A program made the translations under genes and the position numbers. The notes beneath the pieces were generated by a model. That model did not search any database, was not told where the DNA came from, and worked only from the letters and a program-made list of their open reading frames with translations. DNA of 64,000 nucleotides from Planctomycetota bacterium (lineage in GTDB: Bacteria; Planctomycetota; MHYJ01; WSZJ01), in the NCBI GenBank assembly GCA_038060895.1, contig JBBTCT010000007.1:164023-228022 (forward strand). The letters run 5' to 3'. Position 1 is the first letter of the stretch, and every line of letters begins with the position of its first letter. Shown in pieces: positions 1 through 64,000 of the stretch.

Positions 1-780
1 TGCGACGACCTTCGCCGCGAGATCATTGATGGAGATCTCTTCGGTGGCGCCCAGGTTGAACACTTGCCCCTCCGCTTTCTCGCACGCTAGCAAGTCCGCC
101 ATGCCGCGGACGACGTCGCCGACCCAGCCGAAACAGCGCGTCTGCTTGCCGTCGCCGTAGACCGAAATCGGGCCGCCGGCGAGGCCCTGTTCGATGAAGC
201 GCGGGATGACCATGCCGTAGCGGCCGGTCTGGCGGGGGCCGACGGTGTTGAAGAGGCGTGCGATGACGACGGGGAGTTTCTTTTCCTTCGCGTAGGCCAG
301 GGCGAGGAACTCGTCGACGGCCTTGGAAGCGGCGTAGGACCAGCGCGACTTGGTGGTAGCGCCGAAGACGAGGTCGTCGTCCTCCTTGAACGGCACTTTG
401 GTGGACTTGCCGTAGACCTCGCTGGTGGAGGCGACGAAGATCGGCTTGAGTTTCTTCGCGGCGGCCTTGAGGACTAGTTCGGTGCCGCCGATGTTGGTTT
501 CGATCGTGCGCGTCGGGCTCTCGATGATAAGGCGGACTCCCACGGCGGCGGCCAGGTGGAAGATCGCGTCGGCGTTGTCGACCATTTCGGCGAGCAGCGG
601 GACGTTGAAAATCGTCTCGATTGCGTAGCTGAACTTCGGGTTGGACTTGAACGCCTCTATGTTGGCCATGGCGCCGGTCGAAAGGTCATCGATCACGGCG
701 ACGCGGTCGCCGCGCGAAAGGAGGTGCTCGGCGAGGTGGCTGCCGATGAAACCTGCGCCGCCTGTGATGAGAACCTTCAT
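1..780 (-). CDS. NAD-dependent epimerase/dehydratase (extended SDR, nucleotide-sugar epimerase); 3' end runs off the window
   Basis: Manual translation from ATG at 780: MKVLITGGAGFIGSHL (GxxGxxG), ASTSEVYG, YAASK (YxxxK), RLFNTVGPRQ. Absent from the ORF track because it is open at the window edge. Confidence 0.93.
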   Translation of the reverse strand, partial: MKVLITGGAGFIGSHLAEHLLSRGDRVAVIDDLSTGAMANIEAFKSNPKFSYAIETIFNVPLLAEMVDNADAIFHLAAAVGVRLIIESPTRTIETNIGGTELVLKAAAKKLKPIFVASTSEVYGKSTKVPFKEDDDLVFGATTKSRWSYAASKAVDEFLALAYAKEKKLPVVIARLFNTVGPRQTGRYGMVIPRFIEQGLAGGPISVYGDGKQTRCFGWVGDVVRGMADLLACEKAEGQVFNLGATEEISINDLAAKVVA

Positions 781-801
781 TTGAGAGCTCCAGTGCAAGG
801 A

Positions 802-860
802 CAAATCCCACCTCCAAATCCCAAGGAGCCGTTTTGGAGTTGGGGTTGGAGTTGGGATTT
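802..860. repeat. Intergenic imperfect hairpin of TTGGAG/TTGGGG/TTGGGAT units (repeat family A, copy 1)
   Basis: CAAATCCCA...CCAAATCCCAA faces TTTTGGAGTTGGGGTTGGAGTTGGGATTT. Related copies at 43311, 43754 and 45060. Confidence 0.75.
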
Positions 861-873
861 ATTGAGCATTTGC

Positions 874-4143
<3,270 letters not shown>

Positions 4144-4160
4144 TCGGTCTCCTGTCGAAG

Positions 4161-4230
4161 GCTCACCCGCCTTCGCCCTTCGGGCTTCGGCGGGTTGAGC
4201 CCGGTTTCGCGCTTCGCGCTCTCCGGGCTC
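4161..4230. repeat. Two adjacent GC-rich REP-like hairpins in the carB leader
   Basis: GCTCACCCGCC-TTC-GCCC-TTCG-GGC-TTC-GGCGGGTTGAGC and GAGCCCGG...CCGGGCTC. Confidence 0.55.
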
Positions 4231-4256
4231 AAAAAAAGCCCCGCCATTGCGGGGCT
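4231..4256 (-). terminator. Intrinsic terminator upstream of carB (possible attenuator)
   Basis: Minus strand AGCCCCGC-AATG-GCGGGGCT followed by a T run. Confidence 0.75.
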
Positions 4257-4315
4257 GGGGGGTCTTCCCTATGTGTCGTGGGGGTGGGTCACTCGTTCGC
4301 GCCTAAACCTTTCAG

Positions 4316-4344
4316 AATCTACGGAAGCGGCGCCGTTTCGGCAA
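4316..4344 (-). promoter_or_regulatory. Candidate sigma70 promoter for the carB leader
   Basis: Minus strand TTGCCG-N17-TAGATT. Confidence 0.55.
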
Positions 4345-4378
4345 GCAATGCTGCCGTCGGTCCGGCGTCAACCACGCA

Positions 4379-5359
4379 TCATTTTCCGCGTTCGACCTTG
4401 AGCCCCTGGATCACCTTGTCGTCCGGAAACGCCGCCTTTGCGATTCGCAGAAGCGCCGGCCGGGCACCATCGCAGTCTTCCTTCCTGGGCTCCGGCTTGG
4501 CGTCGCCATCCGGGATCCGGGTGATCATCACTTCGTCGCACGAGAAGCAGACGAGGATCTCAATGGTTCCGCTCTTCTTGCTTTGGATCCGGAAAGCGAG
4601 GCCCGGTTCAAAGGTGCAGCCTTTGACTGAGCGGAAGCTGTAGGTGCCTTCATCCAGGAGAGATCCCTTAAGGTCCATGTCGAGATCGGCAATGTCCTCG
4701 TCGGAACGGCCGAGAACGTCCTGGTCTTCGATCCTGGGGCCGGTGATGTGGTGTTCTTCCTTCGGCTTGATGCGAAAAATCTCAACCAGGTCGAAGTCCT
4801 GGATGATCCCGACGATCCCATCGCCCAGGAACTCCTTCACTTTCTTCGACGGCCCCAGTTTCGCGGCCTCCATGCGCCCCAGATCGCCGTCGTCGGGAAA
4901 CGCCTCCCGGCAAAGGACGAACCACGGCCCCGACTTCTCTTCGAAGTCCCCGAGCGCCCGGATCGGCTCCGCAGCCTTCGGCGGGAATGAAGTCACTTGA
5001 ACCTGGTCGCAGTGGAAGCAGATGAGCACATCGACATGCTCCTTTCCTTTCCAGACCCGGAACGCGTCGTGAGGCACGAACGCGCACTCCAGGTCGTTCG
5101 GCTCCGTTTCCTCGTGCTTCAGCTGCGACAGAATCCGCTTCGCGAACGCCGCATCTTTTTCGGGGCCCGTCTTGACGACGGGATACCCGTCCACCACGTT
5201 CGCGCCGACCGTCTCGTCCCGCTCCGAATGCGTCCGGAACGTCTCGACCCGGTCGGCTCCCTCGAGAATCCCAAGGGCATGCTTGCCAACCTCTCCCATG
5301 AACGCATCGTCGGCGCACGCCGCAAGGCCCATCGAGGCGACCAGGATCAGGGTCTTCAC
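4379..5359 (-). CDS. Hypothetical lipoprotein with two copies of a Cys-containing domain
   Basis: GTG at 5359 overlaps the upstream TGA (GTGA); lipobox-like MGLAAC; motif CxFxP..AFR....VxxLxCFxCD occurs twice. Confidence 0.75.
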   Translation of the reverse strand: MKTLILVASMGLAACADDAFMGEVGKHALGILEGADRVETFRTHSERDETVGANVVDGYPVVKTGPEKDAAFAKRILSQLKHEETEPNDLECAFVPHDAFRVWKGKEHVDVLICFHCDQVQVTSFPPKAAEPIRALGDFEEKSGPWFVLCREAFPDDGDLGRMEAAKLGPSKKVKEFLGDGIVGIIQDFDLVEIFRIKPKEEHHITGPRIEDQDVLGRSDEDIADLDMDLKGSLLDEGTYSFRSVKGCTFEPGLAFRIQSKKSGTIEILVCFSCDEVMITRIPDGDAKPEPRKEDCDGARPALLRIAKAAFPDDKVIQGLKVERGK

Positions 5360-5916
5360 TTGTCCTCCCTCTTGTCCTTCAACCCCTGGATCTCCTTGTC
5401 GTCCGGAAACGCTTCCTTGCACAGCTTCACCAGCGCCGCACGCGCGGCATCAAAGTCCTCGTGCGAGACCTTGCGCTCCTTCTCCCCGGGCGGAATCGTC
5501 GAGATTTCCAGCTCGTCGCAGTGGAAGCAGAGCACGACGTCTACCCAGTCCTTCTCACGCCAGAGGCGGAAGCCGACTCCCGGCTCGAACTTGCATTTCT
5601 TCGCCTTCTCCCAGTCGTACGTCTTCTCGTCGAACACGATGGCCGCGAGCTTCAGCCCGAATTCCCGGGTCTGCTCTTTCCCGGTCGAAATGATCGGGTA
5701 CCCGCCGCACTCCTTCCCCATCGGCTCCGTCGGCTTCTCCGGGAACACGCGGAACACTTCGACCTTCATCACTCCCGCGATGATCCCCACCGGCCGCTCG
5801 CCGCCCAGCCAGGCCTTCACTTTGTCCGAAGGGCCCTTCTTTTCTTCTTCCGCCCAGGTCGCCGCGGCAGCGCCGAACAGGAGCGCGGCCGCAACCGCCA
5901 GCTTCATCGTCTTCAC
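5356..5916 (-). CDS. Hypothetical secreted protein, single-domain paralog of 4379..5359
   Basis: Signal peptide MKTMKLAVAAALLFGAAAATWA; CKFEPGVGFRLW...VVLCFHCDE; shared C-terminus EAFPDDKEIQGLK. Confidence 0.8.
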   Translation of the reverse strand: MKTMKLAVAAALLFGAAAATWAEEEKKGPSDKVKAWLGGERPVGIIAGVMKVEVFRVFPEKPTEPMGKECGGYPIISTGKEQTREFGLKLAAIVFDEKTYDWEKAKKCKFEPGVGFRLWREKDWVDVVLCFHCDELEISTIPPGEKERKVSHEDFDAARAALVKLCKEAFPDDKEIQGLKDKREDK

Positions 5917-5966
5917 GGTTTCCGTCCCTCGATTCGGTTTCGGAGGAGCATTCTATGCCACGGCGC

Positions 5967-8018
5967 CTATGAGTCGTACCCCGACTCCCCATCCATCCAC
6001 CGATCCGGGTCGTCTTCGCCTTTCGGTTTCACATGCCGGTCCCCCCACGAGGGTCTCTTGATGTCCACCGGCGTCACGAGGTGCGCGGGCAGTTCCTGCA
6101 GGAAGCGGCTCGCGTGCTGCCGGACGCCGGGGATCTGGCCTTCGCGCGCATAGAGCGGCAGACAGAGCTCGAGGTGCCGCCGCGCTCGCGTCACCGCGAC
6201 ATAGAACAGCCGCCGCTCTTCTTCTTCGCTTCCCTCCCCCAGCGCGCGCGAATCCGGGAAGCGCCCGTCCACGAGCCACGGAAGGAAGACTGCCTGCCAT
6301 TCGAGGCCTTTGGCCTGGTGAATGGTCGAGAGCACCACGCGCCGCTCGGGAGGAGCCTGGGCGCCTTCGCCCTCGGCGACGTTGGAGAGAAGCGCGAGTT
6401 CCGACAGGAACTGCGTCGTCGTCGGGAATCGCCCGGCGTACGAGGCGAGGGTCTCGAGGTCCATGATGCGGGACTGGGCGTTTTCGTAAGTGTCGAAGAG
6501 GTGCCCGCGGTAGCCGCCGGAGATCACGGCCTCCAGCTGCGCCGCCGGTTTGTCCCTGAACGCCATGACGGACTGCATCGTCCGCGCGAGGTCCTCGAGC
6601 CCGGCGGCGGCGGCCTTCGGCATCGGGAGTTTTTTTTTCGCGAGGTCGCCGAGGGGGTCTTTCGAATTGGCGACCGCTGCCCACACTTTCGCCGCCGTCA
6701 CTTTCCCGACCTTCGGCAGCAGCCGAAGCGCGCGCTTCCACGCCAGCTCGTCCCGCGGGTTCGCGGCCATGCGCAGGTAGGACGTGGCGTCCTTGATGTG
6801 GGCCTGTTCGAAGAAGCGCATGCCGGAGCGGACTTCGAAGGGGATGCCGCGTTGCGAGAGTTCCATCTGGAGTTCCATGGAGTGGTAGTGCGAGCGGTAG
6901 AGGATCGCGATCTGGTCGAGGTCGATGCCCTCTTCTTCGAGGTCCCCGATTCGCTGCACGATGTACGCGGCCTGCTCCTCGGCGCGCTCGAGGGCGACGA
7001 GCCGCGGGCGGGGGCCGGGAGGCTGCTGCGACACGAGGTGCTTCTCGAACTGGTCGCGGTTGTGCGCGATCGACGCATTCGCGAGCTCGAGGATCTCGGG
7101 ACTCGAGCGGTAGTTGATCTCCAGCTTGTACGTCCTCGCGTCCGGGTACCGCTCCGGGAACTTCATGATGTTCGCGAAATTCGCGCCGCGGAACGAGTAG
7201 ATCGACTGGGCGTCGTCGCCGACGACCATGAGGTTGCGGTGCGCGAAGGCCAGGTGGTCGACGATCTTCGCCTGCAGGATGTTCGTGTCCTGGTACTCGT
7301 CCACGAGGACGTAGGCGAAGCGCCGCCGGAATTCGTCGCGGACCTCCTCGTTTTCGTCCATCGCCTGCAGCCAGAGCGTCAGGAGGTCGTCGAAGTCGGC
7401 GACGCCGAGGTCTTTTTTTCGCGCGGCGTACGATCCCTGGATCGCCACCAGGTGCTGCATCAGGTCGAAGTGCATCGGGTAACGCCGCTGGACCACCGCT
7501 TCCAGCGTCTCCCGCGTGTTCGCCGCCATCGAGATCATGTCGAGAACGAGGCCAGCCTTGGGGAAGCGCTTCGCCTCGAGATCGACGCTCGGCTCCATGA
7601 CTTCGCCCAGCAGGTCCTCCGCGTCGTCGCGGTCCAGGATCGTGAAGTCGCGCGGCATCCCGACCGCCGCCGCGTGCCGGCGAAGGGCGAGGTGCCCGGC
7701 GTGGTGAAATGTCCCGCCGACGGCGCTGCACGCGCCTCCCAGCAGGAGTTCGACCCGCGCCAGCATTTCCTTCGCCGCCTTGTTCGTGAACGTGAGGAGC
7801 AGGATCGCCCCCGGCGGCACGCCGCTCTCGACCAGCCGCGCCACCCGGAACGTCAGCGTCCTCGTCTTGCCGCTTCCCGCCCCCGCGATGACCAGCAGCG
7901 GGCCGCTTCCCGCCATGACGACCTCAAGCTGCTGCGGATTCAGCTCGCGCGCGTAATCGATGCGCGGCGCTCCGCCCGCGGGACGCAGCTCGTACTCCTC
8001 CCGCGGGCCGTCCGTCAT
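5967..8018 (-). CDS. UvrD/Rep/PcrA-family (SF1) ATP-dependent DNA helicase
   Basis: AGAGSGKT, LVDEYQD, VGDDAQSIYSFRGA, NYRS, STIHQAKGLEW, EERRLFYVAVTRA. Confidence 0.96.
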   Translation of the reverse strand: MTDGPREEYELRPAGGAPRIDYARELNPQQLEVVMAGSGPLLVIAGAGSGKTRTLTFRVARLVESGVPPGAILLLTFTNKAAKEMLARVELLLGGACSAVGGTFHHAGHLALRRHAAAVGMPRDFTILDRDDAEDLLGEVMEPSVDLEAKRFPKAGLVLDMISMAANTRETLEAVVQRRYPMHFDLMQHLVAIQGSYAARKKDLGVADFDDLLTLWLQAMDENEEVRDEFRRRFAYVLVDEYQDTNILQAKIVDHLAFAHRNLMVVGDDAQSIYSFRGANFANIMKFPERYPDARTYKLEINYRSSPEILELANASIAHNRDQFEKHLVSQQPPGPRPRLVALERAEEQAAYIVQRIGDLEEEGIDLDQIAILYRSHYHSMELQMELSQRGIPFEVRSGMRFFEQAHIKDATSYLRMAANPRDELAWKRALRLLPKVGKVTAAKVWAAVANSKDPLGDLAKKKLPMPKAAAAGLEDLARTMQSVMAFRDKPAAQLEAVISGGYRGHLFDTYENAQSRIMDLETLASYAGRFPTTTQFLSELALLSNVAEGEGAQAPPERRVVLSTIHQAKGLEWQAVFLPWLVDGRFPDSRALGEGSEEEERRLFYVAVTRARRHLELCLPLYAREGQIPGVRQHASRFLQELPAHLVTPVDIKRPSWGDRHVKPKGEDDPDRWMDGESGYDS

Positions 8019-8024
8019 GCGGTC

Positions 8025-8231
8025 CTATTTCTTCTCGGCGGCCTTCTTGGCTGCCGCGATCTTCGTGCCGGAAGCGAGCCTCCAGCGGCGCTGAAGGCGC
8101 TTCAACCTCTTGCGCTCGGCGCGTAGGTTGGTGTCCTTGTCGCGGTCCTTCGACTTCGCCTTGAGCTCGACAACGGTCTTCTTCTGGGCGACGACGTCCT
8201 TCTTGACTTCCTCTGCATTGACCTTGGCCAT
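8025..8231 (-). CDS. Small basic coiled-coil hypothetical protein (68 aa)
   Basis: AGGAG RBS before ATG; Lys/Arg-rich; ends 6 nt before the helicase start. Confidence 0.75.
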   Translation of the reverse strand: MAKVNAEEVKKDVVAQKKTVVELKAKSKDRDKDTNLRAERKRLKRLQRRWRLASGTKIAAAKKAAEKK

Positions 8232-8446
8232 GGACTCTCCTGGGGGTAAGGGGGGAAGAAGTTACCAAGTGAGCGCGCGGGAAGCAAGGGTCCACAGGCG
8301 TGCGGCGACGGCCGCCGGCGGATTGGCCATGCGCATTTCAGGTCCCGTGCAGCAGGCTTCGGAAGGCCCGTCGCTGCACGCTTGGGGACCCTTGCCTCCC
8401 GCGCGCTCAGCCGCTACATTCCGGCCCCCGAACCCGGAGATTCCGC

Positions 8447-8926
8447 GTGCCGCAGCCCCTTCTCGTCGACATTTCCCGGATTGATTTCTCGAAGGTCGAG
8501 ATCGGGATCGAGCAGATTCGAATGGTGAATGCTCACCGCCACGAATTTGAAATGCTCGACGGCATCTACCACCTGAACGCGAAGGACCGCTCGGCGGTCG
8601 GGTTCAAGAAGACGTCCATGAACGACTTCTGGGTGCGAGGTCACATTCCCGGGCGGCCCCTGATGCCCGGGGTCCTGATTGCAGAGAGCGCCGGGCAGCT
8701 TTGCTCGTACGTCTACAGGACGGTCATCAATACGACCCCGGGCGTCTTTCTCGGGTTCGCGGGTCTGAACAACGTCAAGTTCCGCGGGACGGTGCCCCCA
8801 GGCGAGACGCTCATCCTGATCGCGAAAGCCAGGGAAGAGCGCCACAGGCGGATTGTGTGCGACACGCAGGCCCTGGCTGGCGACAAGGTTGTGTTCGAAG
8901 GGGAAGTCGTGGGGATGCCTTTTTAG
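8447..8926 (+). CDS. 3-hydroxyacyl-ACP dehydratase, FabA/FabZ hot-dog family
   Basis: HRHEFEMLD, FWVRGHIPGRPLMPGVLIAESAGQL, VKFRGTVPPGE; GTG start at 8447 preferred. Confidence 0.88.
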   Translation: MPQPLLVDISRIDFSKVEIGIEQIRMVNAHRHEFEMLDGIYHLNAKDRSAVGFKKTSMNDFWVRGHIPGRPLMPGVLIAESAGQLCSYVYRTVINTTPGVFLGFAGLNNVKFRGTVPPGETLILIAKAREERHRRIVCDTQALAGDKVVFEGEVVGMPF

Positions 8927-8928
8927 CC

Positions 8929-9035
8929 GCGGGCGAGCGGGCGGGCGGGCAAGCGGGCGAACGACAAAACGACAATCCGGAACGGCACTGTAGTTTTTTC
9001 TCGCCCGCCTGACCGCTCGCCCGCCTGCCCGCCCC
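8929..9035. repeat. Intergenic hairpin made of GCGGGCGR repeat units
   Basis: GCGGGCGAGCGGGCGGGCGGGCAAGCGGGCGA ... TCGCCCGCCTGACCGCTCGCCCGCCTGCCCGC. Confidence 0.65.
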
Positions 9036-9082
9036 CGGTTAGGATGCCTGCTTCTCAAGCCAAGTACCCCCGAGGTTCACGC

Positions 9083-9907
9083 ATGAAGTTCACCAAGATG
9101 CACGGCATCGCCAACGACTACGTCGTCCTCAACGGGGTGAAAGACCACGTCCGCAATCCCGGCAAGTCGGCGAAGGAACTCTGTGACCGGCGCTTCGGAA
9201 TCGGCGCGGACGGATTGCTGCTCGTGCTTCCGGGAAACGGAGCGGACTTCCGGATGAGGATGTTCAATCCGGACGGAAGCGAAGCGGAGATGTGCGGGAA
9301 CGGGATCCGGTGTTTCGGTAAGTACGTGTTCGACCATGGGTTGACCGGAAAGAAGCGGATCACGGTGTCGACGCTCGGGGGGACCAAAACGCTCGATTTC
9401 GCCGTGAGCGGCGGGGCGGTGAAGTCCGTGAAGGTGGACATGGGCGAGCCGAAACTCGAGCGGCCGGAGATCCCGATGGTCGGGAAAGGCCGCGCGGTCA
9501 ACCAGCTGATCAAGGTCGCCGGCCGGACGTTTCGCTTCACGAGCGTCTCGATGGGCAACCCGCACTGCGTGATCTTCGTGCCGCGCGTGAAGGACTTCCC
9601 CGTCGCCGAAATCGGCCCGCAGATCGAGTGGTGCAAGTGGTGGCCGAAGAAGGTGAACGTGGAATTCGTCGAGGTCGTGTCCCGCAAGGAAGTCCGCCAG
9701 CGGACGTGGGAGCGAGGCGCCGGGGAGACGTGGGGATGCGGGACGGGAGCGGCGGCGGTGTGCGTGGCGGGGGTGCTGACGGGACGGACGGAGCGGAAAA
9801 TCCTGAATCACCTGCTCGGGGGAGATTTGACGCTGGAGTGGGGGAAGAACGGGCATGTGTTCAAGACGGGGCCGGCCGTGGAAGTTTTTGAAGGGGTGGT
9901 GCCCTAA
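9083..9907 (+). CDS. dapF: Diaminopimelate epimerase
   Basis: MKFTKMHGIANDY, GIGADG, EMCGNGIRC, SMGNPH, ERGAGETWGCGTGA. Confidence 0.98.
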   Translation: MKFTKMHGIANDYVVLNGVKDHVRNPGKSAKELCDRRFGIGADGLLLVLPGNGADFRMRMFNPDGSEAEMCGNGIRCFGKYVFDHGLTGKKRITVSTLGGTKTLDFAVSGGAVKSVKVDMGEPKLERPEIPMVGKGRAVNQLIKVAGRTFRFTSVSMGNPHCVIFVPRVKDFPVAEIGPQIEWCKWWPKKVNVEFVEVVSRKEVRQRTWERGAGETWGCGTGAAAVCVAGVLTGRTERKILNHLLGGDLTLEWGKNGHVFKTGPAVEVFEGVVP

Positions 9908-10066
9908 GGGGAAAAAGGGCAACAACGAAACGAAAAGCGAAAAACGAAAAGGTAAAAACGAAAATTGACCGGCCCGCAGAAGAAGAGCCTCGCTTCGGCG
10001 GGCCGTTTTCTTTTCGTTTTTCGTTTTTACTTTTTCGTTTTTCGTTTCGTTGCTGCCCTTTCCCCC
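9908..10066. repeat. Long hairpin of CGAAAAR heptamer repeats between convergent genes; likely bidirectional terminator
   Basis: GGGCAACAACGAAACGAAAAGCGAAAAACGAAAAGG... mirrored by ...TTTTCGTTTTTCGTTTCGTTGCTGCCC, with an inner CGGCCCGC/GCGGGCCG stem. Confidence 0.8.
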
Positions 10067-12238
10067 CTACTTCTTCGGCCCCAGCTTCGCAACCAGCCAC
10101 CCCCCCTTCTGCTTGTTCGTCATCTCCTTCAGTATGGCCACCGCCTTCTTGCTTCCCACCCTTCCGTTCGAAAGGTCGTACATCACCGCCCTCGCCTTGT
10201 GCGCTCGGTAAATCGACGCGAAGGAATCCAGCACCACCTCCGTCGGCCCGGCAAGCCGGCGCGCGAGCTGCTTGAGCCTTCCCTCGGGCGCTTCGGGCTT
10301 CTCGTCGTTCAGCCTCCGCTCCTGCTCCTCCTCCGCCGGGGCCTTCACTTTTGACAGCGTCTCGTTGATCACGCGCCGCGTGCCGAAGTCCAGGCTCGGG
10401 TTCTCCTCGAGGAACTGCTCGCAACGGCGTCGGACCAGGTCCTTCTCGTAGTCCTCGAAGACCCCGCACTCCTTGAGGTACTGCGTCCCCTTGTCCTGCT
10501 GCCCGGTGTCCCGCGAGCACACCCGGTCCACCGCACGCTCGATGTCGCCGGCGCGCACCCAGCGCTCCGCAAAGTCGAGCCCCGTTCCCTTGATGTTCTG
10601 CACGCCCAGGATGTGCACGCGCGTGTTCGGGGGACACAGCGAGGCAACGTGCCGGATCAGGTCCGCACCCTTGATGTAGTAGTTCTGCACGGTGTGGATC
10701 GAGGACAGGAACCACCCCCGGTACCACACCCGGTGCGCTTCGAGCCAGGCATGAAGACCGCCCGACTGGATCGCGGCCTGAAGCGCCGCCTTGTGCATCG
10801 AGAGGGACACGAACCCGTTTGACGCCTCCGTGATGAAGCGCACTTCCTCGTCGGACGGGGTGATTCCCGGGGCGGCCTGCGAGAGCGCGGCCCGGGTGAG
10901 CGCATCGGCGTCGAGCGGGCAGGCCTCGAGCGCCGGGAGCATCTGTTCTTCGGGCACGGAGAGGACGTCTCCGCAGCGCCACGCGAGTTCCTCCGTGGTG
11001 CGCGAGAGGAAACGGAGGTTGGCGAGATCTCGGGCGAGGACGTTCTCGAGGTAGGTCGCGTGCTCGGCCCGGTCGGCCGGGAGCTCGAGCCGGGCGAGGC
11101 GGGCGCTGAGCGCTTCCTCGATGTAGCCGTTCAGGCCGTTGAGGTTGGAGCCGATGAGGACGAATTTATGGCCGGCGAGGTCGTCGACGACGATGGAAGC
11201 GAAGACTTTCGAGCGGGGGACGCGATCGGCGCGGTTGTTGACGACCATGACGGTCCAGTCGCGGCGGTCGCCGTTGGGGTTGTCGAGCTTGAGGCGGCGC
11301 CAGTTGTTCATGGTGCCGGCGCGTTCGTTGGCGGAGCAGCCGTTGGAGAAGCGCAGGCGGCGGCCGCCGGCGATGTGGACTTCTGGGTAGGTCTTGAGGA
11401 CGCCGAGGTCGGGGACGACGTGGTCGGCGATTTCCTTGATGAGGAAGCCGTCGTCGATGCCCATTTCGTGGCCGAGCTGGAACGCGAGCATGAGGTTCTT
11501 GGGGTGGACGTTGTAGGGGAAGCGCTCGAGGACGTCGGGGGTGAGGAGGTCGGCGAGCTCGGTCGCGGGTTCGATGAGGCGCGAGCCGCGCTTCCGCGCG
11601 AACTCGCGGAGGACCGGCTGGAAATTTCCCTCGGTGTGGATGACGGTGGCGCCGATGCCGATGAAGTTGGAAATGGCTTCGGAGACTTCGAACCCGGACG
11701 GTCCCTGGATGTCTTCGTGGTCGGGGTAGGTGTTGGTGATCGTTGAGATGTCGTCGGTCATCCACGACTGCTGCAGGATGCGCACGTAGTCGGCCTGAAG
11801 CGCCATGCATTCCCAGAGCATGACGTCGGCTTCCATGTTGGCGGCGACCTGGAGGACGGCGGTCTGCTCCCAGATCGTGGCCTTGTCGTGAGGGCGGAAG
11901 AGGTAGAACTCGCGCGACTCCTCGTAGTCGTGGGCGGTCACGAACATGGCTTCGCATCCGGTCGATTTGGAAAGCAACCGGTAGCCGAGTGCGTTGAACA
12001 GTGCGGCCTTCTTGCGTTCGGTCCCGGACTTTCCTCGCGTCCCCCAGCCGCCGACGACGAGGGGGATTTTCATCCGGGCGCGCCGCGCGCGGAACTGCCG
12101 CCAGGAAAAGAAGAAAGCGATCCACGCCACGACGAGGAGGACGAGGAAGGCGAGCTGCAGGAGGTTGTTGCCGGCGGGGCTGAACCAGAGTTCGCTCCAG
12201 TCGCGCCAGGATTCGAGGAAGCGGTCGAGGAGGTTCAT
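10067..12238 (-). CDS. pgsB: Poly-gamma-glutamate synthase PgsB/CapB-like Mur-ligase-fold amide ligase with N-terminal TM helix
   Basis: TM helix, then P-loop GTRGKS, KSTG, WECMALQADY, TNTYPDHEDIQGP, NGCSANE, NNRADRVPRS; these match CapB motifs as remembered (GIRGKS, KTTG, ECMAVQPDY, NGFAAND, NCRADRVDR). Long C-terminal extension. Confidence 0.88.
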   Translation of the reverse strand: MNLLDRFLESWRDWSELWFSPAGNNLLQLAFLVLLVVAWIAFFFSWRQFRARRARMKIPLVVGGWGTRGKSGTERKKAALFNALGYRLLSKSTGCEAMFVTAHDYEESREFYLFRPHDKATIWEQTAVLQVAANMEADVMLWECMALQADYVRILQQSWMTDDISTITNTYPDHEDIQGPSGFEVSEAISNFIGIGATVIHTEGNFQPVLREFARKRGSRLIEPATELADLLTPDVLERFPYNVHPKNLMLAFQLGHEMGIDDGFLIKEIADHVVPDLGVLKTYPEVHIAGGRRLRFSNGCSANERAGTMNNWRRLKLDNPNGDRRDWTVMVVNNRADRVPRSKVFASIVVDDLAGHKFVLIGSNLNGLNGYIEEALSARLARLELPADRAEHATYLENVLARDLANLRFLSRTTEELAWRCGDVLSVPEEQMLPALEACPLDADALTRAALSQAAPGITPSDEEVRFITEASNGFVSLSMHKAALQAAIQSGGLHAWLEAHRVWYRGWFLSSIHTVQNYYIKGADLIRHVASLCPPNTRVHILGVQNIKGTGLDFAERWVRAGDIERAVDRVCSRDTGQQDKGTQYLKECGVFEDYEKDLVRRRCEQFLEENPSLDFGTRRVINETLSKVKAPAEEEQERRLNDEKPEAPEGRLKQLARRLAGPTEVVLDSFASIYRAHKARAVMYDLSNGRVGSKKAVAILKEMTNKQKGGWLVAKLGPKK

Positions 12239-14907
12239 GTGAGGAACTCGCCTCCCTCCGAACCCGGCGGCGGGGGTGGCGGTATGACAAAGTCGTCGCC
12301 TTTCCCCTCTCCCTTTCCCTTTCCCTCTTCGTCTTCTTCCCCCGCCGGCGGCAGAATCGGCAGCTCCCCCGTCAATTCATCCAGCGGATCCCGCACCGGC
12401 GGCGTCGCCGCAGGCACGTCGTCCCACGAGTCGAGCGCCGAAGCGACTTCGTCCACCGCACTTTTGCGCTCCAGCGGAGGAAGCACCAGCGGCTCTTCGG
12501 CAAGTTCCGCCGGGATTTCCGCAGTGGGGGCCGGAAGAGCCATCAGGTCATCCAGAGGATCGCGCGCGGGTGCTTCAGGAGGCGGCGCCGACAGTTCATC
12601 CAGCGGATCGCTGGGCGGAGCCTCCTGCGCCAGTCCCTCCGCCGTGAATTCCTGCGCCACGGGTCCCTCGGACTCGGCGCGATACGCCGGCGGCGCTTCG
12701 TCCCCCTCCGGCGGCGGCGGCGAAAACCCTTCGATCCCCGCCCCTTCCCCGCCCGCCGCGAACGGGTCGGGCTCCGGCGGGACCACCGGGAAATCAGGGA
12801 CCGGCCCTTCCGCCACTGGCGCGGCCTCCGAGATAGGGGCCGCGTATGTGAAATACGGCGCGGCCAGCGACAGCTCCAGCGGAGGGTTCGGGCGGAATTC
12901 GACCTTGAAGCCCATCGCGCGCAGCTTCTCGATGTACGCATTCGGCGGCGCTTCCGGATTTCCATAGCGGGCCTGTTCCCGGAGAGCCGCGAGCGCAGCG
13001 TAGCTCTTCGCCATCCGCCATCGCAGCTTCCATCGCGACTTGCGTCCCGCCGGCGGCTCAATGGTGACGATTCCCTCGCTCGAATAGACCTGGCAGGGGC
13101 CGAACTCCAGGGAATCGAGGAAGTCGTCGGGCAGGGGGAGGAAGCGCCGCCACCCGCCCTCGGCGCCCATCTGGATCGGCTCGCCTGGAACTTTCGTCGG
13201 CGATTCTTCCGCAAGTCCCCACGCGTGGGCGCGGATCGTCCCCTCGTAGCGCCGCCCGCGGACGTGCGAAATCGCCTGCCGTTTGTCGGGCGCGGGATTC
13301 AGCGTCTCGTGAATCCAGCGCCACAGCCGCCAGCGCTTCTGGTGCCCCACCGTCACGCGCCAGCCCTTCCCGCGCCGAAGGGCATACAACCCGTAGTGTT
13401 TTCGCGAAAGCCAGGCGAGGAAGCGCCCGAGGACTTCGTCGGTAACCGCGGGATCGTCGCCGGCGAGGTCGACCTGGTCTTCGCGGTTGCTTTCGTTCAG
13501 CAGGGGGACGACCTGGTCGCGGAACGCGGCGAATCCTGGAAGAGCGGCGACGCGGACGCGCTCGAGGAGGTCCTCGAGCTGGCCGCGAACGGGGAGCGAC
13601 CACCCCTTGGCGACGGCCTTCTCGAGCAGTTCGAGCGCGAACTGTTCGGCGACTTTCGAGTCGAGCTGGCCGAACCCGACGAGCTGCTCGAGGACGATGC
13701 CGGCGTGCTTCATGGCGACGGCCAGCGGCAGACCCTCCGTTTCCCGCTCGAAGAACAGGCGCCATTCCTGAAGCGCAATGTCGGCGCCGCGAGGAAGCAT
13801 GGCCCACCGGGCGAGCACGAGGTTGACGGCGGCGCGGACCTCGGGGACCGGATCCCATTCCTCGCGCATCAGGACATGTTCGCGGAGGACGGGCCACGCG
13901 TTTTCCGGGTCGCGGTTGCCGAGCGCAAGGATGGCACCCTGCCGGACGTGCGGGCTCGGGTCCGGTCCCATCATGGCGGACTGGATGAGCTCCATCGAGC
14001 CGGCTTCGTCGAGAACTTCGTGGGCCTTTTCGACGAGGAAGCGGCGGACGAAGATGTCGTCCTTGATCTTCGGGTCGGGCGAGCGGAGGCGCTGGCGTGC
14101 GAGTCGAATGGCGTCCTGCGGGCTCGCGAGCAGCCAGGCGTAAAGCGCGCCGCACTGCACCCAGACGTCCGCCCACGGATTCTGCGCCCGGACCGCGAGC
14201 GCATGCAGGATCGCGGGGTCGATCACGACTCCCTTCTTCGGATTCTTGTGAGCCTTCAGGATCGCCACGACCGCGTCGATCCACTCGCGCTCGAGATGAA
14301 TAGGAAGCCGCTGCGCGATCTCGCGCTGGAAAATGTCCGTGAATCCCGTCCGCTCCATGACGTCGGCCGCCGTCCGGCCCCGGTCCGGGCCGCACCGCGC
14401 CAGCGCGCGCGCCGACAGGAAGACGAGCGTCTGCTGGAAGCGCCTCGCCCCGCGCTGCGCCCTCCGCGCGATCTCCAGGATCGCTTCCCAGTCCATGAAA
14501 CGCTTGAACGCCGCCTGGTCGCCCCGGATCTGCGCGGGGGTGCGCCGAAGAAAGCGACAGGTGTCGAGATAGATCGCTTCCCGATCGATGTGGGACGACG
14601 CGAAGCGGAGCGCGGCTTCCTGGATGCCGAGATGAGACTCGATCTCCTGCACCCGGTTTTCTGCGAGGTCGATGCATTTGACGGATCCCGCCACCAGCGC
14701 GAGATACGGGTCGCGCTTCTGGAACGCTTCGAGCCTCGGAACGATATTGCGCACGGCTTTTGTCGCGCGGGCCAGGTGTTTCGTCATGAGCTTGCGCATG
14801 ATCGGCGGCACGGGGCGCAGGACTTCCTCGAGGACGGCGTCGAGCGCCGGGCCGCTGATGGTCCGGGTATCGGGCCCTTTCGGGACGACCTTGGTTACGG
14901 TCGCCAT
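12235..14907 (-). CDS. HEAT-repeat protein with an acidic Pro-rich tail, translationally coupled to pgsB
   Basis: Start MATVTK at 14907; HEAT-like DPSPHVRQGAILALG and DPVPEVRAAVNLVLA; about 200-aa P/E/D-rich C-terminus; ATGA overlap with pgsB. Confidence 0.8.
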   Translation of the reverse strand: MATVTKVVPKGPDTRTISGPALDAVLEEVLRPVPPIMRKLMTKHLARATKAVRNIVPRLEAFQKRDPYLALVAGSVKCIDLAENRVQEIESHLGIQEAALRFASSHIDREAIYLDTCRFLRRTPAQIRGDQAAFKRFMDWEAILEIARRAQRGARRFQQTLVFLSARALARCGPDRGRTAADVMERTGFTDIFQREIAQRLPIHLEREWIDAVVAILKAHKNPKKGVVIDPAILHALAVRAQNPWADVWVQCGALYAWLLASPQDAIRLARQRLRSPDPKIKDDIFVRRFLVEKAHEVLDEAGSMELIQSAMMGPDPSPHVRQGAILALGNRDPENAWPVLREHVLMREEWDPVPEVRAAVNLVLARWAMLPRGADIALQEWRLFFERETEGLPLAVAMKHAGIVLEQLVGFGQLDSKVAEQFALELLEKAVAKGWSLPVRGQLEDLLERVRVAALPGFAAFRDQVVPLLNESNREDQVDLAGDDPAVTDEVLGRFLAWLSRKHYGLYALRRGKGWRVTVGHQKRWRLWRWIHETLNPAPDKRQAISHVRGRRYEGTIRAHAWGLAEESPTKVPGEPIQMGAEGGWRRFLPLPDDFLDSLEFGPCQVYSSEGIVTIEPPAGRKSRWKLRWRMAKSYAALAALREQARYGNPEAPPNAYIEKLRAMGFKVEFRPNPPLELSLAAPYFTYAAPISEAAPVAEGPVPDFPVVPPEPDPFAAGGEGAGIEGFSPPPPEGDEAPPAYRAESEGPVAQEFTAEGLAQEAPPSDPLDELSAPPPEAPARDPLDDLMALPAPTAEIPAELAEEPLVLPPLERKSAVDEVASALDSWDDVPAATPPVRDPLDELTGELPILPPAGEEDEEGKGKGEGKGDDFVIPPPPPPGSEGGEFLT

Positions 14908-17900
14908 GGGGACCGCGCCTGCTGGTAGTCGCCGAAGCGGACCGACTCGGGATCGACGTGGTCGAGGCGGTCTCCGGAGCGGCCGCCGAAGCGGAAGATC
15001 AGGGTGAAGTGGGCCTCGCGCCCGTGGGTATCGGGAGACCAGCGGAATCCGGCTTGCGCGGACATCCATGTGCCGGGGCCGAGCCAGCGTTCGTAAGCGG
15101 TGGTGATTCCGATGCCCCTCTCGGAAGCGCGACGCGAGCGGAAGGCGTCGTCGATGCGGATGACGCGATCGAGCTCGAGCTCGACGAAAAAGTTCTCGTA
15201 ATGCGCGCCGGCCGTCACGCCGTAGGTGTAGCGGTCGGGCTCCCACGGCTTGAGAGTCGGCTCGGACCTTGTCGCAGCCTGCATGTCCACGTACACATTT
15301 TGCCACGGGATGGCGCGCAGACGGCCCTCGAACTGGAGCCAGCGATCGTGGTCCGTGCGGTAGCTCGTGTAGACCAGCGGGTGCTCGGGACGGCGGACGA
15401 TGCCGCTGTCCTTGAGCGAGGACCACCAGTAGTTGAAGTGGCCCGCGGCGAAGAAGATCCACTGTTCGTGAAGCTGAAGCCGCCATCGCAGGCGGATGTC
15501 GGATTCCCAGGAGTAGCCGTAGTAGCCGCCGAGATTTTGCCCCGCATAGTCGAGGTCGATCCGGTAATCGAGGTCGGGGACGTCGAGAAAGTAATGGTGA
15601 AAGCGGATCTGCGCGCCGTGAACAGGTGAGAACCCGCTCTCCTTGAGAGCGTACGCCGTCAGCCGCGTGTAGATCGGCGTCTCGAACGCCTTCCAGTGAA
15701 CGCGTACCCCGCTGCGGATCTCGTTGCGCTCGGAGTCCTCGTTGTACGCCAGGCTTCCCGCATTCCGCAGGAATCCCTCCACGTAGGTCTCCACCATCCC
15801 CGGATACTCCACCAGCCGCCACGACTCCCGCCTCCCGGGCGCCGGGGCAGGAAGCACGTCCGGCGCGGGGGGCGCTTCCGCCTCCCCGGCGATTTCTCCC
15901 TGAGGCGGCTGAAGCGGGACCATCCGGGCGAGCGCCGCACCGTCCACCGACCGGACCGAGAGCCGCACGAATGCTTCGCGCTCGAGTTCAAAGTCCGCGA
16001 ACGCCGCGCCGGCCCGGGGGACGCCCTGCAGAAGCGTCCGCTGGATCGTGGCGGGTTCGGCCGTCCATTGCCCCGGGTCGTCGGTCGCGGCGAGGTCCGT
16101 CGCATCCCAGGTTTCCATGCGCGCCAGCGTCGGCCCGCGCACTTCGAACGACCTCTTCCCCGCCGGCGCCCGATACAGCAGCCCGTTGCGTTCGGGCCGC
16201 ACCGGCTTCAGGCCGTCCGGCGTCTCGACGAGCAGCCGGGCGCGCGCGCGCACGCGGGCGAGCGGCCGGTCCGCGGCGACGCGGATCGAGACGAGCGATT
16301 CCTTCGTGGAGCCGGCCGGAAGCGTCAGCCTCTTCCCGGATTCGAGCGGCCCGGCGGAAACGACGGCGCCGTCCCGCTCGAGCTGGTAGGCGATGGCAGC
16401 GCCGGCGACGTCGCAGGCGGCGACGAGCTCGACGTGAAGCGACGCTTCGGCATCGGACCGGTGATGCCACTCGACGAAGTCCTCGTTGTCGAAGAGGACG
16501 GTGGCGGTTTCCCCGGGGAAGGGGAAAAAGAGGGCGTTGGAGACGGCGATGGCGGGGTCGTCGGGGAGGTCCTGGGAGATGCGGACTCGGCGGAATTCCG
16601 GGAGGTCGGCGGACAGGTCCACGCCGGTCCAGCGGGTGAGGATGCGCGCGAGGTCGTGGTTCGACTGCCAGTGAGGATTGCCGAGGCCGTCGGCGTGGGA
16701 CTTGAGGTAGAGGTCGAGCGCGCGTACGACCCACTCGGGTTCGGAACCGGGAACGCGGGTCAGGACGGCAAAGAGCAGGTCGTCGCCGAGGGCGGTGAGG
16801 GCCTCGGTGTATTCGGCGCGGCCGAAGCGCGGCGACGCGCCCGCCTTGCGGGCGGCGTCGAGCCGGCGCTTGAGATCGGCGACGAGGGGCGACTTCGGAT
16901 CCGGCGCGAACGCCGGAAAGTCGAGCGGCGGAGGGAATGGAACGCCGGCGGGGCGGGCGCCGGCGCGAGCATCCCAGGCCATCCAGACGGGGCCGGCCAG
17001 GCGGCGGACGGAGAGAAATCCGGCGCCGCTGACCAGCCGGATCTTCACGCGCGACTGCCCGGCCGGCGCGATCACGCGCCACGCGTCCACCTTGCCGGGC
17101 GCGGCCCACGGAAGGCGTTCGCACGTGACATTCGCCGCGGGCAGGCTCGCCAGCACGTCGTGCGTCGGAATCCCGGGAAGCCCCTCGACCACGATCCGCG
17201 CCGGCGGCGCGTCGCGGCGCGCGATCCCGCCCTCCACCGCGTGCGCCGAACGCCAGTTGAACTCGTACACCTCGGGGCCGGGAAGCGCGAGCGACAGTTC
17301 GGCCCCCTCGGTCATCCACGTCGCCTCCCACGCGCCGTACCGGCCGGAAATGCGCACGACAGGCGGCGTCGCCAGCACTTCGTCACTGCGCAGGTCCCGC
17401 GCGCGCTCGAGCGGCGCCAGCACGCCGCGCGGCGGCGGCCAGTCCGCCGTGCCGGCATACGGAATCACGAGCCGTGCTTCCAGCGCCCAATCGGCGAAGC
17501 GCGCCCCGCGGCCGAACAGGTAGCGGGAGGCGGAAAGAATGGCTTCGCTCTCGCAGCGCTCTGCAATCCTGGCGAGCGCGGGGCCGACTTCGGTGGCGGG
17601 ATCGAGCCTGCGAAGCCGCAGGAGATCGGTCATGACGGCCATGAGCGGGTCCGCGGGCTCGCCCGCCGGCGCCGGCTCGTCGATCGCCACCGCGACGAGC
17701 CGCTCGAGATCGGTCGAGGCGTCCTCCGGCTCGAGCCGCGCCTGCCGGAACCACGCGCGCGCGGCCGCGAGGTCGTCCGTACCCAGCGACGCGACCGAAG
17801 CGAGAAGGAAGAGTTCCCGCGACCGGCCGCCGGCGCGGATGATGGTCTCGACGCGCGCGCGCAGCTCCAGATCGTCGCCCGCGCGGAACGCGACGACCGC

Positions 17901-20795
17901 GAGCGCGAGCGAAACGCGGTCGCGGTCGAGCGAGTTTTCCGGGAAGAGCGCTTCGGCTTCCTCGAGGTCGAGCACCGACTGCGACCGGCCGAGCCGGAAC
18001 ATGAGGCGGGCGCGGGCTTCCAGCGCGGCGGCCCGCGCTCCCGCGTCCGGCGCTTCCGCAATCGCGATCGTGGCCACCGCGGTCTCCTGGGCTTCCTTGA
18101 CGTCCCCCGTGACCCCTTCAGGAGGATCCCACAATCCCGAAGGCGGCGCGCGCCGGTCCGAGCCTTCGGCGCGCCGGATCAGCAGCTCCGCGGGCGTCGA
18201 GCCGATGGCGAGTTCCGAGACCGTCGCATACGCCTCCCATGCGCGGTGCGCCTCGATCCGCACGAGCGCTGGCCCCGACGAAACGAGCACGATTCCGGTC
18301 ACCGCCGGCCCCGGCGAGTACGACTCAACCGGCGGCCCCGCCGCCGAATCCCGATCGCCCGTCTCGCCTTCCGCCTTCGAAATCCAGAGCAGCCGCCGCC
18401 CGGGAAGCTCCTCGGGCCCGACGTACACCGTAAACGGCGCATCCACGTCCGCGGTCGCGCGGTCGCCGCGCGAAGCGACGCCGAAGCGGTACCGGATGAT
18501 CCCGGCGCGCTGAAAGTTTTCGCCGCGAAAGGTCACGGCCGGCGTGCTTCCGGGGGGGGCCATGAGCGGAAACAGGTCACTCACGACGCCCCATCGCTCG
18601 GTCACGTCACCAGTCCGTTTGACCGCATCGGGCACGTCCTCGAAGCGCGCGTCCATCCGGCGTTCCCGCGAGGCCGCGCCGAACACGACGTTGTTGCCGC
18701 GCCACAGAAACACGCGCCAGGGATGTTCCACGGGCCGCGCAGCCAGCGCTTCGCCGGGGATCGCGTCGGCGAGCGCGAGCAGACCGAGGTTGTGGGCGTC
18801 GCGGAAACGGATTCTGCCGAAGCCTCGCGCGGGATCGGCGGCCCGTCCGACCTCCAGAGTGACGGGCGACAGCCAGTCTGCGGCGGGCAGGATCTGGAGA
18901 AACCCTTCGCCGGTCGCGACCGCCTGGAAGTCCTCGGCGCGCGCCACGTACCAGGGCCCGGATCCCGACGCCGACCGCGCGTTGAGCCAGGCCGACAAGG
19001 CGTCGCCTCGAAGCGCTCTCTCTCCGTACTGTGCGACGAGCGGCAGGATCCACCGCCGCCCGCCGACGGTCGCGCCGATCGTGCCGAGCTCGGCCCATGT
19101 GCCGAAGACCTCCCGGATCGACCGCGCTTCGACGTCGCGCAGAAACCTCCGCAGCACGCGCGGCTCCGCGGACGTCGGCCACGCGCGCATCCGCTCCAGC
19201 GGCCGCCGCCCGATGCACCACGCCGCGAGCGCATCGACGAAATCCTCCGGCTCTGCCGGCGGGTCGTCGAAGATCCACTGCGCCACGATCGCCGCCATGC
19301 CGTCTCGCCGCGTGTCGAGCGCGTACCTGAGAAGCGTGAGCCGCGCTTCGGCAACGAGGTCGCCGTGCAGCTCCGTCAGCAGGCGCACGAGACGCGGCGC
19401 CGCATCGTCGGCCGCGGAAGCGTCGCCGGTGAGGAGCGCAATGTGCAACTGCCGCCACAGAAACCACCCGTGCCATTCTTCGACCTCTTCGCACCCGCGC
19501 AACGCGGAGAGCGCTTCACTCCACTCCCCCCGCAGTTCGTGCGCGACGGCGGCCGCAGCCGCGGCGCGAGCACCGGTCCCCGCATCTGATTGGGGAAGCG
19601 ATTTGAACGGCGACCGGTGCTCCGCCTGGTCGATCGACTTCAGCTCCTGGATCATCGTGTACACCGGCCGAAGCGACCGCATGCGCACTTTCCACGTCCC
19701 GGGCGGCACGTTCACGCGCAGCTCGCGCGGCGACGAGACGAGCCAGCGCTCCGGCGGCTTCCCGCTCGCCAGAAAGTCCTCCCCGTCCCAGATGCGCGAC
19801 GTCTGCTCGACGTCCGCCCCAGGCCAGCCGCGCAGCCGCCACGTCGCTTCCCCGACCGACACCGTGACATCCAGGCTCCCGAGATCCTCCGCCGCCTTGA
19901 CGGCGACCGTGGACCGCGCGATCACGCGCAGCACGCACGGACCGTCCACCTCGCCATCTCGCAATTCCCCGCGCAGCCAGGGGCGGCCGAGCGAATCCTT
20001 GAAGCGAGGCTGCTCTCCCTCGTCCCACTCCGAAGTCAGCGCATGCCCAGAGATCGGCGCTCGCGACTGAAGATCAGAAGCGCACCAGCCGACGCTTCGC
20101 AGTTGCCGTTCCCGTGAGGAATCCTCCGCCGGCTCCCAGGGCAGCAGCATCCGCTGCGCGCGCAGAAAGCGTCCGACGTCGCGGCCGGGAAGCGTCGCGG
20201 GGTCCACCGGCGCGGGCCACGTGTCCCCCGCCTCGTCGGCCTGCCGGACCGCCCGCTCGAGACGTTCCCACGACTCGTCCTGCGTCACGCGCTCGTACCC
20301 GTCCAGCGAGAACCGGTAGATCGCGACGCTTTTCGCGACGCACCGCACCCCGATCCAGTCCGCATCCTGCCCCGGCGCCAGCTCGGCGCGCGCTTCGCCC
20401 GCGCGTTCGCGCCACGGCAGCCGTTCCGCGAGCAGCGAAGCGCGCGGAGGCGGCATGCCGACATGATCCGGCCGCGGCCCCACGTCGAGCGACCCGCGCG
20501 TGACGGCATACATCTCAAGCGCCGATCCCGGTGGCTGCTGGTTTTCCGCAGGCACGACCCGGAAACTCTCGAACAGCCGCGCTTCCGCAAACCACCACTC
20601 CCCCGGCGTCAGCTCGACGATCCCGTCGTCGGCGTCTCTTCCGCGAAGTGGTTCCGTCCGTGCGTCCGGCGCCGGGCGCCACACCCACCCATCCACCAGC
20701 CGCTGCCAGCGCTCCGAATGCCCATCCGGCGCCGGAGGCGGATCGGCGGCGGCCAACGCGGCAAGCGCCGCAAGCGCCGTGACGGTCTTCCACAT
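14895..20795 (-). CDS. Giant secreted protein (1966 aa): signal peptide, helical/TPR-like and beta-rich regions, probable C-terminal outer-membrane beta-barrel
   Basis: MWKTVTALAALAALAAA|DPP; TPR-like AAALEARARLMFRLG; the last ~290 aa alternate aromatic/hydrophobic strands (RSGVRVHW, YRIDLDY, RLRWRLQL, YTYGVTAGAHY, FTLIFRF). Confidence 0.8.
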   Translation of the reverse strand: MWKTVTALAALAALAAADPPPAPDGHSERWQRLVDGWVWRPAPDARTEPLRGRDADDGIVELTPGEWWFAEARLFESFRVVPAENQQPPGSALEMYAVTRGSLDVGPRPDHVGMPPPRASLLAERLPWRERAGEARAELAPGQDADWIGVRCVAKSVAIYRFSLDGYERVTQDESWERLERAVRQADEAGDTWPAPVDPATLPGRDVGRFLRAQRMLLPWEPAEDSSRERQLRSVGWCASDLQSRAPISGHALTSEWDEGEQPRFKDSLGRPWLRGELRDGEVDGPCVLRVIARSTVAVKAAEDLGSLDVTVSVGEATWRLRGWPGADVEQTSRIWDGEDFLASGKPPERWLVSSPRELRVNVPPGTWKVRMRSLRPVYTMIQELKSIDQAEHRSPFKSLPQSDAGTGARAAAAAAVAHELRGEWSEALSALRGCEEVEEWHGWFLWRQLHIALLTGDASAADDAAPRLVRLLTELHGDLVAEARLTLLRYALDTRRDGMAAIVAQWIFDDPPAEPEDFVDALAAWCIGRRPLERMRAWPTSAEPRVLRRFLRDVEARSIREVFGTWAELGTIGATVGGRRWILPLVAQYGERALRGDALSAWLNARSASGSGPWYVARAEDFQAVATGEGFLQILPAADWLSPVTLEVGRAADPARGFGRIRFRDAHNLGLLALADAIPGEALAARPVEHPWRVFLWRGNNVVFGAASRERRMDARFEDVPDAVKRTGDVTERWGVVSDLFPLMAPPGSTPAVTFRGENFQRAGIIRYRFGVASRGDRATADVDAPFTVYVGPEELPGRRLLWISKAEGETGDRDSAAGPPVESYSPGPAVTGIVLVSSGPALVRIEAHRAWEAYATVSELAIGSTPAELLIRRAEGSDRRAPPSGLWDPPEGVTGDVKEAQETAVATIAIAEAPDAGARAAALEARARLMFRLGRSQSVLDLEEAEALFPENSLDRDRVSLALAVVAFRAGDDLELRARVETIIRAGGRSRELFLLASVASLGTDDLAAARAWFRQARLEPEDASTDLERLVAVAIDEPAPAGEPADPLMAVMTDLLRLRRLDPATEVGPALARIAERCESEAILSASRYLFGRGARFADWALEARLVIPYAGTADWPPPRGVLAPLERARDLRSDEVLATPPVVRISGRYGAWEATWMTEGAELSLALPGPEVYEFNWRSAHAVEGGIARRDAPPARIVVEGLPGIPTHDVLASLPAANVTCERLPWAAPGKVDAWRVIAPAGQSRVKIRLVSGAGFLSVRRLAGPVWMAWDARAGARPAGVPFPPPLDFPAFAPDPKSPLVADLKRRLDAARKAGASPRFGRAEYTEALTALGDDLLFAVLTRVPGSEPEWVVRALDLYLKSHADGLGNPHWQSNHDLARILTRWTGVDLSADLPEFRRVRISQDLPDDPAIAVSNALFFPFPGETATVLFDNEDFVEWHHRSDAEASLHVELVAACDVAGAAIAYQLERDGAVVSAGPLESGKRLTLPAGSTKESLVSIRVAADRPLARVRARARLLVETPDGLKPVRPERNGLLYRAPAGKRSFEVRGPTLARMETWDATDLAATDDPGQWTAEPATIQRTLLQGVPRAGAAFADFELEREAFVRLSVRSVDGAALARMVPLQPPQGEIAGEAEAPPAPDVLPAPAPGRRESWRLVEYPGMVETYVEGFLRNAGSLAYNEDSERNEIRSGVRVHWKAFETPIYTRLTAYALKESGFSPVHGAQIRFHHYFLDVPDLDYRIDLDYAGQNLGGYYGYSWESDIRLRWRLQLHEQWIFFAAGHFNYWWSSLKDSGIVRRPEHPLVYTSYRTDHDRWLQFEGRLRAIPWQNVYVDMQAATRSEPTLKPWEPDRYTYGVTAGAHYENFFVELELDRVIRIDDAFRSRRASERGIGITTAYERWLGPGTWMSAQAGFRWSPDTHGREAHFTLIFRFGGRSGDRLDHVDPESVRFGDYQQARSPWRP

Positions 20796-20864
20796 TCCGC
20801 GTGAGACAGGACCGCGCTTTCGCGGAGCCCCCGCGCGGTTTTCTACTCCGGTTGCGATGACGAG

Positions 20865-20873
20865 ATTCTAGCA
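20865..20873 (-). promoter_or_regulatory. Candidate extended -10 promoter for the 20795..10067 half of the locus
   Basis: Minus strand TGCTAGAAT about 70 nt upstream of the ATG; no good -35. Confidence 0.3.
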
Positions 20874-20998
20874 GCAGGTTCATCAAGCGGGAGGCGCGTA
20901 TCCGCGAGCAACGACTCTCTTGAGGCGGGGCACGTCCTGGGCCCTGACCAAGCACTCTCCCCCCGCTTTTTCCAGACCGCGGCTGGGTGAAGAATTTG

Positions 20999-21493
20999 TC
21001 ATTTGGGTAGACGTTCGTATTGTCCCCTTCGTGACTGCGGTAGATCGCTATAGTGAAGGTCTCTTCCGAAACCCTTTCCTCCTAGCTGCCCATCCGATCC
21101 AGTAGAGAACAAGTCGAATGTTTCCGAACGCTCGTCAAGCCGATAGGAATAGGCCCGGTTCCAGCCATCGACTGGAATATTCAAAATGTAGCCCCCTTCC
21201 AGCCAGTTGGATGCGTCAGCAGGCGCTGTGTTGAGTTCATTGAGTTCGCGCGGAAACCGACCGCAATCAGCTTTGAATTCTAGTATTGCGTCGCCAAGTA
21301 CTGCCAGGCGAAGAAGCGTGGATTCGGCTCGAACTGCCTCCCTAGTGCTTCGATTCCAAGAGACCAGAAGGAAACCCGAGAGAGAGAGCAAGAGAGCCGT
21401 ACCCGCCGCCAGCAGCAGCATTGAAATGCGTTGAAGCTTCACGCGGATCCTTTCAATTGCCTTGCGCTTGGAAAATCTGCACTCGCGCTTCAA
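20999..21493 (-). CDS. GspG-like (type II secretion major pseudopilin C-terminal domain) protein, orphan; start uncertain
   Basis: TM helix, then FKADCGRFPRELNEL...NWLEGGYILNIPVDGWNRAYSY...FDLFSTGSDGQLGG; no G|FTLIE prepilin site; visibly lower GC. Confidence 0.7.
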   Translation of the reverse strand: MKRECRFSKRKAIERIRVKLQRISMLLLAAGTALLLSLSGFLLVSWNRSTREAVRAESTLLRLAVLGDAILEFKADCGRFPRELNELNTAPADASNWLEGGYILNIPVDGWNRAYSYRLDERSETFDLFSTGSDGQLGGKGFGRDLHYSDLPQSRRGQYERLPK

Positions 21494-21720
21494 CGCCCGC
21501 TCATTCCTGGCGCTTCAAAGGGTCTCGAATGAAGCAGGACCCAACTTGACCGAAATCACGTGTTCGCCTTGGACAAGTTCAACTCTGACGGAAAAGATTA
21601 GAAGGCTTCGCCGCGCGCCGACGGCGCTTTGTTCACGACCATCGTCGTTTTGTCTTCGTCAAGGCCTCGAAGTTCATTTTACCCGCGGAACGTCGTGCTT
21701 GCCCAACTCTTCACCAGTGA

Positions 21721-22599
21721 TCAAGCTCTGCAACCGCAGCAGATGTCAAAGGTTATGGTGTATTTCGACCATGCCGGAGGTCGCCCCGGAGACCCGATTC
21801 CAGGAGCGGTGACTTTTGGAGCAAGGCCTCCCACCGTTTCGGCGGGCACCGCGGGAGCAATCTCGCGAGCGTCTACCAAACTGACTCGAGTCGGCACGCA
21901 ATTCCCTCGCTGGCACGGCGGCAAAGCTGAGCAAATCCCCTTCGCTCTTTCCTTGGCCCAAGCCTCCAGCAGGGCCATGACGACTGGAATGACCTTTGAC
22001 TGCTCGGCCGCGTCCAGCGGTGTCGTTCCGAATTCGATTCCTATTTCAATGACGGGTTCAGGCAAGGTCGCCGGGAGCGGCCAAGGCCAGCCGGTGGGTT
22101 TGTTGATGTGCGCAATTTTGCGCGTCAATTTAGCAGTCTCGCAATGCGACATCGATGGGAAAAACGCGTTCGTTGTCCTTCTCATTCGAGCGCAGACATT
22201 GCAGTTCGTTCCCAAGGGCCACGAAACAATGACGCCCGGAATGCCAGGGAACCCAGGAGGATTTGTCGTGGGTGACAGGTCGGATGGATCGATCCAGTCC
22301 AAGGGCAGAGCCGGACCGATTGGAGGCGCTTCTGGTGGCGGCGGCCATGGACCGGACGGAGGATTCCACAGCCTTCCTCCTGACGGCGGCGGGTCTCTCC
22401 AATCCGGCGGAACCGGCCCGAACGGATCTTCCGGAAATGGCTTGATGGCATCGTCGGGAAGCAAGACCTCGGCCGCAATTTCCGTCCGCGCGATCGCTGA
22501 TTGTGAGCCCAGTTGATCAAGTGTGACTGGGCGCGCGAGCATTGCCCTAGCGATGAGCGACTGCTCTACATCCTGGAAAAGACTACTTTGCGAAGACAT
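21721..22599 (-). CDS. Hypothetical protein with a Pro-rich linker and Cys-rich C-terminal domain
   Basis: 292-aa ORF collinear with its neighbours; PPDWRDPPP/PWPPPPEAPP tract; CNVC, C..CQRGNC, terminal ICCGC; lower GC. Confidence 0.6.
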   Translation of the reverse strand: MSSQSSLFQDVEQSLIARAMLARPVTLDQLGSQSAIARTEIAAEVLLPDDAIKPFPEDPFGPVPPDWRDPPPSGGRLWNPPSGPWPPPPEAPPIGPALPLDWIDPSDLSPTTNPPGFPGIPGVIVSWPLGTNCNVCARMRRTTNAFFPSMSHCETAKLTRKIAHINKPTGWPWPLPATLPEPVIEIGIEFGTTPLDAAEQSKVIPVVMALLEAWAKERAKGICSALPPCQRGNCVPTRVSLVDAREIAPAVPAETVGGLAPKVTAPGIGSPGRPPAWSKYTITFDICCGCRA

Positions 22600-22640
22600 T
22601 TTAAGCTCCTGTGTTTCGATTCAGGGACTGCCACGAAAGG

Positions 22641-23324
22641 CTATTTGCAAGAACGCATCCTCACGCACCAGTCGAGCACCGTGTTCCACAAGCTGGCGAA
22701 CCTGGCCGCCTGAACTTCAGGCGACCGAAGGCCCTCTTCGATCGGGACGTTTCCGTCAACCTGCGGTCCTCCTACTCCTGTGGCTGCGACAAAGTCGGAA
22801 GTGGCCTTGTAGTGGTCGAGCCTGTTCGCCACGCGCCATTCTCGGTTCAGGTAGAGGAAGGCCTCGCTCGGCAGGAACCTCCGATGCGTCGGATCCTGAA
22901 ACGCCCAGTTCGACCTCAGCGCCGGGACAATGACGGTCACGAGCCCGCCCGGCTTGAGGATGCGCCAGCACTCGTCGAAGAACGCGAAGAAGAGGTCGCG
23001 GTCGCCGGTGGAGGCGGGGACGTCGCGGTAGTCCCCCTCGGGCGAGACGTAGACCATCGGGATGTGCTCGACGAAGTGCGAGCAGTGCAGTTCGTCAATG
23101 GAGCTGTCGGCCCAAGGCCAGGGGAACTTCATCAAGTTCACCCTGTGCTTCGCGTCCGCAAACATGTCCACGCCCTCGAAGCCCTCGCGGCAGGATTGAC
23201 CGCAGGCGAGATCGAGTTTGAGTTCGCGGGCGGGAGAGAGGACGACTTCCGGCGAGGAGGAGTCCGGTCCTTGGGCGGCCGATGGGTGCGTTTCATGGAG
23301 TGAGACGAGGGCATTTTCGCTCAT
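22641..23324 (-). CDS. Class I SAM-dependent methyltransferase (type 11-like)
   Basis: KLDLACGQ, EGVD, FPWPWADSSIDELHCSHFVEH, ECWRILKPGG, QDPTH; start MSENAL preceded by AAGGAG. Confidence 0.85.
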   Translation of the reverse strand: MSENALVSLHETHPSAAQGPDSSSPEVVLSPARELKLDLACGQSCREGFEGVDMFADAKHRVNLMKFPWPWADSSIDELHCSHFVEHIPMVYVSPEGDYRDVPASTGDRDLFFAFFDECWRILKPGGLVTVIVPALRSNWAFQDPTHRRFLPSEAFLYLNREWRVANRLDHYKATSDFVAATGVGGPQVDGNVPIEEGLRSPEVQAARFASLWNTVLDWCVRMRSCK

Positions 23325-23338
23325 GGCAAGGCGCTCCT

Positions 23339-23755
23339 TTATCCGCAGAAGAAACGGGCAACGAGGGAGAAGATGGCCGGGTTGCCGCCCGACTCGACGG
23401 CCACGAAACGGACCTGGGCGAAGCTGTTCCCCGTGATGGCGGCGGAAGCGCTGTACCCGACCGCGGTGATCTGCAGCGCCGACCCTGCGTTTGACCAGTT
23501 GAGGCCGTTGTTGCTGACCTGGGCCTGGACGGCGGTCTGGAGCGAAGCGCCGAAGATCACGATGGCGACGAAGTCGAAGGCGTTCGCACCGTGGGTCGGA
23601 ATGGGAGGCGAAACCACGGTCCCGCTTGCCGCCAGGGCGAGCGGGTCCCAGACGGGTTCCGTGAACTGCGCGCCGCTGCCGCAGGGGGTCGCGGCGGAGG
23701 CGGATTCCGCCGCTGGGGCGGGCGAGCCTTCGCAAGAGCAACCGTTTCCGCTCAT
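23339..23755 (-). CDS. Small beta-sandwich protein, QxSxDG.WS paralog 4, Cys-rich N-terminus
   Basis: MSGNGCSC...GANAFDF...QAQVSNNGLNWS...VGY...SFAQVRF; ATGA overlap with the upstream gene. Confidence 0.72.
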   Translation of the reverse strand: MSGNGCSCEGSPAPAAESASAATPCGSGAQFTEPVWDPLALAASGTVVSPPIPTHGANAFDFVAIVIFGASLQTAVQAQVSNNGLNWSNAGSALQITAVGYSASAAITGNSFAQVRFVAVESGGNPAIFSLVARFFCG

Positions 23756-24102
23756 GACTTGCCTTCCTTTCTCTCGCTTGAGGAATTGCCGGCGGGGTCC
23801 GCGGCTTCGATCAGGAGCAGTTCGGCGATGACGAGGCGCGCCTTCTCCAGCCAGAGGCGGGCGCGCAGCAAGGGATACCGCGTCGCGACTTCGCCGGACG
23901 AGCAGTATCCGGGACAGGTGCCTTGCCACGACGCGATCTCGGACCAGTCCGAGCCATCGCCGGAGCCTTGGAGAGCCACATGGAGCGTCCCGCGGGCGAG
24001 GTTCAGGATGATCATCTCCACGCGTACGGGGCCATCGCCCTTGCGGCGGATCGGCCTGGAGAAGCAGTCTCCGTCCTTGAACGCGAATCTGTGCCGCTGC
24101 AT
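23752..24102 (-). CDS. Small beta-sandwich protein, QxSxDG.WS paralog 3
   Basis: VRVEMIILNL...LQGSGDGSDWS...PGY...YPLLRARL; TGATG overlap at its start. Confidence 0.68.
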   Translation of the reverse strand: MQRHRFAFKDGDCFSRPIRRKGDGPVRVEMIILNLARGTLHVALQGSGDGSDWSEIASWQGTCPGYCSSGEVATRYPLLRARLWLEKARLVIAELLLIEAADPAGNSSSERKEGKS

Positions 24103-24233
24103 CAGTACACGATTCCTGTTCCCGGGTCGATGTGCCCGACCTTCACGCGGAAATCGACGGCGAGGCGCTTTCCCGGCTCGCGGGCCTCCTCGCAAAAGTA
24201 GCGGTCGATACCTGCGGGGTGACGCATCGTCAT
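24102..24233 (-). CDS. 43-aa hypothetical peptide
   Basis: MTMRHPAGIDRYFCEE...GIVY; start overlaps the upstream stop (ATGA) and stop overlaps the downstream start (TGATG). Confidence 0.5.
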   Translation of the reverse strand: MTMRHPAGIDRYFCEEAREPGKRLAVDFRVKVGHIDPGTGIVY

Positions 24234-24532
24234 ACGCTCAGCCTCAGAAATTCGCGCTCTTCGGCGACGGTGCTCTTGCCTGCGCGGATCTTTGCGCGCA
24301 GCTCTTCGGTGCGCGAAATCTCGAGCGCCGCTGCGGGCTCCGGCGCCGAGAGCTTGCGGCCGTCCTTCGACATCCGGCACCCGAAGCCGCCGTCTTTCCT
24401 GGCGACGACGGCGAAGCAGTCCGGGTGGCGCTTCTCCACGGCCGCGAGGCAGTCTTCGGGGGACAACGCGTCCGAGTAGGCGGCTACGCACAGGCCGTCG
24501 GAAAGCCGGCAGATGAGCTTGGTTGTGATCAT
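24230..24532 (-). CDS. Hypothetical 100-aa protein directly downstream of the fibre-like gene (possible fibre chaperone)
   Basis: MITTKLICRLSDGLCV...; ATGA overlaps at both ends. Confidence 0.62.
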   Translation of the reverse strand: MITTKLICRLSDGLCVAAYSDALSPEDCLAAVEKRHPDCFAVVARKDGGFGCRMSKDGRKLSAPEPAAALEISRTEELRAKIRAGKSTVAEEREFLRLSV

Positions 24533-25194
24533 GCGATCTTGCCCGGGGTTCCCCCGGATCCTTTCCGGATCGTGAGGGCGGATCCGCTGGAGGACGACTG
24601 GGCGAACTGGAGCTGCATGTTTCCCGCGTTGCTCGAGTTGAGGACCCAGAGCAGGACGTGCACCAGGCCGGGGTCGTCTCCCCCGAAGTTCGTGTCCCAG
24701 TCGAGCGCGCCGCCGCTGGACGTCGTGCGCCGGACGTTCGAGGACAGGCCGACCGAGCGGGACTCTGCGATCGCCAGGAGGTTCATCGTCGCGCCGCTGG
24801 GGACCGTGACCGCGATCTTGATTCCCGTACTCTTGAGCGCCGCCCCGATGTCGAGGTCGAACATCCAGAGCCACTCCTCGTTGGCCGCGATCGACTTCAC
24901 CATGTCCGTCACGTTGGTCAGCGTCGTGCTCGAAGTGATGCTCTGGTCCGCCGTCATCCGCACGGGGACCGGCGCGGACCCTGCCGTCCCGCCGACGATG
25001 CTGCTCCCGCTCCGCTTCAGGAATTCGCCATCCGCGACCGCCCCCATCGCCAGCGTCGTCGGACCGCCCGTCTCCCGAAGACGCTTCACGATCGCTTCGA
25101 GGATGTCCGTCGAGAGAAAGGCGTCCGAGCCGCCGGAGACGTGGGTGCTCTCGTGGGGGAGGACGCCCTGAGATTGGTCTCGAAGCGTCGGCAT
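24529..25194 (-). CDS. Phage tail-fibre/minor-tail-like protein (221 aa)
   Basis: HESTHVSGGSDA knuckle motif, DGEFLKRSG, TADQSITSSTTLTNVTD and GNMQLQFAQSSS...LTIRKGS, all resembling phage fibre motifs as remembered; TAATG overlap. Confidence 0.65.
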   Translation of the reverse strand: MPTLRDQSQGVLPHESTHVSGGSDAFLSTDILEAIVKRLRETGGPTTLAMGAVADGEFLKRSGSSIVGGTAGSAPVPVRMTADQSITSSTTLTNVTDMVKSIAANEEWLWMFDLDIGAALKSTGIKIAVTVPSGATMNLLAIAESRSVGLSSNVRRTTSSGGALDWDTNFGGDDPGLVHVLLWVLNSSNAGNMQLQFAQSSSSGSALTIRKGSGGTPGKIA

Positions 25195-25763
25195 TAGCCT
25201 TCCTCCAGGACGTCGAGGCCGCCGATGGTCCACGTCGGCGCGGTGGTCGCGGCCCAGGTGTAGATGAGAATCGAGCCGGTCTGTCCGATGGCGACGCCAT
25301 CGTGAAGGTCGGGATTCAGGACGAGGCCGGAGTAGACGGGCTGCTTCCACTGATAGAGGTAACGGACGGTCGAAGGCGAGCTCGCGACCAGGTTGTACCG
25401 GAAACTGAATCCTGCGGCGTAGTCGCTGTCGGCCATGGTCGCCTGCGGCGTGATCTCCGTGCCGCCCGAGGAGTAGCGGTTCGCGGGGTCGATCGCGAGG
25501 AGGATGTTGATGACGCCGCCCGCGGGCGTCCCGTCCTGGCAGAGCGTGAAGTTCGAGAGGATCACGCGGCGGCCGTTGGAGTTCGCCTGATTGATGAGGA
25601 AGGTGGGAGTCGTCGCGACGAATGACGTCTGACCCGTGATCGTCGTCCCCGGCGTCTGGTGCGAGATCGCGAAGCGCCGGCCGCCGAGGCACGAGGAATA
25701 CGCATTCGCGCGGTCCTGGTAGCGGACGGGGTCGAACAGGTAAGTCAGCGGAATGTCGGCCAT
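25194..25763 (-). CDS. Hypothetical Thr/Ser/Gly-rich beta protein (virion-structural-like, 189 aa)
   Basis: MADIPLTYLF...; GAGG RBS; no signal peptide; coupled to the fibre-like gene. Confidence 0.68.
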   Translation of the reverse strand: MADIPLTYLFDPVRYQDRANAYSSCLGGRRFAISHQTPGTTITGQTSFVATTPTFLINQANSNGRRVILSNFTLCQDGTPAGGVINILLAIDPANRYSSGGTEITPQATMADSDYAAGFSFRYNLVASSPSTVRYLYQWKQPVYSGLVLNPDLHDGVAIGQTGSILIYTWAATTAPTWTIGGLDVLEEG

Positions 25764-25940
25764 GGATGCCTCGATGAATTTTGAGAATCGACGGCGCTCT
25801 CCGGGACGCCGCAAACAAAACATCGGCGATCGGGAGAGGGCCGCCCCTGCGGACCCTTCTCGTCTTGCCCGTCGTGGCCTCTCCCCGCATGCCTGGCTCC
25901 GCCCTGAGCAAGCGAAGCGAGTCGAAGGGATTTGCGCGGT

Positions 25941-26273
25941 TTACTGGTGTGAAATATTACAACCAGCGTAGATGATTATCGTCCCGGAGCCTGCGCTCAC
26001 GCTGTAGCGGTACCGGATCAGCGCGAAGCCGACGCCGGTCGATTTCGTCGGGGCGCTGTAGCCGAGAACGAGGCCGGAATTTGCAGTGACGACGGACCAG
26101 TTGGCGCCGTCATTACTTCCTTGCACTTCAATTGTATAACTTGTCGCGCCGCCCAGGTTGAAGCAGACAGCATCGACCTGGACTGCATTTCCGCCACCCA
26201 TGTTCAGGGCTTGGGAAAAATTGTCCGTTCCGTTCGTGACCGCCAAACGCGCGGCCATCACCGTGTAGCCCAT
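25941..26273 (-). CDS. Small beta-sandwich protein, QxSxDG.WS paralog 2
   Basis: GGNAVQVDAVCFNL...IEVQGSNDGANWS...LGY...GVGFALIRYRY; GGAG RBS. Confidence 0.75.
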   Translation of the reverse strand: MGYTVMAARLAVTNGTDNFSQALNMGGGNAVQVDAVCFNLGGATSYTIEVQGSNDGANWSVVTANSGLVLGYSAPTKSTGVGFALIRYRYSVSAGSGTIIIYAGCNISHQ

Positions 26274-26292
26274 GATTTTCTCCGAATGAGTG

Positions 26293-26751
26293 TTAGTTTC
26301 TCCAGTGGTGAAGCGAGGCCGCGAGGACGCCCTCGCCACCTGCCGTGTCGCTTGCTTCGTAGAACAGCCGTACGAATCGGAACCCGATACCGCGGACCTT
26401 TGTCGTCGCGTAGCCGATCGTCGTCTTGCGGAACTGTGCCGCGTCCGACCAGCAGACCGCGTCGTTGCTCACTTGAACGCGGAAGGAGATCGATCTGAGC
26501 GTCAGGTTGGCGACGAGGATATCGACGCGCACCGCGTTGCTTCCCTCGACGCTCACGGCCATCGAGGCCGTGACCTCGCCTTCGCCCAGACCCAGGTCCG
26601 CCGCGACTCGCACCGTTCCCGGAACGAAGGGGGGCGTCGGAGCTTCCAGATCGGCTCCGATCGCGTCGATGCGGACAGCATCCTCCGGCGGAGCTTCCGC
26701 CGATTCGCCGCTGCATCCTTGACCCCTCGCACATCCGTCACAGCAAGGCAT
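26293..26751 (-). CDS. Small beta-sandwich protein, QxSxDG.WS paralog 1, Cys-rich N-terminus
   Basis: MPCCDGCARGQGC...GSNAVRVDILVANL...RVQVSNDAVCWS...IGY...GIGFRFVRLFY; GAGGAGG RBS. Confidence 0.75.
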   Translation of the reverse strand: MPCCDGCARGQGCSGESAEAPPEDAVRIDAIGADLEAPTPPFVPGTVRVAADLGLGEGEVTASMAVSVEGSNAVRVDILVANLTLRSISFRVQVSNDAVCWSDAAQFRKTTIGYATTKVRGIGFRFVRLFYEASDTAGGEGVLAASLHHWRN

Positions 26752-27130
26752 TCGCGCGCCTCCTCAAGGGCCCCGAGCGGCGGAGAACGCTGAAGAGGCG
26801 TTTCCACCCGGACGCGTACCAACTCTTCCTCGACGCGTCGTCGCCGGCCAGCAGAGCCCTGAGCTGGGACTCGAGCCGGAGGAAGGCGGGCTCGGAGCAC
26901 GCGGAGGGAGAAACAGCGCGGCGATCGGCCACGCGCTCCGAGATAAACCGGAGCGCGGCGAGCGCAAACTCGGGTCCACGGATCACCTCCCGGAGCATGA
27001 ACCGCTGGCTGATCGTGATCCGCTTTCGCTCCCCTCGCGAACGGCGGGGCGATCCAATTTCGGAAGCGCCGTCGATTTGGCGCCTGATTTCGTGGGCCCT
27101 GACCTGAAGCCCGTGATCGTGTCGATCCAT
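26738..27130 (-). CDS. Hypothetical protein, first gene of the cassette (start uncertain)
   Basis: ORF whose stop overlaps the start of paralog 1; the ATG at 27130 lies just downstream of the sigma54 motif; no recognisable motif. Confidence 0.4.
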   Translation of the reverse strand: MDRHDHGLQVRAHEIRRQIDGASEIGSPRRSRGERKRITISQRFMLREVIRGPEFALAALRFISERVADRRAVSPSACSEPAFLRLESQLRALLAGDDASRKSWYASGWKRLFSVLRRSGPLRRRANALL

Positions 27131-27142
27131 GCAGGGCCAACA

Positions 27143-27160
27143 TTGCAACCGGAGTGCCGG
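27143..27160 (-). promoter_or_regulatory. Sigma54 (-24/-12) promoter pointing into the small-protein cassette
   Basis: Minus strand CCGGCAC-TCCGG-TTGCAA: exact GG-N10-GC spacing, about 170 nt downstream of a sigma54 activator gene. Confidence 0.7.
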
Positions 27161-27328
27161 GATGGAGCCTGTGCCAAACAAGTCCGCAAGTCCTGACGCA
27201 GAAACGATTTCTTCACTCCCGATCAAAAACCTCGTTTCGCCTGGAGAAAGCAGATTTCACACCGCGAGCTTTCTGCGCTTTCTCATTCTTCAACATCAGG
27301 TGGAAAACATGACCCCGCGAAATGGCTC

Positions 27329-28948
27329 TCAGGCTTTCCCTGGATTCTCCTCAGGCCCTGCTACTTCGCTTCCGCGCCGAGGCCGGCGCGTCCTGCCCGC
27401 ACGGGGGATCAACCCGTATTTCTTGAACCGCTCCAGGGCCGCCTGCCGCGTGATGCAGAAAATCTCCGCCACCCCGTTCGTCGTGCCGTCCGACCTGCGC
27501 ACCGCGTCCAGAAAGACAGCCCGTTCCTCCACCTGTCGGGGATCGCCGGCGCCGGTGCCGGTCTCCTTCTCCCAGCGGGGAACGAGCGCGCGCAGCGCGT
27601 TGAACGAAATCGGGCCGGGCATGCAGGACAGGACGGCGAACTTCAGGAACGCGAAGAGCTCACGGACGTTTCCGGGCCAGGGCATGGAAATCAGGTACGC
27701 CTCCGCTTCCGGCTCGATCGATGGCGTGAAATTGGCGGGAAGACCTGTCGCTGTCGCGGCGCCAAGAAGGAAATGTGCGATCAGGAGGGGAATATCCTCG
27801 CGGCGCTCGCGAAGGGGCAGAACATGGATTGGGAACTGCATCAGCCTATAGAGAAGGTCTTCGCGGAACTGGCCCGCCGCCCGCATCGCACCCAGATCGC
27901 GCCGGGTTGCGACGACGATGCGCGCGCGGACGGGCACCGGGGTCGTGCCTCCGACCCGGCAGAGCTCCCGCTTCTCGAGGACCGAGAGCAGTTTCGACTG
28001 CAGTTCGAGCGGCACGTCCCCAATTTCGTCGAGAAGCAGAGTTCCCTTTCCGGCGGCTTCGAAACTCCCCGCGTGCACGGCGCCGGCGCCCGAGTAGCCG
28101 CCCTTTTCGTGACCGAAGAGTTCGTTTTCGATCAGGTTGGGGTTGAACTTGCTCAGGTCCACCGCGACGAACGGTTCCTTCGCACGCGCGGAATTCGCGT
28201 GGATCGCCTCTGCCACGCGTTCCTTGCCGGTCCCCGTCTCGCCGGTGATGACGACGATGGCCTCCGTCGGGGCAACTTTCAGGATCTGTCCGACGAGCGC
28301 CTGCCGTCCCGCGCTCTTCCCGAGAATTCCAGGGCAGAGATCTCCTGCTTTCACGACATCGGCCTGGGTGTGGATCGGCGGGAAGACCGCCTTGTGAAGA
28401 ACGCGGACCAGGTTCCCGTCTCGAATCTCCGTCGTGGCGGCCCAGGCGCGGGGCAACGCTTCCTGGACGCATTGATGCAAGACCTGAAAAAGCGCTTCCA
28501 GAACGACCAGCCGGCGCCCGGTCAGTTTTCGCGCATTCGGGCCGCGGGCGATCCCGAGGACGGCGACCGTTTTCCCGGACCACTCGAACGGGTAAAGAGA
28601 AATGCCCTGAGTTCCGGCCAGGACCGCCCGCTGCTCATCCGATGCATCTTTGGGAGGAGGAGAGACGTCCGGCGAAGTGAAGGCACAACCGAAGCGAAAG
28701 ACCGCCTGGATACGGTCGCCCGAAACGACGTTTCCCCCGGGGAATTTCGGATGTCTCACCGTCCTCGGCGCCACCAGGGGAATCGCCAGGGGACGATGAA
28801 CAAATGTGGCCGAGTGGGCCACGGTGGCCGCGACGATTCGGTTGAGCGTTTCCTCGACCGTCTGCCAACGGAGGGCGGAGTCGTGGGTCAGGCTCGAGTC
28901 CTGGAGGCGTCGTAGGCGATCGATCGCGGATTCGTGGTCAGGCCGCAT
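27329..28948 (-). CDS. Sigma54-dependent enhancer-binding protein (NtrC/Fis family AAA+) with GAF-like N-terminus; start uncertain
   Basis: GETGTGKE, ELFGHEKGGYSGA, LLLDEIG, FREDLLYRL, WPGNVREL, C-terminal HTH. Confidence 0.92.
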   Translation of the reverse strand: MRPDHESAIDRLRRLQDSSLTHDSALRWQTVEETLNRIVAATVAHSATFVHRPLAIPLVAPRTVRHPKFPGGNVVSGDRIQAVFRFGCAFTSPDVSPPPKDASDEQRAVLAGTQGISLYPFEWSGKTVAVLGIARGPNARKLTGRRLVVLEALFQVLHQCVQEALPRAWAATTEIRDGNLVRVLHKAVFPPIHTQADVVKAGDLCPGILGKSAGRQALVGQILKVAPTEAIVVITGETGTGKERVAEAIHANSARAKEPFVAVDLSKFNPNLIENELFGHEKGGYSGAGAVHAGSFEAAGKGTLLLDEIGDVPLELQSKLLSVLEKRELCRVGGTTPVPVRARIVVATRRDLGAMRAAGQFREDLLYRLMQFPIHVLPLRERREDIPLLIAHFLLGAATATGLPANFTPSIEPEAEAYLISMPWPGNVRELFAFLKFAVLSCMPGPISFNALRALVPRWEKETGTGAGDPRQVEERAVFLDAVRRSDGTTNGVAEIFCITRQAALERFKKYGLIPRAGRTRRPRRGSEVAGPEENPGKA

Positions 28949-29110
28949 GGGATTCACCGTGGCGGCGACCAGCGAACGACCTCCCCGGAACCAGGGGGGG
29001 GGGCACCACGTCATTTGATCTAATTGTATTGATGTGTCGCCTCCAGAAACCCCGTTTTCCGGACAGCCACTCTACAGCAACTGATCTCGTGATTCTCTCA
29101 CGATCGACAC

Positions 29111-29655
29111 TCAGAAGACGAGCGGCTTCCCCTCGCGAACAGCAATTACAAGCCGGCGGACCTCGTCGTCGCCGCCAACGTAAACAAGACGAGCCAACCG
29201 GCCGAGACGGCCGACGCGGATGTGGGGATTTGCCGCCACGATCCGGGAGAAGTCCGCGGCATCAGCTTGTCCCTGGGCTTCATCAGGTCGATCACCGCTT
29301 CGTTGGTCGCCGGATCGATCATCCTCGTCACGACTTCGAGGACGCGAACCGTGAGCGATGGAAGGGTTTCGCGAATCGCGCGCACCGCCTTTCGGTGACT
29401 CCTGGGCGCGACGACGACGTCCACATCGACGGCGGCTCGCGGTTTTCTCGTCCAGCCTCCGAGGGCGTGTGCGCCTGCGAGGACGAATCCCACCGCGGCT
29501 TCGTTAAGAACTTCGAGGACTTTCCGGAGCCGGACCATGTGTTTCACCTGCCAGCTCGATAGGGCGGCGGACGTCAGGATCCTGCGAGCGTGCTGAAAGA
29601 GGTTCAACGAGGGAGTAGCTCCATGAACCCTTCGCTTCCGCACCCTGGCCGGCAT
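29111..29655 (-). pseudogene. Nucleotidyltransferase-family gene with an internal deletion/frameshift
   Basis: FVLAGAHAL...PRAAVDVDVVV (G[GA]...DxD motif). After IDLMKPRDK a second frame continues ADAADFSRIVAANPHIRVGRLGRLARLVYVGGDDEVRRLV...LVF to TGA at 29111. Confidence 0.65.
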
Positions 29656-29678
29656 AGCTGTGGCACGCCCTCGACGCA

Positions 29679-32600
29679 CTATTTCTTCCTCACTTCGTCC
29701 ACATCCGACAGCGCCCCGCCCTCCATGGCCATCCGGTACAGGTGCACCGCGTCGCCTTTCACCACTCCCCCGCGCAATTTCCCGCGCAGCAGCTTCGCCC
29801 CCGCGAACCGGTCGAGCTCCCACGCCATGCGGAACACCGGGATCCACGCGGCGCCGTCGGCGCCCGTGCGGACGGAGTCGTTCCCCGCGCTCGGGCTCAC
29901 CCAGTGGCGCTCGCGCGCGACCGGGAGCCACTGCTCCTGGCCGTCCTTCTCGAAGAGCCCTTCCCACTCGAACGTCCACGCGCCCCACTCGGGGATGCGG
30001 CGGCGTGAAGCGAGGAGTTCGAGGACGAGCTGCTCGCCTTCCTTCGGTGCCGCCGCTTCAATGAAGATTTCCCCGTCGCGTGGCGCCTGCCACACGGCGC
30101 TGATCGTGCGGTCGCCGTCGGCGGGGAGATCGACGGTGCGGACCTGCCAGCGGCCGCAGCGGTAGGCGGGGACGTCGCGGCCAGGACGGACGATGACGGT
30201 GTGGGCGCCGGCGGTGAGCGACGGGACGGAGAGTTCACCGCGGGTACGGAAGAGCGTTTCGCTGAGCACGAGCCTCCCATCGACGGTGACCTCGACGGTC
30301 GCGGCGCGCGCACCCTCGATCGCGACGTCCTCGAACGCGAGCCGGACGGAACCGAATTTCGCGCGCCCCATCGCGTCGCCCACGACGCAGGGCATCTCCT
30401 GGCCGAGCGGAAGCGGGCGCCAGAGCGGGCCGGGTTTGAGCCCTGGTTTGCGCCACGACGCGGCGCGGGAGAGCTCGATCTGCTCGGTCGCGCCCAGAAG
30501 CGTCAGGTCCACCGGCACGAGAGGGAGTTCGGGAAGTTCCCTTGAAGCGCCCTCCGAGTATTCCCACGGGGTGCTCCAGGTGGCGCGCGTCGGCCAGAGG
30601 TAATCGGGGCGGGGCTCCTCATCCCACAACCCTGTCGCCCTGCGCGTCCGCGTCAGGAACGCCGTGTACGGGAAGTCGTCGAGCGAGCCGACGGTGTGCA
30701 GCGCGACGTGCGCCGCCGGACCCGCCTTGCGCTCCCACGCAATCCAGAACCCGTCGCTCCACGCTCTCACCGCCGCGTCGCTTCCCCCCTCGGGAATCGC
30801 AAGCTCGATCGAACGCGACGTCCAGAGCACCGCGCGCGGCCGGTCGGCGTCGAACGTCCGCGGGTCGCGCGTCCACTTCAGCGCAATCCTCGCGCTCGTC
30901 CGGCCGCCCGGGCCGCCGACGCTCGCTTCGAGGAACTCCGACGGCGGCGTCGCCGCTTCGTCGGGGGCTTCCCACATGAGGCGGAAGCGCGCGAGTTCGG
31001 CGTTGAGCCCCGGATTGCGGTACGTGTCGTCGATGGCAGGGACCATGCGCCGCCAGTCGTCGCGCGCTTCGGTGACGGACAGGGGAAGGGGTTTCGGTGC
31101 GCCGAAGCGTTCGAGGGTGACGAGGATGGGGCCGGGACCGGCGGAGAGGACGCGCGCGCGGAGGGCGACGCAGTCGGAGGGGATGGCGACGGTCCAGTGG
31201 TCGAGCAGTGGTTCGAGCTGGAGGCGGGACGGTCCGCGGCCGGGGACGATCGCTTCGAAGATGAGGTCGCGCGACGGGTCGCGTCCCGGGGTTTCGATGC
31301 CGAGGCGTTTTCCGCCGAGTCCCTCGGTGCGCCACGTCCACGTGGTGCCGCTGACGATCGCGCGGCCGCCGAGGCGCGAGACGCCCACCGAGAGCCAGGC
31401 GCCGCCGGAGTGCGGGCGGACGCGGACGATGTAGTCGCCGGCCGGGAGGTCGGGGCCGAAATGCACTCGCGTCTGGAGCGTGCTTCCGGTGAGCTGCGGG
31501 CTCGCGTCCACGAACGTCACGCGCTCGCCGGGGGCGTCCGCGCCGACGATCCGCCGCCGCGGTTCCGTGCGCGCGCCGGTCCAGGCGCGGCGGCGCACGG
31601 CCCACGAAGGCGCTTCGATGTCGATGTCAAGCGGCGAGGGCGATTCGCCCTCGAACTGCGCGTTCAGCGACACCCAGGTCTCGACGCCGTCATGGGCGAC
31701 TTCGAACTCGGCGGGGATGACCGGAAGCGCGCGCCAGGCTCGGCGCAGGAGCTGCGCGAATCGCGGGTCGGGGTTTTCGTCGCCCTGCACGGGGCGGTTG
31801 ATGAACTCCGTTCCTTCGGGCCACGGTCCTTCGACCCACGGGAGGCGCGAGTAGGTGCCGTCCGGGTTTTTCACAAGCAGGTCTGCCGGGTCCGGCAAGC
31901 CGGGCTCGTAGAGAATCGGCACCGGCGGCTCGTCCATCTTCAGCGGCCGGTACGCCGACTCCGGCCACGGCGCATTCCACGGGAACAGCCGGTTCCGCGA
32001 AATCGCCCCGCGCGGCCGCGCCGGCCAGAGCGCCAGCGCGCTCCCCGCGTGCCGCCGCGGCATCGCCGCTTCACGGTCCCATAGCGCATCCGCCCCCGTT
32101 GCCCCCCGCAACGGCGCCTGCACAGCGGGACTCGGCAGGTCGATCACGATCGCAGCCCCCGCCGCCCGCAGGTCGCCCTCGTTCGACGGCCGCAGGTAGT
32201 GCCACACCTTCGTGTCGTCCGGCGGCTCCGGCTCGACGAAGCACAGCGTCCGGTCGGGCGTCTCTTCGGGCACGAGAACCAGCGGACGCATCTGCGGAAG
32301 CGTGTGCGACGGCAGGACCAGGGCCGGAGATTCCGCGCGGACTTCCATTACGAGCGCTTCGTCGGGGATCTCGATGAAGAGCTGCCCGGCGCCGGTGATC
32401 GTCCACGGCTCGCGCGGCTCTTCGGGCGGCAGCTCCTTCCCGCCCGGCGCCGCCGGCGGAAGACCTTCGAGCCGCGCGCTCCATCCTTCGGGCACGCGTT
32501 CGAGATCCGACGGGGTCAGCGGGATTTCGATGCGTTCGTCCGCGATCGCCAACCGTCCTGCCCCCACGATCCGGTAGCGCAAGGTCACGCTCGCAGGCGG

Positions 32601-33920
32601 CGGTTCGCCCACGCGAGACATCCCCCGCACCCGCAACTTCACCGTCGCCCCGGCTGCGGCGGCGCCTGCAGACCAGTCGAAGCGCAGCACGTCAGATCCC
32701 GTCGCCCCCGCAGGTCCTTCCGTCGGCGCCGTGCCGAGCCGTCCCGCAACCCCGAATCCTGCGCCGGCCGCGCGAAGCGGTGCGACCTGGTCGAGCGGCC
32801 CGATCAGCCACGCGACCGCTGCGCCCGAGGCGGGCGCCACCCAGAGTTCGGGCGTCCCGTCCCCCGGAATGAAGGCCATCCGCACTTCGGCCTGGCCACC
32901 GGCGGTCTTGCGCACCACGAGAGTCACCGGCGGCTCGAGTTTCTCGCGCCACACGGACTTCCCCGCCACCAGCCGCACGCGCGCCGATTCCGGCAGCCGC
33001 CCCGGCACGCGCTTTTCGATCTCCACGTCTCCCGGCCCGCACGTGTCCACCCGCAGCTCGTATTCGCCGGCGTGGTCCACGACGAACGCCAGCGGTTTCG
33101 ATGGCCCCAGCCGCAGCCCTGGCGTCCGCTCCGGTCCTTCTTCGTCCCCCTCCACCGGCGCGTCCACGTCCCCGGGCTGCACGTCGCGCCGGAACAGTTT
33201 CACGTCCTTCAGGTCCTTCCCGCTCTCGGCCGCGGCCGCAACCGTCACCCACTTCCACCCGGTCAACCGGTCGATGACTTCCTGGGGAGCGATCGTGCTG
33301 GGAAGCGCGGTGCGGGCCTCGAGCCGGTTCTCACGAGCTTCCAGCAATGCCGATTCCTGGTGGCGTGCGCCGGGCTGGAGCAGGGTCCGGGTATAGAAGC
33401 GTACGAACGTGGGGAGGGATTTCGGCTCGACGAGGGTGAACGCGAGCCGGACGGTGTCCGGCGGGAAGTCCTCGCGGCGGAGCGTCAGGTTGCGCGGCCC
33501 TGCGAGGGTGAGTCCGCCCGGCATCAGGTAGCGCTCCATCGAATCGGCGCCGACCGGCACGACCTTTTCCGAAATCGGACGGCGCCATCCTGAGATCGCC
33601 AGGATTTTCCCATGCTTGTCGAACCACTCGAGCTTCAGCTGCACGTCGGTGCGCGGCTCGATGTTCTGGACGACGAGGGAGGCGATCAGCCTGTCGGAAA
33701 CATCGTCTACCGAAATGAAGAGCCGGTCGCCGGCGGCCATTTCATAGAAGAGACGGCGGCCGAGGAGCTCGGCTTCCTGCTTGGCGACGGCCTTTTCGCG
33801 GATGTAGAGCTGAATCACGGCGGCGGAGCCGCCCGTGAAAATGGCCATGGCCAGGGCGGCGAAGCCCATGCCCCTCAGGGACAACTTCCGGCGGACGACG
33901 GGGCGGGCGTCGAATCTCAT
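29679..33920 (-). CDS. Large (1413 aa) N-terminally membrane-anchored, beta-rich hypothetical protein of the PGA locus
   Basis: Basic N-terminus plus one TM (GMGFAALAMAIFTGGSAAVIQLY); ATGA overlap with the pgsC-like gene. Confidence 0.8.
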   Translation of the reverse strand: MRFDARPVVRRKLSLRGMGFAALAMAIFTGGSAAVIQLYIREKAVAKQEAELLGRRLFYEMAAGDRLFISVDDVSDRLIASLVVQNIEPRTDVQLKLEWFDKHGKILAISGWRRPISEKVVPVGADSMERYLMPGGLTLAGPRNLTLRREDFPPDTVRLAFTLVEPKSLPTFVRFYTRTLLQPGARHQESALLEARENRLEARTALPSTIAPQEVIDRLTGWKWVTVAAAAESGKDLKDVKLFRRDVQPGDVDAPVEGDEEGPERTPGLRLGPSKPLAFVVDHAGEYELRVDTCGPGDVEIEKRVPGRLPESARVRLVAGKSVWREKLEPPVTLVVRKTAGGQAEVRMAFIPGDGTPELWVAPASGAAVAWLIGPLDQVAPLRAAGAGFGVAGRLGTAPTEGPAGATGSDVLRFDWSAGAAAAGATVKLRVRGMSRVGEPPPASVTLRYRIVGAGRLAIADERIEIPLTPSDLERVPEGWSARLEGLPPAAPGGKELPPEEPREPWTITGAGQLFIEIPDEALVMEVRAESPALVLPSHTLPQMRPLVLVPEETPDRTLCFVEPEPPDDTKVWHYLRPSNEGDLRAAGAAIVIDLPSPAVQAPLRGATGADALWDREAAMPRRHAGSALALWPARPRGAISRNRLFPWNAPWPESAYRPLKMDEPPVPILYEPGLPDPADLLVKNPDGTYSRLPWVEGPWPEGTEFINRPVQGDENPDPRFAQLLRRAWRALPVIPAEFEVAHDGVETWVSLNAQFEGESPSPLDIDIEAPSWAVRRRAWTGARTEPRRRIVGADAPGERVTFVDASPQLTGSTLQTRVHFGPDLPAGDYIVRVRPHSGGAWLSVGVSRLGGRAIVSGTTWTWRTEGLGGKRLGIETPGRDPSRDLIFEAIVPGRGPSRLQLEPLLDHWTVAIPSDCVALRARVLSAGPGPILVTLERFGAPKPLPLSVTEARDDWRRMVPAIDDTYRNPGLNAELARFRLMWEAPDEAATPPSEFLEASVGGPGGRTSARIALKWTRDPRTFDADRPRAVLWTSRSIELAIPEGGSDAAVRAWSDGFWIAWERKAGPAAHVALHTVGSLDDFPYTAFLTRTRRATGLWDEEPRPDYLWPTRATWSTPWEYSEGASRELPELPLVPVDLTLLGATEQIELSRAASWRKPGLKPGPLWRPLPLGQEMPCVVGDAMGRAKFGSVRLAFEDVAIEGARAATVEVTVDGRLVLSETLFRTRGELSVPSLTAGAHTVIVRPGRDVPAYRCGRWQVRTVDLPADGDRTISAVWQAPRDGEIFIEAAAPKEGEQLVLELLASRRRIPEWGAWTFEWEGLFEKDGQEQWLPVARERHWVSPSAGNDSVRTGADGAAWIPVFRMAWELDRFAGAKLLRGKLRGGVVKGDAVHLYRMAMEGGALSDVDEVRKK

Positions 33921-36900
33921 TTCCGCCTCCCGACCAGGAAGAACCGCCTCAGCCTCAGCAGCTCGTCGATCGTCTCAGCCCTCCCCGACGCCCCGAGCTC
34001 CTGCCCGCGCACCACCGTCGCCGACAGGTTCACGATCGCCGCCTCGGACCCGTCCGGCGACGCGAACGCGATGATCGGCGCTTCCGCGTTCGCGTCCACG
34101 ATCAGCAGGTCCCGCCACCCGGCTTGACGCGCTGCGTCAATCCCGGCGGCGAGCTCCGCCAGATTCCCGGAACGCGCGTAGGAAGCCACGCCTTCCAGCG
34201 CGGCCTGGAGCGTTTCCGGCATGTCCGGAACCGGCTCCAGCTTCGATTCGCGCCACCAGGTGACCACCGACGTGCCGCCGTCGGCGCTTCCCAGCTGCCT
34301 CAACGCCGCGATCGCGGCCGGGTCGTCCTTGGGACCGCGCAGGGCGCGGCGGACGTCCGGGTCGGCCCAGAGGCCGGAGATGCCTTCGTACCGGAGGAAG
34401 CGCCGGTAGCGGGACTGGAGGGGAGCGCCGATGTCGTAGCCGCCGGCCTCGTCGGGAGCCTGGACGCGGATCGCCCAGCCGAGAGTGGAGAAGATGCGAA
34501 GCCACGGTGACGTAGCCGCGGCCGCGGATTCCCTCGTCGGAAGAATGACATCCGGCGGCACCAGCACGCCGTCGTTCCCGTCCTCCGGCATGCTGCGGCC
34601 GCGGACCTGCAGGACGTCCGGCGGATCCGTCCCTGCGACGCTCGCGCGCTCGACGAGGACCTGGTGGGCGATATGAAAGAGACTCATCCGGTCCAGCTGT
34701 TTGGCGACGTCCGGCGAGAGGATTCCGGAGTCGGAGGCGCCGAGCCCAGCGATCGTCAGGGCGCGGCACTTCCCGCCCAGGTAGACCTGAGTCCCGAGCC
34801 TGTGAGAGTTCGGGTACTTGCGCGGGCTCGGCACTTCGACGTGCAGTTCCTTCCAGTCTCCGAGGCCGAGGACAACGGCGCCGTCGAGCTCCAGGTCGCC
34901 CGCGCGGTTGCGCAGGACGAGAAAGCGCCGGTCGCCGCCGGGCTCGACGATGTAGTCCATCTCGAGGCCGAGCACGCGCGCGAGAAAATTCACGGGGGAC
35001 AGTTCGGTGGGCCCGATCGGGTGCGTCCGGGAGGCTTCCTGTGCCGCGACGAGGAGGCGCGCGAGTCCCGCCTTGAGGACGATGAGCCGCGCCTTCGTCC
35101 ACTGCGTTGGCGACACGGTGAGCCCGGGCTTGCGCGCCTGCATCCCGTCCATGTAGGGCCCGAGGTAGCGCTCCAGCGGCGCCATCGCTTCCCCGACCTG
35201 GGCTGTGTCGGGCACGAGTGCGACGAGGAGGTTGGAAGCGGCGGTGAGGTCGAGACGCAGGCGTTCGTATCCGCCCCGGGCGTGGGCCGCGATCCACCGG
35301 TGCCGTGGCGCTTCGATCCGCGCCGGCGCATGGACGTCGAGCGAAGGGACGACGCGGCGGAGGTCGGCGACGGAGAGGGTGTCGTCCGGAAGCGACCCGT
35401 GGACGTCCAGCGAGGCGATGCCGGGGGGACTTCCCTCGATCTCGATGGCGGGTCGCAGCGGCATGGAGCGGAGCGCCCAGGCGGTGAGGGAGTCGAAGCG
35501 CGGCGTGGCGGCAAGCTCTTCGGCGCGGGACCAGTTGTTGAGGACGATGACGGAGGGCTGGAGGGACTTGGAGAGGGCGGAGACGGCGAGGAAGGTGGGG
35601 AGAGGTTCGCCGCCGGGGGCGGTGAGGAGCATGGTGCGCGTGCCTGTGGTGGTGAGGCGGATGAAGACAGTTTCGAGGTCGGAGTCTTCGGGGGACTTGG
35701 GACCGATGAGGGCGTAGGGGGTGGCGCCGGCGGGGGTGATGAAACGAACGGAGGCGTCGGCGCCGGACAGTTCTGCGGCGGCGGCGCGGGCGCATTCCTC
35801 GGGGGGGGAGCCGCGGCGGAGTTCGTCGAGGACGCGGTCGGCCGCCTGGGCCATGCGGCGGCGCGTGACGACGGCCTGCTCGATCTGCTGGATGTCTCCG
35901 AGGCCGGGAGAGAGGCGCTCCAGGACGGCGAACTCGATGGGGATGTCCTCCGCCACGGGGATGGCGCCCTGCCCGCCACCGAACGTCCGGGTCTCGATCC
36001 AGCGCGAAGCGGAAGCGAGAGTGAAGGAGACGACGGTGCCGAGGAGAAACGTGGCGGCGGAGACGTAGAGCGTGGGCCAGAGGGTCGTGCGCGAGGACTT
36101 GTTCCAGAGCTTGATGGCCAGAAGGGACGACAGGATGTAACCGAAGCCGAGAAAGTCGGTGGCGTTCCACTGGGGGACGGCCAGGTAGAGAATCCAGCCG
36201 ATCACGATCTTGAGAAACACGCAGACGGCGAAGCAGAACGTGACGAGCCGCGGTCCGGCCCAGGTGATGCGGTTGAGTCCGGGAAGCCTCACCAGGTGGC
36301 GGCCGACCCAGACGACCAGGAGAACTTCCGCGAGCGTGCCGAGAAGCCGCGTGGGCTGGAGGAGGGAGATTGCGATCAGGGGAGGAAGAAGAATGCCGCC
36401 GAAATCCCACCCTTCGAGCAGGTTCATGCGCGCGGCCAGGAGGCAGCCGCAGATGATCATGATCTGGAGCTTCGCCGACTGCGCGAAGTCGATCGAGCTG
36501 TCCTCGTAAACGGCGCCCAGCTGGGCCAGGTTGTAGTTCGTGAGCGGCACGAGCACGCCATAGATCACGGCCAGCACGCCCAGCGTGCAGCCGCCGATCT
36601 GCATCAGCCCTTTCACCATTCCCGGCTTCCACATCAGATTCGAAGCGAGCGGCACGACGACGAGCCCGATCGCGCCGAAGTCGCGGATGCGCGCGAGCAC
36701 GTCCGTCCGGCCCGGGAAAAAGATCCGCGCCGCCTGCGGCAGCAGGAATTCCTCCACGGCAAGGCGCACCACGAGCGCGACCAGCACGACCATGAAAAAT
36801 CGTTCTCGGCCGAATAGCGGTGTGTGCGTCCGGAACTTCCACGCGCTGTTCGAGATGACCTTGACGATGACGGTCGTGATCACGGCTTCGCCCACGATCG

Positions 36901-37072
36901 TGAGCGCGGACATCGGGTAGATGACGAAGATCGGCGCGAGGTAGCCAGGGACGACCAGGCCGGAGAAGACCCAGCCGTAGCGCTCGAACAGGAGGGTGGT
37001 GATGAAGACTCCGACGCAGACGGAGATGACGAGGGAGTGCTGGAGACCGTTGGGGGAGAAGAGAGGGATCAT
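33917..37072 (-). CDS. pgsC: PgsC/CapC-family membrane protein with two tandem CapC domains fused to a ~700-aa extracytoplasmic region
   Basis: ERYGWVFSGLVVPGYLA, LFGRERF and GAIGLVVVPLASN (CapC motifs GLVVPGYL, LYGRRKF, IGIIVPGLIAN as remembered); second copy GWDFGGILLPPLIA...GFGYILSSLLA. Confidence 0.8.
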   Translation of the reverse strand: MIPLFSPNGLQHSLVISVCVGVFITTLLFERYGWVFSGLVVPGYLAPIFVIYPMSALTIVGEAVITTVIVKVISNSAWKFRTHTPLFGRERFFMVVLVALVVRLAVEEFLLPQAARIFFPGRTDVLARIRDFGAIGLVVVPLASNLMWKPGMVKGLMQIGGCTLGVLAVIYGVLVPLTNYNLAQLGAVYEDSSIDFAQSAKLQIMIICGCLLAARMNLLEGWDFGGILLPPLIAISLLQPTRLLGTLAEVLLVVWVGRHLVRLPGLNRITWAGPRLVTFCFAVCVFLKIVIGWILYLAVPQWNATDFLGFGYILSSLLAIKLWNKSSRTTLWPTLYVSAATFLLGTVVSFTLASASRWIETRTFGGGQGAIPVAEDIPIEFAVLERLSPGLGDIQQIEQAVVTRRRMAQAADRVLDELRRGSPPEECARAAAAELSGADASVRFITPAGATPYALIGPKSPEDSDLETVFIRLTTTGTRTMLLTAPGGEPLPTFLAVSALSKSLQPSVIVLNNWSRAEELAATPRFDSLTAWALRSMPLRPAIEIEGSPPGIASLDVHGSLPDDTLSVADLRRVVPSLDVHAPARIEAPRHRWIAAHARGGYERLRLDLTAASNLLVALVPDTAQVGEAMAPLERYLGPYMDGMQARKPGLTVSPTQWTKARLIVLKAGLARLLVAAQEASRTHPIGPTELSPVNFLARVLGLEMDYIVEPGGDRRFLVLRNRAGDLELDGAVVLGLGDWKELHVEVPSPRKYPNSHRLGTQVYLGGKCRALTIAGLGASDSGILSPDVAKQLDRMSLFHIAHQVLVERASVAGTDPPDVLQVRGRSMPEDGNDGVLVPPDVILPTRESAAAATSPWLRIFSTLGWAIRVQAPDEAGGYDIGAPLQSRYRRFLRYEGISGLWADPDVRRALRGPKDDPAAIAALRQLGSADGGTSVVTWWRESKLEPVPDMPETLQAALEGVASYARSGNLAELAAGIDAARQAGWRDLLIVDANAEAPIIAFASPDGSEAAIVNLSATVVRGQELGASGRAETIDELLRLRRFFLVGRRK

Positions 37073-37080
37073 TGGGGTGC

Positions 37081-37237
37081 GAAAGGAGGAAGGGCAATGT
37101 CGAAATTATTAATATCGAATATCTAATATCCAATATCCAATTGAAGGACACGGCTGTCGTTTCCGTGCCTTTCATTGGATATCAGATATTCGATATTAAT
37201 AATTTCGATATTGATCCGTTCCCCTCGCCCTCCTTTC
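37081..37237. repeat. AT-rich long inverted repeat built of AATATCN heptamers
   Basis: ATGTCGAAATTATTAATATCGAATATCTAATATCCAATATCCAAT mirrored by ATTGGATATCAGATATTCGATATTAATAATTTCGATAT. Confidence 0.85.
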
Positions 37238-37240
37238 TCC

Positions 37241-39979
37241 CTAAGGCAGTTGTCCCGGCACCGGCGCCGGCATCCCGCTCCCGCCCGCATCCGACTCCCG
37301 CGCCCCTTCCGGCGCCCCGCTCGAGTCCTCCAGCCGGTTCGAGACCTTCGCGAACGCCATCCGCACCGACGTCCCCACCGCCTCGTCGAACTCCGTCGTC
37401 ATCTGCCCCCCCGCCGCCTCCACGATCTTCTGAAGCCCGTCCGCCGCGGCGTACTTCATCGTCGTCCCGGTCGGAAGCGTGTTCCGCATCCGCGAGATCG
37501 CGACCATCGGCGACCACCCCGGGTCGTTGATCTTCACCGAAATCTCCGCCCCTTCGTCCAGCGCCCCGATCGTCACCGTCGAACCCCGCGGGCTCGACGA
37601 CAGCGCCTGCTCGATGACCTGCATCAGCGCCTGCCGCAACGCGTTCGGTCGCGCCGTGCAGAACGGAACCACGGTCTGCCCGTCGTACGCAAAAATGATC
37701 CCGAGCTGCTCCGCCATTCCCGCGGCGGCCGCCATCGCCCGTTTCGCCTCCGACACCAGGTCCGTCGGCGTCAGTTCGTCGGCGATCTTGTCCGCGCTGA
37801 TCCCCGCCAGCATCGCCATCCGCCGGAAACGGTCCGAAATCCCCATCGCCTGGCTCCGAATCATCTCCAGGTCCGGCTTCACCGACTCGTCGTTCGTCAC
37901 GTCCGCCACTTCCTCCGCCGACTGCGCGATCACCGTCACCGCGTTGCGCACGTCATGCACGAAATGTTCCAGCAGCTCGCTCTTCAGCCTCTCCGCCTCG
38001 TACAGGTCGCTCACCTCCGTCACCACCAGCGCGACCACGTCCGAGACCCCCTTCGCTCCCCCGCCCTTCTCGTCCCCTCCTCCCAGGTCCAGCTTGATCA
38101 GGTTCGACATGTAATGCCGCACCGGGTGCCGCTGCACGCTCGCATACAGCGTCCACCTCGCTTCGCTCCGGATCGTCTGCGCAATCCCGTGCCAGACCTG
38201 CGCGTCGTTCTGGTTCGAGATCGTCCGCAGGAATGCGATCAGCGGGTCGTCGAAGTCCACGGCAAGCTCCTCAGCCATCTTCTGGAAGCGCTTGTTGTAG
38301 ACCAGCGGCCGGCCGACGAGGTCGCAGACGAGAACACCCTCGGTCAGGCGGTCCAGGAAGCCGAGCAGGAACGTTCGCTCGATCTCGGTCTGGTCCACGG
38401 TCTTGCGGAGCACCGCCAGCTGGCTCTCCGGGTTCACGATCCCCTCGACCGTCGGGACTTCAGCCTGTGCGGCGGCCGGACCAAGACTGCCTAGCGGAAC
38501 GATGGCGCGCCCGACGAACGCCCGGTTCTCCTGCCACCATCCCTGCGGGTCCCCCTTGGGCACCATCACCAGCCACGTGGACCGCCCGGCACGCTTCGCG
38601 ATGTTCTCAACCACGACGGGAGGGCCGACGTCGGGAGGGCGATAGAAGAGCGGCCGGTCGCTCGACGCGAGCGCGGCGGCGACCACGCCCTTGGCACCCG
38701 CGGGAAACCAGTCCCACAGGTCCGTGCGGTCCTCGCGCGTCGAAAGCGCCGTGAGCGGGCGCGCCGGGTCGTCGCTGACAACCGCGGTCGCTTCGAGGTC
38801 GAGAAGAGCCCGGAAGGCCGCGACGTCGCGTTCGTCCGACGCCGGACGCGTCAGGATTGGATTCAGGACGCGGCTGCGGCCGAGCCGGACGAGGAGTTCT
38901 GCCATCCCGCGGCGGAGGAGGCGGTGGCGCTCGGCGAGCCCGAACAGGTACCCCGCGAGAAGCGTCGGCACGACCGGGACCATCGGCACGAACCACAGCG
39001 GCTGCACCCGCAGAAACCAGAGTCCCGCGAGCGCAGCGGCGGCGACGACGACCAGCGCCACCAGCCCTCGCACGGGCGACATCGTCGAAGCACCGAACCA
39101 CGCCAGCAGGAACCCGACCGCGGCGAGCGCTCCCGCGAGCCATCCAGGCGACTCGCTCGACCACCGCCCCCGCTTCAATCCGTCTGCGACCTGCGCCACC
39201 GCCCGCTCCTCCGGCAACAACTCCCCTTCGCCGGACCAGACGTCGCGCGTCGAGTCTTCCGGCGCCGCGACCCAGATGCCGCCGCGCCACGACGGAAGCG
39301 AGAGGTCGCGGTCGAGGATTCGCCAGAGCGAGATGCGCTGCTCGTCGCCGACGCGCCCGGTCAGCCAGTGCCGCACGCTGCCCGCGCCCGACAGTTCGCT
39401 CGGCGCCAGCTTCCCGAGCAGGGTCGCGCGGCCTTCGCCGTCCGTGAGCGCGGAACGGCGCCACGTGCCATCCGCGTCCGGCCGCAGGTCGAGCAGCCCC
39501 TCTTCGTACGTCTCCGAAGCAGGCCGTCCCTGCGCCGGGAAGAACGGCAGGATGGTTGCCGGCGCTTCGCGGAACGGGTCCGGGCGGCGCCGCGACGGCA
39601 CGATGACGCGCACGCCTCCGCTGCCGCCTTCCCGCAGCGTCGCAGCCAGAGGACCTCGCGCGCGATCGTCCAGCACCACGACAGCCGCGACGGCCTCTTC
39701 ACGAGCCCGGTCCAGAATCGCCCGCCAGGTCGCGGGGTCGGTTGCGTCATGGCCCTTCGTGGCCGAAGCGCCATCCACGAACACGACCCAGGTCCTGACA
39801 GTGGGCTCGTTCGACTGCGACGCGCGCCAGATCCGGTCGCCGAGGGGCTCTTCGAGGAATGCCAGCCACCCCATCCCCCACGCGATGCCCATTGAGACCC
39901 CCCAGATCGTCGCGAGCGTCGCGGCCTGCGAAGTCGGAAGGAAGCGCAGGATTCGGACGGCGGCGCGGAGGAAGCGCAT
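37241..39979 (-). CDS. CHASE2-like/TM/PAS/HisKA sensor histidine kinase with a degenerate ATPase domain
   Basis: RPDADGTWRR (CHASE2-like), TM cluster, DRLTEGVLVCDLVGRPLVYN (PAS), FVHDVRN (H-box); N and G boxes divergent. Confidence 0.8.
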   Translation of the reverse strand: MRFLRAAVRILRFLPTSQAATLATIWGVSMGIAWGMGWLAFLEEPLGDRIWRASQSNEPTVRTWVVFVDGASATKGHDATDPATWRAILDRAREEAVAAVVVLDDRARGPLAATLREGGSGGVRVIVPSRRRPDPFREAPATILPFFPAQGRPASETYEEGLLDLRPDADGTWRRSALTDGEGRATLLGKLAPSELSGAGSVRHWLTGRVGDEQRISLWRILDRDLSLPSWRGGIWVAAPEDSTRDVWSGEGELLPEERAVAQVADGLKRGRWSSESPGWLAGALAAVGFLLAWFGASTMSPVRGLVALVVVAAAALAGLWFLRVQPLWFVPMVPVVPTLLAGYLFGLAERHRLLRRGMAELLVRLGRSRVLNPILTRPASDERDVAAFRALLDLEATAVVSDDPARPLTALSTREDRTDLWDWFPAGAKGVVAAALASSDRPLFYRPPDVGPPVVVENIAKRAGRSTWLVMVPKGDPQGWWQENRAFVGRAIVPLGSLGPAAAQAEVPTVEGIVNPESQLAVLRKTVDQTEIERTFLLGFLDRLTEGVLVCDLVGRPLVYNKRFQKMAEELAVDFDDPLIAFLRTISNQNDAQVWHGIAQTIRSEARWTLYASVQRHPVRHYMSNLIKLDLGGGDEKGGGAKGVSDVVALVVTEVSDLYEAERLKSELLEHFVHDVRNAVTVIAQSAEEVADVTNDESVKPDLEMIRSQAMGISDRFRRMAMLAGISADKIADELTPTDLVSEAKRAMAAAAGMAEQLGIIFAYDGQTVVPFCTARPNALRQALMQVIEQALSSSPRGSTVTIGALDEGAEISVKINDPGWSPMVAISRMRNTLPTGTTMKYAAADGLQKIVEAAGGQMTTEFDEAVGTSVRMAFAKVSNRLEDSSGAPEGARESDAGGSGMPAPVPGQLP

Positions 39980-39982
39980 GGG

Positions 39983-40444
39983 TTACCCGGCGCCCCCGGG
40001 GCGTCCGAAGACATCGCTCGAGTCGGATCGTTCAGGGGGAGGGATCGTCGATGAGCCGAGGACGGATTCCATCGTGAGAACGAGTTCCTTGATTCCGAAG
40101 GGCTTGACGAGGAAAGCGGCGGCGCCGAGGGAGAAGGCCATTTCCTTGTCCTTCTGGCTGTCCCGCGCCGAGCCGATGATGACGGGGATCGAAGCGAGAT
40201 CCTGTGAGGATTTGACCGCGCGGAGAACCTGGAACCCGTCCATGCCGGGCATGAGGAGATCGAGGACGACGACTCTCGGCATGATTCTGCGGATCTTGCG
40301 CAAGGCATCGAAGGGGTCGCCGATCGCCTCCACGGTCCACCCGCGACGCTCGAGGCCCCGCTTGACGACGCCGAGGAGATTGACTTCGTCATCCACGTAG
40401 CAGACGAGGTGTTGGGGCGGCTTATTGACGAGCTCGTCGGGCAA
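39983..40444 (-). CDS. Single-domain response regulator (CheY-like)
   Basis: YVDDE, VLDLLMPGMDG, SAR, FLVKPF. Confidence 0.93.
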   Translation of the reverse strand: MPDELVNKPPQHLVCYVDDEVNLLGVVKRGLERRGWTVEAIGDPFDALRKIRRIMPRVVVLDLLMPGMDGFQVLRAVKSSQDLASIPVIIGSARDSQKDKEMAFSLGAAAFLVKPFGIKELVLTMESVLGSSTIPPPERSDSSDVFGRPGGAG

Positions 40445-40578
40445 GGAGGAATCTCCGGGGAGGCGACGGAAGGAGCACCCGCCGGGGCGCGCTGGCGCGG
40501 CGCGCTACCGGCGGCGGGTTTCTGGAATGCCGTAACCCGTGGCAGGGATTGTATTTCGCGGCGCTCTGGAATGCCAGC

Positions 40579-40725
40579 TGAGAACGTGAGCAACGGTCGC
40601 CCTGCGGCGCACGACGTCGGCCCATCCGGCGCTCTAGAAAGGCGGAGATGAGGAACAGCGCGTGTCGTGGCGCGCCGGACGGGCCAACGCCGCACGCCTC
40701 CGGGCGACCATTGCTCACGTTCTCA
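40579..40725. repeat. Imperfect inverted repeat with ~55-nt arms (MITE/REP-like)
   Basis: TGAGAACGTGAGCAACGGTCGCCC...GGCCCATCCGGCGC versus GCGCCGGACGGGCC...GGGCGACCATTGCTCACGTTCTCA. Confidence 0.75.
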
Positions 40726-40728
40726 AGC

Positions 40729-41421
40729 CTAGCCGAACGCGGGTCCCACGTTCGGGTCATCTCGCTCGAGCCGCTCGAGTTTGGCGCGAACTTCCCCTTC
40801 ACGCTCGTCGGGCGGCCCCTCGAGGTACGTGTTGTACGCGAGCCGTGCCCCAACCGCGTCGCCCATGGCCACCAGGGCGTCGCCGAGATCGCACCAGGCC
40901 TGCTGGGCGTGCACGCCCCGCGGCCGGACCTCGAGGTATTTCTCCAGCCCGTTTTTCGCCGTCGAGAGGTCGTTTCGCTTCGCCGCCGCCTGCGCCAGGT
41001 CCCACGCGACGTCGGCGTTGTTCGGGTCCATCGACGACGCTTCCGCAAGCTCCTGCTGGGCCGCATCCAGCTGGCCGACGTCAAACAGAGTGATCCCCAG
41101 GTTATGGCGGTAAAGCGCGCTTCCAGGCTCAATCTTCGTCGCCGCACGGTACGCCGTCAGCGCTTCTTCCAGATTGCCCATGGCGCGATGAATGTTCCCC
41201 AGGGCATTGTGGCCCTTCGCGTACCCCCCGTTGATGCCGGTTGCGAGGCGCGCGGCCCCGAGGGCGGACTCGAGGTCCCCGGCCCTTTCGAGGGTCAAGG
41301 CGAGGTAGACGGCAGCCCGGAACTGCTCGGGATTCTCCTCGAGCGCCTTGCGGAAAAGCGCCGCAGCCTCCTTGTCCTGGCGCTTCTTGTACGCGGCGAC
41401 GCCGTCTTCGTAGTTGCTCAC
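40729..41421 (-). CDS. Tetratricopeptide repeat protein
   Basis: Multiple TPR motifs (GHNALGNIHRAMGNLEEALTAYRAA, AWCDLGDALVAMGD). Confidence 0.9.
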   Translation of the reverse strand: MSNYEDGVAAYKKRQDKEAAALFRKALEENPEQFRAAVYLALTLERAGDLESALGAARLATGINGGYAKGHNALGNIHRAMGNLEEALTAYRAATKIEPGSALYRHNLGITLFDVGQLDAAQQELAEASSMDPNNADVAWDLAQAAAKRNDLSTAKNGLEKYLEVRPRGVHAQQAWCDLGDALVAMGDAVGARLAYNTYLEGPPDEREGEVRAKLERLERDDPNVGPAFG

Positions 41422-41544
41422 GCGTGGATCCCGGGAATGGAACTTATTGTTTGTATTTCGTCAGGGGGGTGCCGCGAGGTTGAGAGCATAACGCCCCGGG
41501 GGAAGAAATGGCAATGGCCGTGAGCGCGCCCGCAAGGGCCCGCT

Positions 41545-43251
41545 TCAAACCCCCCCACTTCTCCACATCGCCGCAAACAGGGTCAACCCCAGGAATCCCG
41601 CCGTCATCGCACCGAGCACCCCCACCATCTGGGACAGCGCCACCCCATGCCAGGCCGGTCCCACCGGCGTAATCAGAAGCATCGCGCTTCCGATGAGCAC
41701 TCCCGCCATCACCAGCCCCGTCGCAACCCGGTTCGACGACCGATTCCCGTCCCGAACCAGCCGCTCCTGGTCCCGAAGGTGAGCCGCCACCTCGAACTCA
41801 CCTTTGCGCAATTGCGTCAGGATCCGGCTGACTTCGCCCGGAAGAGTCCTCAGGAGCGCGCCGTAGTCTTCGACGGCGTGGCGGAGTTCCCTGCCGATCA
41901 CCTTGAAGCGGGCCAGGCGCTCGAGGTAGGTTTTGACGATGAAGGGGCGGATTTCGGCGATGAGGTCGAGGGAGGGGTCGAGCTGGCGGGCAATCCCTTC
42001 GGCGGTAGCGAGTGCCTTGCCGAGGAGGTGGACGTCGGGGGGGACGCGGATCTGGTGGCGCGCGAGTGTCTCGTACAGCTCCGCGAAGAATTTACCCATG
42101 TCGACGCGCCCGAGCGGTATTTCGGCATACCGCTCGATCAGGTCCTGCGCGTCCAGGCGCAGCCGGCGCATGTCGACGTCGTCGCCCAGGATCCCCATGT
42201 GCCGGAACGTGCGCACGACCTTCTCCGGGTCCTTCCCCACGACCCCCGCCATGAAGCTGAGAAGCTCGTCGAGACGTTCTTCGTCCAGCGCCCCGACCAG
42301 TCCGTAATCCACGAGGCAGAGCTTGTCGCCGGGAAGCACGAAGAAGTTGCCGGGATGGGGGTCGCCGTGGAAGAAGCCGTGCTTGAAGATCTGCATGAGG
42401 ACGTAGTTCACGCCGCTGCGCGCCAGCTTCGGCAGGTCATGTCCCGCCTTCCGCAGCTCCTCGAGGTTCGTGATCTTGATCCCCTCGATGAACTCGACCG
42501 TCAGCAATTTCTTGGTGCAGAGTTCCGGGAACACCTGGGGCACCACGAAGCGCTCGTCTCCGCCGAAGTTGCGCGCGAACTTCTGGATGTTGAACGCCTC
42601 GCGCGTGAAGTCGATCTCGCGCGTGATCGACCGCGCAAACTCCGCCACCACCGCCTTCGGGTGGTAGGGGCGCGACTCCGGCAGATTCTCCTCGAGCAGG
42701 TGCGCCAGCTTTCCCATGATGTCGATGTCCGTCTTGATCATCCGCTCCAGGCCCGGGCGCCGTACTTTCACGACGACCTTGTGCCCGGACTTCAGCGTCG
42801 CCCGGTGCACCTGGGCAATCGACCCGGCGGCGAGGGGTTCGCGCTCAAAGTGTGCGAAGACCTCCCCGACTTTCTGCTTCAACTCCGCCTCGACTTCCTC
42901 CAGCGCCGCCGCGGCCCCGAACGGAGGCACCCGGTCCTCCAGCCGCCGCAGTTCCGTCACGAGCGAAAGCGGCACAAGATCAGGCCGCGTCGCCATGATC
43001 TGCCCGAGCTTCACGAACGTCGGCCCCATCTCCTCCATCGCCATCCGGATCCGCTCTTCCGTCGTGTGCCCCTCGTCCGGGCGGTAGCGGTTGAACGTGA
43101 CGACCTTGAGGAGCATCCGCGAAACACCCTCGAGCCCGAGACGCGCGAGCACGTCGGCGAACCCGTGACGCGTGAGGACGCCGAGAATGTGGCGCCCGCG
43201 GCCGAGGTTGCGGAGGGTCTGGGGGAGTCTTGTGAGGGAACCGAGGTCCAT
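41545..43251 (-). CDS. AarF/ABC1/UbiB-family atypical kinase
   Basis: MGPTFVKLGQ, PLAAGSIAQVH, VVVKVRRP, GFFHGDPHPGN, DYG; C-terminal TMs. Confidence 0.95.
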   Translation of the reverse strand: MDLGSLTRLPQTLRNLGRGRHILGVLTRHGFADVLARLGLEGVSRMLLKVVTFNRYRPDEGHTTEERIRMAMEEMGPTFVKLGQIMATRPDLVPLSLVTELRRLEDRVPPFGAAAALEEVEAELKQKVGEVFAHFEREPLAAGSIAQVHRATLKSGHKVVVKVRRPGLERMIKTDIDIMGKLAHLLEENLPESRPYHPKAVVAEFARSITREIDFTREAFNIQKFARNFGGDERFVVPQVFPELCTKKLLTVEFIEGIKITNLEELRKAGHDLPKLARSGVNYVLMQIFKHGFFHGDPHPGNFFVLPGDKLCLVDYGLVGALDEERLDELLSFMAGVVGKDPEKVVRTFRHMGILGDDVDMRRLRLDAQDLIERYAEIPLGRVDMGKFFAELYETLARHQIRVPPDVHLLGKALATAEGIARQLDPSLDLIAEIRPFIVKTYLERLARFKVIGRELRHAVEDYGALLRTLPGEVSRILTQLRKGEFEVAAHLRDQERLVRDGNRSSNRVATGLVMAGVLIGSAMLLITPVGPAWHGVALSQMVGVLGAMTAGFLGLTLFAAMWRSGGV

Positions 43252-43310
43252 GGAAGAGAGGCTATTGGTGCAGACGGGGGCGGGAGGCGCAAGGGGTAAA
43301 GGCGAAAGAA

Positions 43311-43822
43311 ACTCCAACTCCAACCCCAACTCCAAATCACGACTTGGCGGAGCCGCAACCCATGACAGCGGAGGCTCCGCCTGCTGTTGACGAATGCTGG
43401 CGCGGTGAGTTGCCCATTGCTGGTTGTCAGGGAGTTTGGGGTTGGGAGTTCCGGAAGTTGCGTTCCGAGTTCGGAGTTCCGGGTTCCGCGTGGGGTTGGG
43501 AGTTCAGCGTTTCGCGTTGGCGGGAGCGGTGAGCGCCGGTCAGCGTTGGCTGCGGCGCCGACACGAAACACCAAACCCGGAACCCCACACGGAACCCGGA
43601 ACACGGAACTCGGAACACAACTTCCGGAACTCGAAACTCCGAACCCACCGACAACTCCAGACTCCGGTCTCCCCGTGCGGCTGAGCGGCAACCGATGAGC
43701 GCGAGGTTTCCGGGACACATAGGTGCCCGCCGCACACATGTTCAAGACAAGGGCTCCAAAACGACGCGACCAAACTACAGCTGTTTTGGAGTTGGGGTTG
43801 GAGTTGGGATTTGGGATTTGTC
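43311..43822. repeat. Nested repeat region: outer inverted family-A repeats (43311-43338, 43754-43822) around an inner GGAACNC-heptamer hairpin (family B, ~43431-43644)
   Basis: ACTCCAACTCCAACCCCAACTCCAAATC versus GTTTTGGAGTTGGGGTTGGAGTTGGGATTT; inner GAGTTCCGGAAGTTG...GTTCCG versus CGGAAC...CAACTTCCGGAACTC. Confidence 0.8.
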
Positions 43823-44098
43823 GTTCAGGGGCCGCCGCGAAATCTCAACTTCCAGTTCCTTCACCCGCGCGCTCAGCTCCTCAACCTTCTTCGCCAGAGC
43901 TTCCACTTCAATCCTCCGGCATAACCCCGCCCTCTCAAACACTTTCCCGAACGCCCCCTCCGCCTCTTCCCTCGCCTTCTTCGTCGCCGCCACCGCGTCC
44001 TCGACCAGCTGGCGCGCCTCCGGACCCCCCTGCGCACCAAGGCGCCGAAGGTCTTCTTCGCTCGTAAAAATCAGCTCCATCAGGTCGGAGAGATCCAT
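43775..44098 (-). CDS. Phasin-like coiled-coil protein
   Basis: RAGLCRRIEVEALAKKVEELSARVKELE resembles PhaF/phasin-type C-termini; lies upstream of the UbiB-family gene; TGATG overlap with the upstream gene. Confidence 0.6.
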   Translation of the reverse strand: MDLSDLMELIFTSEEDLRRLGAQGGPEARQLVEDAVAATKKAREEAEGAFGKVFERAGLCRRIEVEALAKKVEELSARVKELEVEISRRPLNDKSQIPTPTPTPKQL

Positions 44099-45012
44099 CA
44101 GGTGGTCCTCGTCACAATCGCCCGCCGAACGACGTCGCTCATCTTCAAAACCCCCACCGGCTTCCCCTGCTTCAGCACGATCGCCGCATTCCGCCCGAGC
44201 CGCGACAGCGTCATCGTCGCTTCAAGAAGGCTCGTCTCCTCCTGAAGCGTCGGGACGCCGGGGTCGATGCAGTTCACGACGGCGAGGTCGCCGTGGTGCT
44301 TGAGGAAGTCCTCGAAGGGCGCCTGCGTGGAGAGGACGGCGGGCGAACCGGCGTAGGAGAGGTACGTGTGGATGCCCTTTCGGACGACGGCTCTCGGGGT
44401 CAGGCCGCCGACCCAGTTTCCCGCGTCGTCGACGACCGGCACGACGTCAGCGCCGCTCGCAACCAGGACGTCGAGCCCCTCCTTGAGAGTCGATTTGGCG
44501 CGGATCGCCCCCGGGTGCGGCCCCATGATGTCCCTCACGAACGTCGCTTCCCGGACGCGCACGCCGGTCCCGTCGATGTAGTCCCAGATTTCTTCGGCGG
44601 AGGTCGCGGTCGCGACCTCTTCGACGTGGTTGAGGTTCTTGAAGAGCGTGGAGAAGGCTGCGAGAGTCTGGAGGTAGGTCGCGGAATGGGTCTTCGGAAT
44701 GACGAAGAGAACGACGACCTTCGCAATGCCGTCGGGGCCCGGGCCGAAGGCGACGCCCTTGGAATGCGTCCCGAGGACGACCCAGACGCGGCCGACGCGG
44801 TCGGTGCGGGCGTGGGGGAATGCGACACCGTGACCCATCGTGAAGCCGCCGAACTTCTCGCGGGCGGAGACGGCGGCCATCACGTCGGCCTCGATGTCCT
44901 GCTGCGCGACGGCGGAGAGGCGCTTGACCATCTCGCGAAGGGCGGGCTCCTTCTCGGAGGAGGCGAGGGGGCAGGAGATGAGCTTGGGGGAGAGGAGGGA
45001 GCTCAGGCGCAT
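44098..45012 (-). CDS. PTS EIIA(Ntr/Fru-like) domain fused to a CBS pair
   Basis: AREKFGGFTMGHGVAFPHARTD, then VRDIM...VPVVDDAGNWVG...KPVGVLKMSDVVR. Confidence 0.88.
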   Translation of the reverse strand: MRLSSLLSPKLISCPLASSEKEPALREMVKRLSAVAQQDIEADVMAAVSAREKFGGFTMGHGVAFPHARTDRVGRVWVVLGTHSKGVAFGPGPDGIAKVVVLFVIPKTHSATYLQTLAAFSTLFKNLNHVEEVATATSAEEIWDYIDGTGVRVREATFVRDIMGPHPGAIRAKSTLKEGLDVLVASGADVVPVVDDAGNWVGGLTPRAVVRKGIHTYLSYAGSPAVLSTQAPFEDFLKHHGDLAVVNCIDPGVPTLQEETSLLEATMTLSRLGRNAAIVLKQGKPVGVLKMSDVVRRAIVTRTT

Positions 45013-45059
45013 GTTGGGGAGGGTAATCCTGGAAAGCGGGGGGGGAAGGGAAAGACCAC

Positions 45060-45148
45060 GGCAAATCCCAAGTTCCGACTCCAACTCGAAATCCCAAAAC
45101 GGCGCTTTCGAACCATGGCTGTTTTGGAGTTGGGATTTGGGATTTGCC
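45060..45148. repeat. Repeat family A hairpin, copy 4
   Basis: GGCAAATCCCAAG...ATCCCAAAAC ... GTTTTGGAGTTGGGATTTGGGATTTGCC. Confidence 0.75.
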
Positions 45149-45167
45149 CTGGCATTTTTGTTCGCCG

Positions 45168-46037
45168 CTAGGTGAGGATGTCCCGCTTCACGAAGATCCC
45201 GTACGCCGCGCCAAGAAACACCACGCCGCTCAACAGCGGAACCATCCACGTCCTCTGGATCTCCTCGTCCTCCCACTTCCGGTCCGAATACCCCTCCGCC
45301 CGGTGCTTGGCAACCGTGAGCCCGTACTCGAGAGAGTGGCTGAAGACGTACTTGCCGGCCTGCCGGTCGACGGTGGCGAAGCCGTAGAGGGCGATCGCCA
45401 GGAACATGGCAAGGCCTACCGCCGCGCCGGTGTTGTCGAAGATCGAGCTGATGAGCAGGCCGAAGAAGCCGGAGGCGAGAAGCGGGAGAATCGAAAGCGT
45501 CATCGCGAGGCGGAAGTCGGCGGCGAGAACTTCCTTGGCGCGGTTCGGGTCGGAGAGGACTTCCTCCCCCATGAGCGTGTAGCGGCCCTCGTTGAGCGGC
45601 GACAGGTAGCTCCCGTCGCGCCAGAACCCGTGAACGAGGTGGAGCATGAGGTAGCTCAGGAGGGCGGTGGCGATGAAAAGCACGATCACGACGACGGCGA
45701 TGACCAGCGCCTTCGAAATAAAAACATCGGTACGCGTGACGGGCCGCACGAGGATCATCCGGTACGTCCCCTGCGACGCCTCCCCCGACAGGCTCAGGCT
45801 CGCGATCACCACCGCGAAAACCGAGACGAGACGAAGCGCCCACAGGCACGACGTCTCCAGGTACTCGAACCCGTTGCGGATCCGCGGATCCGCCACCGCT
45901 TCCCCCTGCACGTCCAGCCCCCTCACCATCACCAGGAGAATGGACGCCACGATCGGGAACAGGACGACATAGGGAAGCTTCTGGCGGAACAGTTTCGCCA
46001 TCTCGAAACGGACCAGCCGGCCCACGCGGGACATCAT
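45168..46037 (-). CDS. ABC-2 type transporter permease
   Basis: RFEMAKL, SGEASQGTYRMILVRPVTRTDVFISK, about six TMs, FVKRDI. Confidence 0.9.
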   Translation of the reverse strand: MMSRVGRLVRFEMAKLFRQKLPYVVLFPIVASILLVMVRGLDVQGEAVADPRIRNGFEYLETSCLWALRLVSVFAVVIASLSLSGEASQGTYRMILVRPVTRTDVFISKALVIAVVVIVLFIATALLSYLMLHLVHGFWRDGSYLSPLNEGRYTLMGEEVLSDPNRAKEVLAADFRLAMTLSILPLLASGFFGLLISSIFDNTGAAVGLAMFLAIALYGFATVDRQAGKYVFSHSLEYGLTVAKHRAEGYSDRKWEDEEIQRTWMVPLLSGVVFLGAAYGIFVKRDILT

Positions 46038-46993
46038 GCGTGCCTCTTTCGCCCGGTCTCGGCCAGGAAGATTTCCTCGAGGGTCTCGCGCCCCGGCGTC
46101 AGCTCCCAGATCTTGCACCCTGCCGCGTGCAACGCCGCGGCGATGTCGACCAGCGCCTCGGGTCCGCACTTGAGCCTGAATGCGCGATCCTGCATGCCGA
46201 CCACGTGGACCTTCCGGAGGGCGAAAACTTTCTCCGCTTCCTCGAACGGCTCCGCCCGGACCCGGGCGAGAGCCTTGGCATGCTCGAGCATTCTCCGGAC
46301 ATTGTCCTGCACGCGCAGTTTTCCGTGGTGAACGATCGCGACGCGGTTGCAGGTCAGCTCGATTTCATGGAGGAGGTGGGAAGAGATGAGGAAGGTCACG
46401 CCGAAGTCGCGGTTCAGGCGCTGGATGAGCTGGCGGATGTCGATGATTCCCTGGGGGTCCAGTCCGTTGGTCGGCTCGTCGAGGATGATGAGCTCGGGTT
46501 TCGTGAGAAGGGCCTGGGCGAGCCCGAGGCGCTGTCGCATTCCCTGCGAATAGCCGCGCACACGGTCGCCGCCGCGGTCCTCCAGGCCGACGAGCGCGAG
46601 GCACTCATCCACGCGCGCGCTGTCGGTGCCGCCGGAGAGGCCGTAGAGCAGCTCGAGATTTTTTTTCCCGGTCAGGTACGGATAGAACTGCGGGATCTCC
46701 ACCATCGCGCCGATCCGGTTGAGCACGGCCAGCGAGTTCTCGCGCACGTCCTCCCCGAAGGCCAGGACGCGACCGGACGTCGGCGCAATCAGGCGGACAA
46801 TCATCCGGATCGTCGTCGTCTTCCCCGCGCCATTCAGGCCGAGAAGGCCGTAGATGTCGCCGCGCCGAACTTCGAGGTTGAGGTCGTCCACGGCGGTCAG
46901 GGCGCCGAAGCGCTTCGTCAGCCCCTCCGTGCGAAGCACGACCTCCTTGAGGGCCGTGTCGGGCGATGCGGGGTGAAGAGCGGCGGATTCCAT
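46034..46993 (-). CDS. ABC transporter ATP-binding protein
   Basis: GLNGAGKTT, YSQGMRQR, ILDEPTNGLD, SSH. Confidence 0.95.
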   Translation of the reverse strand: MESAALHPASPDTALKEVVLRTEGLTKRFGALTAVDDLNLEVRRGDIYGLLGLNGAGKTTTIRMIVRLIAPTSGRVLAFGEDVRENSLAVLNRIGAMVEIPQFYPYLTGKKNLELLYGLSGGTDSARVDECLALVGLEDRGGDRVRGYSQGMRQRLGLAQALLTKPELIILDEPTNGLDPQGIIDIRQLIQRLNRDFGVTFLISSHLLHEIELTCNRVAIVHHGKLRVQDNVRRMLEHAKALARVRAEPFEEAEKVFALRKVHVVGMQDRAFRLKCGPEALVDIAAALHAAGCKIWELTPGRETLEEIFLAETGRKRHA

Positions 46994-47035
46994 GGACGGC
47001 AGTTTGGAGCCGGAAGTCGGGAGAGGCAACATCAA

Positions 47036-47824
47036 CTACCCGCGGGCCTTCTTCACGAAGCGACTCGCCCGGGCGGCGTCAACGGGTGCGTCGGGAACGC
47101 CTCCCTCCTTGATCGCGGTCCCGACGATCACTCCGTCGCATTTCTTCAGCGTCGCCCGGATCGTCGCTTCCGTCACGCCACTCCCCGCAAACACCGGGGC
47201 CCCGCCGCGCGCCGCCTCGTCGTAGTCCTTCGGGTCCGCGGCGTAACCCGTGGCGCTGCCCGTCACGACGATCACGTCGGCGAGGCCGCGATGGACGGCG
47301 TCGGAGGCTTCTTCGTGAAGCGGCCTCGGCGCGAGGGGGGCGGAGTGCTTCACGCCGACGTCGGCGAGGATGCCGCATTCGGGGCAGAGCCGGGCGCGGA
47401 GGCGGCACGTTTCGGCGGCGCGCCCCTCGATGATGCCCTGGTCGGTGAGCTGGGCGCCGACGTGGACGTTGACCCTGATGAAGCGCGCGCCGGTTGAGGC
47501 GCAGACGGCGAGGCCGGCGTGGGCGTCGTTGCGGAGGGCGTTGACGCCGACGGGGATGCTCACGGCGCGCAGGACTTCGCTGACGCAGCGCGTCAATGCG
47601 GCAACGGTCTCGGGGGGCAGGTCTGCCTTGAAAAACGGGAAATCGCCGTAGTTCTCAACGATGAGCGCGTCGAGCCCGCCGGCCTCGATCGCCCGCGCGT
47701 CGATCAGCGCGCGCTTGAGCACCGCCGTCATGGACGTGTGCCGCGGAGCGCCGGGAAGCGGCAGGAGGTGAACCATGCCGACCAGCGGCTTCGGATGGCG
47801 GAAGAGACGTTCGAGGGTGCTCAT
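47036..47824 (-). CDS. BtpA/SgcQ-family TIM-barrel protein
   Basis: GMVHLLPLPGAP, ENYGDFPF, GVNALRND, ADVGVKHS, GSATG. Confidence 0.93.
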   Translation of the reverse strand: MSTLERLFRHPKPLVGMVHLLPLPGAPRHTSMTAVLKRALIDARAIEAGGLDALIVENYGDFPFFKADLPPETVAALTRCVSEVLRAVSIPVGVNALRNDAHAGLAVCASTGARFIRVNVHVGAQLTDQGIIEGRAAETCRLRARLCPECGILADVGVKHSAPLAPRPLHEEASDAVHRGLADVIVVTGSATGYAADPKDYDEAARGGAPVFAGSGVTEATIRATLKKCDGVIVGTAIKEGGVPDAPVDAARASRFVKKARG

Positions 47825-47852
47825 GCGCGAGAGTCTAGTGCGCTGCCGCACA

Positions 47853-47947
47853 AACCCGAAACACGAAACTAGGGACGGAACCCGGAACGCGGAACCCGGA
47901 ACGCGGAACCCGGAACGCGGAACTCAACTTCCGGAACCGGAAACTCT
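47853..47947 (+). repeat. Tandem GGAACCC/GGAACGC heptamer array (family B, single arm)
   Basis: (GGAACCCGGAACGC)x3 then GGAACTCAACTTCCGGAAC, matching the right arm at ~43590-43632. Confidence 0.8.
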
Positions 47948-49067
47948 AAACCGTCCTGGGCCCCGCCCCTGTGTACACCGCCGCAGGCCGGTACAGCTTG
48001 TGGTCGTCCCACAACTCCAGCATGTGCGCGCCCCATCCGAACACCCGCGCCATGGCAAACAGCGTCGTGAAAAACTCCGGCGGAATGCCCAGCGCCGCAA
48101 AGACAGCCCCCTTGTAGAACTCGACGTTCGCGCGGATCCGCTTCCCCTGCTCCGCGAATCGCTTCTCCGCGTGCTCGTCGACGGCGATCAGCGTCTCGAC
48201 GACTTTCTCCTGCCCTTTCAGCCTCGCCAGTTCGAGCGCCATCGGCTTGAGGATGACGGCGCGCGGGTCGACAACTTTGTACTCGCGGTGGCCGAGCCCC
48301 ATGATCTTCTCCTTCGCCGCAAGCTGCTCGTCCACCCAGGCCGGCGCCTTCGCCGGGTCTCCGATCGAAAGCGCCATCCGGTACGCGGCTTCGTCCGCGC
48401 CTCCATGAAGCGGCCCGTAGAGCGCCCCGACGCAGGCCGAGAGAGCCATGGACAGCGGACAGAGCGTCGAAGCAACGGTGCGCCCCGTGAACGTCGAGGC
48501 ATTGAATCCGTGCTCCATCTGCAGGATCTGCGTCGCGTCGAGCGTCGCGACCTCCGCCGGGTGCGGCGCTTCCCCGCGCAGCATCCGCAGGAAGTCGGCA
48601 TGGATCGGAAGCGAGGGATCGGGGGCGAGGGGCGTGCGGCCGGCGCGGAGGCGGGCGAGCGCGGCGACCGTCGTGGGCAGCTTTGCGGCGATCGCGAGCA
48701 GCCCCTCGCGCTGCGCGGCGCGGTTTTCCAGCCTGGGGGCAGACTTTGCGGAGGCGTCGTCGAGCAGGGGCAGGACGACCTGGAGCGCGGTCATCGGGTG
48801 AGTCTCTCGCGGGAGGCGCGAGAGAACGTCTGCTGCCGCGGGCGGCAGCGCGCGCGGCTGGGCCAGGGATCGTTCAAACTCCCGTCGGGAGTCGGGGGTC
48901 GGGAGCTCGCCGTCGAGGACGAGGCAGGCGACGTCGAGGAACGAGCAGTGACTGACCAGGTCGGCAATCGAGTAGCCGCGGTAGCGAAGTTCGCCGCGTT
49001 CGCCGTCGATGTCCGAGATGGAAGTGGTGTCCGCCGGGACGCCGGCGAGGCCTTTGGGCAGGGTCAT
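47946..49067 (-). CDS. Citrate synthase / methylcitrate synthase family
   Basis: KGLAGV, LRYRGY, EHGFNAST, GPLHGGA, MGLGHREYK, NVEFY. Confidence 0.94.
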   Translation of the reverse strand: MTLPKGLAGVPADTTSISDIDGERGELRYRGYSIADLVSHCSFLDVACLVLDGELPTPDSRREFERSLAQPRALPPAAADVLSRLPRETHPMTALQVVLPLLDDASAKSAPRLENRAAQREGLLAIAAKLPTTVAALARLRAGRTPLAPDPSLPIHADFLRMLRGEAPHPAEVATLDATQILQMEHGFNASTFTGRTVASTLCPLSMALSACVGALYGPLHGGADEAAYRMALSIGDPAKAPAWVDEQLAAKEKIMGLGHREYKVVDPRAVILKPMALELARLKGQEKVVETLIAVDEHAEKRFAEQGKRIRANVEFYKGAVFAALGIPPEFFTTLFAMARVFGWGAHMLELWDDHKLYRPAAVYTGAGPRTV

Positions 49068-49132
49068 GGCTGAGGCTCCGGGTGGATGGGTGGCTGGAAG
49101 GACGTTACGCCAGCGCGGCGCTGTTTTGAAAT

Positions 49133-49155
49133 TGATTCTATTGACGATTCAATCA
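49133..49155. promoter_or_regulatory. AT-rich dyad between citrate synthase and LysR genes (candidate LysR site overlapping a promoter)
   Basis: TGATT...AATCA and the overlapping ATTGA-CGAT-TCAAT; TTGACG-N17-AATAGT on the plus strand. Confidence 0.45.
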
Positions 49156-49174
49156 GTTTTGCTAATAGTCCGTC

Positions 49175-50047
49175 ATCGACTCCCATTCCCTCGCGCTCTT
49201 CAAGGCCGTCGTCGATCACCACGGCTTCGCCCGCGCCGCCGAGGCGACATGGCTGACCCAGTCCGCGGTCTCGCAGTCGATCCGCCGCCTGGAGACCGAG
49301 CTCGGTGCACCGCTTCTCACGCGCTCCCGCCCGCCCGCCACCACGCCCGCCGGAGCCCGGCTGTACCGCCACGCCGCCGACGTGCTAGGCCGCGACGCGG
49401 TCGTGCGCCGGGAGATCGATGAAATCCGCAAGGGCGGCTCCGGCGTCCTCACGCTGGGCGCTTCGCAGGCGCTCTCGCGCGAAGTGCTCCCCCGCCTGGT
49501 CCGCGCCTTTGCCCGGCGCCGCCCGCTGGCCGCGCTCCATTTCGAAACCCACCCGTCGCGCGAACTCATCCGCCTCGTCGCCGACGGGCGCTTCGAGCTC
49601 GGCCTCGGTCCGTTCCAGAAATCCATGCCGGGATTCGCCCGGGTTCCGCTGGGCCGCCAGCGCGTCATCCTCTACGTCGGCCGCGGCTCCCCCGCCCATC
49701 GCGACCTGCGCCGCGAAGGCGAGCCCTCCCTTCACCGCATCCCCCTCGTCACTTCACACCTCGACGCCCCCGGCACGCGCCCCGGCGGCGGGCGCCTGCG
49801 CGATCACTTTCGAACGGTCTGGGAGGTCCACTCCCTCGACCTGCGCCTCGAGATCGTCCGCGCCGGACTCGCCGTCGGCTACCTCCCTGAATCGAGCGTC
49901 CGCGCCGCGGGCCACAAGCGCGACTTCGTCGCCGTCAACTGGCTCGACTTCGGCGTCATCGAGCGGGAATTCGGGTTCTTCAGGATGGAGAAGCGCCCGC
50001 TGACGGAGCTGGCCGCGGAGTGGCTCGCTATCACGAAGCGCCCGTGA
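49175..50047 (+). CDS. LysR-family transcriptional regulator (no canonical start codon before the HTH)
   Basis: In-frame HTH IDSHSLALFKAVVDHHGFARAAEATWLTQSAVSQSIRRLETELG upstream of the tracked ORF; in-frame TAG at 49166. Confidence 0.85.
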   Translation: MDSHSLALFKAVVDHHGFARAAEATWLTQSAVSQSIRRLETELGAPLLTRSRPPATTPAGARLYRHAADVLGRDAVVRREIDEIRKGGSGVLTLGASQALSREVLPRLVRAFARRRPLAALHFETHPSRELIRLVADGRFELGLGPFQKSMPGFARVPLGRQRVILYVGRGSPAHRDLRREGEPSLHRIPLVTSHLDAPGTRPGGGRLRDHFRTVWEVHSLDLRLEIVRAGLAVGYLPESSVRAAGHKRDFVAVNWLDFGVIEREFGFFRMEKRPLTELAAEWLAITKRP

Positions 50048-50110
50048 AGTGTGCAGAAGACCTCGTTTCGGCGACAATCGCAGCTTCGACACAACTCCCT
50101 GGAGAGCGCC

Positions 50111-50548
50111 ATGGCCGAAATTGCGAAGTTGCCGGATCCCGTCGTCGTCGTGAAGGCACCGAAGACCGGGCTGCGCCTGGACATTGAGGCCGGGAAGCAC
50201 CGTCTGGTGGCGGACGAGTTGCCGGCCATCGGAGGCACCGATACCGGACCGTCACCCTACCAGCTGCTCCTGTCGGCGCTCGGCGCGTGCACGGCGATGA
50301 CGCTTCGGGTGTATTCCGAGCGCAAGAAGTGGCCGCTGGAGGAGGTCGAGGTGAGGTTGACGCAGTCGAAGGTGATCCTCGACCCGGCGGACCCGAAGAG
50401 CGGGCAGGCCGACAGGATCGTTCGCGAGATCCGTCTGACCGGGCCGTTGGACGACGAAATGCGGACGCGGCTGATGGAAGTGGCGAACAAGTGCCCGGTG
50501 CACAAGACGCTGTCGGTGGGCGCGAAGATCGAAACGAAGCCGCTCTGA
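50111..50548 (+). CDS. OsmC-family protein
   Basis: ADE...GGTDTGPSPYQLLLSALGACTAMT, KCPVHKTL. Confidence 0.93.
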   Translation: MAEIAKLPDPVVVVKAPKTGLRLDIEAGKHRLVADELPAIGGTDTGPSPYQLLLSALGACTAMTLRVYSERKKWPLEEVEVRLTQSKVILDPADPKSGQADRIVREIRLTGPLDDEMRTRLMEVANKCPVHKTLSVGAKIETKPL

Positions 50549-51645
50549 TGAAGTGGTCCTTCCGGATCGCCCGGATCGCGGGGATTGACGTGCGGATTCA
50601 TGCGACGTTTTTCCTGCTGCTCGTGTGGATCGCATACATGTCCTGGTCCGAGCGGAAGTCGCTGGCCGAGACCGGCGACGTGGCGCTGTTCACAGGCGTC
50701 ACGTTTCTGATCATCGTCCTGCACGAGTTCGGGCATGCGCTCACGGCGCGAGCATTCGGGATCCGGACGCGCGACATCACGCTGCTGCCGATCGGCGGGC
50801 TCGCGCGGCTGGAGCGGATGCCGGACAAGCCGTGGCAGGAGTTCCTGGTGGCGATCGCCGGACCGGCCGTGAACGTGGCGATCTGCGCCGCGGCGTTCGC
50901 GGCGCTGGCCGCCACCGGCCGGACGAGCAGCCTCTTCAATGGCGATCCGTTTCGCTCCGGATGGCTCGTCTGGCTTGTCTGGTCCAACGCCTTCCTGGCC
51001 GGCTTCAATATGCTGCCCGCCTTCCCGATGGACGGCGGCCGCGTCCTCCGCGCCCTCCTGGCGATGCAGTTCGATCACGCCTTCGCGACCGCGATCGCCG
51101 CCCGGCTCGGGCAGGCCGTCGCGCTTTTCTTCGTGATCCTCGGCCTCGCCACGTCCCCGATGTTCGCGCTCATCGGCCTCTTCGTCTGGATCGGCGCAGG
51201 CGAAGAAAACAGACAGGTCCAGTTCCGTGCGGCCCTCGCAGGCATCCCGGTTGCCCAGGCGATGGCCACGGAAATCCGGACCCTCGCTCCTTCCGACCCC
51301 CTCGAGAAGGCCGCCCTTTACCTGACCCGCACCACCCAGACCGAATTCCCCGTGGTCGACGGCGACCGCGTCGTCGGCCTCCTCACGCGCCCCGCGCTTC
51401 TAAAGGTGATCGGAAGCGGCGGCCCCGCGGCGCAGGTTCTTACCGCGATGTCCACCGACTTCGCCGTGCTCTCCCCAACCGACGCGCTCGACCACGCCTT
51501 CGTCACCCTGCAGTCGTCCTCCATTCACGCCGCCGCCGTCGTCCACGAGGGAAAACTCGTCGGGCTCCTCACCCTCGAGGAAATCGGAGAGCTTGCGGCC
51601 CTGCTGGATGCCCTGAAGCGTGGCCACCAGCCGCCGCGGACGTAA
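50548..51645 (+). CDS. Site-2 protease (M50) with CBS pair
   Basis: LHEFGH, AIAGPAVN, FNMLPAFPMDGGR, C-terminal CBS domains; TGATG overlap. Confidence 0.94.
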   Translation: MKWSFRIARIAGIDVRIHATFFLLLVWIAYMSWSERKSLAETGDVALFTGVTFLIIVLHEFGHALTARAFGIRTRDITLLPIGGLARLERMPDKPWQEFLVAIAGPAVNVAICAAAFAALAATGRTSSLFNGDPFRSGWLVWLVWSNAFLAGFNMLPAFPMDGGRVLRALLAMQFDHAFATAIAARLGQAVALFFVILGLATSPMFALIGLFVWIGAGEENRQVQFRAALAGIPVAQAMATEIRTLAPSDPLEKAALYLTRTTQTEFPVVDGDRVVGLLTRPALLKVIGSGGPAAQVLTAMSTDFAVLSPTDALDHAFVTLQSSSIHAAAVVHEGKLVGLLTLEEIGELAALLDALKRGHQPPRT

Positions 51646-51654
51646 GATCCCGGA

Positions 51655-52248
51655 GTGGAACTCTTCCGCCTCATCGACCTCTTCGGCGTCTCCGTCTTCG
51701 CCGTCTCCGGCGCGCTCAAGGCGCGCGAGAAGCAGCTCGATCCGGTCGGGTTCGTGACGCTCGGGGTCGTGACGGCGACGGGGGGCGGCGTGATGCGCGA
51801 CGCAATCCTGGGGCGGGTGCCGCCGTTCGTGTTCCAGGACTCGTGGATCCTCGGCGTCGCGATCGCCGTGTCGCTCGCGGCATTTTTCGTGAAGCTGCCC
51901 GCGAGGGGGCTCGAGTATTTCGACGCGATCGGGCTCGGCTTCTACACGGCGATGGGAGCGCAACTTGCCGCGGACAAGGGCCTTCCCGCGGTACCCGCGA
52001 TTCTCGTCGGCGTCACCGCAGCCTGCGGCGGCGGCGTCATCCGCGAGGTGCTGGTGAACGACCTGCCGTTCATTTTCCGCGGCACCCTGTACGCGACCGC
52101 CAGCATCGCCGGGGCGGCTGCACTTCTCGCCGCGCGCCGTTTCGGCGCCCCCACGCCCCTGGCGCTCAGCCTCGGCTTCGCCGTCACCGCGGGAATCCGC
52201 ACGCTCGCCATCCGCAAGCACCTCTCGCTTCCCACCCCCTCCGAGTAA
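51655..52248 (+). CDS. TRIC/UPF0126 (YadS-like) membrane protein
   Basis: FAVSGA, TATGGGVMRD, DAIGLGFY, GGGVIRE. Confidence 0.92.
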   Translation: MELFRLIDLFGVSVFAVSGALKAREKQLDPVGFVTLGVVTATGGGVMRDAILGRVPPFVFQDSWILGVAIAVSLAAFFVKLPARGLEYFDAIGLGFYTAMGAQLAADKGLPAVPAILVGVTAACGGGVIREVLVNDLPFIFRGTLYATASIAGAAALLAARRFGAPTPLALSLGFAVTAGIRTLAIRKHLSLPTPSE

Positions 52249-52258
52249 CAGGAGCCCC

Positions 52259-53353
52259 ATGAAAACCAAGCCCGCCCGATGGGTCTGCGTCGGAAGCGCC
52301 GACAAGCTGAAGCACAAGCCGCTTCAGCAGATCCTCGCCGGCAAAGTTCCGATCGCCCTCTCGTGCCGCGACGGTCAATTCGGCGCGATATCCGGCGTCT
52401 GCACGCACGCCGGCGGGCCGCTCGGGGACGGACACCTCGACAAGTCGGGATACGTGGTCTGTCCGTGGCACAACTGGGACTTCGAGTGCCAGACCGGAAT
52501 GGCCCGCCCGGGATTCAAGGACACGGTGCCGGGCCACGACGTCAAGATCGAGGGAGGCGACGTGTGGGTGAACATTGAGCCGGCGACGAAGCGAGTGAAG
52601 TCGGCGCACAAGCCGCACGCGCTGACCCGCGCCATCTGCCGCGAGCCGGGGCCGCTTCGCGTCGCGGGGATCTCGACGACCGCGATGAACGCGGATCACC
52701 CTCGTTTTTCGACCTCCGAGAATCTGCTGGTGGCGGCGCTGGACCACGCGAAATCGAAGGGAGCGGAGTCGAAGCTGCTCAGGATGAACGACCTCAAGGT
52801 CCGCGCGTGCGAGGGGTACTACTCGAAGGCCGCCGGCGCCTGCACGTGGCCGTGCACGATTACTCAGCAGGACGACAAGGACGAAATGACGGAGATCTAC
52901 GAGGCGCTCGTCTTCTGGGCCGACGTCGTTCTCGTCTCGACGTCCATCCGCTGGGGCGCTCCTTCGTCCCTCTATTTCAAGATGGTCGAGCGCCTGAACT
53001 GCGTGCAGAACCAGGTCACGCTCAACGACAAGGTGCTCATCCGCAACAAGACGGCCGCCTTCCTCATCACCGGCGGCCAGGACAACGTCCAGGCCGTCGC
53101 CGGCCAGATGATGATGTTCTTCGGCGAGATCGGCTTCACGTTCCCGCAGTTCCCGTTCGTCGCGCACTCGCGCGGATGGACCGCCGAGGACATGGAAAAC
53201 AACGTCGCGTACGTGAAAGAGGATGAAGGGCTTCGGGACGGAGCCCGGGCGCTGACGGACCGGTGCCTGGCGATGGCGAAAGGGCTCATCTCGTGCGGTG
53301 AAGTTGCGGCAAAGATCCCGCGGGGCGGGCGGAAGGCTTGCCGCACGAAATAG
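52259..53353 (+). CDS. Rieske [2Fe-2S] ferredoxin fused to a flavodoxin-fold (FMN reductase / iron-sulfur flavoprotein) domain
   Basis: CTHAGGPL...CPWH; STSE, CEGYYS...CTWPC, SIRWG, KTAAFLITG. Confidence 0.88.
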   Translation: MKTKPARWVCVGSADKLKHKPLQQILAGKVPIALSCRDGQFGAISGVCTHAGGPLGDGHLDKSGYVVCPWHNWDFECQTGMARPGFKDTVPGHDVKIEGGDVWVNIEPATKRVKSAHKPHALTRAICREPGPLRVAGISTTAMNADHPRFSTSENLLVAALDHAKSKGAESKLLRMNDLKVRACEGYYSKAAGACTWPCTITQQDDKDEMTEIYEALVFWADVVLVSTSIRWGAPSSLYFKMVERLNCVQNQVTLNDKVLIRNKTAAFLITGGQDNVQAVAGQMMMFFGEIGFTFPQFPFVAHSRGWTAEDMENNVAYVKEDEGLRDGARALTDRCLAMAKGLISCGEVAAKIPRGGRKACRTK

Positions 53354-53374
53354 CCAAGGCTGGTTCGCGGTGCC

Positions 53375-54025
53375 CTACTTCAGGGCCCGCCACGCCGGGC
53401 CGAGCATCCGCCACCCCGAGCCGTCGTAGAAGAACATGTGGAACTTCATCCCGGAGTCTTCCCCGGGTGCGACGAATTCCACCTCGTAGAACTTGACCCC
53501 GGGCCGCAATACCTGCTCCGCGAGCTTCTTCGCGCCTCCCGGGAACTCCTTGAACGGCACGCTGCCGTTCGCGTACGCGGCGATTTCCTCGGTCGTCGCG
53601 CCGTGGGCCTGGATCTCCGTCCGGTCCGCGCCGCCCCGCTTGAACAACCCGGCGACCTGCGCGTCGTCCGTGGGTATCGACTCACTCTGCTTGACGCACT
53701 CGTCGATAAACCCGGCCGGCGCATCGTCCTTCACGGCCTTCGACAAGGCCGCCTTGCCGGGCAGGATGCCGCGGATCAGCGCCGCCGCCTTCTTGTGATC
53801 CCCGCCCTCCGAGCTCTTCATGATCGTGTCCAGCAGCCCCTTGAGGTTGTCGGCGCTGTCGTTCTGCGCGTACAGCGACGGCGTCGAGCTTTCCCCGCTG
53901 CCGGATGATCCTCCGCCCGACGAGCTGCTGCCCGACGAACCGCCGCTTCCTGAATCCCCGGACTTTCCACACCCCGCCAGGCTCACGAGCGCGCAAAGGA
54001 ACAGCAGGGTCGACGTGCGGATCAT
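53375..54025 (-). CDS. Hypothetical lipoprotein
   Basis: Lipobox SLAGC followed by a Gly/Ser linker; GGAGG RBS. Confidence 0.8.
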   Translation of the reverse strand: MIRTSTLLFLCALVSLAGCGKSGDSGSGGSSGSSSSGGGSSGSGESSTPSLYAQNDSADNLKGLLDTIMKSSEGGDHKKAAALIRGILPGKAALSKAVKDDAPAGFIDECVKQSESIPTDDAQVAGLFKRGGADRTEIQAHGATTEEIAAYANGSVPFKEFPGGAKKLAEQVLRPGVKFYEVEFVAPGEDSGMKFHMFFYDGSGWRMLGPAWRALK

Positions 54026-54071
54026 GCGGGCCTCCCTTGAGTGGTTGTCGTCATCATGGACACGCCGAACC

Positions 54072-55505
54072 TCATTCCGCCAGCGACCCCATCGGATCCC
54101 ACGCGGGCAGCACGATCGGCTCGAGGCCGAGCGCCCTCTGGAGGTTCTTCGGCAGCGCGCTCTTGCGCGCGGCAATCTCGAACATGTGCTCGTCGAACCA
54201 GTTGTCGTTCATCACGAAGTACCCCTTGCGGCCGCATTTCTCCTCGCCCCAGCTGTTCTCCACGCGCCACCGGCGAGGCTTGCCGTTCTCGACGTCGACG
54301 CCCGTGAAGAGCATCGCGTGATTCATCGCCGTCTGGTGATAGAGCAGCCGGTCGGCCTTGCTCATGGTGAACTCGGTGTCGTACAGGGCGTCGTAGCGGA
54401 AGAGCTGTTTGTCCCAGATCCCCAGGTCGCGCTTCAACATCTTGCCGCAGTCGCACCCCATCCAGACCGGCTCGCCCTTCATGATCGTCTTCATCGCGAT
54501 CTCCTTCATCAGGCCGATCTCGATGTTGAGGTACTTCACGATGCCGCCCTCGAGGACGTTTCCGAGGTGCTCGACCGTGAACGTCCGGTTGAACGGGCTC
54601 GCCGGGCGCGGGTCGTGGACGAGGCAGACGTACTCGTCGACGGGCAGCGTGATGTACTTCTTCGCAAACTGCTGCGGCGTGATCGCGCCGTCGCGATGGA
54701 TCTTTTTCTTGCGGTCGTTCCACTGCCAGTTGAAGCGCGCCGGCGGCGTTCCGAGGTGGATGCAGAGGATCCGATGAACGGTTTTCAGAATCTCGCGCTT
54801 CGACTGCCGCAGCGACTGGGTGGATGAGCCGCCCGCGCTGAGATCGCGCAGGGTCCGGGCGCCTTCGCGCAATTTCGTAACGAGCATGCTGTTCATGCGG
54901 CCCGAATTTGAAGAGCTCTCGGTCTCGGGCATCACGGCTTTCGGCACGACGCCGTACTTCTGCACGATGTTGACGAACATGTTCCACTGCCCGCCGTCTC
55001 CGAGCACCGTGTCCATCAGGCACGCGACGTTGCGGTCGTCCACGCCCAGGTGCGCCGTCTCGATGACTTTTTCGAGGAAGTAGTTCGCCCGCTCCAGCTT
55101 GTCCCAGAAAAACGTGTAGTTCTGGCTGAATTCGAACGAGTCGAGCTTCATCTTTTTCATGGCGCCGACGCGGAACAGGTTCAGCCCGGCGAACATCCAG
55201 CAGCGCCCTGAATTCTTCTGGGCGGTGACGGACCACTCGTCGAGCCAGTGCGAGAACGTGAAGTCGGTGCCGGTCACCACGGCGCGGTTCAGCGCGATGT
55301 CGTCGGCGGCTGTCTGGGTCACGGCGTTCAGGGCGACCTGGTAGGCGGGATTGGCGTCGAAGGCCATCTGCAGTTCGGCGGCGGCCTGGGCCGTCAGCTC
55401 GGCGGGAGAAGCGGCGCCTGCGCGGGAAGCCGGAGGGTCGGACTGGCGGCGCAGGGCGTTGCCGTTGGACCTGGTTTTCCTGCCGGACGCGGTCGCTTGC
55501 AGCAT
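54072..55505 (-). CDS. pepC: Aminopeptidase C / bleomycin hydrolase (peptidase C1B)
   Basis: QKNSGRCWMFA, FSQNYTFFWDKLERAN, DGGQW, MNHAM, WRVENSWG. Confidence 0.95.
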   Translation of the reverse strand: MLQATASGRKTRSNGNALRRQSDPPASRAGAASPAELTAQAAAELQMAFDANPAYQVALNAVTQTAADDIALNRAVVTGTDFTFSHWLDEWSVTAQKNSGRCWMFAGLNLFRVGAMKKMKLDSFEFSQNYTFFWDKLERANYFLEKVIETAHLGVDDRNVACLMDTVLGDGGQWNMFVNIVQKYGVVPKAVMPETESSSNSGRMNSMLVTKLREGARTLRDLSAGGSSTQSLRQSKREILKTVHRILCIHLGTPPARFNWQWNDRKKKIHRDGAITPQQFAKKYITLPVDEYVCLVHDPRPASPFNRTFTVEHLGNVLEGGIVKYLNIEIGLMKEIAMKTIMKGEPVWMGCDCGKMLKRDLGIWDKQLFRYDALYDTEFTMSKADRLLYHQTAMNHAMLFTGVDVENGKPRRWRVENSWGEEKCGRKGYFVMNDNWFDEHMFEIAARKSALPKNLQRALGLEPIVLPAWDPMGSLAE

Positions 55506-55666
55506 GGGAGAGTCCCTCGGGTAGGGTCCAGGAAAGTCCCGCGCGGCCGATCCTCGGCCCGCGGGGGTGCGGACGATTCGAGAACGGCCATCTTATCCCT
55601 GCACCACCCCGGGGACAATCACCTCCGCCGTCCCGACGCGACACCGGGACCGGGAGTCGAGTTATC

Positions 55667-56566
55667 ATGCCGGCCATGACCACCCATCGACTCGCACGCT
55701 TGTTCCTCATTCTCATGGCAACGCTCTCTTCAGCCCCTGCCCGCGCCCAGGAGGCGCCCGACCGTGAGCAGCTCGAGCTGCAGGTGAAGCAACTCGCCGA
55801 CGAGGATCCCGCGAAGCGCGATCAGGCGGAATCGGCCCTCGAGAAGGCGGGGGACCTTGCGGAAGCTCCTCTCCGGGCCGCCCTGGCGGGTGAAGCGGGT
55901 CGCGGCGCGGAGGCGACAGCCCGGGCGAAGCGGCTGCTCGCCCGGATCGATGCGCGGAGGCGTTCCCGAAAACTCGCCGCGAGGTGGGGCACTCGCTGGT
56001 TCAAGATTGGCAAGGGCGAGGAAACGATCGGCGTGCTTCGCCTTGAAACCCGGATCGAGAATGAAGAGATCGTCTGCGATGACACTTACGAGTACTTCGG
56101 CAATCCTGGAAACCGCGTCGTCACGCGCCTCGCGGGCGACGGCACGATGGCTTTCAGGTCCTTCGAGGTGACGGAGGGGGACGACAAGGAGGCGAAGGTC
56201 ACGAAGTTCGACGCGAAACTCCACGGGGCGGACGCCATGGCGGGGGGATTCGCGGCCATGCGCTTTGCCGCCATGCTTCCCATGGAAGCCGGGTTCGAGC
56301 ACGCCGCGCCGTTTATCAGCCCCTGGAGCTCTTCCCTGAAAATTTCGTCGACGATCACGTGCGTCGGGGAACGCGACGGCGCCATCCTGTTCCGCAGCAC
56401 GACGCAATCGGCCGAATTCACAGGCACGACAGAATTCAGGATGGACGCGGACGGCGTGATGCTGTCCTACCGGTCCTTGCCGACTCCCGACGGAGAGGAA
56501 TCAGCACGGGGGGAGCCCTGCACGGAAAAAGAAGCCGCCGCCGCGCGGGCTGCGGCCGAGAAGTAG
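55667..56566 (+). CDS. Hypothetical secreted protein with an N-terminal HEAT-like helical module
   Basis: Signal peptide ending APARA|Q; QLADEDPAKRDQAESALEKAG; beta-rich C-terminal half. Confidence 0.75.
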   Translation: MPAMTTHRLARLFLILMATLSSAPARAQEAPDREQLELQVKQLADEDPAKRDQAESALEKAGDLAEAPLRAALAGEAGRGAEATARAKRLLARIDARRRSRKLAARWGTRWFKIGKGEETIGVLRLETRIENEEIVCDDTYEYFGNPGNRVVTRLAGDGTMAFRSFEVTEGDDKEAKVTKFDAKLHGADAMAGGFAAMRFAAMLPMEAGFEHAAPFISPWSSSLKISSTITCVGERDGAILFRSTTQSAEFTGTTEFRMDADGVMLSYRSLPTPDGEESARGEPCTEKEAAAARAAAEK

Positions 56567-56672
56567 GGACCTGGGCCGCGGCCCTTCACCAGGCGCCGGA
56601 TGAAGCGGCTGTCGTCCACCCCCTCGCCGCGATCTCCTCTCTAGCACCAGAGAACGGCTCACAGCCCGCGCT

Positions 56673-56930
56673 TCAATCCCCCTCGCTATCCTCGAACGGC
56701 CGCACTCGCGCCTTCAGGCACGCTTCGCGCATCGCATTGTCCAGGTAAGAGAGAGAAGCCCTGTCGTGCAGGGCTCGAAGAATCCGCGCGCCCCGGATTC
56801 CCTCCCCGCGCCGATCGCCGATTTCGCGATGGATGGAGAGGGCCCGCTCCCAGGTCCGTTCCGCCTCCTCGTGGCGCCCCGTCTGCAGGTACACATTTGC
56901 CAGGTTGCTCAGGACGGATGCTTCGATTCC
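56673..56930 (-). pseudogene. TPR-protein fragment
   Basis: GIEASVLSNLANVYLQTGRHEEAERTWERALSIHREIGDRRGEG then an abrupt jump to a C-terminal-like tail; no convincing start. Confidence 0.55.
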
Positions 56931-56943
56931 GACGGACTGACGA

Positions 56944-57594
56944 TCAGGGCCGCGCGAAGCAGACGATCTCGTGCTTCTCGCGGTAGCTGGTCCAGAAGTC
57001 CTTGCCGTCGAACGCGAGACCGCGCGCCGGGAAGGGGATGCGCGCCAGGTCCGTCGTCGCTCCCGTCACGGGGTCGATGCGCGTGAGCAGGTATTCGTTC
57101 GACTCCTCGACGTCCGTGGAGACGACGTGGATCACGCCGTCCACAATCACCTGCCCGCAGATCTGGTGGGGCACGTCGTACGAGCGGAGGATCGTCCCGT
57201 CGGCCGCGAGCGCGAGGACCCGCTGCCGGTGCCACTGGTTGAGGTGGAGGTTCTTCCCGTCCCACCCGAGCTGCGAGCCTGAAGAAGCGGGGCACGTGAT
57301 GGCGAACGCCGGGTCGAACCCGGTCGCCGGGACGAATCTCCGGATGCTCCGGTCGTCGTCCTCGCCCTGGCCGCAGACGAGCCGCAGCTCCGGGCCGATG
57401 CACGTCAGCCCCCACGGCTTCCCCGGCGTCGGCCAGTCGCGCCGCACGGACCACGTCGCGCGATCGATCTCGTAGAGGCGCTCCGTCCCGAGCGAGCCCA
57501 TCCAGAGCGTCGGGCCGTCGAAGACGATGCACTGGGGTCGCGGGGCGGGGGAAGCGAGGCGGCGGAGTTCGGTGATCTGGTTCATGATCGCCAT
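56944..57594 (-). CDS. Hypothetical beta-propeller protein (glutaminyl-cyclotransferase/YncE-like repeats)
   Basis: Repeated blades: QCIVFDGPTLW, PWGLTCIG, SQLGWDGKNLH, RGLAFDGKDFW. Confidence 0.75.
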   Translation of the reverse strand: MAIMNQITELRRLASPAPRPQCIVFDGPTLWMGSLGTERLYEIDRATWSVRRDWPTPGKPWGLTCIGPELRLVCGQGEDDDRSIRRFVPATGFDPAFAITCPASSGSQLGWDGKNLHLNQWHRQRVLALAADGTILRSYDVPHQICGQVIVDGVIHVVSTDVEESNEYLLTRIDPVTGATTDLARIPFPARGLAFDGKDFWTSYREKHEIVCFARP

Positions 57595-57629
57595 GGTACT
57601 CGGACGGTTAACCAGCCTCGGACGAGTGA

Positions 57630-57830
57630 CTATTCCGCGACAAGCGCGTATAGATGCGGATTGCTATTGAAGTGGCGTTCGAACTGAGAAACTAGCGTGG
57701 CGTCGTCAGGCACGAGGTAACCGTACTCATCAAGGGCGGCGTCTCCCGATCCGGGAGACTTTCCGCTGGCGAAACAGGCCCGATTCCACACGGCACTCGC
57801 CTCAGTTAGCTCCAGGACGACCTCCTCGCT
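57630..57830 (-). pseudogene. Short remnant of an unknown protein-coding gene
   Basis: Open frame EEVVLELTEASAVWNRACFASGKSPGSGDAALDEYGYLVPDDATLVSQFERHFNSNPHLYALVAE*; lower GC; below the ORF-track cutoff. Confidence 0.35.
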
Positions 57831-57845
57831 GCTGCAGCGTCCCCC

Positions 57846-58919
57846 CTACAGCTTCCTCAACTCCTCGCTCATCACCCCGAGGCATTCCTTCAACTCCGGC
57901 ACCGTGCAGTCCGCCATGTGCGCGACGCGGAAAGCGTCCTGTTTCAACTTGCCGTAGCCTTCGCTGATGATGAAGCCGCGGTCGGCGACCTTCTTGACCC
58001 ACTTCACGATGTCGACTTTCTTCGTGTTGGCGGCGCAGGTCAGCGTCACGGACTCGAAGCCCTTGGGGGCGAACTTCTCGAAGCCGTGCTCGGCGATCCA
58101 GTTCCAGCAAGTGTCGCGGAGGTCCATGTGCCTCTTGAAGCGCGCGTCGAGGCCTTCCTTGAAGAACTTGTCGAGCTGGTGCTTGAGGCCGTAGATGAGA
58201 GAGACGTTGGGCGTGCAGGGGGTCATGTTCTTCTCGGCGAACGACTTCATCTCGACGAAATCGAAGTAGTAGCCGCGGTCGGGGAGCTGCTTGGCGCGGT
58301 CCATGGCTTTCTGCGAACAGGTGCAGATCGTGAGACCGGGCGGAAGGCCGAACGCCTTCTGCGTCCCGGCGAGGATGACGTCAATGCCGAGGCGGTCGAC
58401 GTCGATCTTCACGCCGGCCATCGAGCTCACCGCGTCGACGACAAAGACGACGTCGGGGTACTTCTTCATCATGTCGGCGATTTCCTCGATCGGGTTCATC
58501 GTCCCGGTCGAAGTTTCGTTGTGCACGAGCAGCACGCAGTCGTACTCCCCCGTCTTCAGATGCTTCTCGATCGTCTCCGCGCGAACCGCCTGGCCCCACT
58601 CGACCTGCGCCTTGGCCGTCTTCTTCCCGTTCTGGACTGCGATCTGGTACCAGCGGTCGCTGAACGCCCCCAGCATCCCGACCACGGCGCCCTTCTTCGC
58701 GCAGTTCCGGGCGGCCGCTTCCATCGCGCCGGTGGAACTGCACGTGAAGAGGAACACGTCGTTCTTCGTGGCGAGCATCTGTTTGAGCGGTGGGATGCAC
58801 GAGCCGTGGAGCTCGGCGTATTCGGCGACGCGGTGCCCGATCATCGGCGTCGCACAGGCATGAAGGGTGTCCGGCGCGACTTCGACGGGGCCGGGGATGA
58901 AGAGCTTCTTGTGTGCCAT
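57846..58919 (-). CDS. Class V PLP aminotransferase (serine-pyruvate / phosphoserine aminotransferase-like)
   Basis: LFIPGP, SSTGAMEA, HNETSTG, VDAVSS, GTQKAFGLPPG. Confidence 0.93.
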   Translation of the reverse strand: MAHKKLFIPGPVEVAPDTLHACATPMIGHRVAEYAELHGSCIPPLKQMLATKNDVFLFTCSSTGAMEAAARNCAKKGAVVGMLGAFSDRWYQIAVQNGKKTAKAQVEWGQAVRAETIEKHLKTGEYDCVLLVHNETSTGTMNPIEEIADMMKKYPDVVFVVDAVSSMAGVKIDVDRLGIDVILAGTQKAFGLPPGLTICTCSQKAMDRAKQLPDRGYYFDFVEMKSFAEKNMTPCTPNVSLIYGLKHQLDKFFKEGLDARFKRHMDLRDTCWNWIAEHGFEKFAPKGFESVTLTCAANTKKVDIVKWVKKVADRGFIISEGYGKLKQDAFRVAHMADCTVPELKECLGVMSEELRKL

Positions 58920-58925
58920 GGTGGC

Positions 58926-60239
58926 CTACCTCGCGAAGGAGACGCGGTTCATGATAAATCCCGTGAGGAGCTTCGGGTAGAAGTCCGTGGACTTCTGCGG
59001 CATGCGCTCCCCTTTTTCGCTGATCACCTTGACTTCGGAGAGTCTGGTCGGATTCAGGAGGAAGGCGGCCTGGGCTTTGGGAAGCGCGGCCCAGACTTCG
59101 TCGGCGTGGCGCGCGTAGGAGACGTGCTGCTCCTTCTCGACCATTTCGGGCGTGATGCCGAGCGCGCGGTCGAGGAGCAGCGAGTGCAGGATCGCGACGT
59201 CGAGCTTCTTCCACTCGGGAGCGCGCTTCTCCTTGATCTCGGTCTCCGCCAGGTTCTCGTCCTTGAGCGTGAGGAGCCACAGCCCGCCCGCGGGGGTCGC
59301 GAAGCCAAAGCAGTGCTTCACCTGCCCCTCGATGCGCAGGTCCTCGACGAGCTCGCGGCGCTGGGCGTCGGACGCGGGGCCGTAGTCCTTCGCGTCGAAG
59401 TGCGGCGCTATTTTCTTGAGGAAGTCCTTCGCGTCGAAGTGGGCCAGGCCGCTGACGAGCCGGTGCGTCGGGAAGATCACCATTCCGGGATCTTCCATGT
59501 TGATGAACGTCATCATGCGGCGGTCGTACGTCTCTTCGCCGTCGCACTTGAGCCCCTGCTTCGCGCATTCCGCGCGGTACTGGAGCGCGACTTCGTACCG
59601 GTGATGCCCGTCCGCGATGAAGATGTCGCGCTTCGCGAGATCCGCCTGCACCGCCGCGATCGCCTTCGGGTCGGTCACGCGCCACGCGCGGTGCACTTCG
59701 CCGTAGTCGTCCTTCGCCTCGAGCGTCGGCGGCCCCTTTGTAAATGGGTCCAGCGCCGCGTTCGCCGCGTTCTTCGGGTCGCTGTACAGCATGAAAATGT
59801 GCCCTTCCGTCAGCCCGCGCGTCGCGTTCATCAGCGCGAAGCGGTCCTTCCTCGGCGCCGCGAGCGTCTTCTCGTGCGCGTGCACCCCGCCCTTGCCGAA
59901 TTCCGCCAGCTCGCCAATCGCGACGAACCCCTTGCGCGTCCGCGTCTCGCCGTTGAACTGGAACACCTGGTGCGAGATCCACACCGCCGGTTCGTTCTCG
60001 CGCACGATCGTCCCGTCCGCAAGCCACGCCTCCAGCGTCTTCCCCGCCTCGGCGTACTTGTCCTTCCCCGCCTCGTCCTTCGTCTTCGCGATCCGCACGA
60101 TGTGCTTCGGGTGCCGCGCGTAGTACTCCGACCGCTTCGCGTCGTTGATCTTGTCGTACGGCTGGCTCACCACGCTGTCGAGCGAGCCGACCTTGGCGAC
60201 GTCAAAGTGCAGGGCTCGGAACGGGAAGACGCGGGGCAT
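58926..60239 (-). CDS. DUF1015 family protein
   Basis: PFRA, PYDKI, HEKT, IADGHHRY, FPTHR, MPQKSTDFYPKLLTG. Confidence 0.93.
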   Translation of the reverse strand: MPRVFPFRALHFDVAKVGSLDSVVSQPYDKINDAKRSEYYARHPKHIVRIAKTKDEAGKDKYAEAGKTLEAWLADGTIVRENEPAVWISHQVFQFNGETRTRKGFVAIGELAEFGKGGVHAHEKTLAAPRKDRFALMNATRGLTEGHIFMLYSDPKNAANAALDPFTKGPPTLEAKDDYGEVHRAWRVTDPKAIAAVQADLAKRDIFIADGHHRYEVALQYRAECAKQGLKCDGEETYDRRMMTFINMEDPGMVIFPTHRLVSGLAHFDAKDFLKKIAPHFDAKDYGPASDAQRRELVEDLRIEGQVKHCFGFATPAGGLWLLTLKDENLAETEIKEKRAPEWKKLDVAILHSLLLDRALGITPEMVEKEQHVSYARHADEVWAALPKAQAAFLLNPTRLSEVKVISEKGERMPQKSTDFYPKLLTGFIMNRVSFAR

Positions 60240-60404
60240 CGGGGCTCCGGGGGATCTCGAGGAGGGGTGATTGTGTCGAAGGGGGCGGGGGTGTCAATGC
60301 GCGGATGAACCGCCCCGGCAGATCCGTGTCACTTCCACCGTCCCCCCGTTCGCCAGCCATCGGTCAACGGCATTCCCTCGCCCAGCGCGCCGAGCGGGTC
60401 GGGA

Positions 60405-61970
60405 TCAATGCCTGAAGTGCCGCATCCCCGTGATCACCATCGGCACCCCGGCCTTCTTCGCGACCTCGATCACGACGTCGTCCCGCATCGATCCGCCCGG
60501 CTGGATGACGCTGGTCACGCCGGCCTGAAGCGCGAGCTCCAGCGCATCGGGGAACGGGAAGAAGGCATCGCTCGCACAAGCCGCGCCCTTCGCGCGATCT
60601 CCGGCCTTCCAGCACGCGATGCGCGCGCTGTCCACTCGAGACATCTGCCCGGCGCCGACGCCGACGACCATGCGGTCCTTTGCGAAGACGATGGCGTTGG
60701 ACTTCACGTGCTTGCAGACGGTCCAGGCGAACTCAAGGTCGGCCCACTGGGCGTCGGTCGGCTTGCCGCACGGGTACTGGACTTCCGGTGACATAAGCGC
60801 GTCGTCCTTGGTCTGGAGGAGCGCGCCGCCGGTCACGGGACGGACGTCCACTCGCACCTGCCCGCCCGACTTCGTGATGTCCCCCGTCTCCATCAGCCGC
60901 ACGTTCTTGCCCCACTTGGCGCCGGTCTGAAGCTGCTTCAGCGCGTCCGGCGCGAAGCTCGGCGCGACGATTGCCTCGAAGAACTGGTTCGGCGCGGTCA
61001 TCGCCTTCGCCGCGGCCATGTCCACCGGGCGGTTGCACGCGACAATCCCGCCGAACGCGCTCACGGAATCGCCCTGCACGGCCTTGCCGAAGGCATCTTC
61101 AAGTGAAGCGCCCATCGCGCAGCCGCAGGGATTGTTGTGCTTGATGACGGCGACGGCGGGGGCGTCGGTGAATTCCCGGACGAGCTCGAGGGCGGCGTCG
61201 CAGTCGAGGATGTTGTTGAAGGAGAGTTCCTTGCCTGAAAGCTGGCGGGCGACACCGATGCCGGACTTCGCCGATGGGTCCCGGTAGAACGCGGCCTTCT
61301 GGTGCGGGTTTTCGCCGTACCTCAGGTCCTCAACCTTGGTCCACGACGCGGCTAGCGTCTTCGGGAAGGTTTCGGCGCCGTCCTGCCGGGCGAGCCAGGC
61401 CGAGATCGCCGCGTCGTACGCCGCCGTGCGCGAGAACGCCTCCTTCGCGAGGCGGAAGCGCATGTCCCGGGGCACTTCCCCGCCCGATTTCTTCATCGCC
61501 TCGGCCACTTCGGCATACTGCGCGGGGCTCGTCACGACGGCGACGTGCTCCCAGTTTTTCGACGCCGAACGGATCATCGCGGGGCCGCCGATGTCGATGT
61601 TCTCGATCGCGTCTTCGAGGGTGACGCCGGACTTCGCGACCGTTTCTTCGAAGCGGTACAGGTTGACGCACACGAGGTCGATGGTCCCGAATCTCTGTGC
61701 GGCCATCTGCTCGACGTGCTTCGGGTCGTCGCGCCGGGCGAGGATACCGCCGTGGACCTTGGGATGCAGGGTCTTGACGCGTCCGCCCAGGATCTCGGGC
61801 TGGCCGGTGTAGTCGGCAATCTCGACGACCTTGATGCCGCCGTCGGCCAGCACCTTCGCGGTGCCGCCGGTCGAGAGAAGCTCGACGCCCAGGGACACCA
61901 GCGTCTTCGCGAAATCGAGAAGGCCGGACTTGTCGGTGACGCTGAGGATCGCGCGCTGAACTTTTGCCAT
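60405..61970 (-). CDS. purH: Bifunctional AICAR transformylase / IMP cyclohydrolase
   Basis: SVTDK, STGGT, GRVKTLHP, IDIGGP, RYGENPHQ, SAFGG, GAGQMSRVDS, RHFRH. Confidence 0.99.
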   Translation of the reverse strand: MAKVQRAILSVTDKSGLLDFAKTLVSLGVELLSTGGTAKVLADGGIKVVEIADYTGQPEILGGRVKTLHPKVHGGILARRDDPKHVEQMAAQRFGTIDLVCVNLYRFEETVAKSGVTLEDAIENIDIGGPAMIRSASKNWEHVAVVTSPAQYAEVAEAMKKSGGEVPRDMRFRLAKEAFSRTAAYDAAISAWLARQDGAETFPKTLAASWTKVEDLRYGENPHQKAAFYRDPSAKSGIGVARQLSGKELSFNNILDCDAALELVREFTDAPAVAVIKHNNPCGCAMGASLEDAFGKAVQGDSVSAFGGIVACNRPVDMAAAKAMTAPNQFFEAIVAPSFAPDALKQLQTGAKWGKNVRLMETGDITKSGGQVRVDVRPVTGGALLQTKDDALMSPEVQYPCGKPTDAQWADLEFAWTVCKHVKSNAIVFAKDRMVVGVGAGQMSRVDSARIACWKAGDRAKGAACASDAFFPFPDALELALQAGVTSVIQPGGSMRDDVVIEVAKKAGVPMVITGMRHFRH

Positions 61971-62067
61971 CGGTGCCATTCCTTTCCTGCTCCCGCGTTG
62001 CGACGGAGCGCGCGGATTGAAATTCACCGCGGCGATTTCGGGAAAGGAAATGCGGAAGGCGTCCCTT

Positions 62068-62652
62068 CTAATCCACGCGGAACGTCACTTCCCCCTCGAT
62101 CTTCGTCTTCTCCTTGTCCCCGCGCTTGATGGTCAGGACCATCACGTACTCCCCCTTCTTCAGCATCGCCTTCACCGTCGCGACTTTCTTCTCCCCGCCG
62201 ATCGACGCGTCCTGGATCTTTCCTTCATCGTCCGAAACGAATTCGCCGTCCTTCGAGGAGCCGTGGGACAGCTTCGCCTGGGCGCCTGCGACGTCCGTCA
62301 CGCGCACCTCGTCCGGCTTCGCGTCCTTGTCCACCACAATCTGGAACACCTCGATGTCCAGCGCCGCTTCCGATCCGCCCTTGACGGTCCCTTTCACGGC
62401 ACGGACCACGATCTTGTAGTCTCCGACCATCTTTCCGCAGGTCAGCCGGTCCTTTTCGCAGTAGGGACACGACTTCTCGGTATCCGCCGTCTGGGTCCAG
62501 TTGTCCTTCGCGCACGGGCACCAGTACACCGTTACCTGGTCCGTGCCCAGGATCTCGCGGTTGTCGGGTTTGACTTTTTCGTCGGCCGAGGTGGGAAGGG
62601 TTGCCGCCAGGGCGGCAACGGCCAGGGCGAAGCGCAGGAAATGGCGGGGCAT
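62068..62652 (-). CDS. Hypothetical secreted protein with a Cys-rich (metal-binding-like) segment
   Basis: Signal peptide; YWCPC...CPYC...TCGK; AAGGAG RBS. Confidence 0.75.
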   Translation of the reverse strand: MPRHFLRFALAVAALAATLPTSADEKVKPDNREILGTDQVTVYWCPCAKDNWTQTADTEKSCPYCEKDRLTCGKMVGDYKIVVRAVKGTVKGGSEAALDIEVFQIVVDKDAKPDEVRVTDVAGAQAKLSHGSSKDGEFVSDDEGKIQDASIGGEKKVATVKAMLKKGEYVMVLTIKRGDKEKTKIEGEVTFRVD

Positions 62653-62685
62653 GGAAGGCTCCTTGCGAAGTGAAGGTTCCTGATT

Positions 62686-64000
62686 CTACCGTTTCTCGGT
62701 CAGCATGGACTCCAACGCCGCTTCAGCGACGTAAATTTCGTCGTTCTGGGCCATCGACAGAAGATTGATCCGTCTCTCGCGCGAGCGGTTGCGGCCGATG
62801 GCGTCGGCGGCGCGATAACGCACCAGCATGGAAGGGTCTTTCAGGACGTATTCGCCGAGGGCCATGAAGGCGTCGTGGGAGCCGGCCGCTCCCAGGGCGT
62901 CCATGGCGAGTGCCCGGACTCCGGTTTCCGGGTGGGTGGCCGCGACTTTCAGGTCCGGGAGGGCCTTGGCGGCTGCGGCATCGAGCTCGTACCAGCGGGC
63001 GGTGTTCAGAGTCGCACCCTTGCGAATCGACTCGAACTCCTCGGCTTGCTGGCGGAGTTGTCTCTGCAGTTCTCCTTCGGCGGTCGCGACCTTGAACACT
63101 GTTCCGGCCAGCATTGCGAAGCCCGCAAACGCAAGCGCGCCTGCCGCACGCCGTAGTCCCCGGCCGCGCAGAAAGACGACGCCCGCGGCGACCCAGAGAC
63201 CGTAGCTGCCGAGGAGCACGGCCGGACCGAGGAATACGACTAGCGAATTAGCCAGTCTCGCCACGTCGCGCAGGGAATGGCGGCGGTCGGCGCGCGCGTT
63301 GGCGGCGTTCAGGGCGGCGTTGAAGATGTTCACGCGCGCGTCGCCGCTCTTTGCAAGCGCCTCGGCCTGCATGAACTGGCCGCTCGACGCTTCCGGAAAT
63401 ATTTTCTCGAGTTCCCCGCGCGACATCGCCATGAATTCCAGCGACCGCATCGGGTCCGACGCCTTCAGCTCCCGGGCCGCCTCGAGGACCCACGGGCCGC
63501 CGTCCTCGTTGTAGACGAGCAGGGTATAGCCCCGGCCGCGCGCGAGTTTCAGGAAGTCTTCCTTGTTCTGCGCCATGGCGCCCGCGAACCGGTATTCGGT
63601 CACCGGAAATCCGCGGGGGATCGGCCCGGCAAACAGCAGCGTATTGCGCGTGTTCAGCTCCGGCGGACGGAGCGCGAATGAGGAAAGCGCCGTGTGGCGA
63701 TAGTAAAACGTGGCGAGCGTCTCGCCGGCCCTCGTCCCGTAGAGCGCGCGGTCGCGGATGCCGCGGTAGACGTCGCTTCCGCTCAGCAATGTCGCGGGGA
63801 CCCCGGCCGAAAGGACCACGGCGGCCACGCCGATCGCCCAGCGCTTGCCGTGCGCGGGGGCGCGGCCGCTGGCGAGTAGAGCGCGAAATCCGGCGTAGAC
63901 GGCCCACGCGGTGAGCGGAGCGAGTACGCCGGCCACGAGCCCCGGCACCGCGACGCCCGGCGAGACAAGCGCCATCGGGAAAACGATGCACGCGGTGAGC
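62686..64000 (-). CDS. Membrane protein with C-terminal HEAT repeats; 5' end outside the window
   Basis: Frame open to the window edge; several TMs; HPETGVRALAMDALG, DPSMLVRYRAADAIG. Confidence 0.75.
   Translation of the reverse strand, partial: LTACIVFPMALVSPGVAVPGLVAGVLAPLTAWAVYAGFRALLASGRAPAHGKRWAIGVAAVVLSAGVPATLLSGSDVYRGIRDRALYGTRAGETLATFYYRHTALSSFALRPPELNTRNTLLFAGPIPRGFPVTEYRFAGAMAQNKEDFLKLARGRGYTLLVYNEDGGPWVLEAARELKASDPMRSLEFMAMSRGELEKIFPEASSGQFMQAEALAKSGDARVNIFNAALNAANARADRRHSLRDVARLANSLVVFLGPAVLLGSYGLWVAAGVVFLRGRGLRRAAGALAFAGFAMLAGTVFKVATAEGELQRQLRQQAEEFESIRKGATLNTARWYELDAAAAKALPDLKVAATHPETGVRALAMDALGAAGSHDAFMALGEYVLKDPSMLVRYRAADAIGRNRSRERRINLLSMAQNDEIYVAEAALESMLTEKR

Follow-up and report, generated by a model that had tools for sequence, protein, structure and literature searches.

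How a polymer of the poly-gamma-glutamate (PGA) type leaves a cell with two membranes has, to our knowledge, not been worked out. The PGA systems that have been studied are those of Gram-positive Bacillus, in which CapA/E and CapD handle release and anchoring. A locus in a 64,000-nucleotide stretch of DNA from a Planctomycetota bacterium (the window) joins relatives of the PGA synthase to giant proteins of the cell envelope. We find that this gene set, for which no description was found in the literature searched, is a real system and a variant of the PGA-type systems. In this set, which myxobacteria and some proteobacteria also have, divergent PgsB/PgsC relatives are combined with giant proteins of the periplasm and outer membrane; its probable role is to make a polyamide and export it across both membranes.

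An earlier note, made from the sequence alone, had described a co-directional set of response regulator, kinase, double-CapC fusion, 1413-aa protein, island, 1966-aa protein, HEAT protein and CapB ligase with overlapping stop and start codons. The open reading frames and their coordinates bear this out: all seven lie on the minus strand at the positions assigned to them in that note, in the order of Table 1. By coordinates, 4-nt ATGA-type overlaps join the CapC fusion to the 1413-aa gene and the HEAT gene to the ligase gene, and the 1966-aa and HEAT genes overlap by 13 nt, provided that the chosen HEAT start is right. The regulator and kinase-like genes are 3 nt apart, and 168 nt separate the latter from the CapC fusion. 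Within the insert lie a sigma-54 activator gene (27329-29014) and one for a T2SS-G-like pseudopilin (20999-21493). Two other loci (L008 and L009) have inserts that are dissimilar to it and hold oppositely oriented genes of the VTT, RNA-methyltransferase and Dus types; in loci L012 and L015 the 1413-aa and 1966-aa genes are not separated by an insert.

Table 1 Features of the locus in gene order, with positions in the window
Feature	Coordinates	Strand	Remarks
Response regulator, 153 aa	39983..40444	-	PF00072 receiver, no output domain
Kinase-like membrane sensor, 912 aa	37241..39979	-	CHASE2-like topology, degenerate HisKA/HATPase region
Double-CapC fusion, 1051 aa	33917..37072	-	PF14102 twice
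1413-aa protein, family X	29679..33920	-	One N-terminal membrane anchor; bulk predicted periplasmic
Variable insert	20796..29678	.	Outside the conserved system
1966-aa secreted protein, family Y	14895..20795	-	Signal-peptide-like N-terminus, predicted periplasmic region of ~1640 aa, C-terminal barrel
14-strand beta-barrel domain of the 1966-aa protein	14988..15797	-	Residues 41-310 in the model of the C-terminal 340 aa
HEAT-like protein, 890 aa	12235..14907	-	Start taken as the ATG at 14907 (chosen)
PgsB-like amide ligase, 723 aa	10067..12238	-	TIGR04012 match; ligase domain at 11117-12145

We examined the ligase by profile search, pairwise comparison and phylogeny. TIGR04012 (PgsB) is the only NCBIfam family that it matches at E ≤ 0.01 (192.3 bits, residues 32-374), under the equivalog cut-off of 222.7 bits. 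Ligases of the same large class in 18 other genomes score 179-222 bits for this family, and full-length canonical PgsB copies score 409-490 bits. With phmmer, the ligase domain retrieved canonical PgsB at 1e-29 to 1e-46, and the genome's own Mur/FolC paralogues at E ≥ 0.28. A tree whose rows were PgsB-type and Mur/FolC proteins, with no cyanophycin synthetase among them, split the PgsB-type ligases from Mur/FolC with support of 100/98, and placed the large-type ligases inside the PgsB group as one clade (99/98) on a long branch (length 1.9). These sequence comparisons support a PgsB/CapB-like rather than a MurC-F-like ligase, as the earlier note had proposed, albeit one in a separate clade. 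The protein is built from an N-terminal hydrophobic helix, the ligase domain and a conserved C-terminal extension of ~350 aa. The motifs GGWGxRGKSGTER, YPDHED and NNRxDR are invariant in 12 ligase sequences and, as far as motif conservation goes, the ligase may form gamma-glutamyl amide bonds in an ATP-dependent manner. The extension, which canonical PgsB lacks, has invariant motifs of its own (QNIKGxG and RQKGGW).

The proposed 1051-aa double-CapC fusion proved correct. PF14102 matches it in two stretches, with 126.5 bits against a gathering cut-off of 27; two PF14102 matches lie inside a single 1062-aa frame, and TIGR04011 (PgsC) gives 53.1 bits, under its equivalog cut-off of 96.45. After the CapC membrane repeats (~residues 14-360) come two alpha/beta domains that resemble carboxypeptidases (~381-618 and 639-912) and then a C-terminal domain, and the AF2 model of the fusion has a pLDDT of 84.6 and a pTM of 0.68. 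VIA matched the soluble domains, as folded within the fusion, to CCP5 (Z 8.5), AstE (8.3), N-formylglutamate amidohydrolase (7.8) and PghP (7.0); according to the tool, the range of these matches (Z 6.8-8.5, rmsd 3.7-5.2, 150-180 residues) is common by chance, and Foldseek returned no match to the fusion at E ≤ 0.001 (best E 6e-3). The two domains align, with weak Z, to the M14/AstE/PghP zinc amidohydrolases (CCP5, succinylglutamate desuccinylase, the phage PGA hydrolase PghP, YndL), but unlike these they have no His, Glu or Asp conserved across 61 homologues, in which only L605 and A698 are nearly invariant. Should the fold be genuine, catalysis by these domains is improbable. Species-representative genomes contain 357 related CapC-fusion loci.

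A complex of the CapC repeats (residues 1-365) with the ligase (1-420) was predicted with a score of 0.57, the best of three controls scoring 0.00, which the tool terms 'weak support'. Solved complexes reach the mark of this prediction in 116 of 157 cases and mismatched pairs in 2 of 215, and scores of 0.60 or less that reach it come from only 18 of the 157 solved complexes and from both passing mismatches. Agreement between runs is 87% of contacts or more, with a partner pLDDT of at least 70. A sequence search of our PDB copy found no PgsB structure.

The 1413-aa protein matches no Pfam or NCBIfam family. It has a single hydrophobic helix at residues 18-36, with Arg/Lys before the helix, and comparison within family X supports a conserved N-terminal membrane anchor, in agreement with the anchoring claimed for this protein. 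An X gene lies directly downstream of the CapC fusion, on the same strand, in all 67 loci with enough room for it. Among 3175 open reading frames, an X profile iterated seven times found 79 matches, 78 of them in that position; the remaining one occupies the same position in a locus whose CapC frame was unscored.

The 1966-aa protein likewise matches no Pfam family. Its signal peptide was read by eye, and its homologues have signal-like N-termini. The C-terminal domain is the most conserved part of family Y across phyla and the only part through which homology extends beyond Planctomycetota (hhalign probability 97.3%, E 2e-11 over 247 columns against the C-termini of gammaproteobacterial and Myxococcota Y proteins). 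AF2 modelled this domain, which the earlier note had described as beta-barrel-like, as a barrel of 14 strands (pLDDT 83.6, pTM 0.79). Foldseek matched the model to OmpG (E 1.8e-10), and VIA to CymA (Z 20.2, rmsd 3.4, 254 residues aligned), OmpG (18-19.6), PelB (15.5), PgaA (15.2) and BcsC (14.8). The models support the prediction that the protein ends in an outer-membrane beta-barrel carried on a large periplasmic part. The barrel profile revealed further Y genes downstream of X in nine loci (L019, L029, L030, L032, L045, L047, L069, L071 and L082); in L072, L084 and G193, no Y gene lies between X and the ligase. Two gammaproteobacterial Y proteins contain SPOR (L094, 51.7 bits; L097, 23 bits), a peptidoglycan-binding domain. 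The TPR region ascribed to the 1966-aa protein was not detected: neither this protein nor 10 homologues has a TPR Pfam match at E ≤ 0.01 to 0.05, and Atlas feature matches to TPR/PgaA clusters (0.78-0.80) stay at lead level, below 0.9.

The HEAT-like protein (HEAT_2, 24.2 bits, under the cut-off of 27.7) had been assigned to the export conduit. Instead, comparison of the loci identifies it as the partner of the ligase, to which it is fused in many genomes. In loci L094-L098, L099-L104 and L106, the HEAT part precedes the ligase in one frame of 1402-1758 aa, and the ligase frame is at least 1362 aa long in 11 of the 12 carriers among Myxococcota and in 3 of the 7 among Planctomycetota. No signal peptide was found in the HEAT-like protein of the window, which is probably cytoplasmic and outside the conduit. 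The fused forms have a hydrophobic helix between the HEAT and ligase parts, which is compatible with more than one sidedness.

Do these genes belong together outside this genome? The earlier note had tied its proposal to the giant genes accompanying pgsB/pgsC-type genes elsewhere, and they do. Among 302 genomes sampled from two phyla, those with a double CapC and those with this ligase type are the same 19; the two genomes at the centre of the samples were known positives, and the count without them is therefore 17 of 17 among 300. In the Myxococcota sample (151 genomes), 12 genomes encode a double CapC as one long frame; the ligase (187-222 bits) occurs in these same 12, in 11 of them on one contig with the fusion and 13-15 kb from it. 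A separation of 113 kb between ligase and CapC fusion was seen in Sorangium So ce56. Of the 151 Planctomycetota (G000 included), 7 have the double CapC and the same 7 the ligase, and the canonical class is present in only 1. The order CapC fusion-X-Y-HEAT-ligase is kept in Arenicellales, Litorivivens, Corallococcus and Plesiocystis. Profiles of X, of Y (barrel and N-terminal part), of the HEAT-like protein and of the CapC-fusion and ligase tails matched nothing else in the genome. Gene content, homology, co-occurrence, gene fusions and modelled folds are what this analysis shows.

The regulatory pair follows the system in part of its range. The response regulator matches only Response_reg (PF00072, 74.2 bits, residues 14-123), and the acidic pair, phospho-acceptor Asp, Ser and Lys of a receiver can be read in its translation. 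Homologues of it lie upstream of a kinase-like gene in L008-L013, L015, L025 and L027. The kinase-like protein matches no Pfam family at E ≤ 0.01; it has weak matches to NCBIfam histidine-kinase families (best 1.8e-9), and HisKA (12.9 bits) and HATPase_c (13.4 bits) stay under the Pfam cut-offs. The kinase His and N-box positions are unconserved among six homologues. CHASE2, named in the earlier note, was undetected in this copy even at E ≤ 1, although it is found in the Blastocatellia homologue L056 (79.1 bits), with matches of 23.4 bits, below threshold, in the 66%-identical L012 and of 20.2 bits in L097; pairwise homology to L056 is confined to residues 520-823. Three hydrophobic helices lie at residues 279-346. 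That the system has its own two-component pair holds for Planctomycetota and for single loci of Alphaproteobacteria, Gammaproteobacteria and Blastocatellia; the Myxococcaceae loci lack the pair.

As the earlier note had observed, the locus has no capA, capD-type or glutamate racemase gene. The seven locus proteins match neither PGA_cap (CapA) nor TIGR04332; in the genome at large, PGA_cap is matched once, on contig C1, and gamma-glutamyltranspeptidase (G_glu_transpept) once, on contig C16, and Asp_Glu_race, the glutamate racemase family, has no match anywhere in the genome, which is 86.5% complete. The idea that the system stands in for an absent canonical one did not hold, as contig C1 carries a CapA-PgsB-PgsC-TIGR04332 locus whose PgsB (413.5 bits) and PgsC (123.7 bits) pass the equivalog cut-offs and whose TIGR04332 protein ('poly-gamma-glutamate system protein') scores 280.3 bits. 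G000 and G044 each combine a canonical with a large system, a pairing that speaks against mere redundancy. With that cassette, the locus shares a PgsB/PgsC pair in a two-membrane organism. With Bacillus PgsBCA(E)/CapBCADE, it shares a CapC-family membrane protein and an amide ligase of the Mur-ligase type whose N-terminal part includes a hydrophobic helix; unlike the Bacillus system, its ligase belongs to a separate sub-equivalog clade with an extension and a HEAT partner, its CapC is tandem-duplicated and fused to ~690 aa of soluble domains, and, with CapA, CapD and CapE missing, it has three extra second-membrane components. In layout it resembles PgaABCD, BcsABC, Alg8/44-AlgK-AlgE and PelB-G, in which the synthase lies in the inner membrane, a large part is periplasmic and a giant scaffold protein ends in an outer-membrane barrel. 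The likeness ends with layout: the polymerase is an ATP-dependent amide ligase rather than a glycosyltransferase, a family found in none of the locus proteins, no sequence homology to any of these exopolysaccharide systems was found, and the barrel, unlike PelB, PgaA and BcsC, models with 14 strands closest to CymA and OmpG and comes with no detected TPR family.

Given the PgsB-like ligase, the co-occurrence across phyla, the modelled barrel and the conserved anchor of the 1413-aa protein, a synthase, a periplasmic part and a porin is the best reading of this layout. Sequence relationships would make gamma-PGA the likeliest product. The same machine might instead polymerise an amino acid other than glutamate, yield a mixed polyamide or attach glutamate to a carrier (lipid, glycan or protein) that is then exported, an alternative that we consider unlikely but the most serious of those weighed here. 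It would fit the long, separate, sub-equivalog branch of the ligases, the extension with its own motifs, the retention of a canonical system in G000 and G044 and the lack of an Asp_Glu_race match. Against it, PgsB is the sole family matched, the nucleotide-binding and other core motifs are invariant, we know of no other partner chemistry for CapC repeats, and the best fold matches of the soluble domains, at weak Z, are glutamyl-amide enzymes.

Export of the product is predicted from topology and models, and it is improbable, in our judgement, that the polymer or carrier stays in the envelope as a periplasmic or wall-attached layer, with the barrel as a mere anchor for the 1966-aa scaffold and no exit pore. 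SPOR in two Y homologues, the ranking of PelB, PgaA and BcsC below CymA and OmpG and the loci missing Y would agree with retention. However, passage of a linear chain through a 14-strand barrel is conceivable, given that CymA and OmpG form open channels for sugars; PelB, PgaA and BcsC still match at Z 14.8-15.5, and the barrel is what Y conserves best across phyla. That the genes are neighbours by chance or through an annotation artefact is close to refuted. An unrelated insert of 8.9 kb does interrupt the set, its regulators differ between lineages and it is split in So ce56, but complete co-occurrence in two phylum samples, an order conserved in four phyla or classes, HEAT-ligase gene fusions, start/stop overlaps and accessory proteins with no paralogue elsewhere in the genome all speak against chance.

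We therefore favour, with reasonable though far from full confidence, the reading that the locus is a second, large type of PgsB/PgsC system for a two-membrane envelope, made up of ligase and double-CapC synthase, periplasmic part and exit barrel. By homology, the PgsB-like ligase would sit at the inner membrane through its hydrophobic helix, held by the HEAT-like scaffold to which it is elsewhere fused, and would polymerise an amino acid with ATP, most likely glutamate through gamma-amide bonds. The tandem CapC repeats would be its membrane partner and the probable translocation path, and the role of the two carboxypeptidase-like domains may be to hold on to the acidic chain, not to cleave it. 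Topology and models suggest that the 1413-aa protein reaches across the periplasm or lines it from its inner-membrane anchor, that the 1966-aa protein is secreted and in some lineages contacts the wall through SPOR, and that the chain would leave the cell through the barrel in which the latter ends. Gating of the system in Planctomycetota may fall to the receiver-only regulator and the CHASE2-type kinase-like sensor, probably by protein contacts and not by transcription. A bolder proposal, which we advance tentatively as slightly less probable than its opposite, is that the locus represents a trans-envelope secretion class not described before, doing for a polyamide what the cellulose, PNAG, alginate and Pel machines do for polysaccharides. 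Such a system would unite a non-ribosomal polyamide synthase, made of a HEAT-PgsB-like ligase and a pseudo-symmetric double-CapC channel whose two catalytically dead carboxypeptidase-like domains hold the chain, with its own periplasmic protein anchored in the inner membrane and a giant wall-contacting 14-strand-barrel protein; it would be spread over Planctomycetota, Myxococcota, Proteobacteria and Acidobacteriota and make a product unlike that of the canonical pgsBC cassette retained in this genome.

The locus offers a five-part candidate export machine in which each part has a defined place in the envelope and three of the five parts fall outside any Pfam or NCBIfam family. Knockouts and polymer chemistry are within reach, since the carriers include cultured, non-pathogenic strains of Corallococcus coralloides, Pyxidicoccus fallax, Plesiocystis pacifica and Sorangium cellulosum. 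Matches named PgsB or CapC in Planctomycetota and Myxococcota comprise two classes, which need to be kept apart in genome-based counts of 'PGA capsules'.

The seven co-directional minus-strand ORFs from which the earlier note had deduced a two-membrane export system of the poly-gamma-glutamate (PGA) type are indeed present, and are collected in the table together with the other ORFs discussed here. The CapC-fusion and X genes overlap by 4 nt, as do the HEAT and ligase genes; the overlap between Y and HEAT is 13 nt, provided that the chosen HEAT start is correct. The flanking genes are unrelated; on one side they are dapF, a FabA-like gene, uvrD and carB, and on the other they encode a small TPR protein and an ABC1 kinase. 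The genome assembly (86.5% complete) comprises 47 contigs totalling 5.4 Mb, and the protein homologues closest to the window's genes bear Planctomycetota names.

Features of the proposed export locus, its insert and the adjoining upstream gene (window coordinates)
Feature	Position	Strand	Remarks
Multi-TPR protein, 230 aa	40729-41421	-	directly upstream of the response regulator, same strand
Response regulator, receiver-only	39983-40444	-	PF00072, 74.2 bits; canonical receiver residues readable
Kinase-like sensor, 912 aa	37241-39979	-	no family in Pfam at E<=0.01; weak kinase matches in NCBIfam
Double-CapC fusion, 1051 aa	33917-37072	-	PF14102 in two stretches, 126.5 bits
X, 1413 aa	29679-33920	-	single N-terminal hydrophobic helix
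Sigma-54 enhancer-binding protein (insert)	27329-29014	-	Sigma54_activat, 191.2 bits; co-directional with the system
Small insert ORF	26293-26751	-	shared motif
Small insert ORF	25941-26339	-	shared motif
Small insert ORF	23339-23929	-	shared motif
Insert ORF	22641-23741		terminal region resembles a SAM-methyltransferase by eye
T2SS protein-G-like pseudopilin (insert)	20999-21493	-	66.1 bits; co-directional with the system
Y, 1966 aa	14895-20795	-	no family in Pfam or NCBIfam
HEAT-like protein, 890 aa	12235-14907	-	HEAT_2, 24.2 bits, below the 27.7 cut-off
PgsB-like ligase, 723 aa	10067-12238	-	TIGR04012, 192.3 bits, residues 32-374; cut-off 222.7

The ligase, which the earlier note had assigned to CapB, groups with PgsB and not with the MurC-F type, as judged by phmmer E-values, by its sole NCBIfam family and by phylogeny. 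TIGR04012 was the only family that it matched at E<=0.01. Its ligase domain gave E-values of 1e-84 to 1e-126 with homologues of the large type (the divergent ligases that accompany a double CapC) and of 1e-29 to 1e-46 with canonical PgsB from the same genome and from Myxococcota, as against E>=0.28 with the genome's five Mur/FolC paralogues. In a maximum-likelihood tree of 23 rows, in which the Mur rows are long branches and a cyanophycin synthetase row was left out, the PgsB-type and Mur/FolC sequences were split at 100/98, and the 12 large-type ligases all grouped in one clade (99/98), whose branch has a length of 1.9. GGWGxRGKSGTER, YPDHED and NNRxDR are invariant in these 12, whose C-terminal extension carries invariant motifs of its own (QNIKGxG and RQKGGW). 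A sequence search of the PDB returned no match for the window ligase or the CapC fusion and no PgsB structure; the canonical PgsB of the genome matched folylpolyglutamate synthase weakly and nothing else.

This canonical PgsB belongs to a locus on contig C1 (about 98.3-105.2 kb; L006:4375-11165) that encodes, in order, a CapA-like protein (PGA_cap, 686 aa), a 527-aa protein without a family, PgsB (413.5 bits), PgsC (123.7 bits) and a member of TIGR04332 (280.3 bits), the 'poly-gamma-glutamate system protein' family. The genome's single PGA_cap match lies in this locus and its single gamma-glutamyltranspeptidase match on contig C16. The neighbours in the C1 cassette showed no detectable relation to X, Y or HEAT, and none of these three has a paralogue elsewhere in the genome. 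Given the canonical set on C1, the window locus represents an additional, divergent system rather than a repaired or partial canonical copy. Upstream of the C1 locus are genes for an aminotransferase and a GNAT-like protein. Although Mur ligase genes are present, a search of this 86.5% complete genome for the glutamate racemase family Asp_Glu_race gave nothing at E<=0.001.

Relatives of the CapC fusion are encoded at 357 loci, as found by a pattern scan of 185,579 species genomes. The best 80 of these 357 come from Planctomycetota, many Myxococcota (Corallococcus, Pyxidicoccus, Sorangium, Polyangium, Nannocystis, Plesiocystis, Enhygromyxa and Haliangium), a few Gammaproteobacteria, one Porphyrobacter and one Blastocatellia. 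Among 151 evenly sampled Myxococcota genomes, 44 contained CapC and the same 44 contained PgsB, with canonical PgsB over the equivalog cut-off in 33. Two CapC matches in one long frame occurred in 12, and the same 12 had a ligase scoring 187-222 bits, encoded in a frame of 749-1758 aa; double CapC and ligase lay 13-15 kb apart on one contig in 11 of them, and both ligase types were present in a single genome of the 151. Among 151 Planctomycetota, the window's genome included, seven had a large-type ligase (179-218 bits), the same seven had a double CapC, and canonical PgsB was confined to the window's genome. Without the two centre genomes, which were already known to be positive, the independent count is 17 of 17 among 300; genomes that are related are not independent of each other. 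Together with the presence of X directly after the CapC fusion in each of the 67 loci where at least 2.5 kb was available, this bears out the linkage of giant ORFs, CapC and ligase on which the earlier note's proposal had relied. The order CapC fusion, X, Y, HEAT, ligase is kept in four phyla or classes. Variants also occur: two loci (L072 and L084) and one further genome (G193) are missing Y between the X and ligase genes, the ligase is upstream or divergent in several Planctomycetota, and Sorangium cellulosum So ce56 (L098, G001:C1:10366000-10385999) encodes a HEAT-ligase fusion 113 kb away from its CapC fusion. These genes form a conserved functional unit.

HEAT and the ligase form a single ORF of 1402-1758 aa in Arenicellales, Litorivivens, Corallococcus, Plesiocystis, Sorangium and others, which ties the two proteins together. 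An iterated X profile gave 79 matches among 3175 ORFs, 78 of them directly downstream of the CapC fusion on the same strand and the last at the same position in a locus whose CapC ORF was unscored; the matching proteins have 700-1460 aa and keep the N-terminal hydrophobic anchor. Two stop-to-stop frames, L058:9904-15120 (1738 aa) and L069:9964-15483 (1839 aa), match the CapC fusion as well as the X profile, so that the two may be one polypeptide in some Sorangium and delta-type genomes.

Y was harder to trace. Word-seeded searches returned only close Planctomycetota relatives (9 proteins each), and phmmer, run with the last 1200 aa of Y against 1.84 billion representatives, returned 7; homology in other phyla therefore had to be sought by profile-profile comparison. 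In most loci an ORF of 1570-2090 aa follows X, and these ORFs aligned with the 1966-aa family over 247 columns, at both C-termini, with 97.3% probability and an E-value of 2e-11 (94.9% with a shallower Y alignment). A profile of the C-terminal domain detected Y in nine further loci, always downstream of X. A 1427-aa ORF near the HEAT-ligase fusion of So ce56 was rejected as Y on its Pfam content (protein kinase, STAND NTPase and FGE-sulfatase); this protein sits in Y alignments A3 and A5 and slightly dilutes those profiles. Folded with 20 sequences, the last 340 aa of Y gave a model with 14 long antiparallel strands (pLDDT 83.6, pTM 0.79), for which Foldseek ranked OmpG first (E 1.8e-10). VIA aligned the model with CymA (Z 20.2, rmsd 3.4 Å, 254 residues), OmpG (Z 18-19.6, 3.0-3.7 Å, 227-247 residues) and the C-terminal barrels of PelB (Z 15.5, 4.8 Å, 240 residues), PgaA (Z 15.2, 4.0 Å, 227 residues) and BcsC (Z 14.8, 4.2 Å, 258 residues). 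The barrel-like region noticed at the Y C-terminus is thus predicted to be a 14-stranded barrel. In two gammaproteobacterial loci, Y has, near residue 740, a SPOR domain that scores 51.7 and 23 bits against a cut-off of 21; together with N-termini that resemble signal peptides, this places Y in the periplasm and outer membrane. ESM Atlas had no structure for X or Y and gave feature scores of 0.78-0.87 for them, which are at the level of leads.

The whole CapC fusion, folded with 61 sequences (pLDDT 84.6, pTM 0.68), was modelled as a helical membrane part with two repeats (about residues 14-177 and 200-360) followed by alpha/beta domains. Foldseek found no match to the whole model at E<=0.001; its weak rows include the phage PGA hydrolase PghP, YndL and M14 peptidases. 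VIA aligned residues 381-618 and 639-912 to a carboxypeptidase-like fold, with Z-scores in a range that is common by chance (CCP5, 8.5; succinylglutamate desuccinylase, 8.3; N-formylglutamate amidohydrolase, 7.8; PghP, 7.0; YndL, 6.8). These domains have no conserved His, Glu or Asp and, on the model, may possibly be non-catalytic and bind the polymer chain, a lead at this stage. Helix counting and the positive-inside rule gave contradictory membrane sides for the C-terminal domains. Pairing of CapC with the ligase was likely beforehand from the Bacillus system. The multimer prediction proposed in the earlier note pointed the same way for the CapC repeats (1-365) and the ligase (1-420), with a score of 0.57 against 0.00 for the best of three controls, at least 87% of contacts shared between runs and a partner pLDDT of at least 70, but was graded as 'weak support': of 157 solved complexes 116 reach the mark, as do 2 of 215 mismatched pairs, and those that do so with a score of 0.60 or under comprise only 18 of the 157, plus both passing mismatches.

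What had been called a CHASE2 kinase has the CHASE2 layout, namely, a hydrophobic stretch near the N-terminus (by eye), about 240 aa and then three helices, and CHASE2 itself was significant in the Blastocatellia homologue only (79.1 bits), falling below threshold in loci L012 and L097. The HisKA and HATPase regions score below cut-off, and six sensor homologues differ at the His and N-box positions, making kinase activity uncertain. The response regulator has no output domain. A single-domain regulator is reported to activate Myxococcus exopolysaccharide synthesis by binding the initiating enzyme (PMC12802240), and offers an analogy only. In Myxococcaceae loci, a sedolisin-type peptidase gene stands upstream in place of the regulators. 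L012 has a 247-aa ORF at the position matching the window's multi-TPR protein.

The X and Y genes are separated in the window by an 8.9 kb insert of lower third-position GC, which also carries ORFs without an assigned family. Loci L008 and L009, with 83-85% protein identity, have another insert at the same place, whose genes (VTT-domain, RNA-methyltransferase and Dus) run on the opposite strand; L012 and L015 have none, so that the insert marks a variable spot outside the system. The idea of a shared island was discarded, as the window insert has no similarity to those of L008 and L009. Close relatives lack its pseudopilin and sigma-54 activator at this spot. Three small insert ORFs have the common motif 'N-D/N-G-x-N/C-W-S' and may be paralogues; they matched no meaningful Pfam family, the one weak row being nucleoporin FG (18.8 bits, below cut-off). 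Metatranscriptome runs X7 and X10, from one sample, gave short exact contigs over the X, CapC-fusion and kinase genes. Their depth of 2-4 is close to that of DNA run X8 of the same study, the insert is covered too and DNA can occur in such libraries; we therefore rejected these runs as evidence of transcription.

Passages of one paper (PMC5542703), which do not separate the large from the canonical class, describe PGA capsule systems, there defined by the joint presence of CapB and CapC, as especially abundant in Planctomycetes, as well as in some other groups. Our literature search, with most subscription journals outside its scope so that the system may be in print, found no description of double-CapC fusions, HEAT-PgsB fusions or a PGA-type outer-membrane exporter. 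The most likely reading, which we consider reasonably probable, is that the window locus encodes a trans-envelope, synthase-dependent system for a gamma-glutamyl-type polyamide. Its core enzymes are recognizable; its three other conserved parts and the domain fusions are undescribed. Among the Planctomycetota sampled, the large type is found in 7 of 151 genomes, versus 1 of 151, the window's own, for the canonical type.
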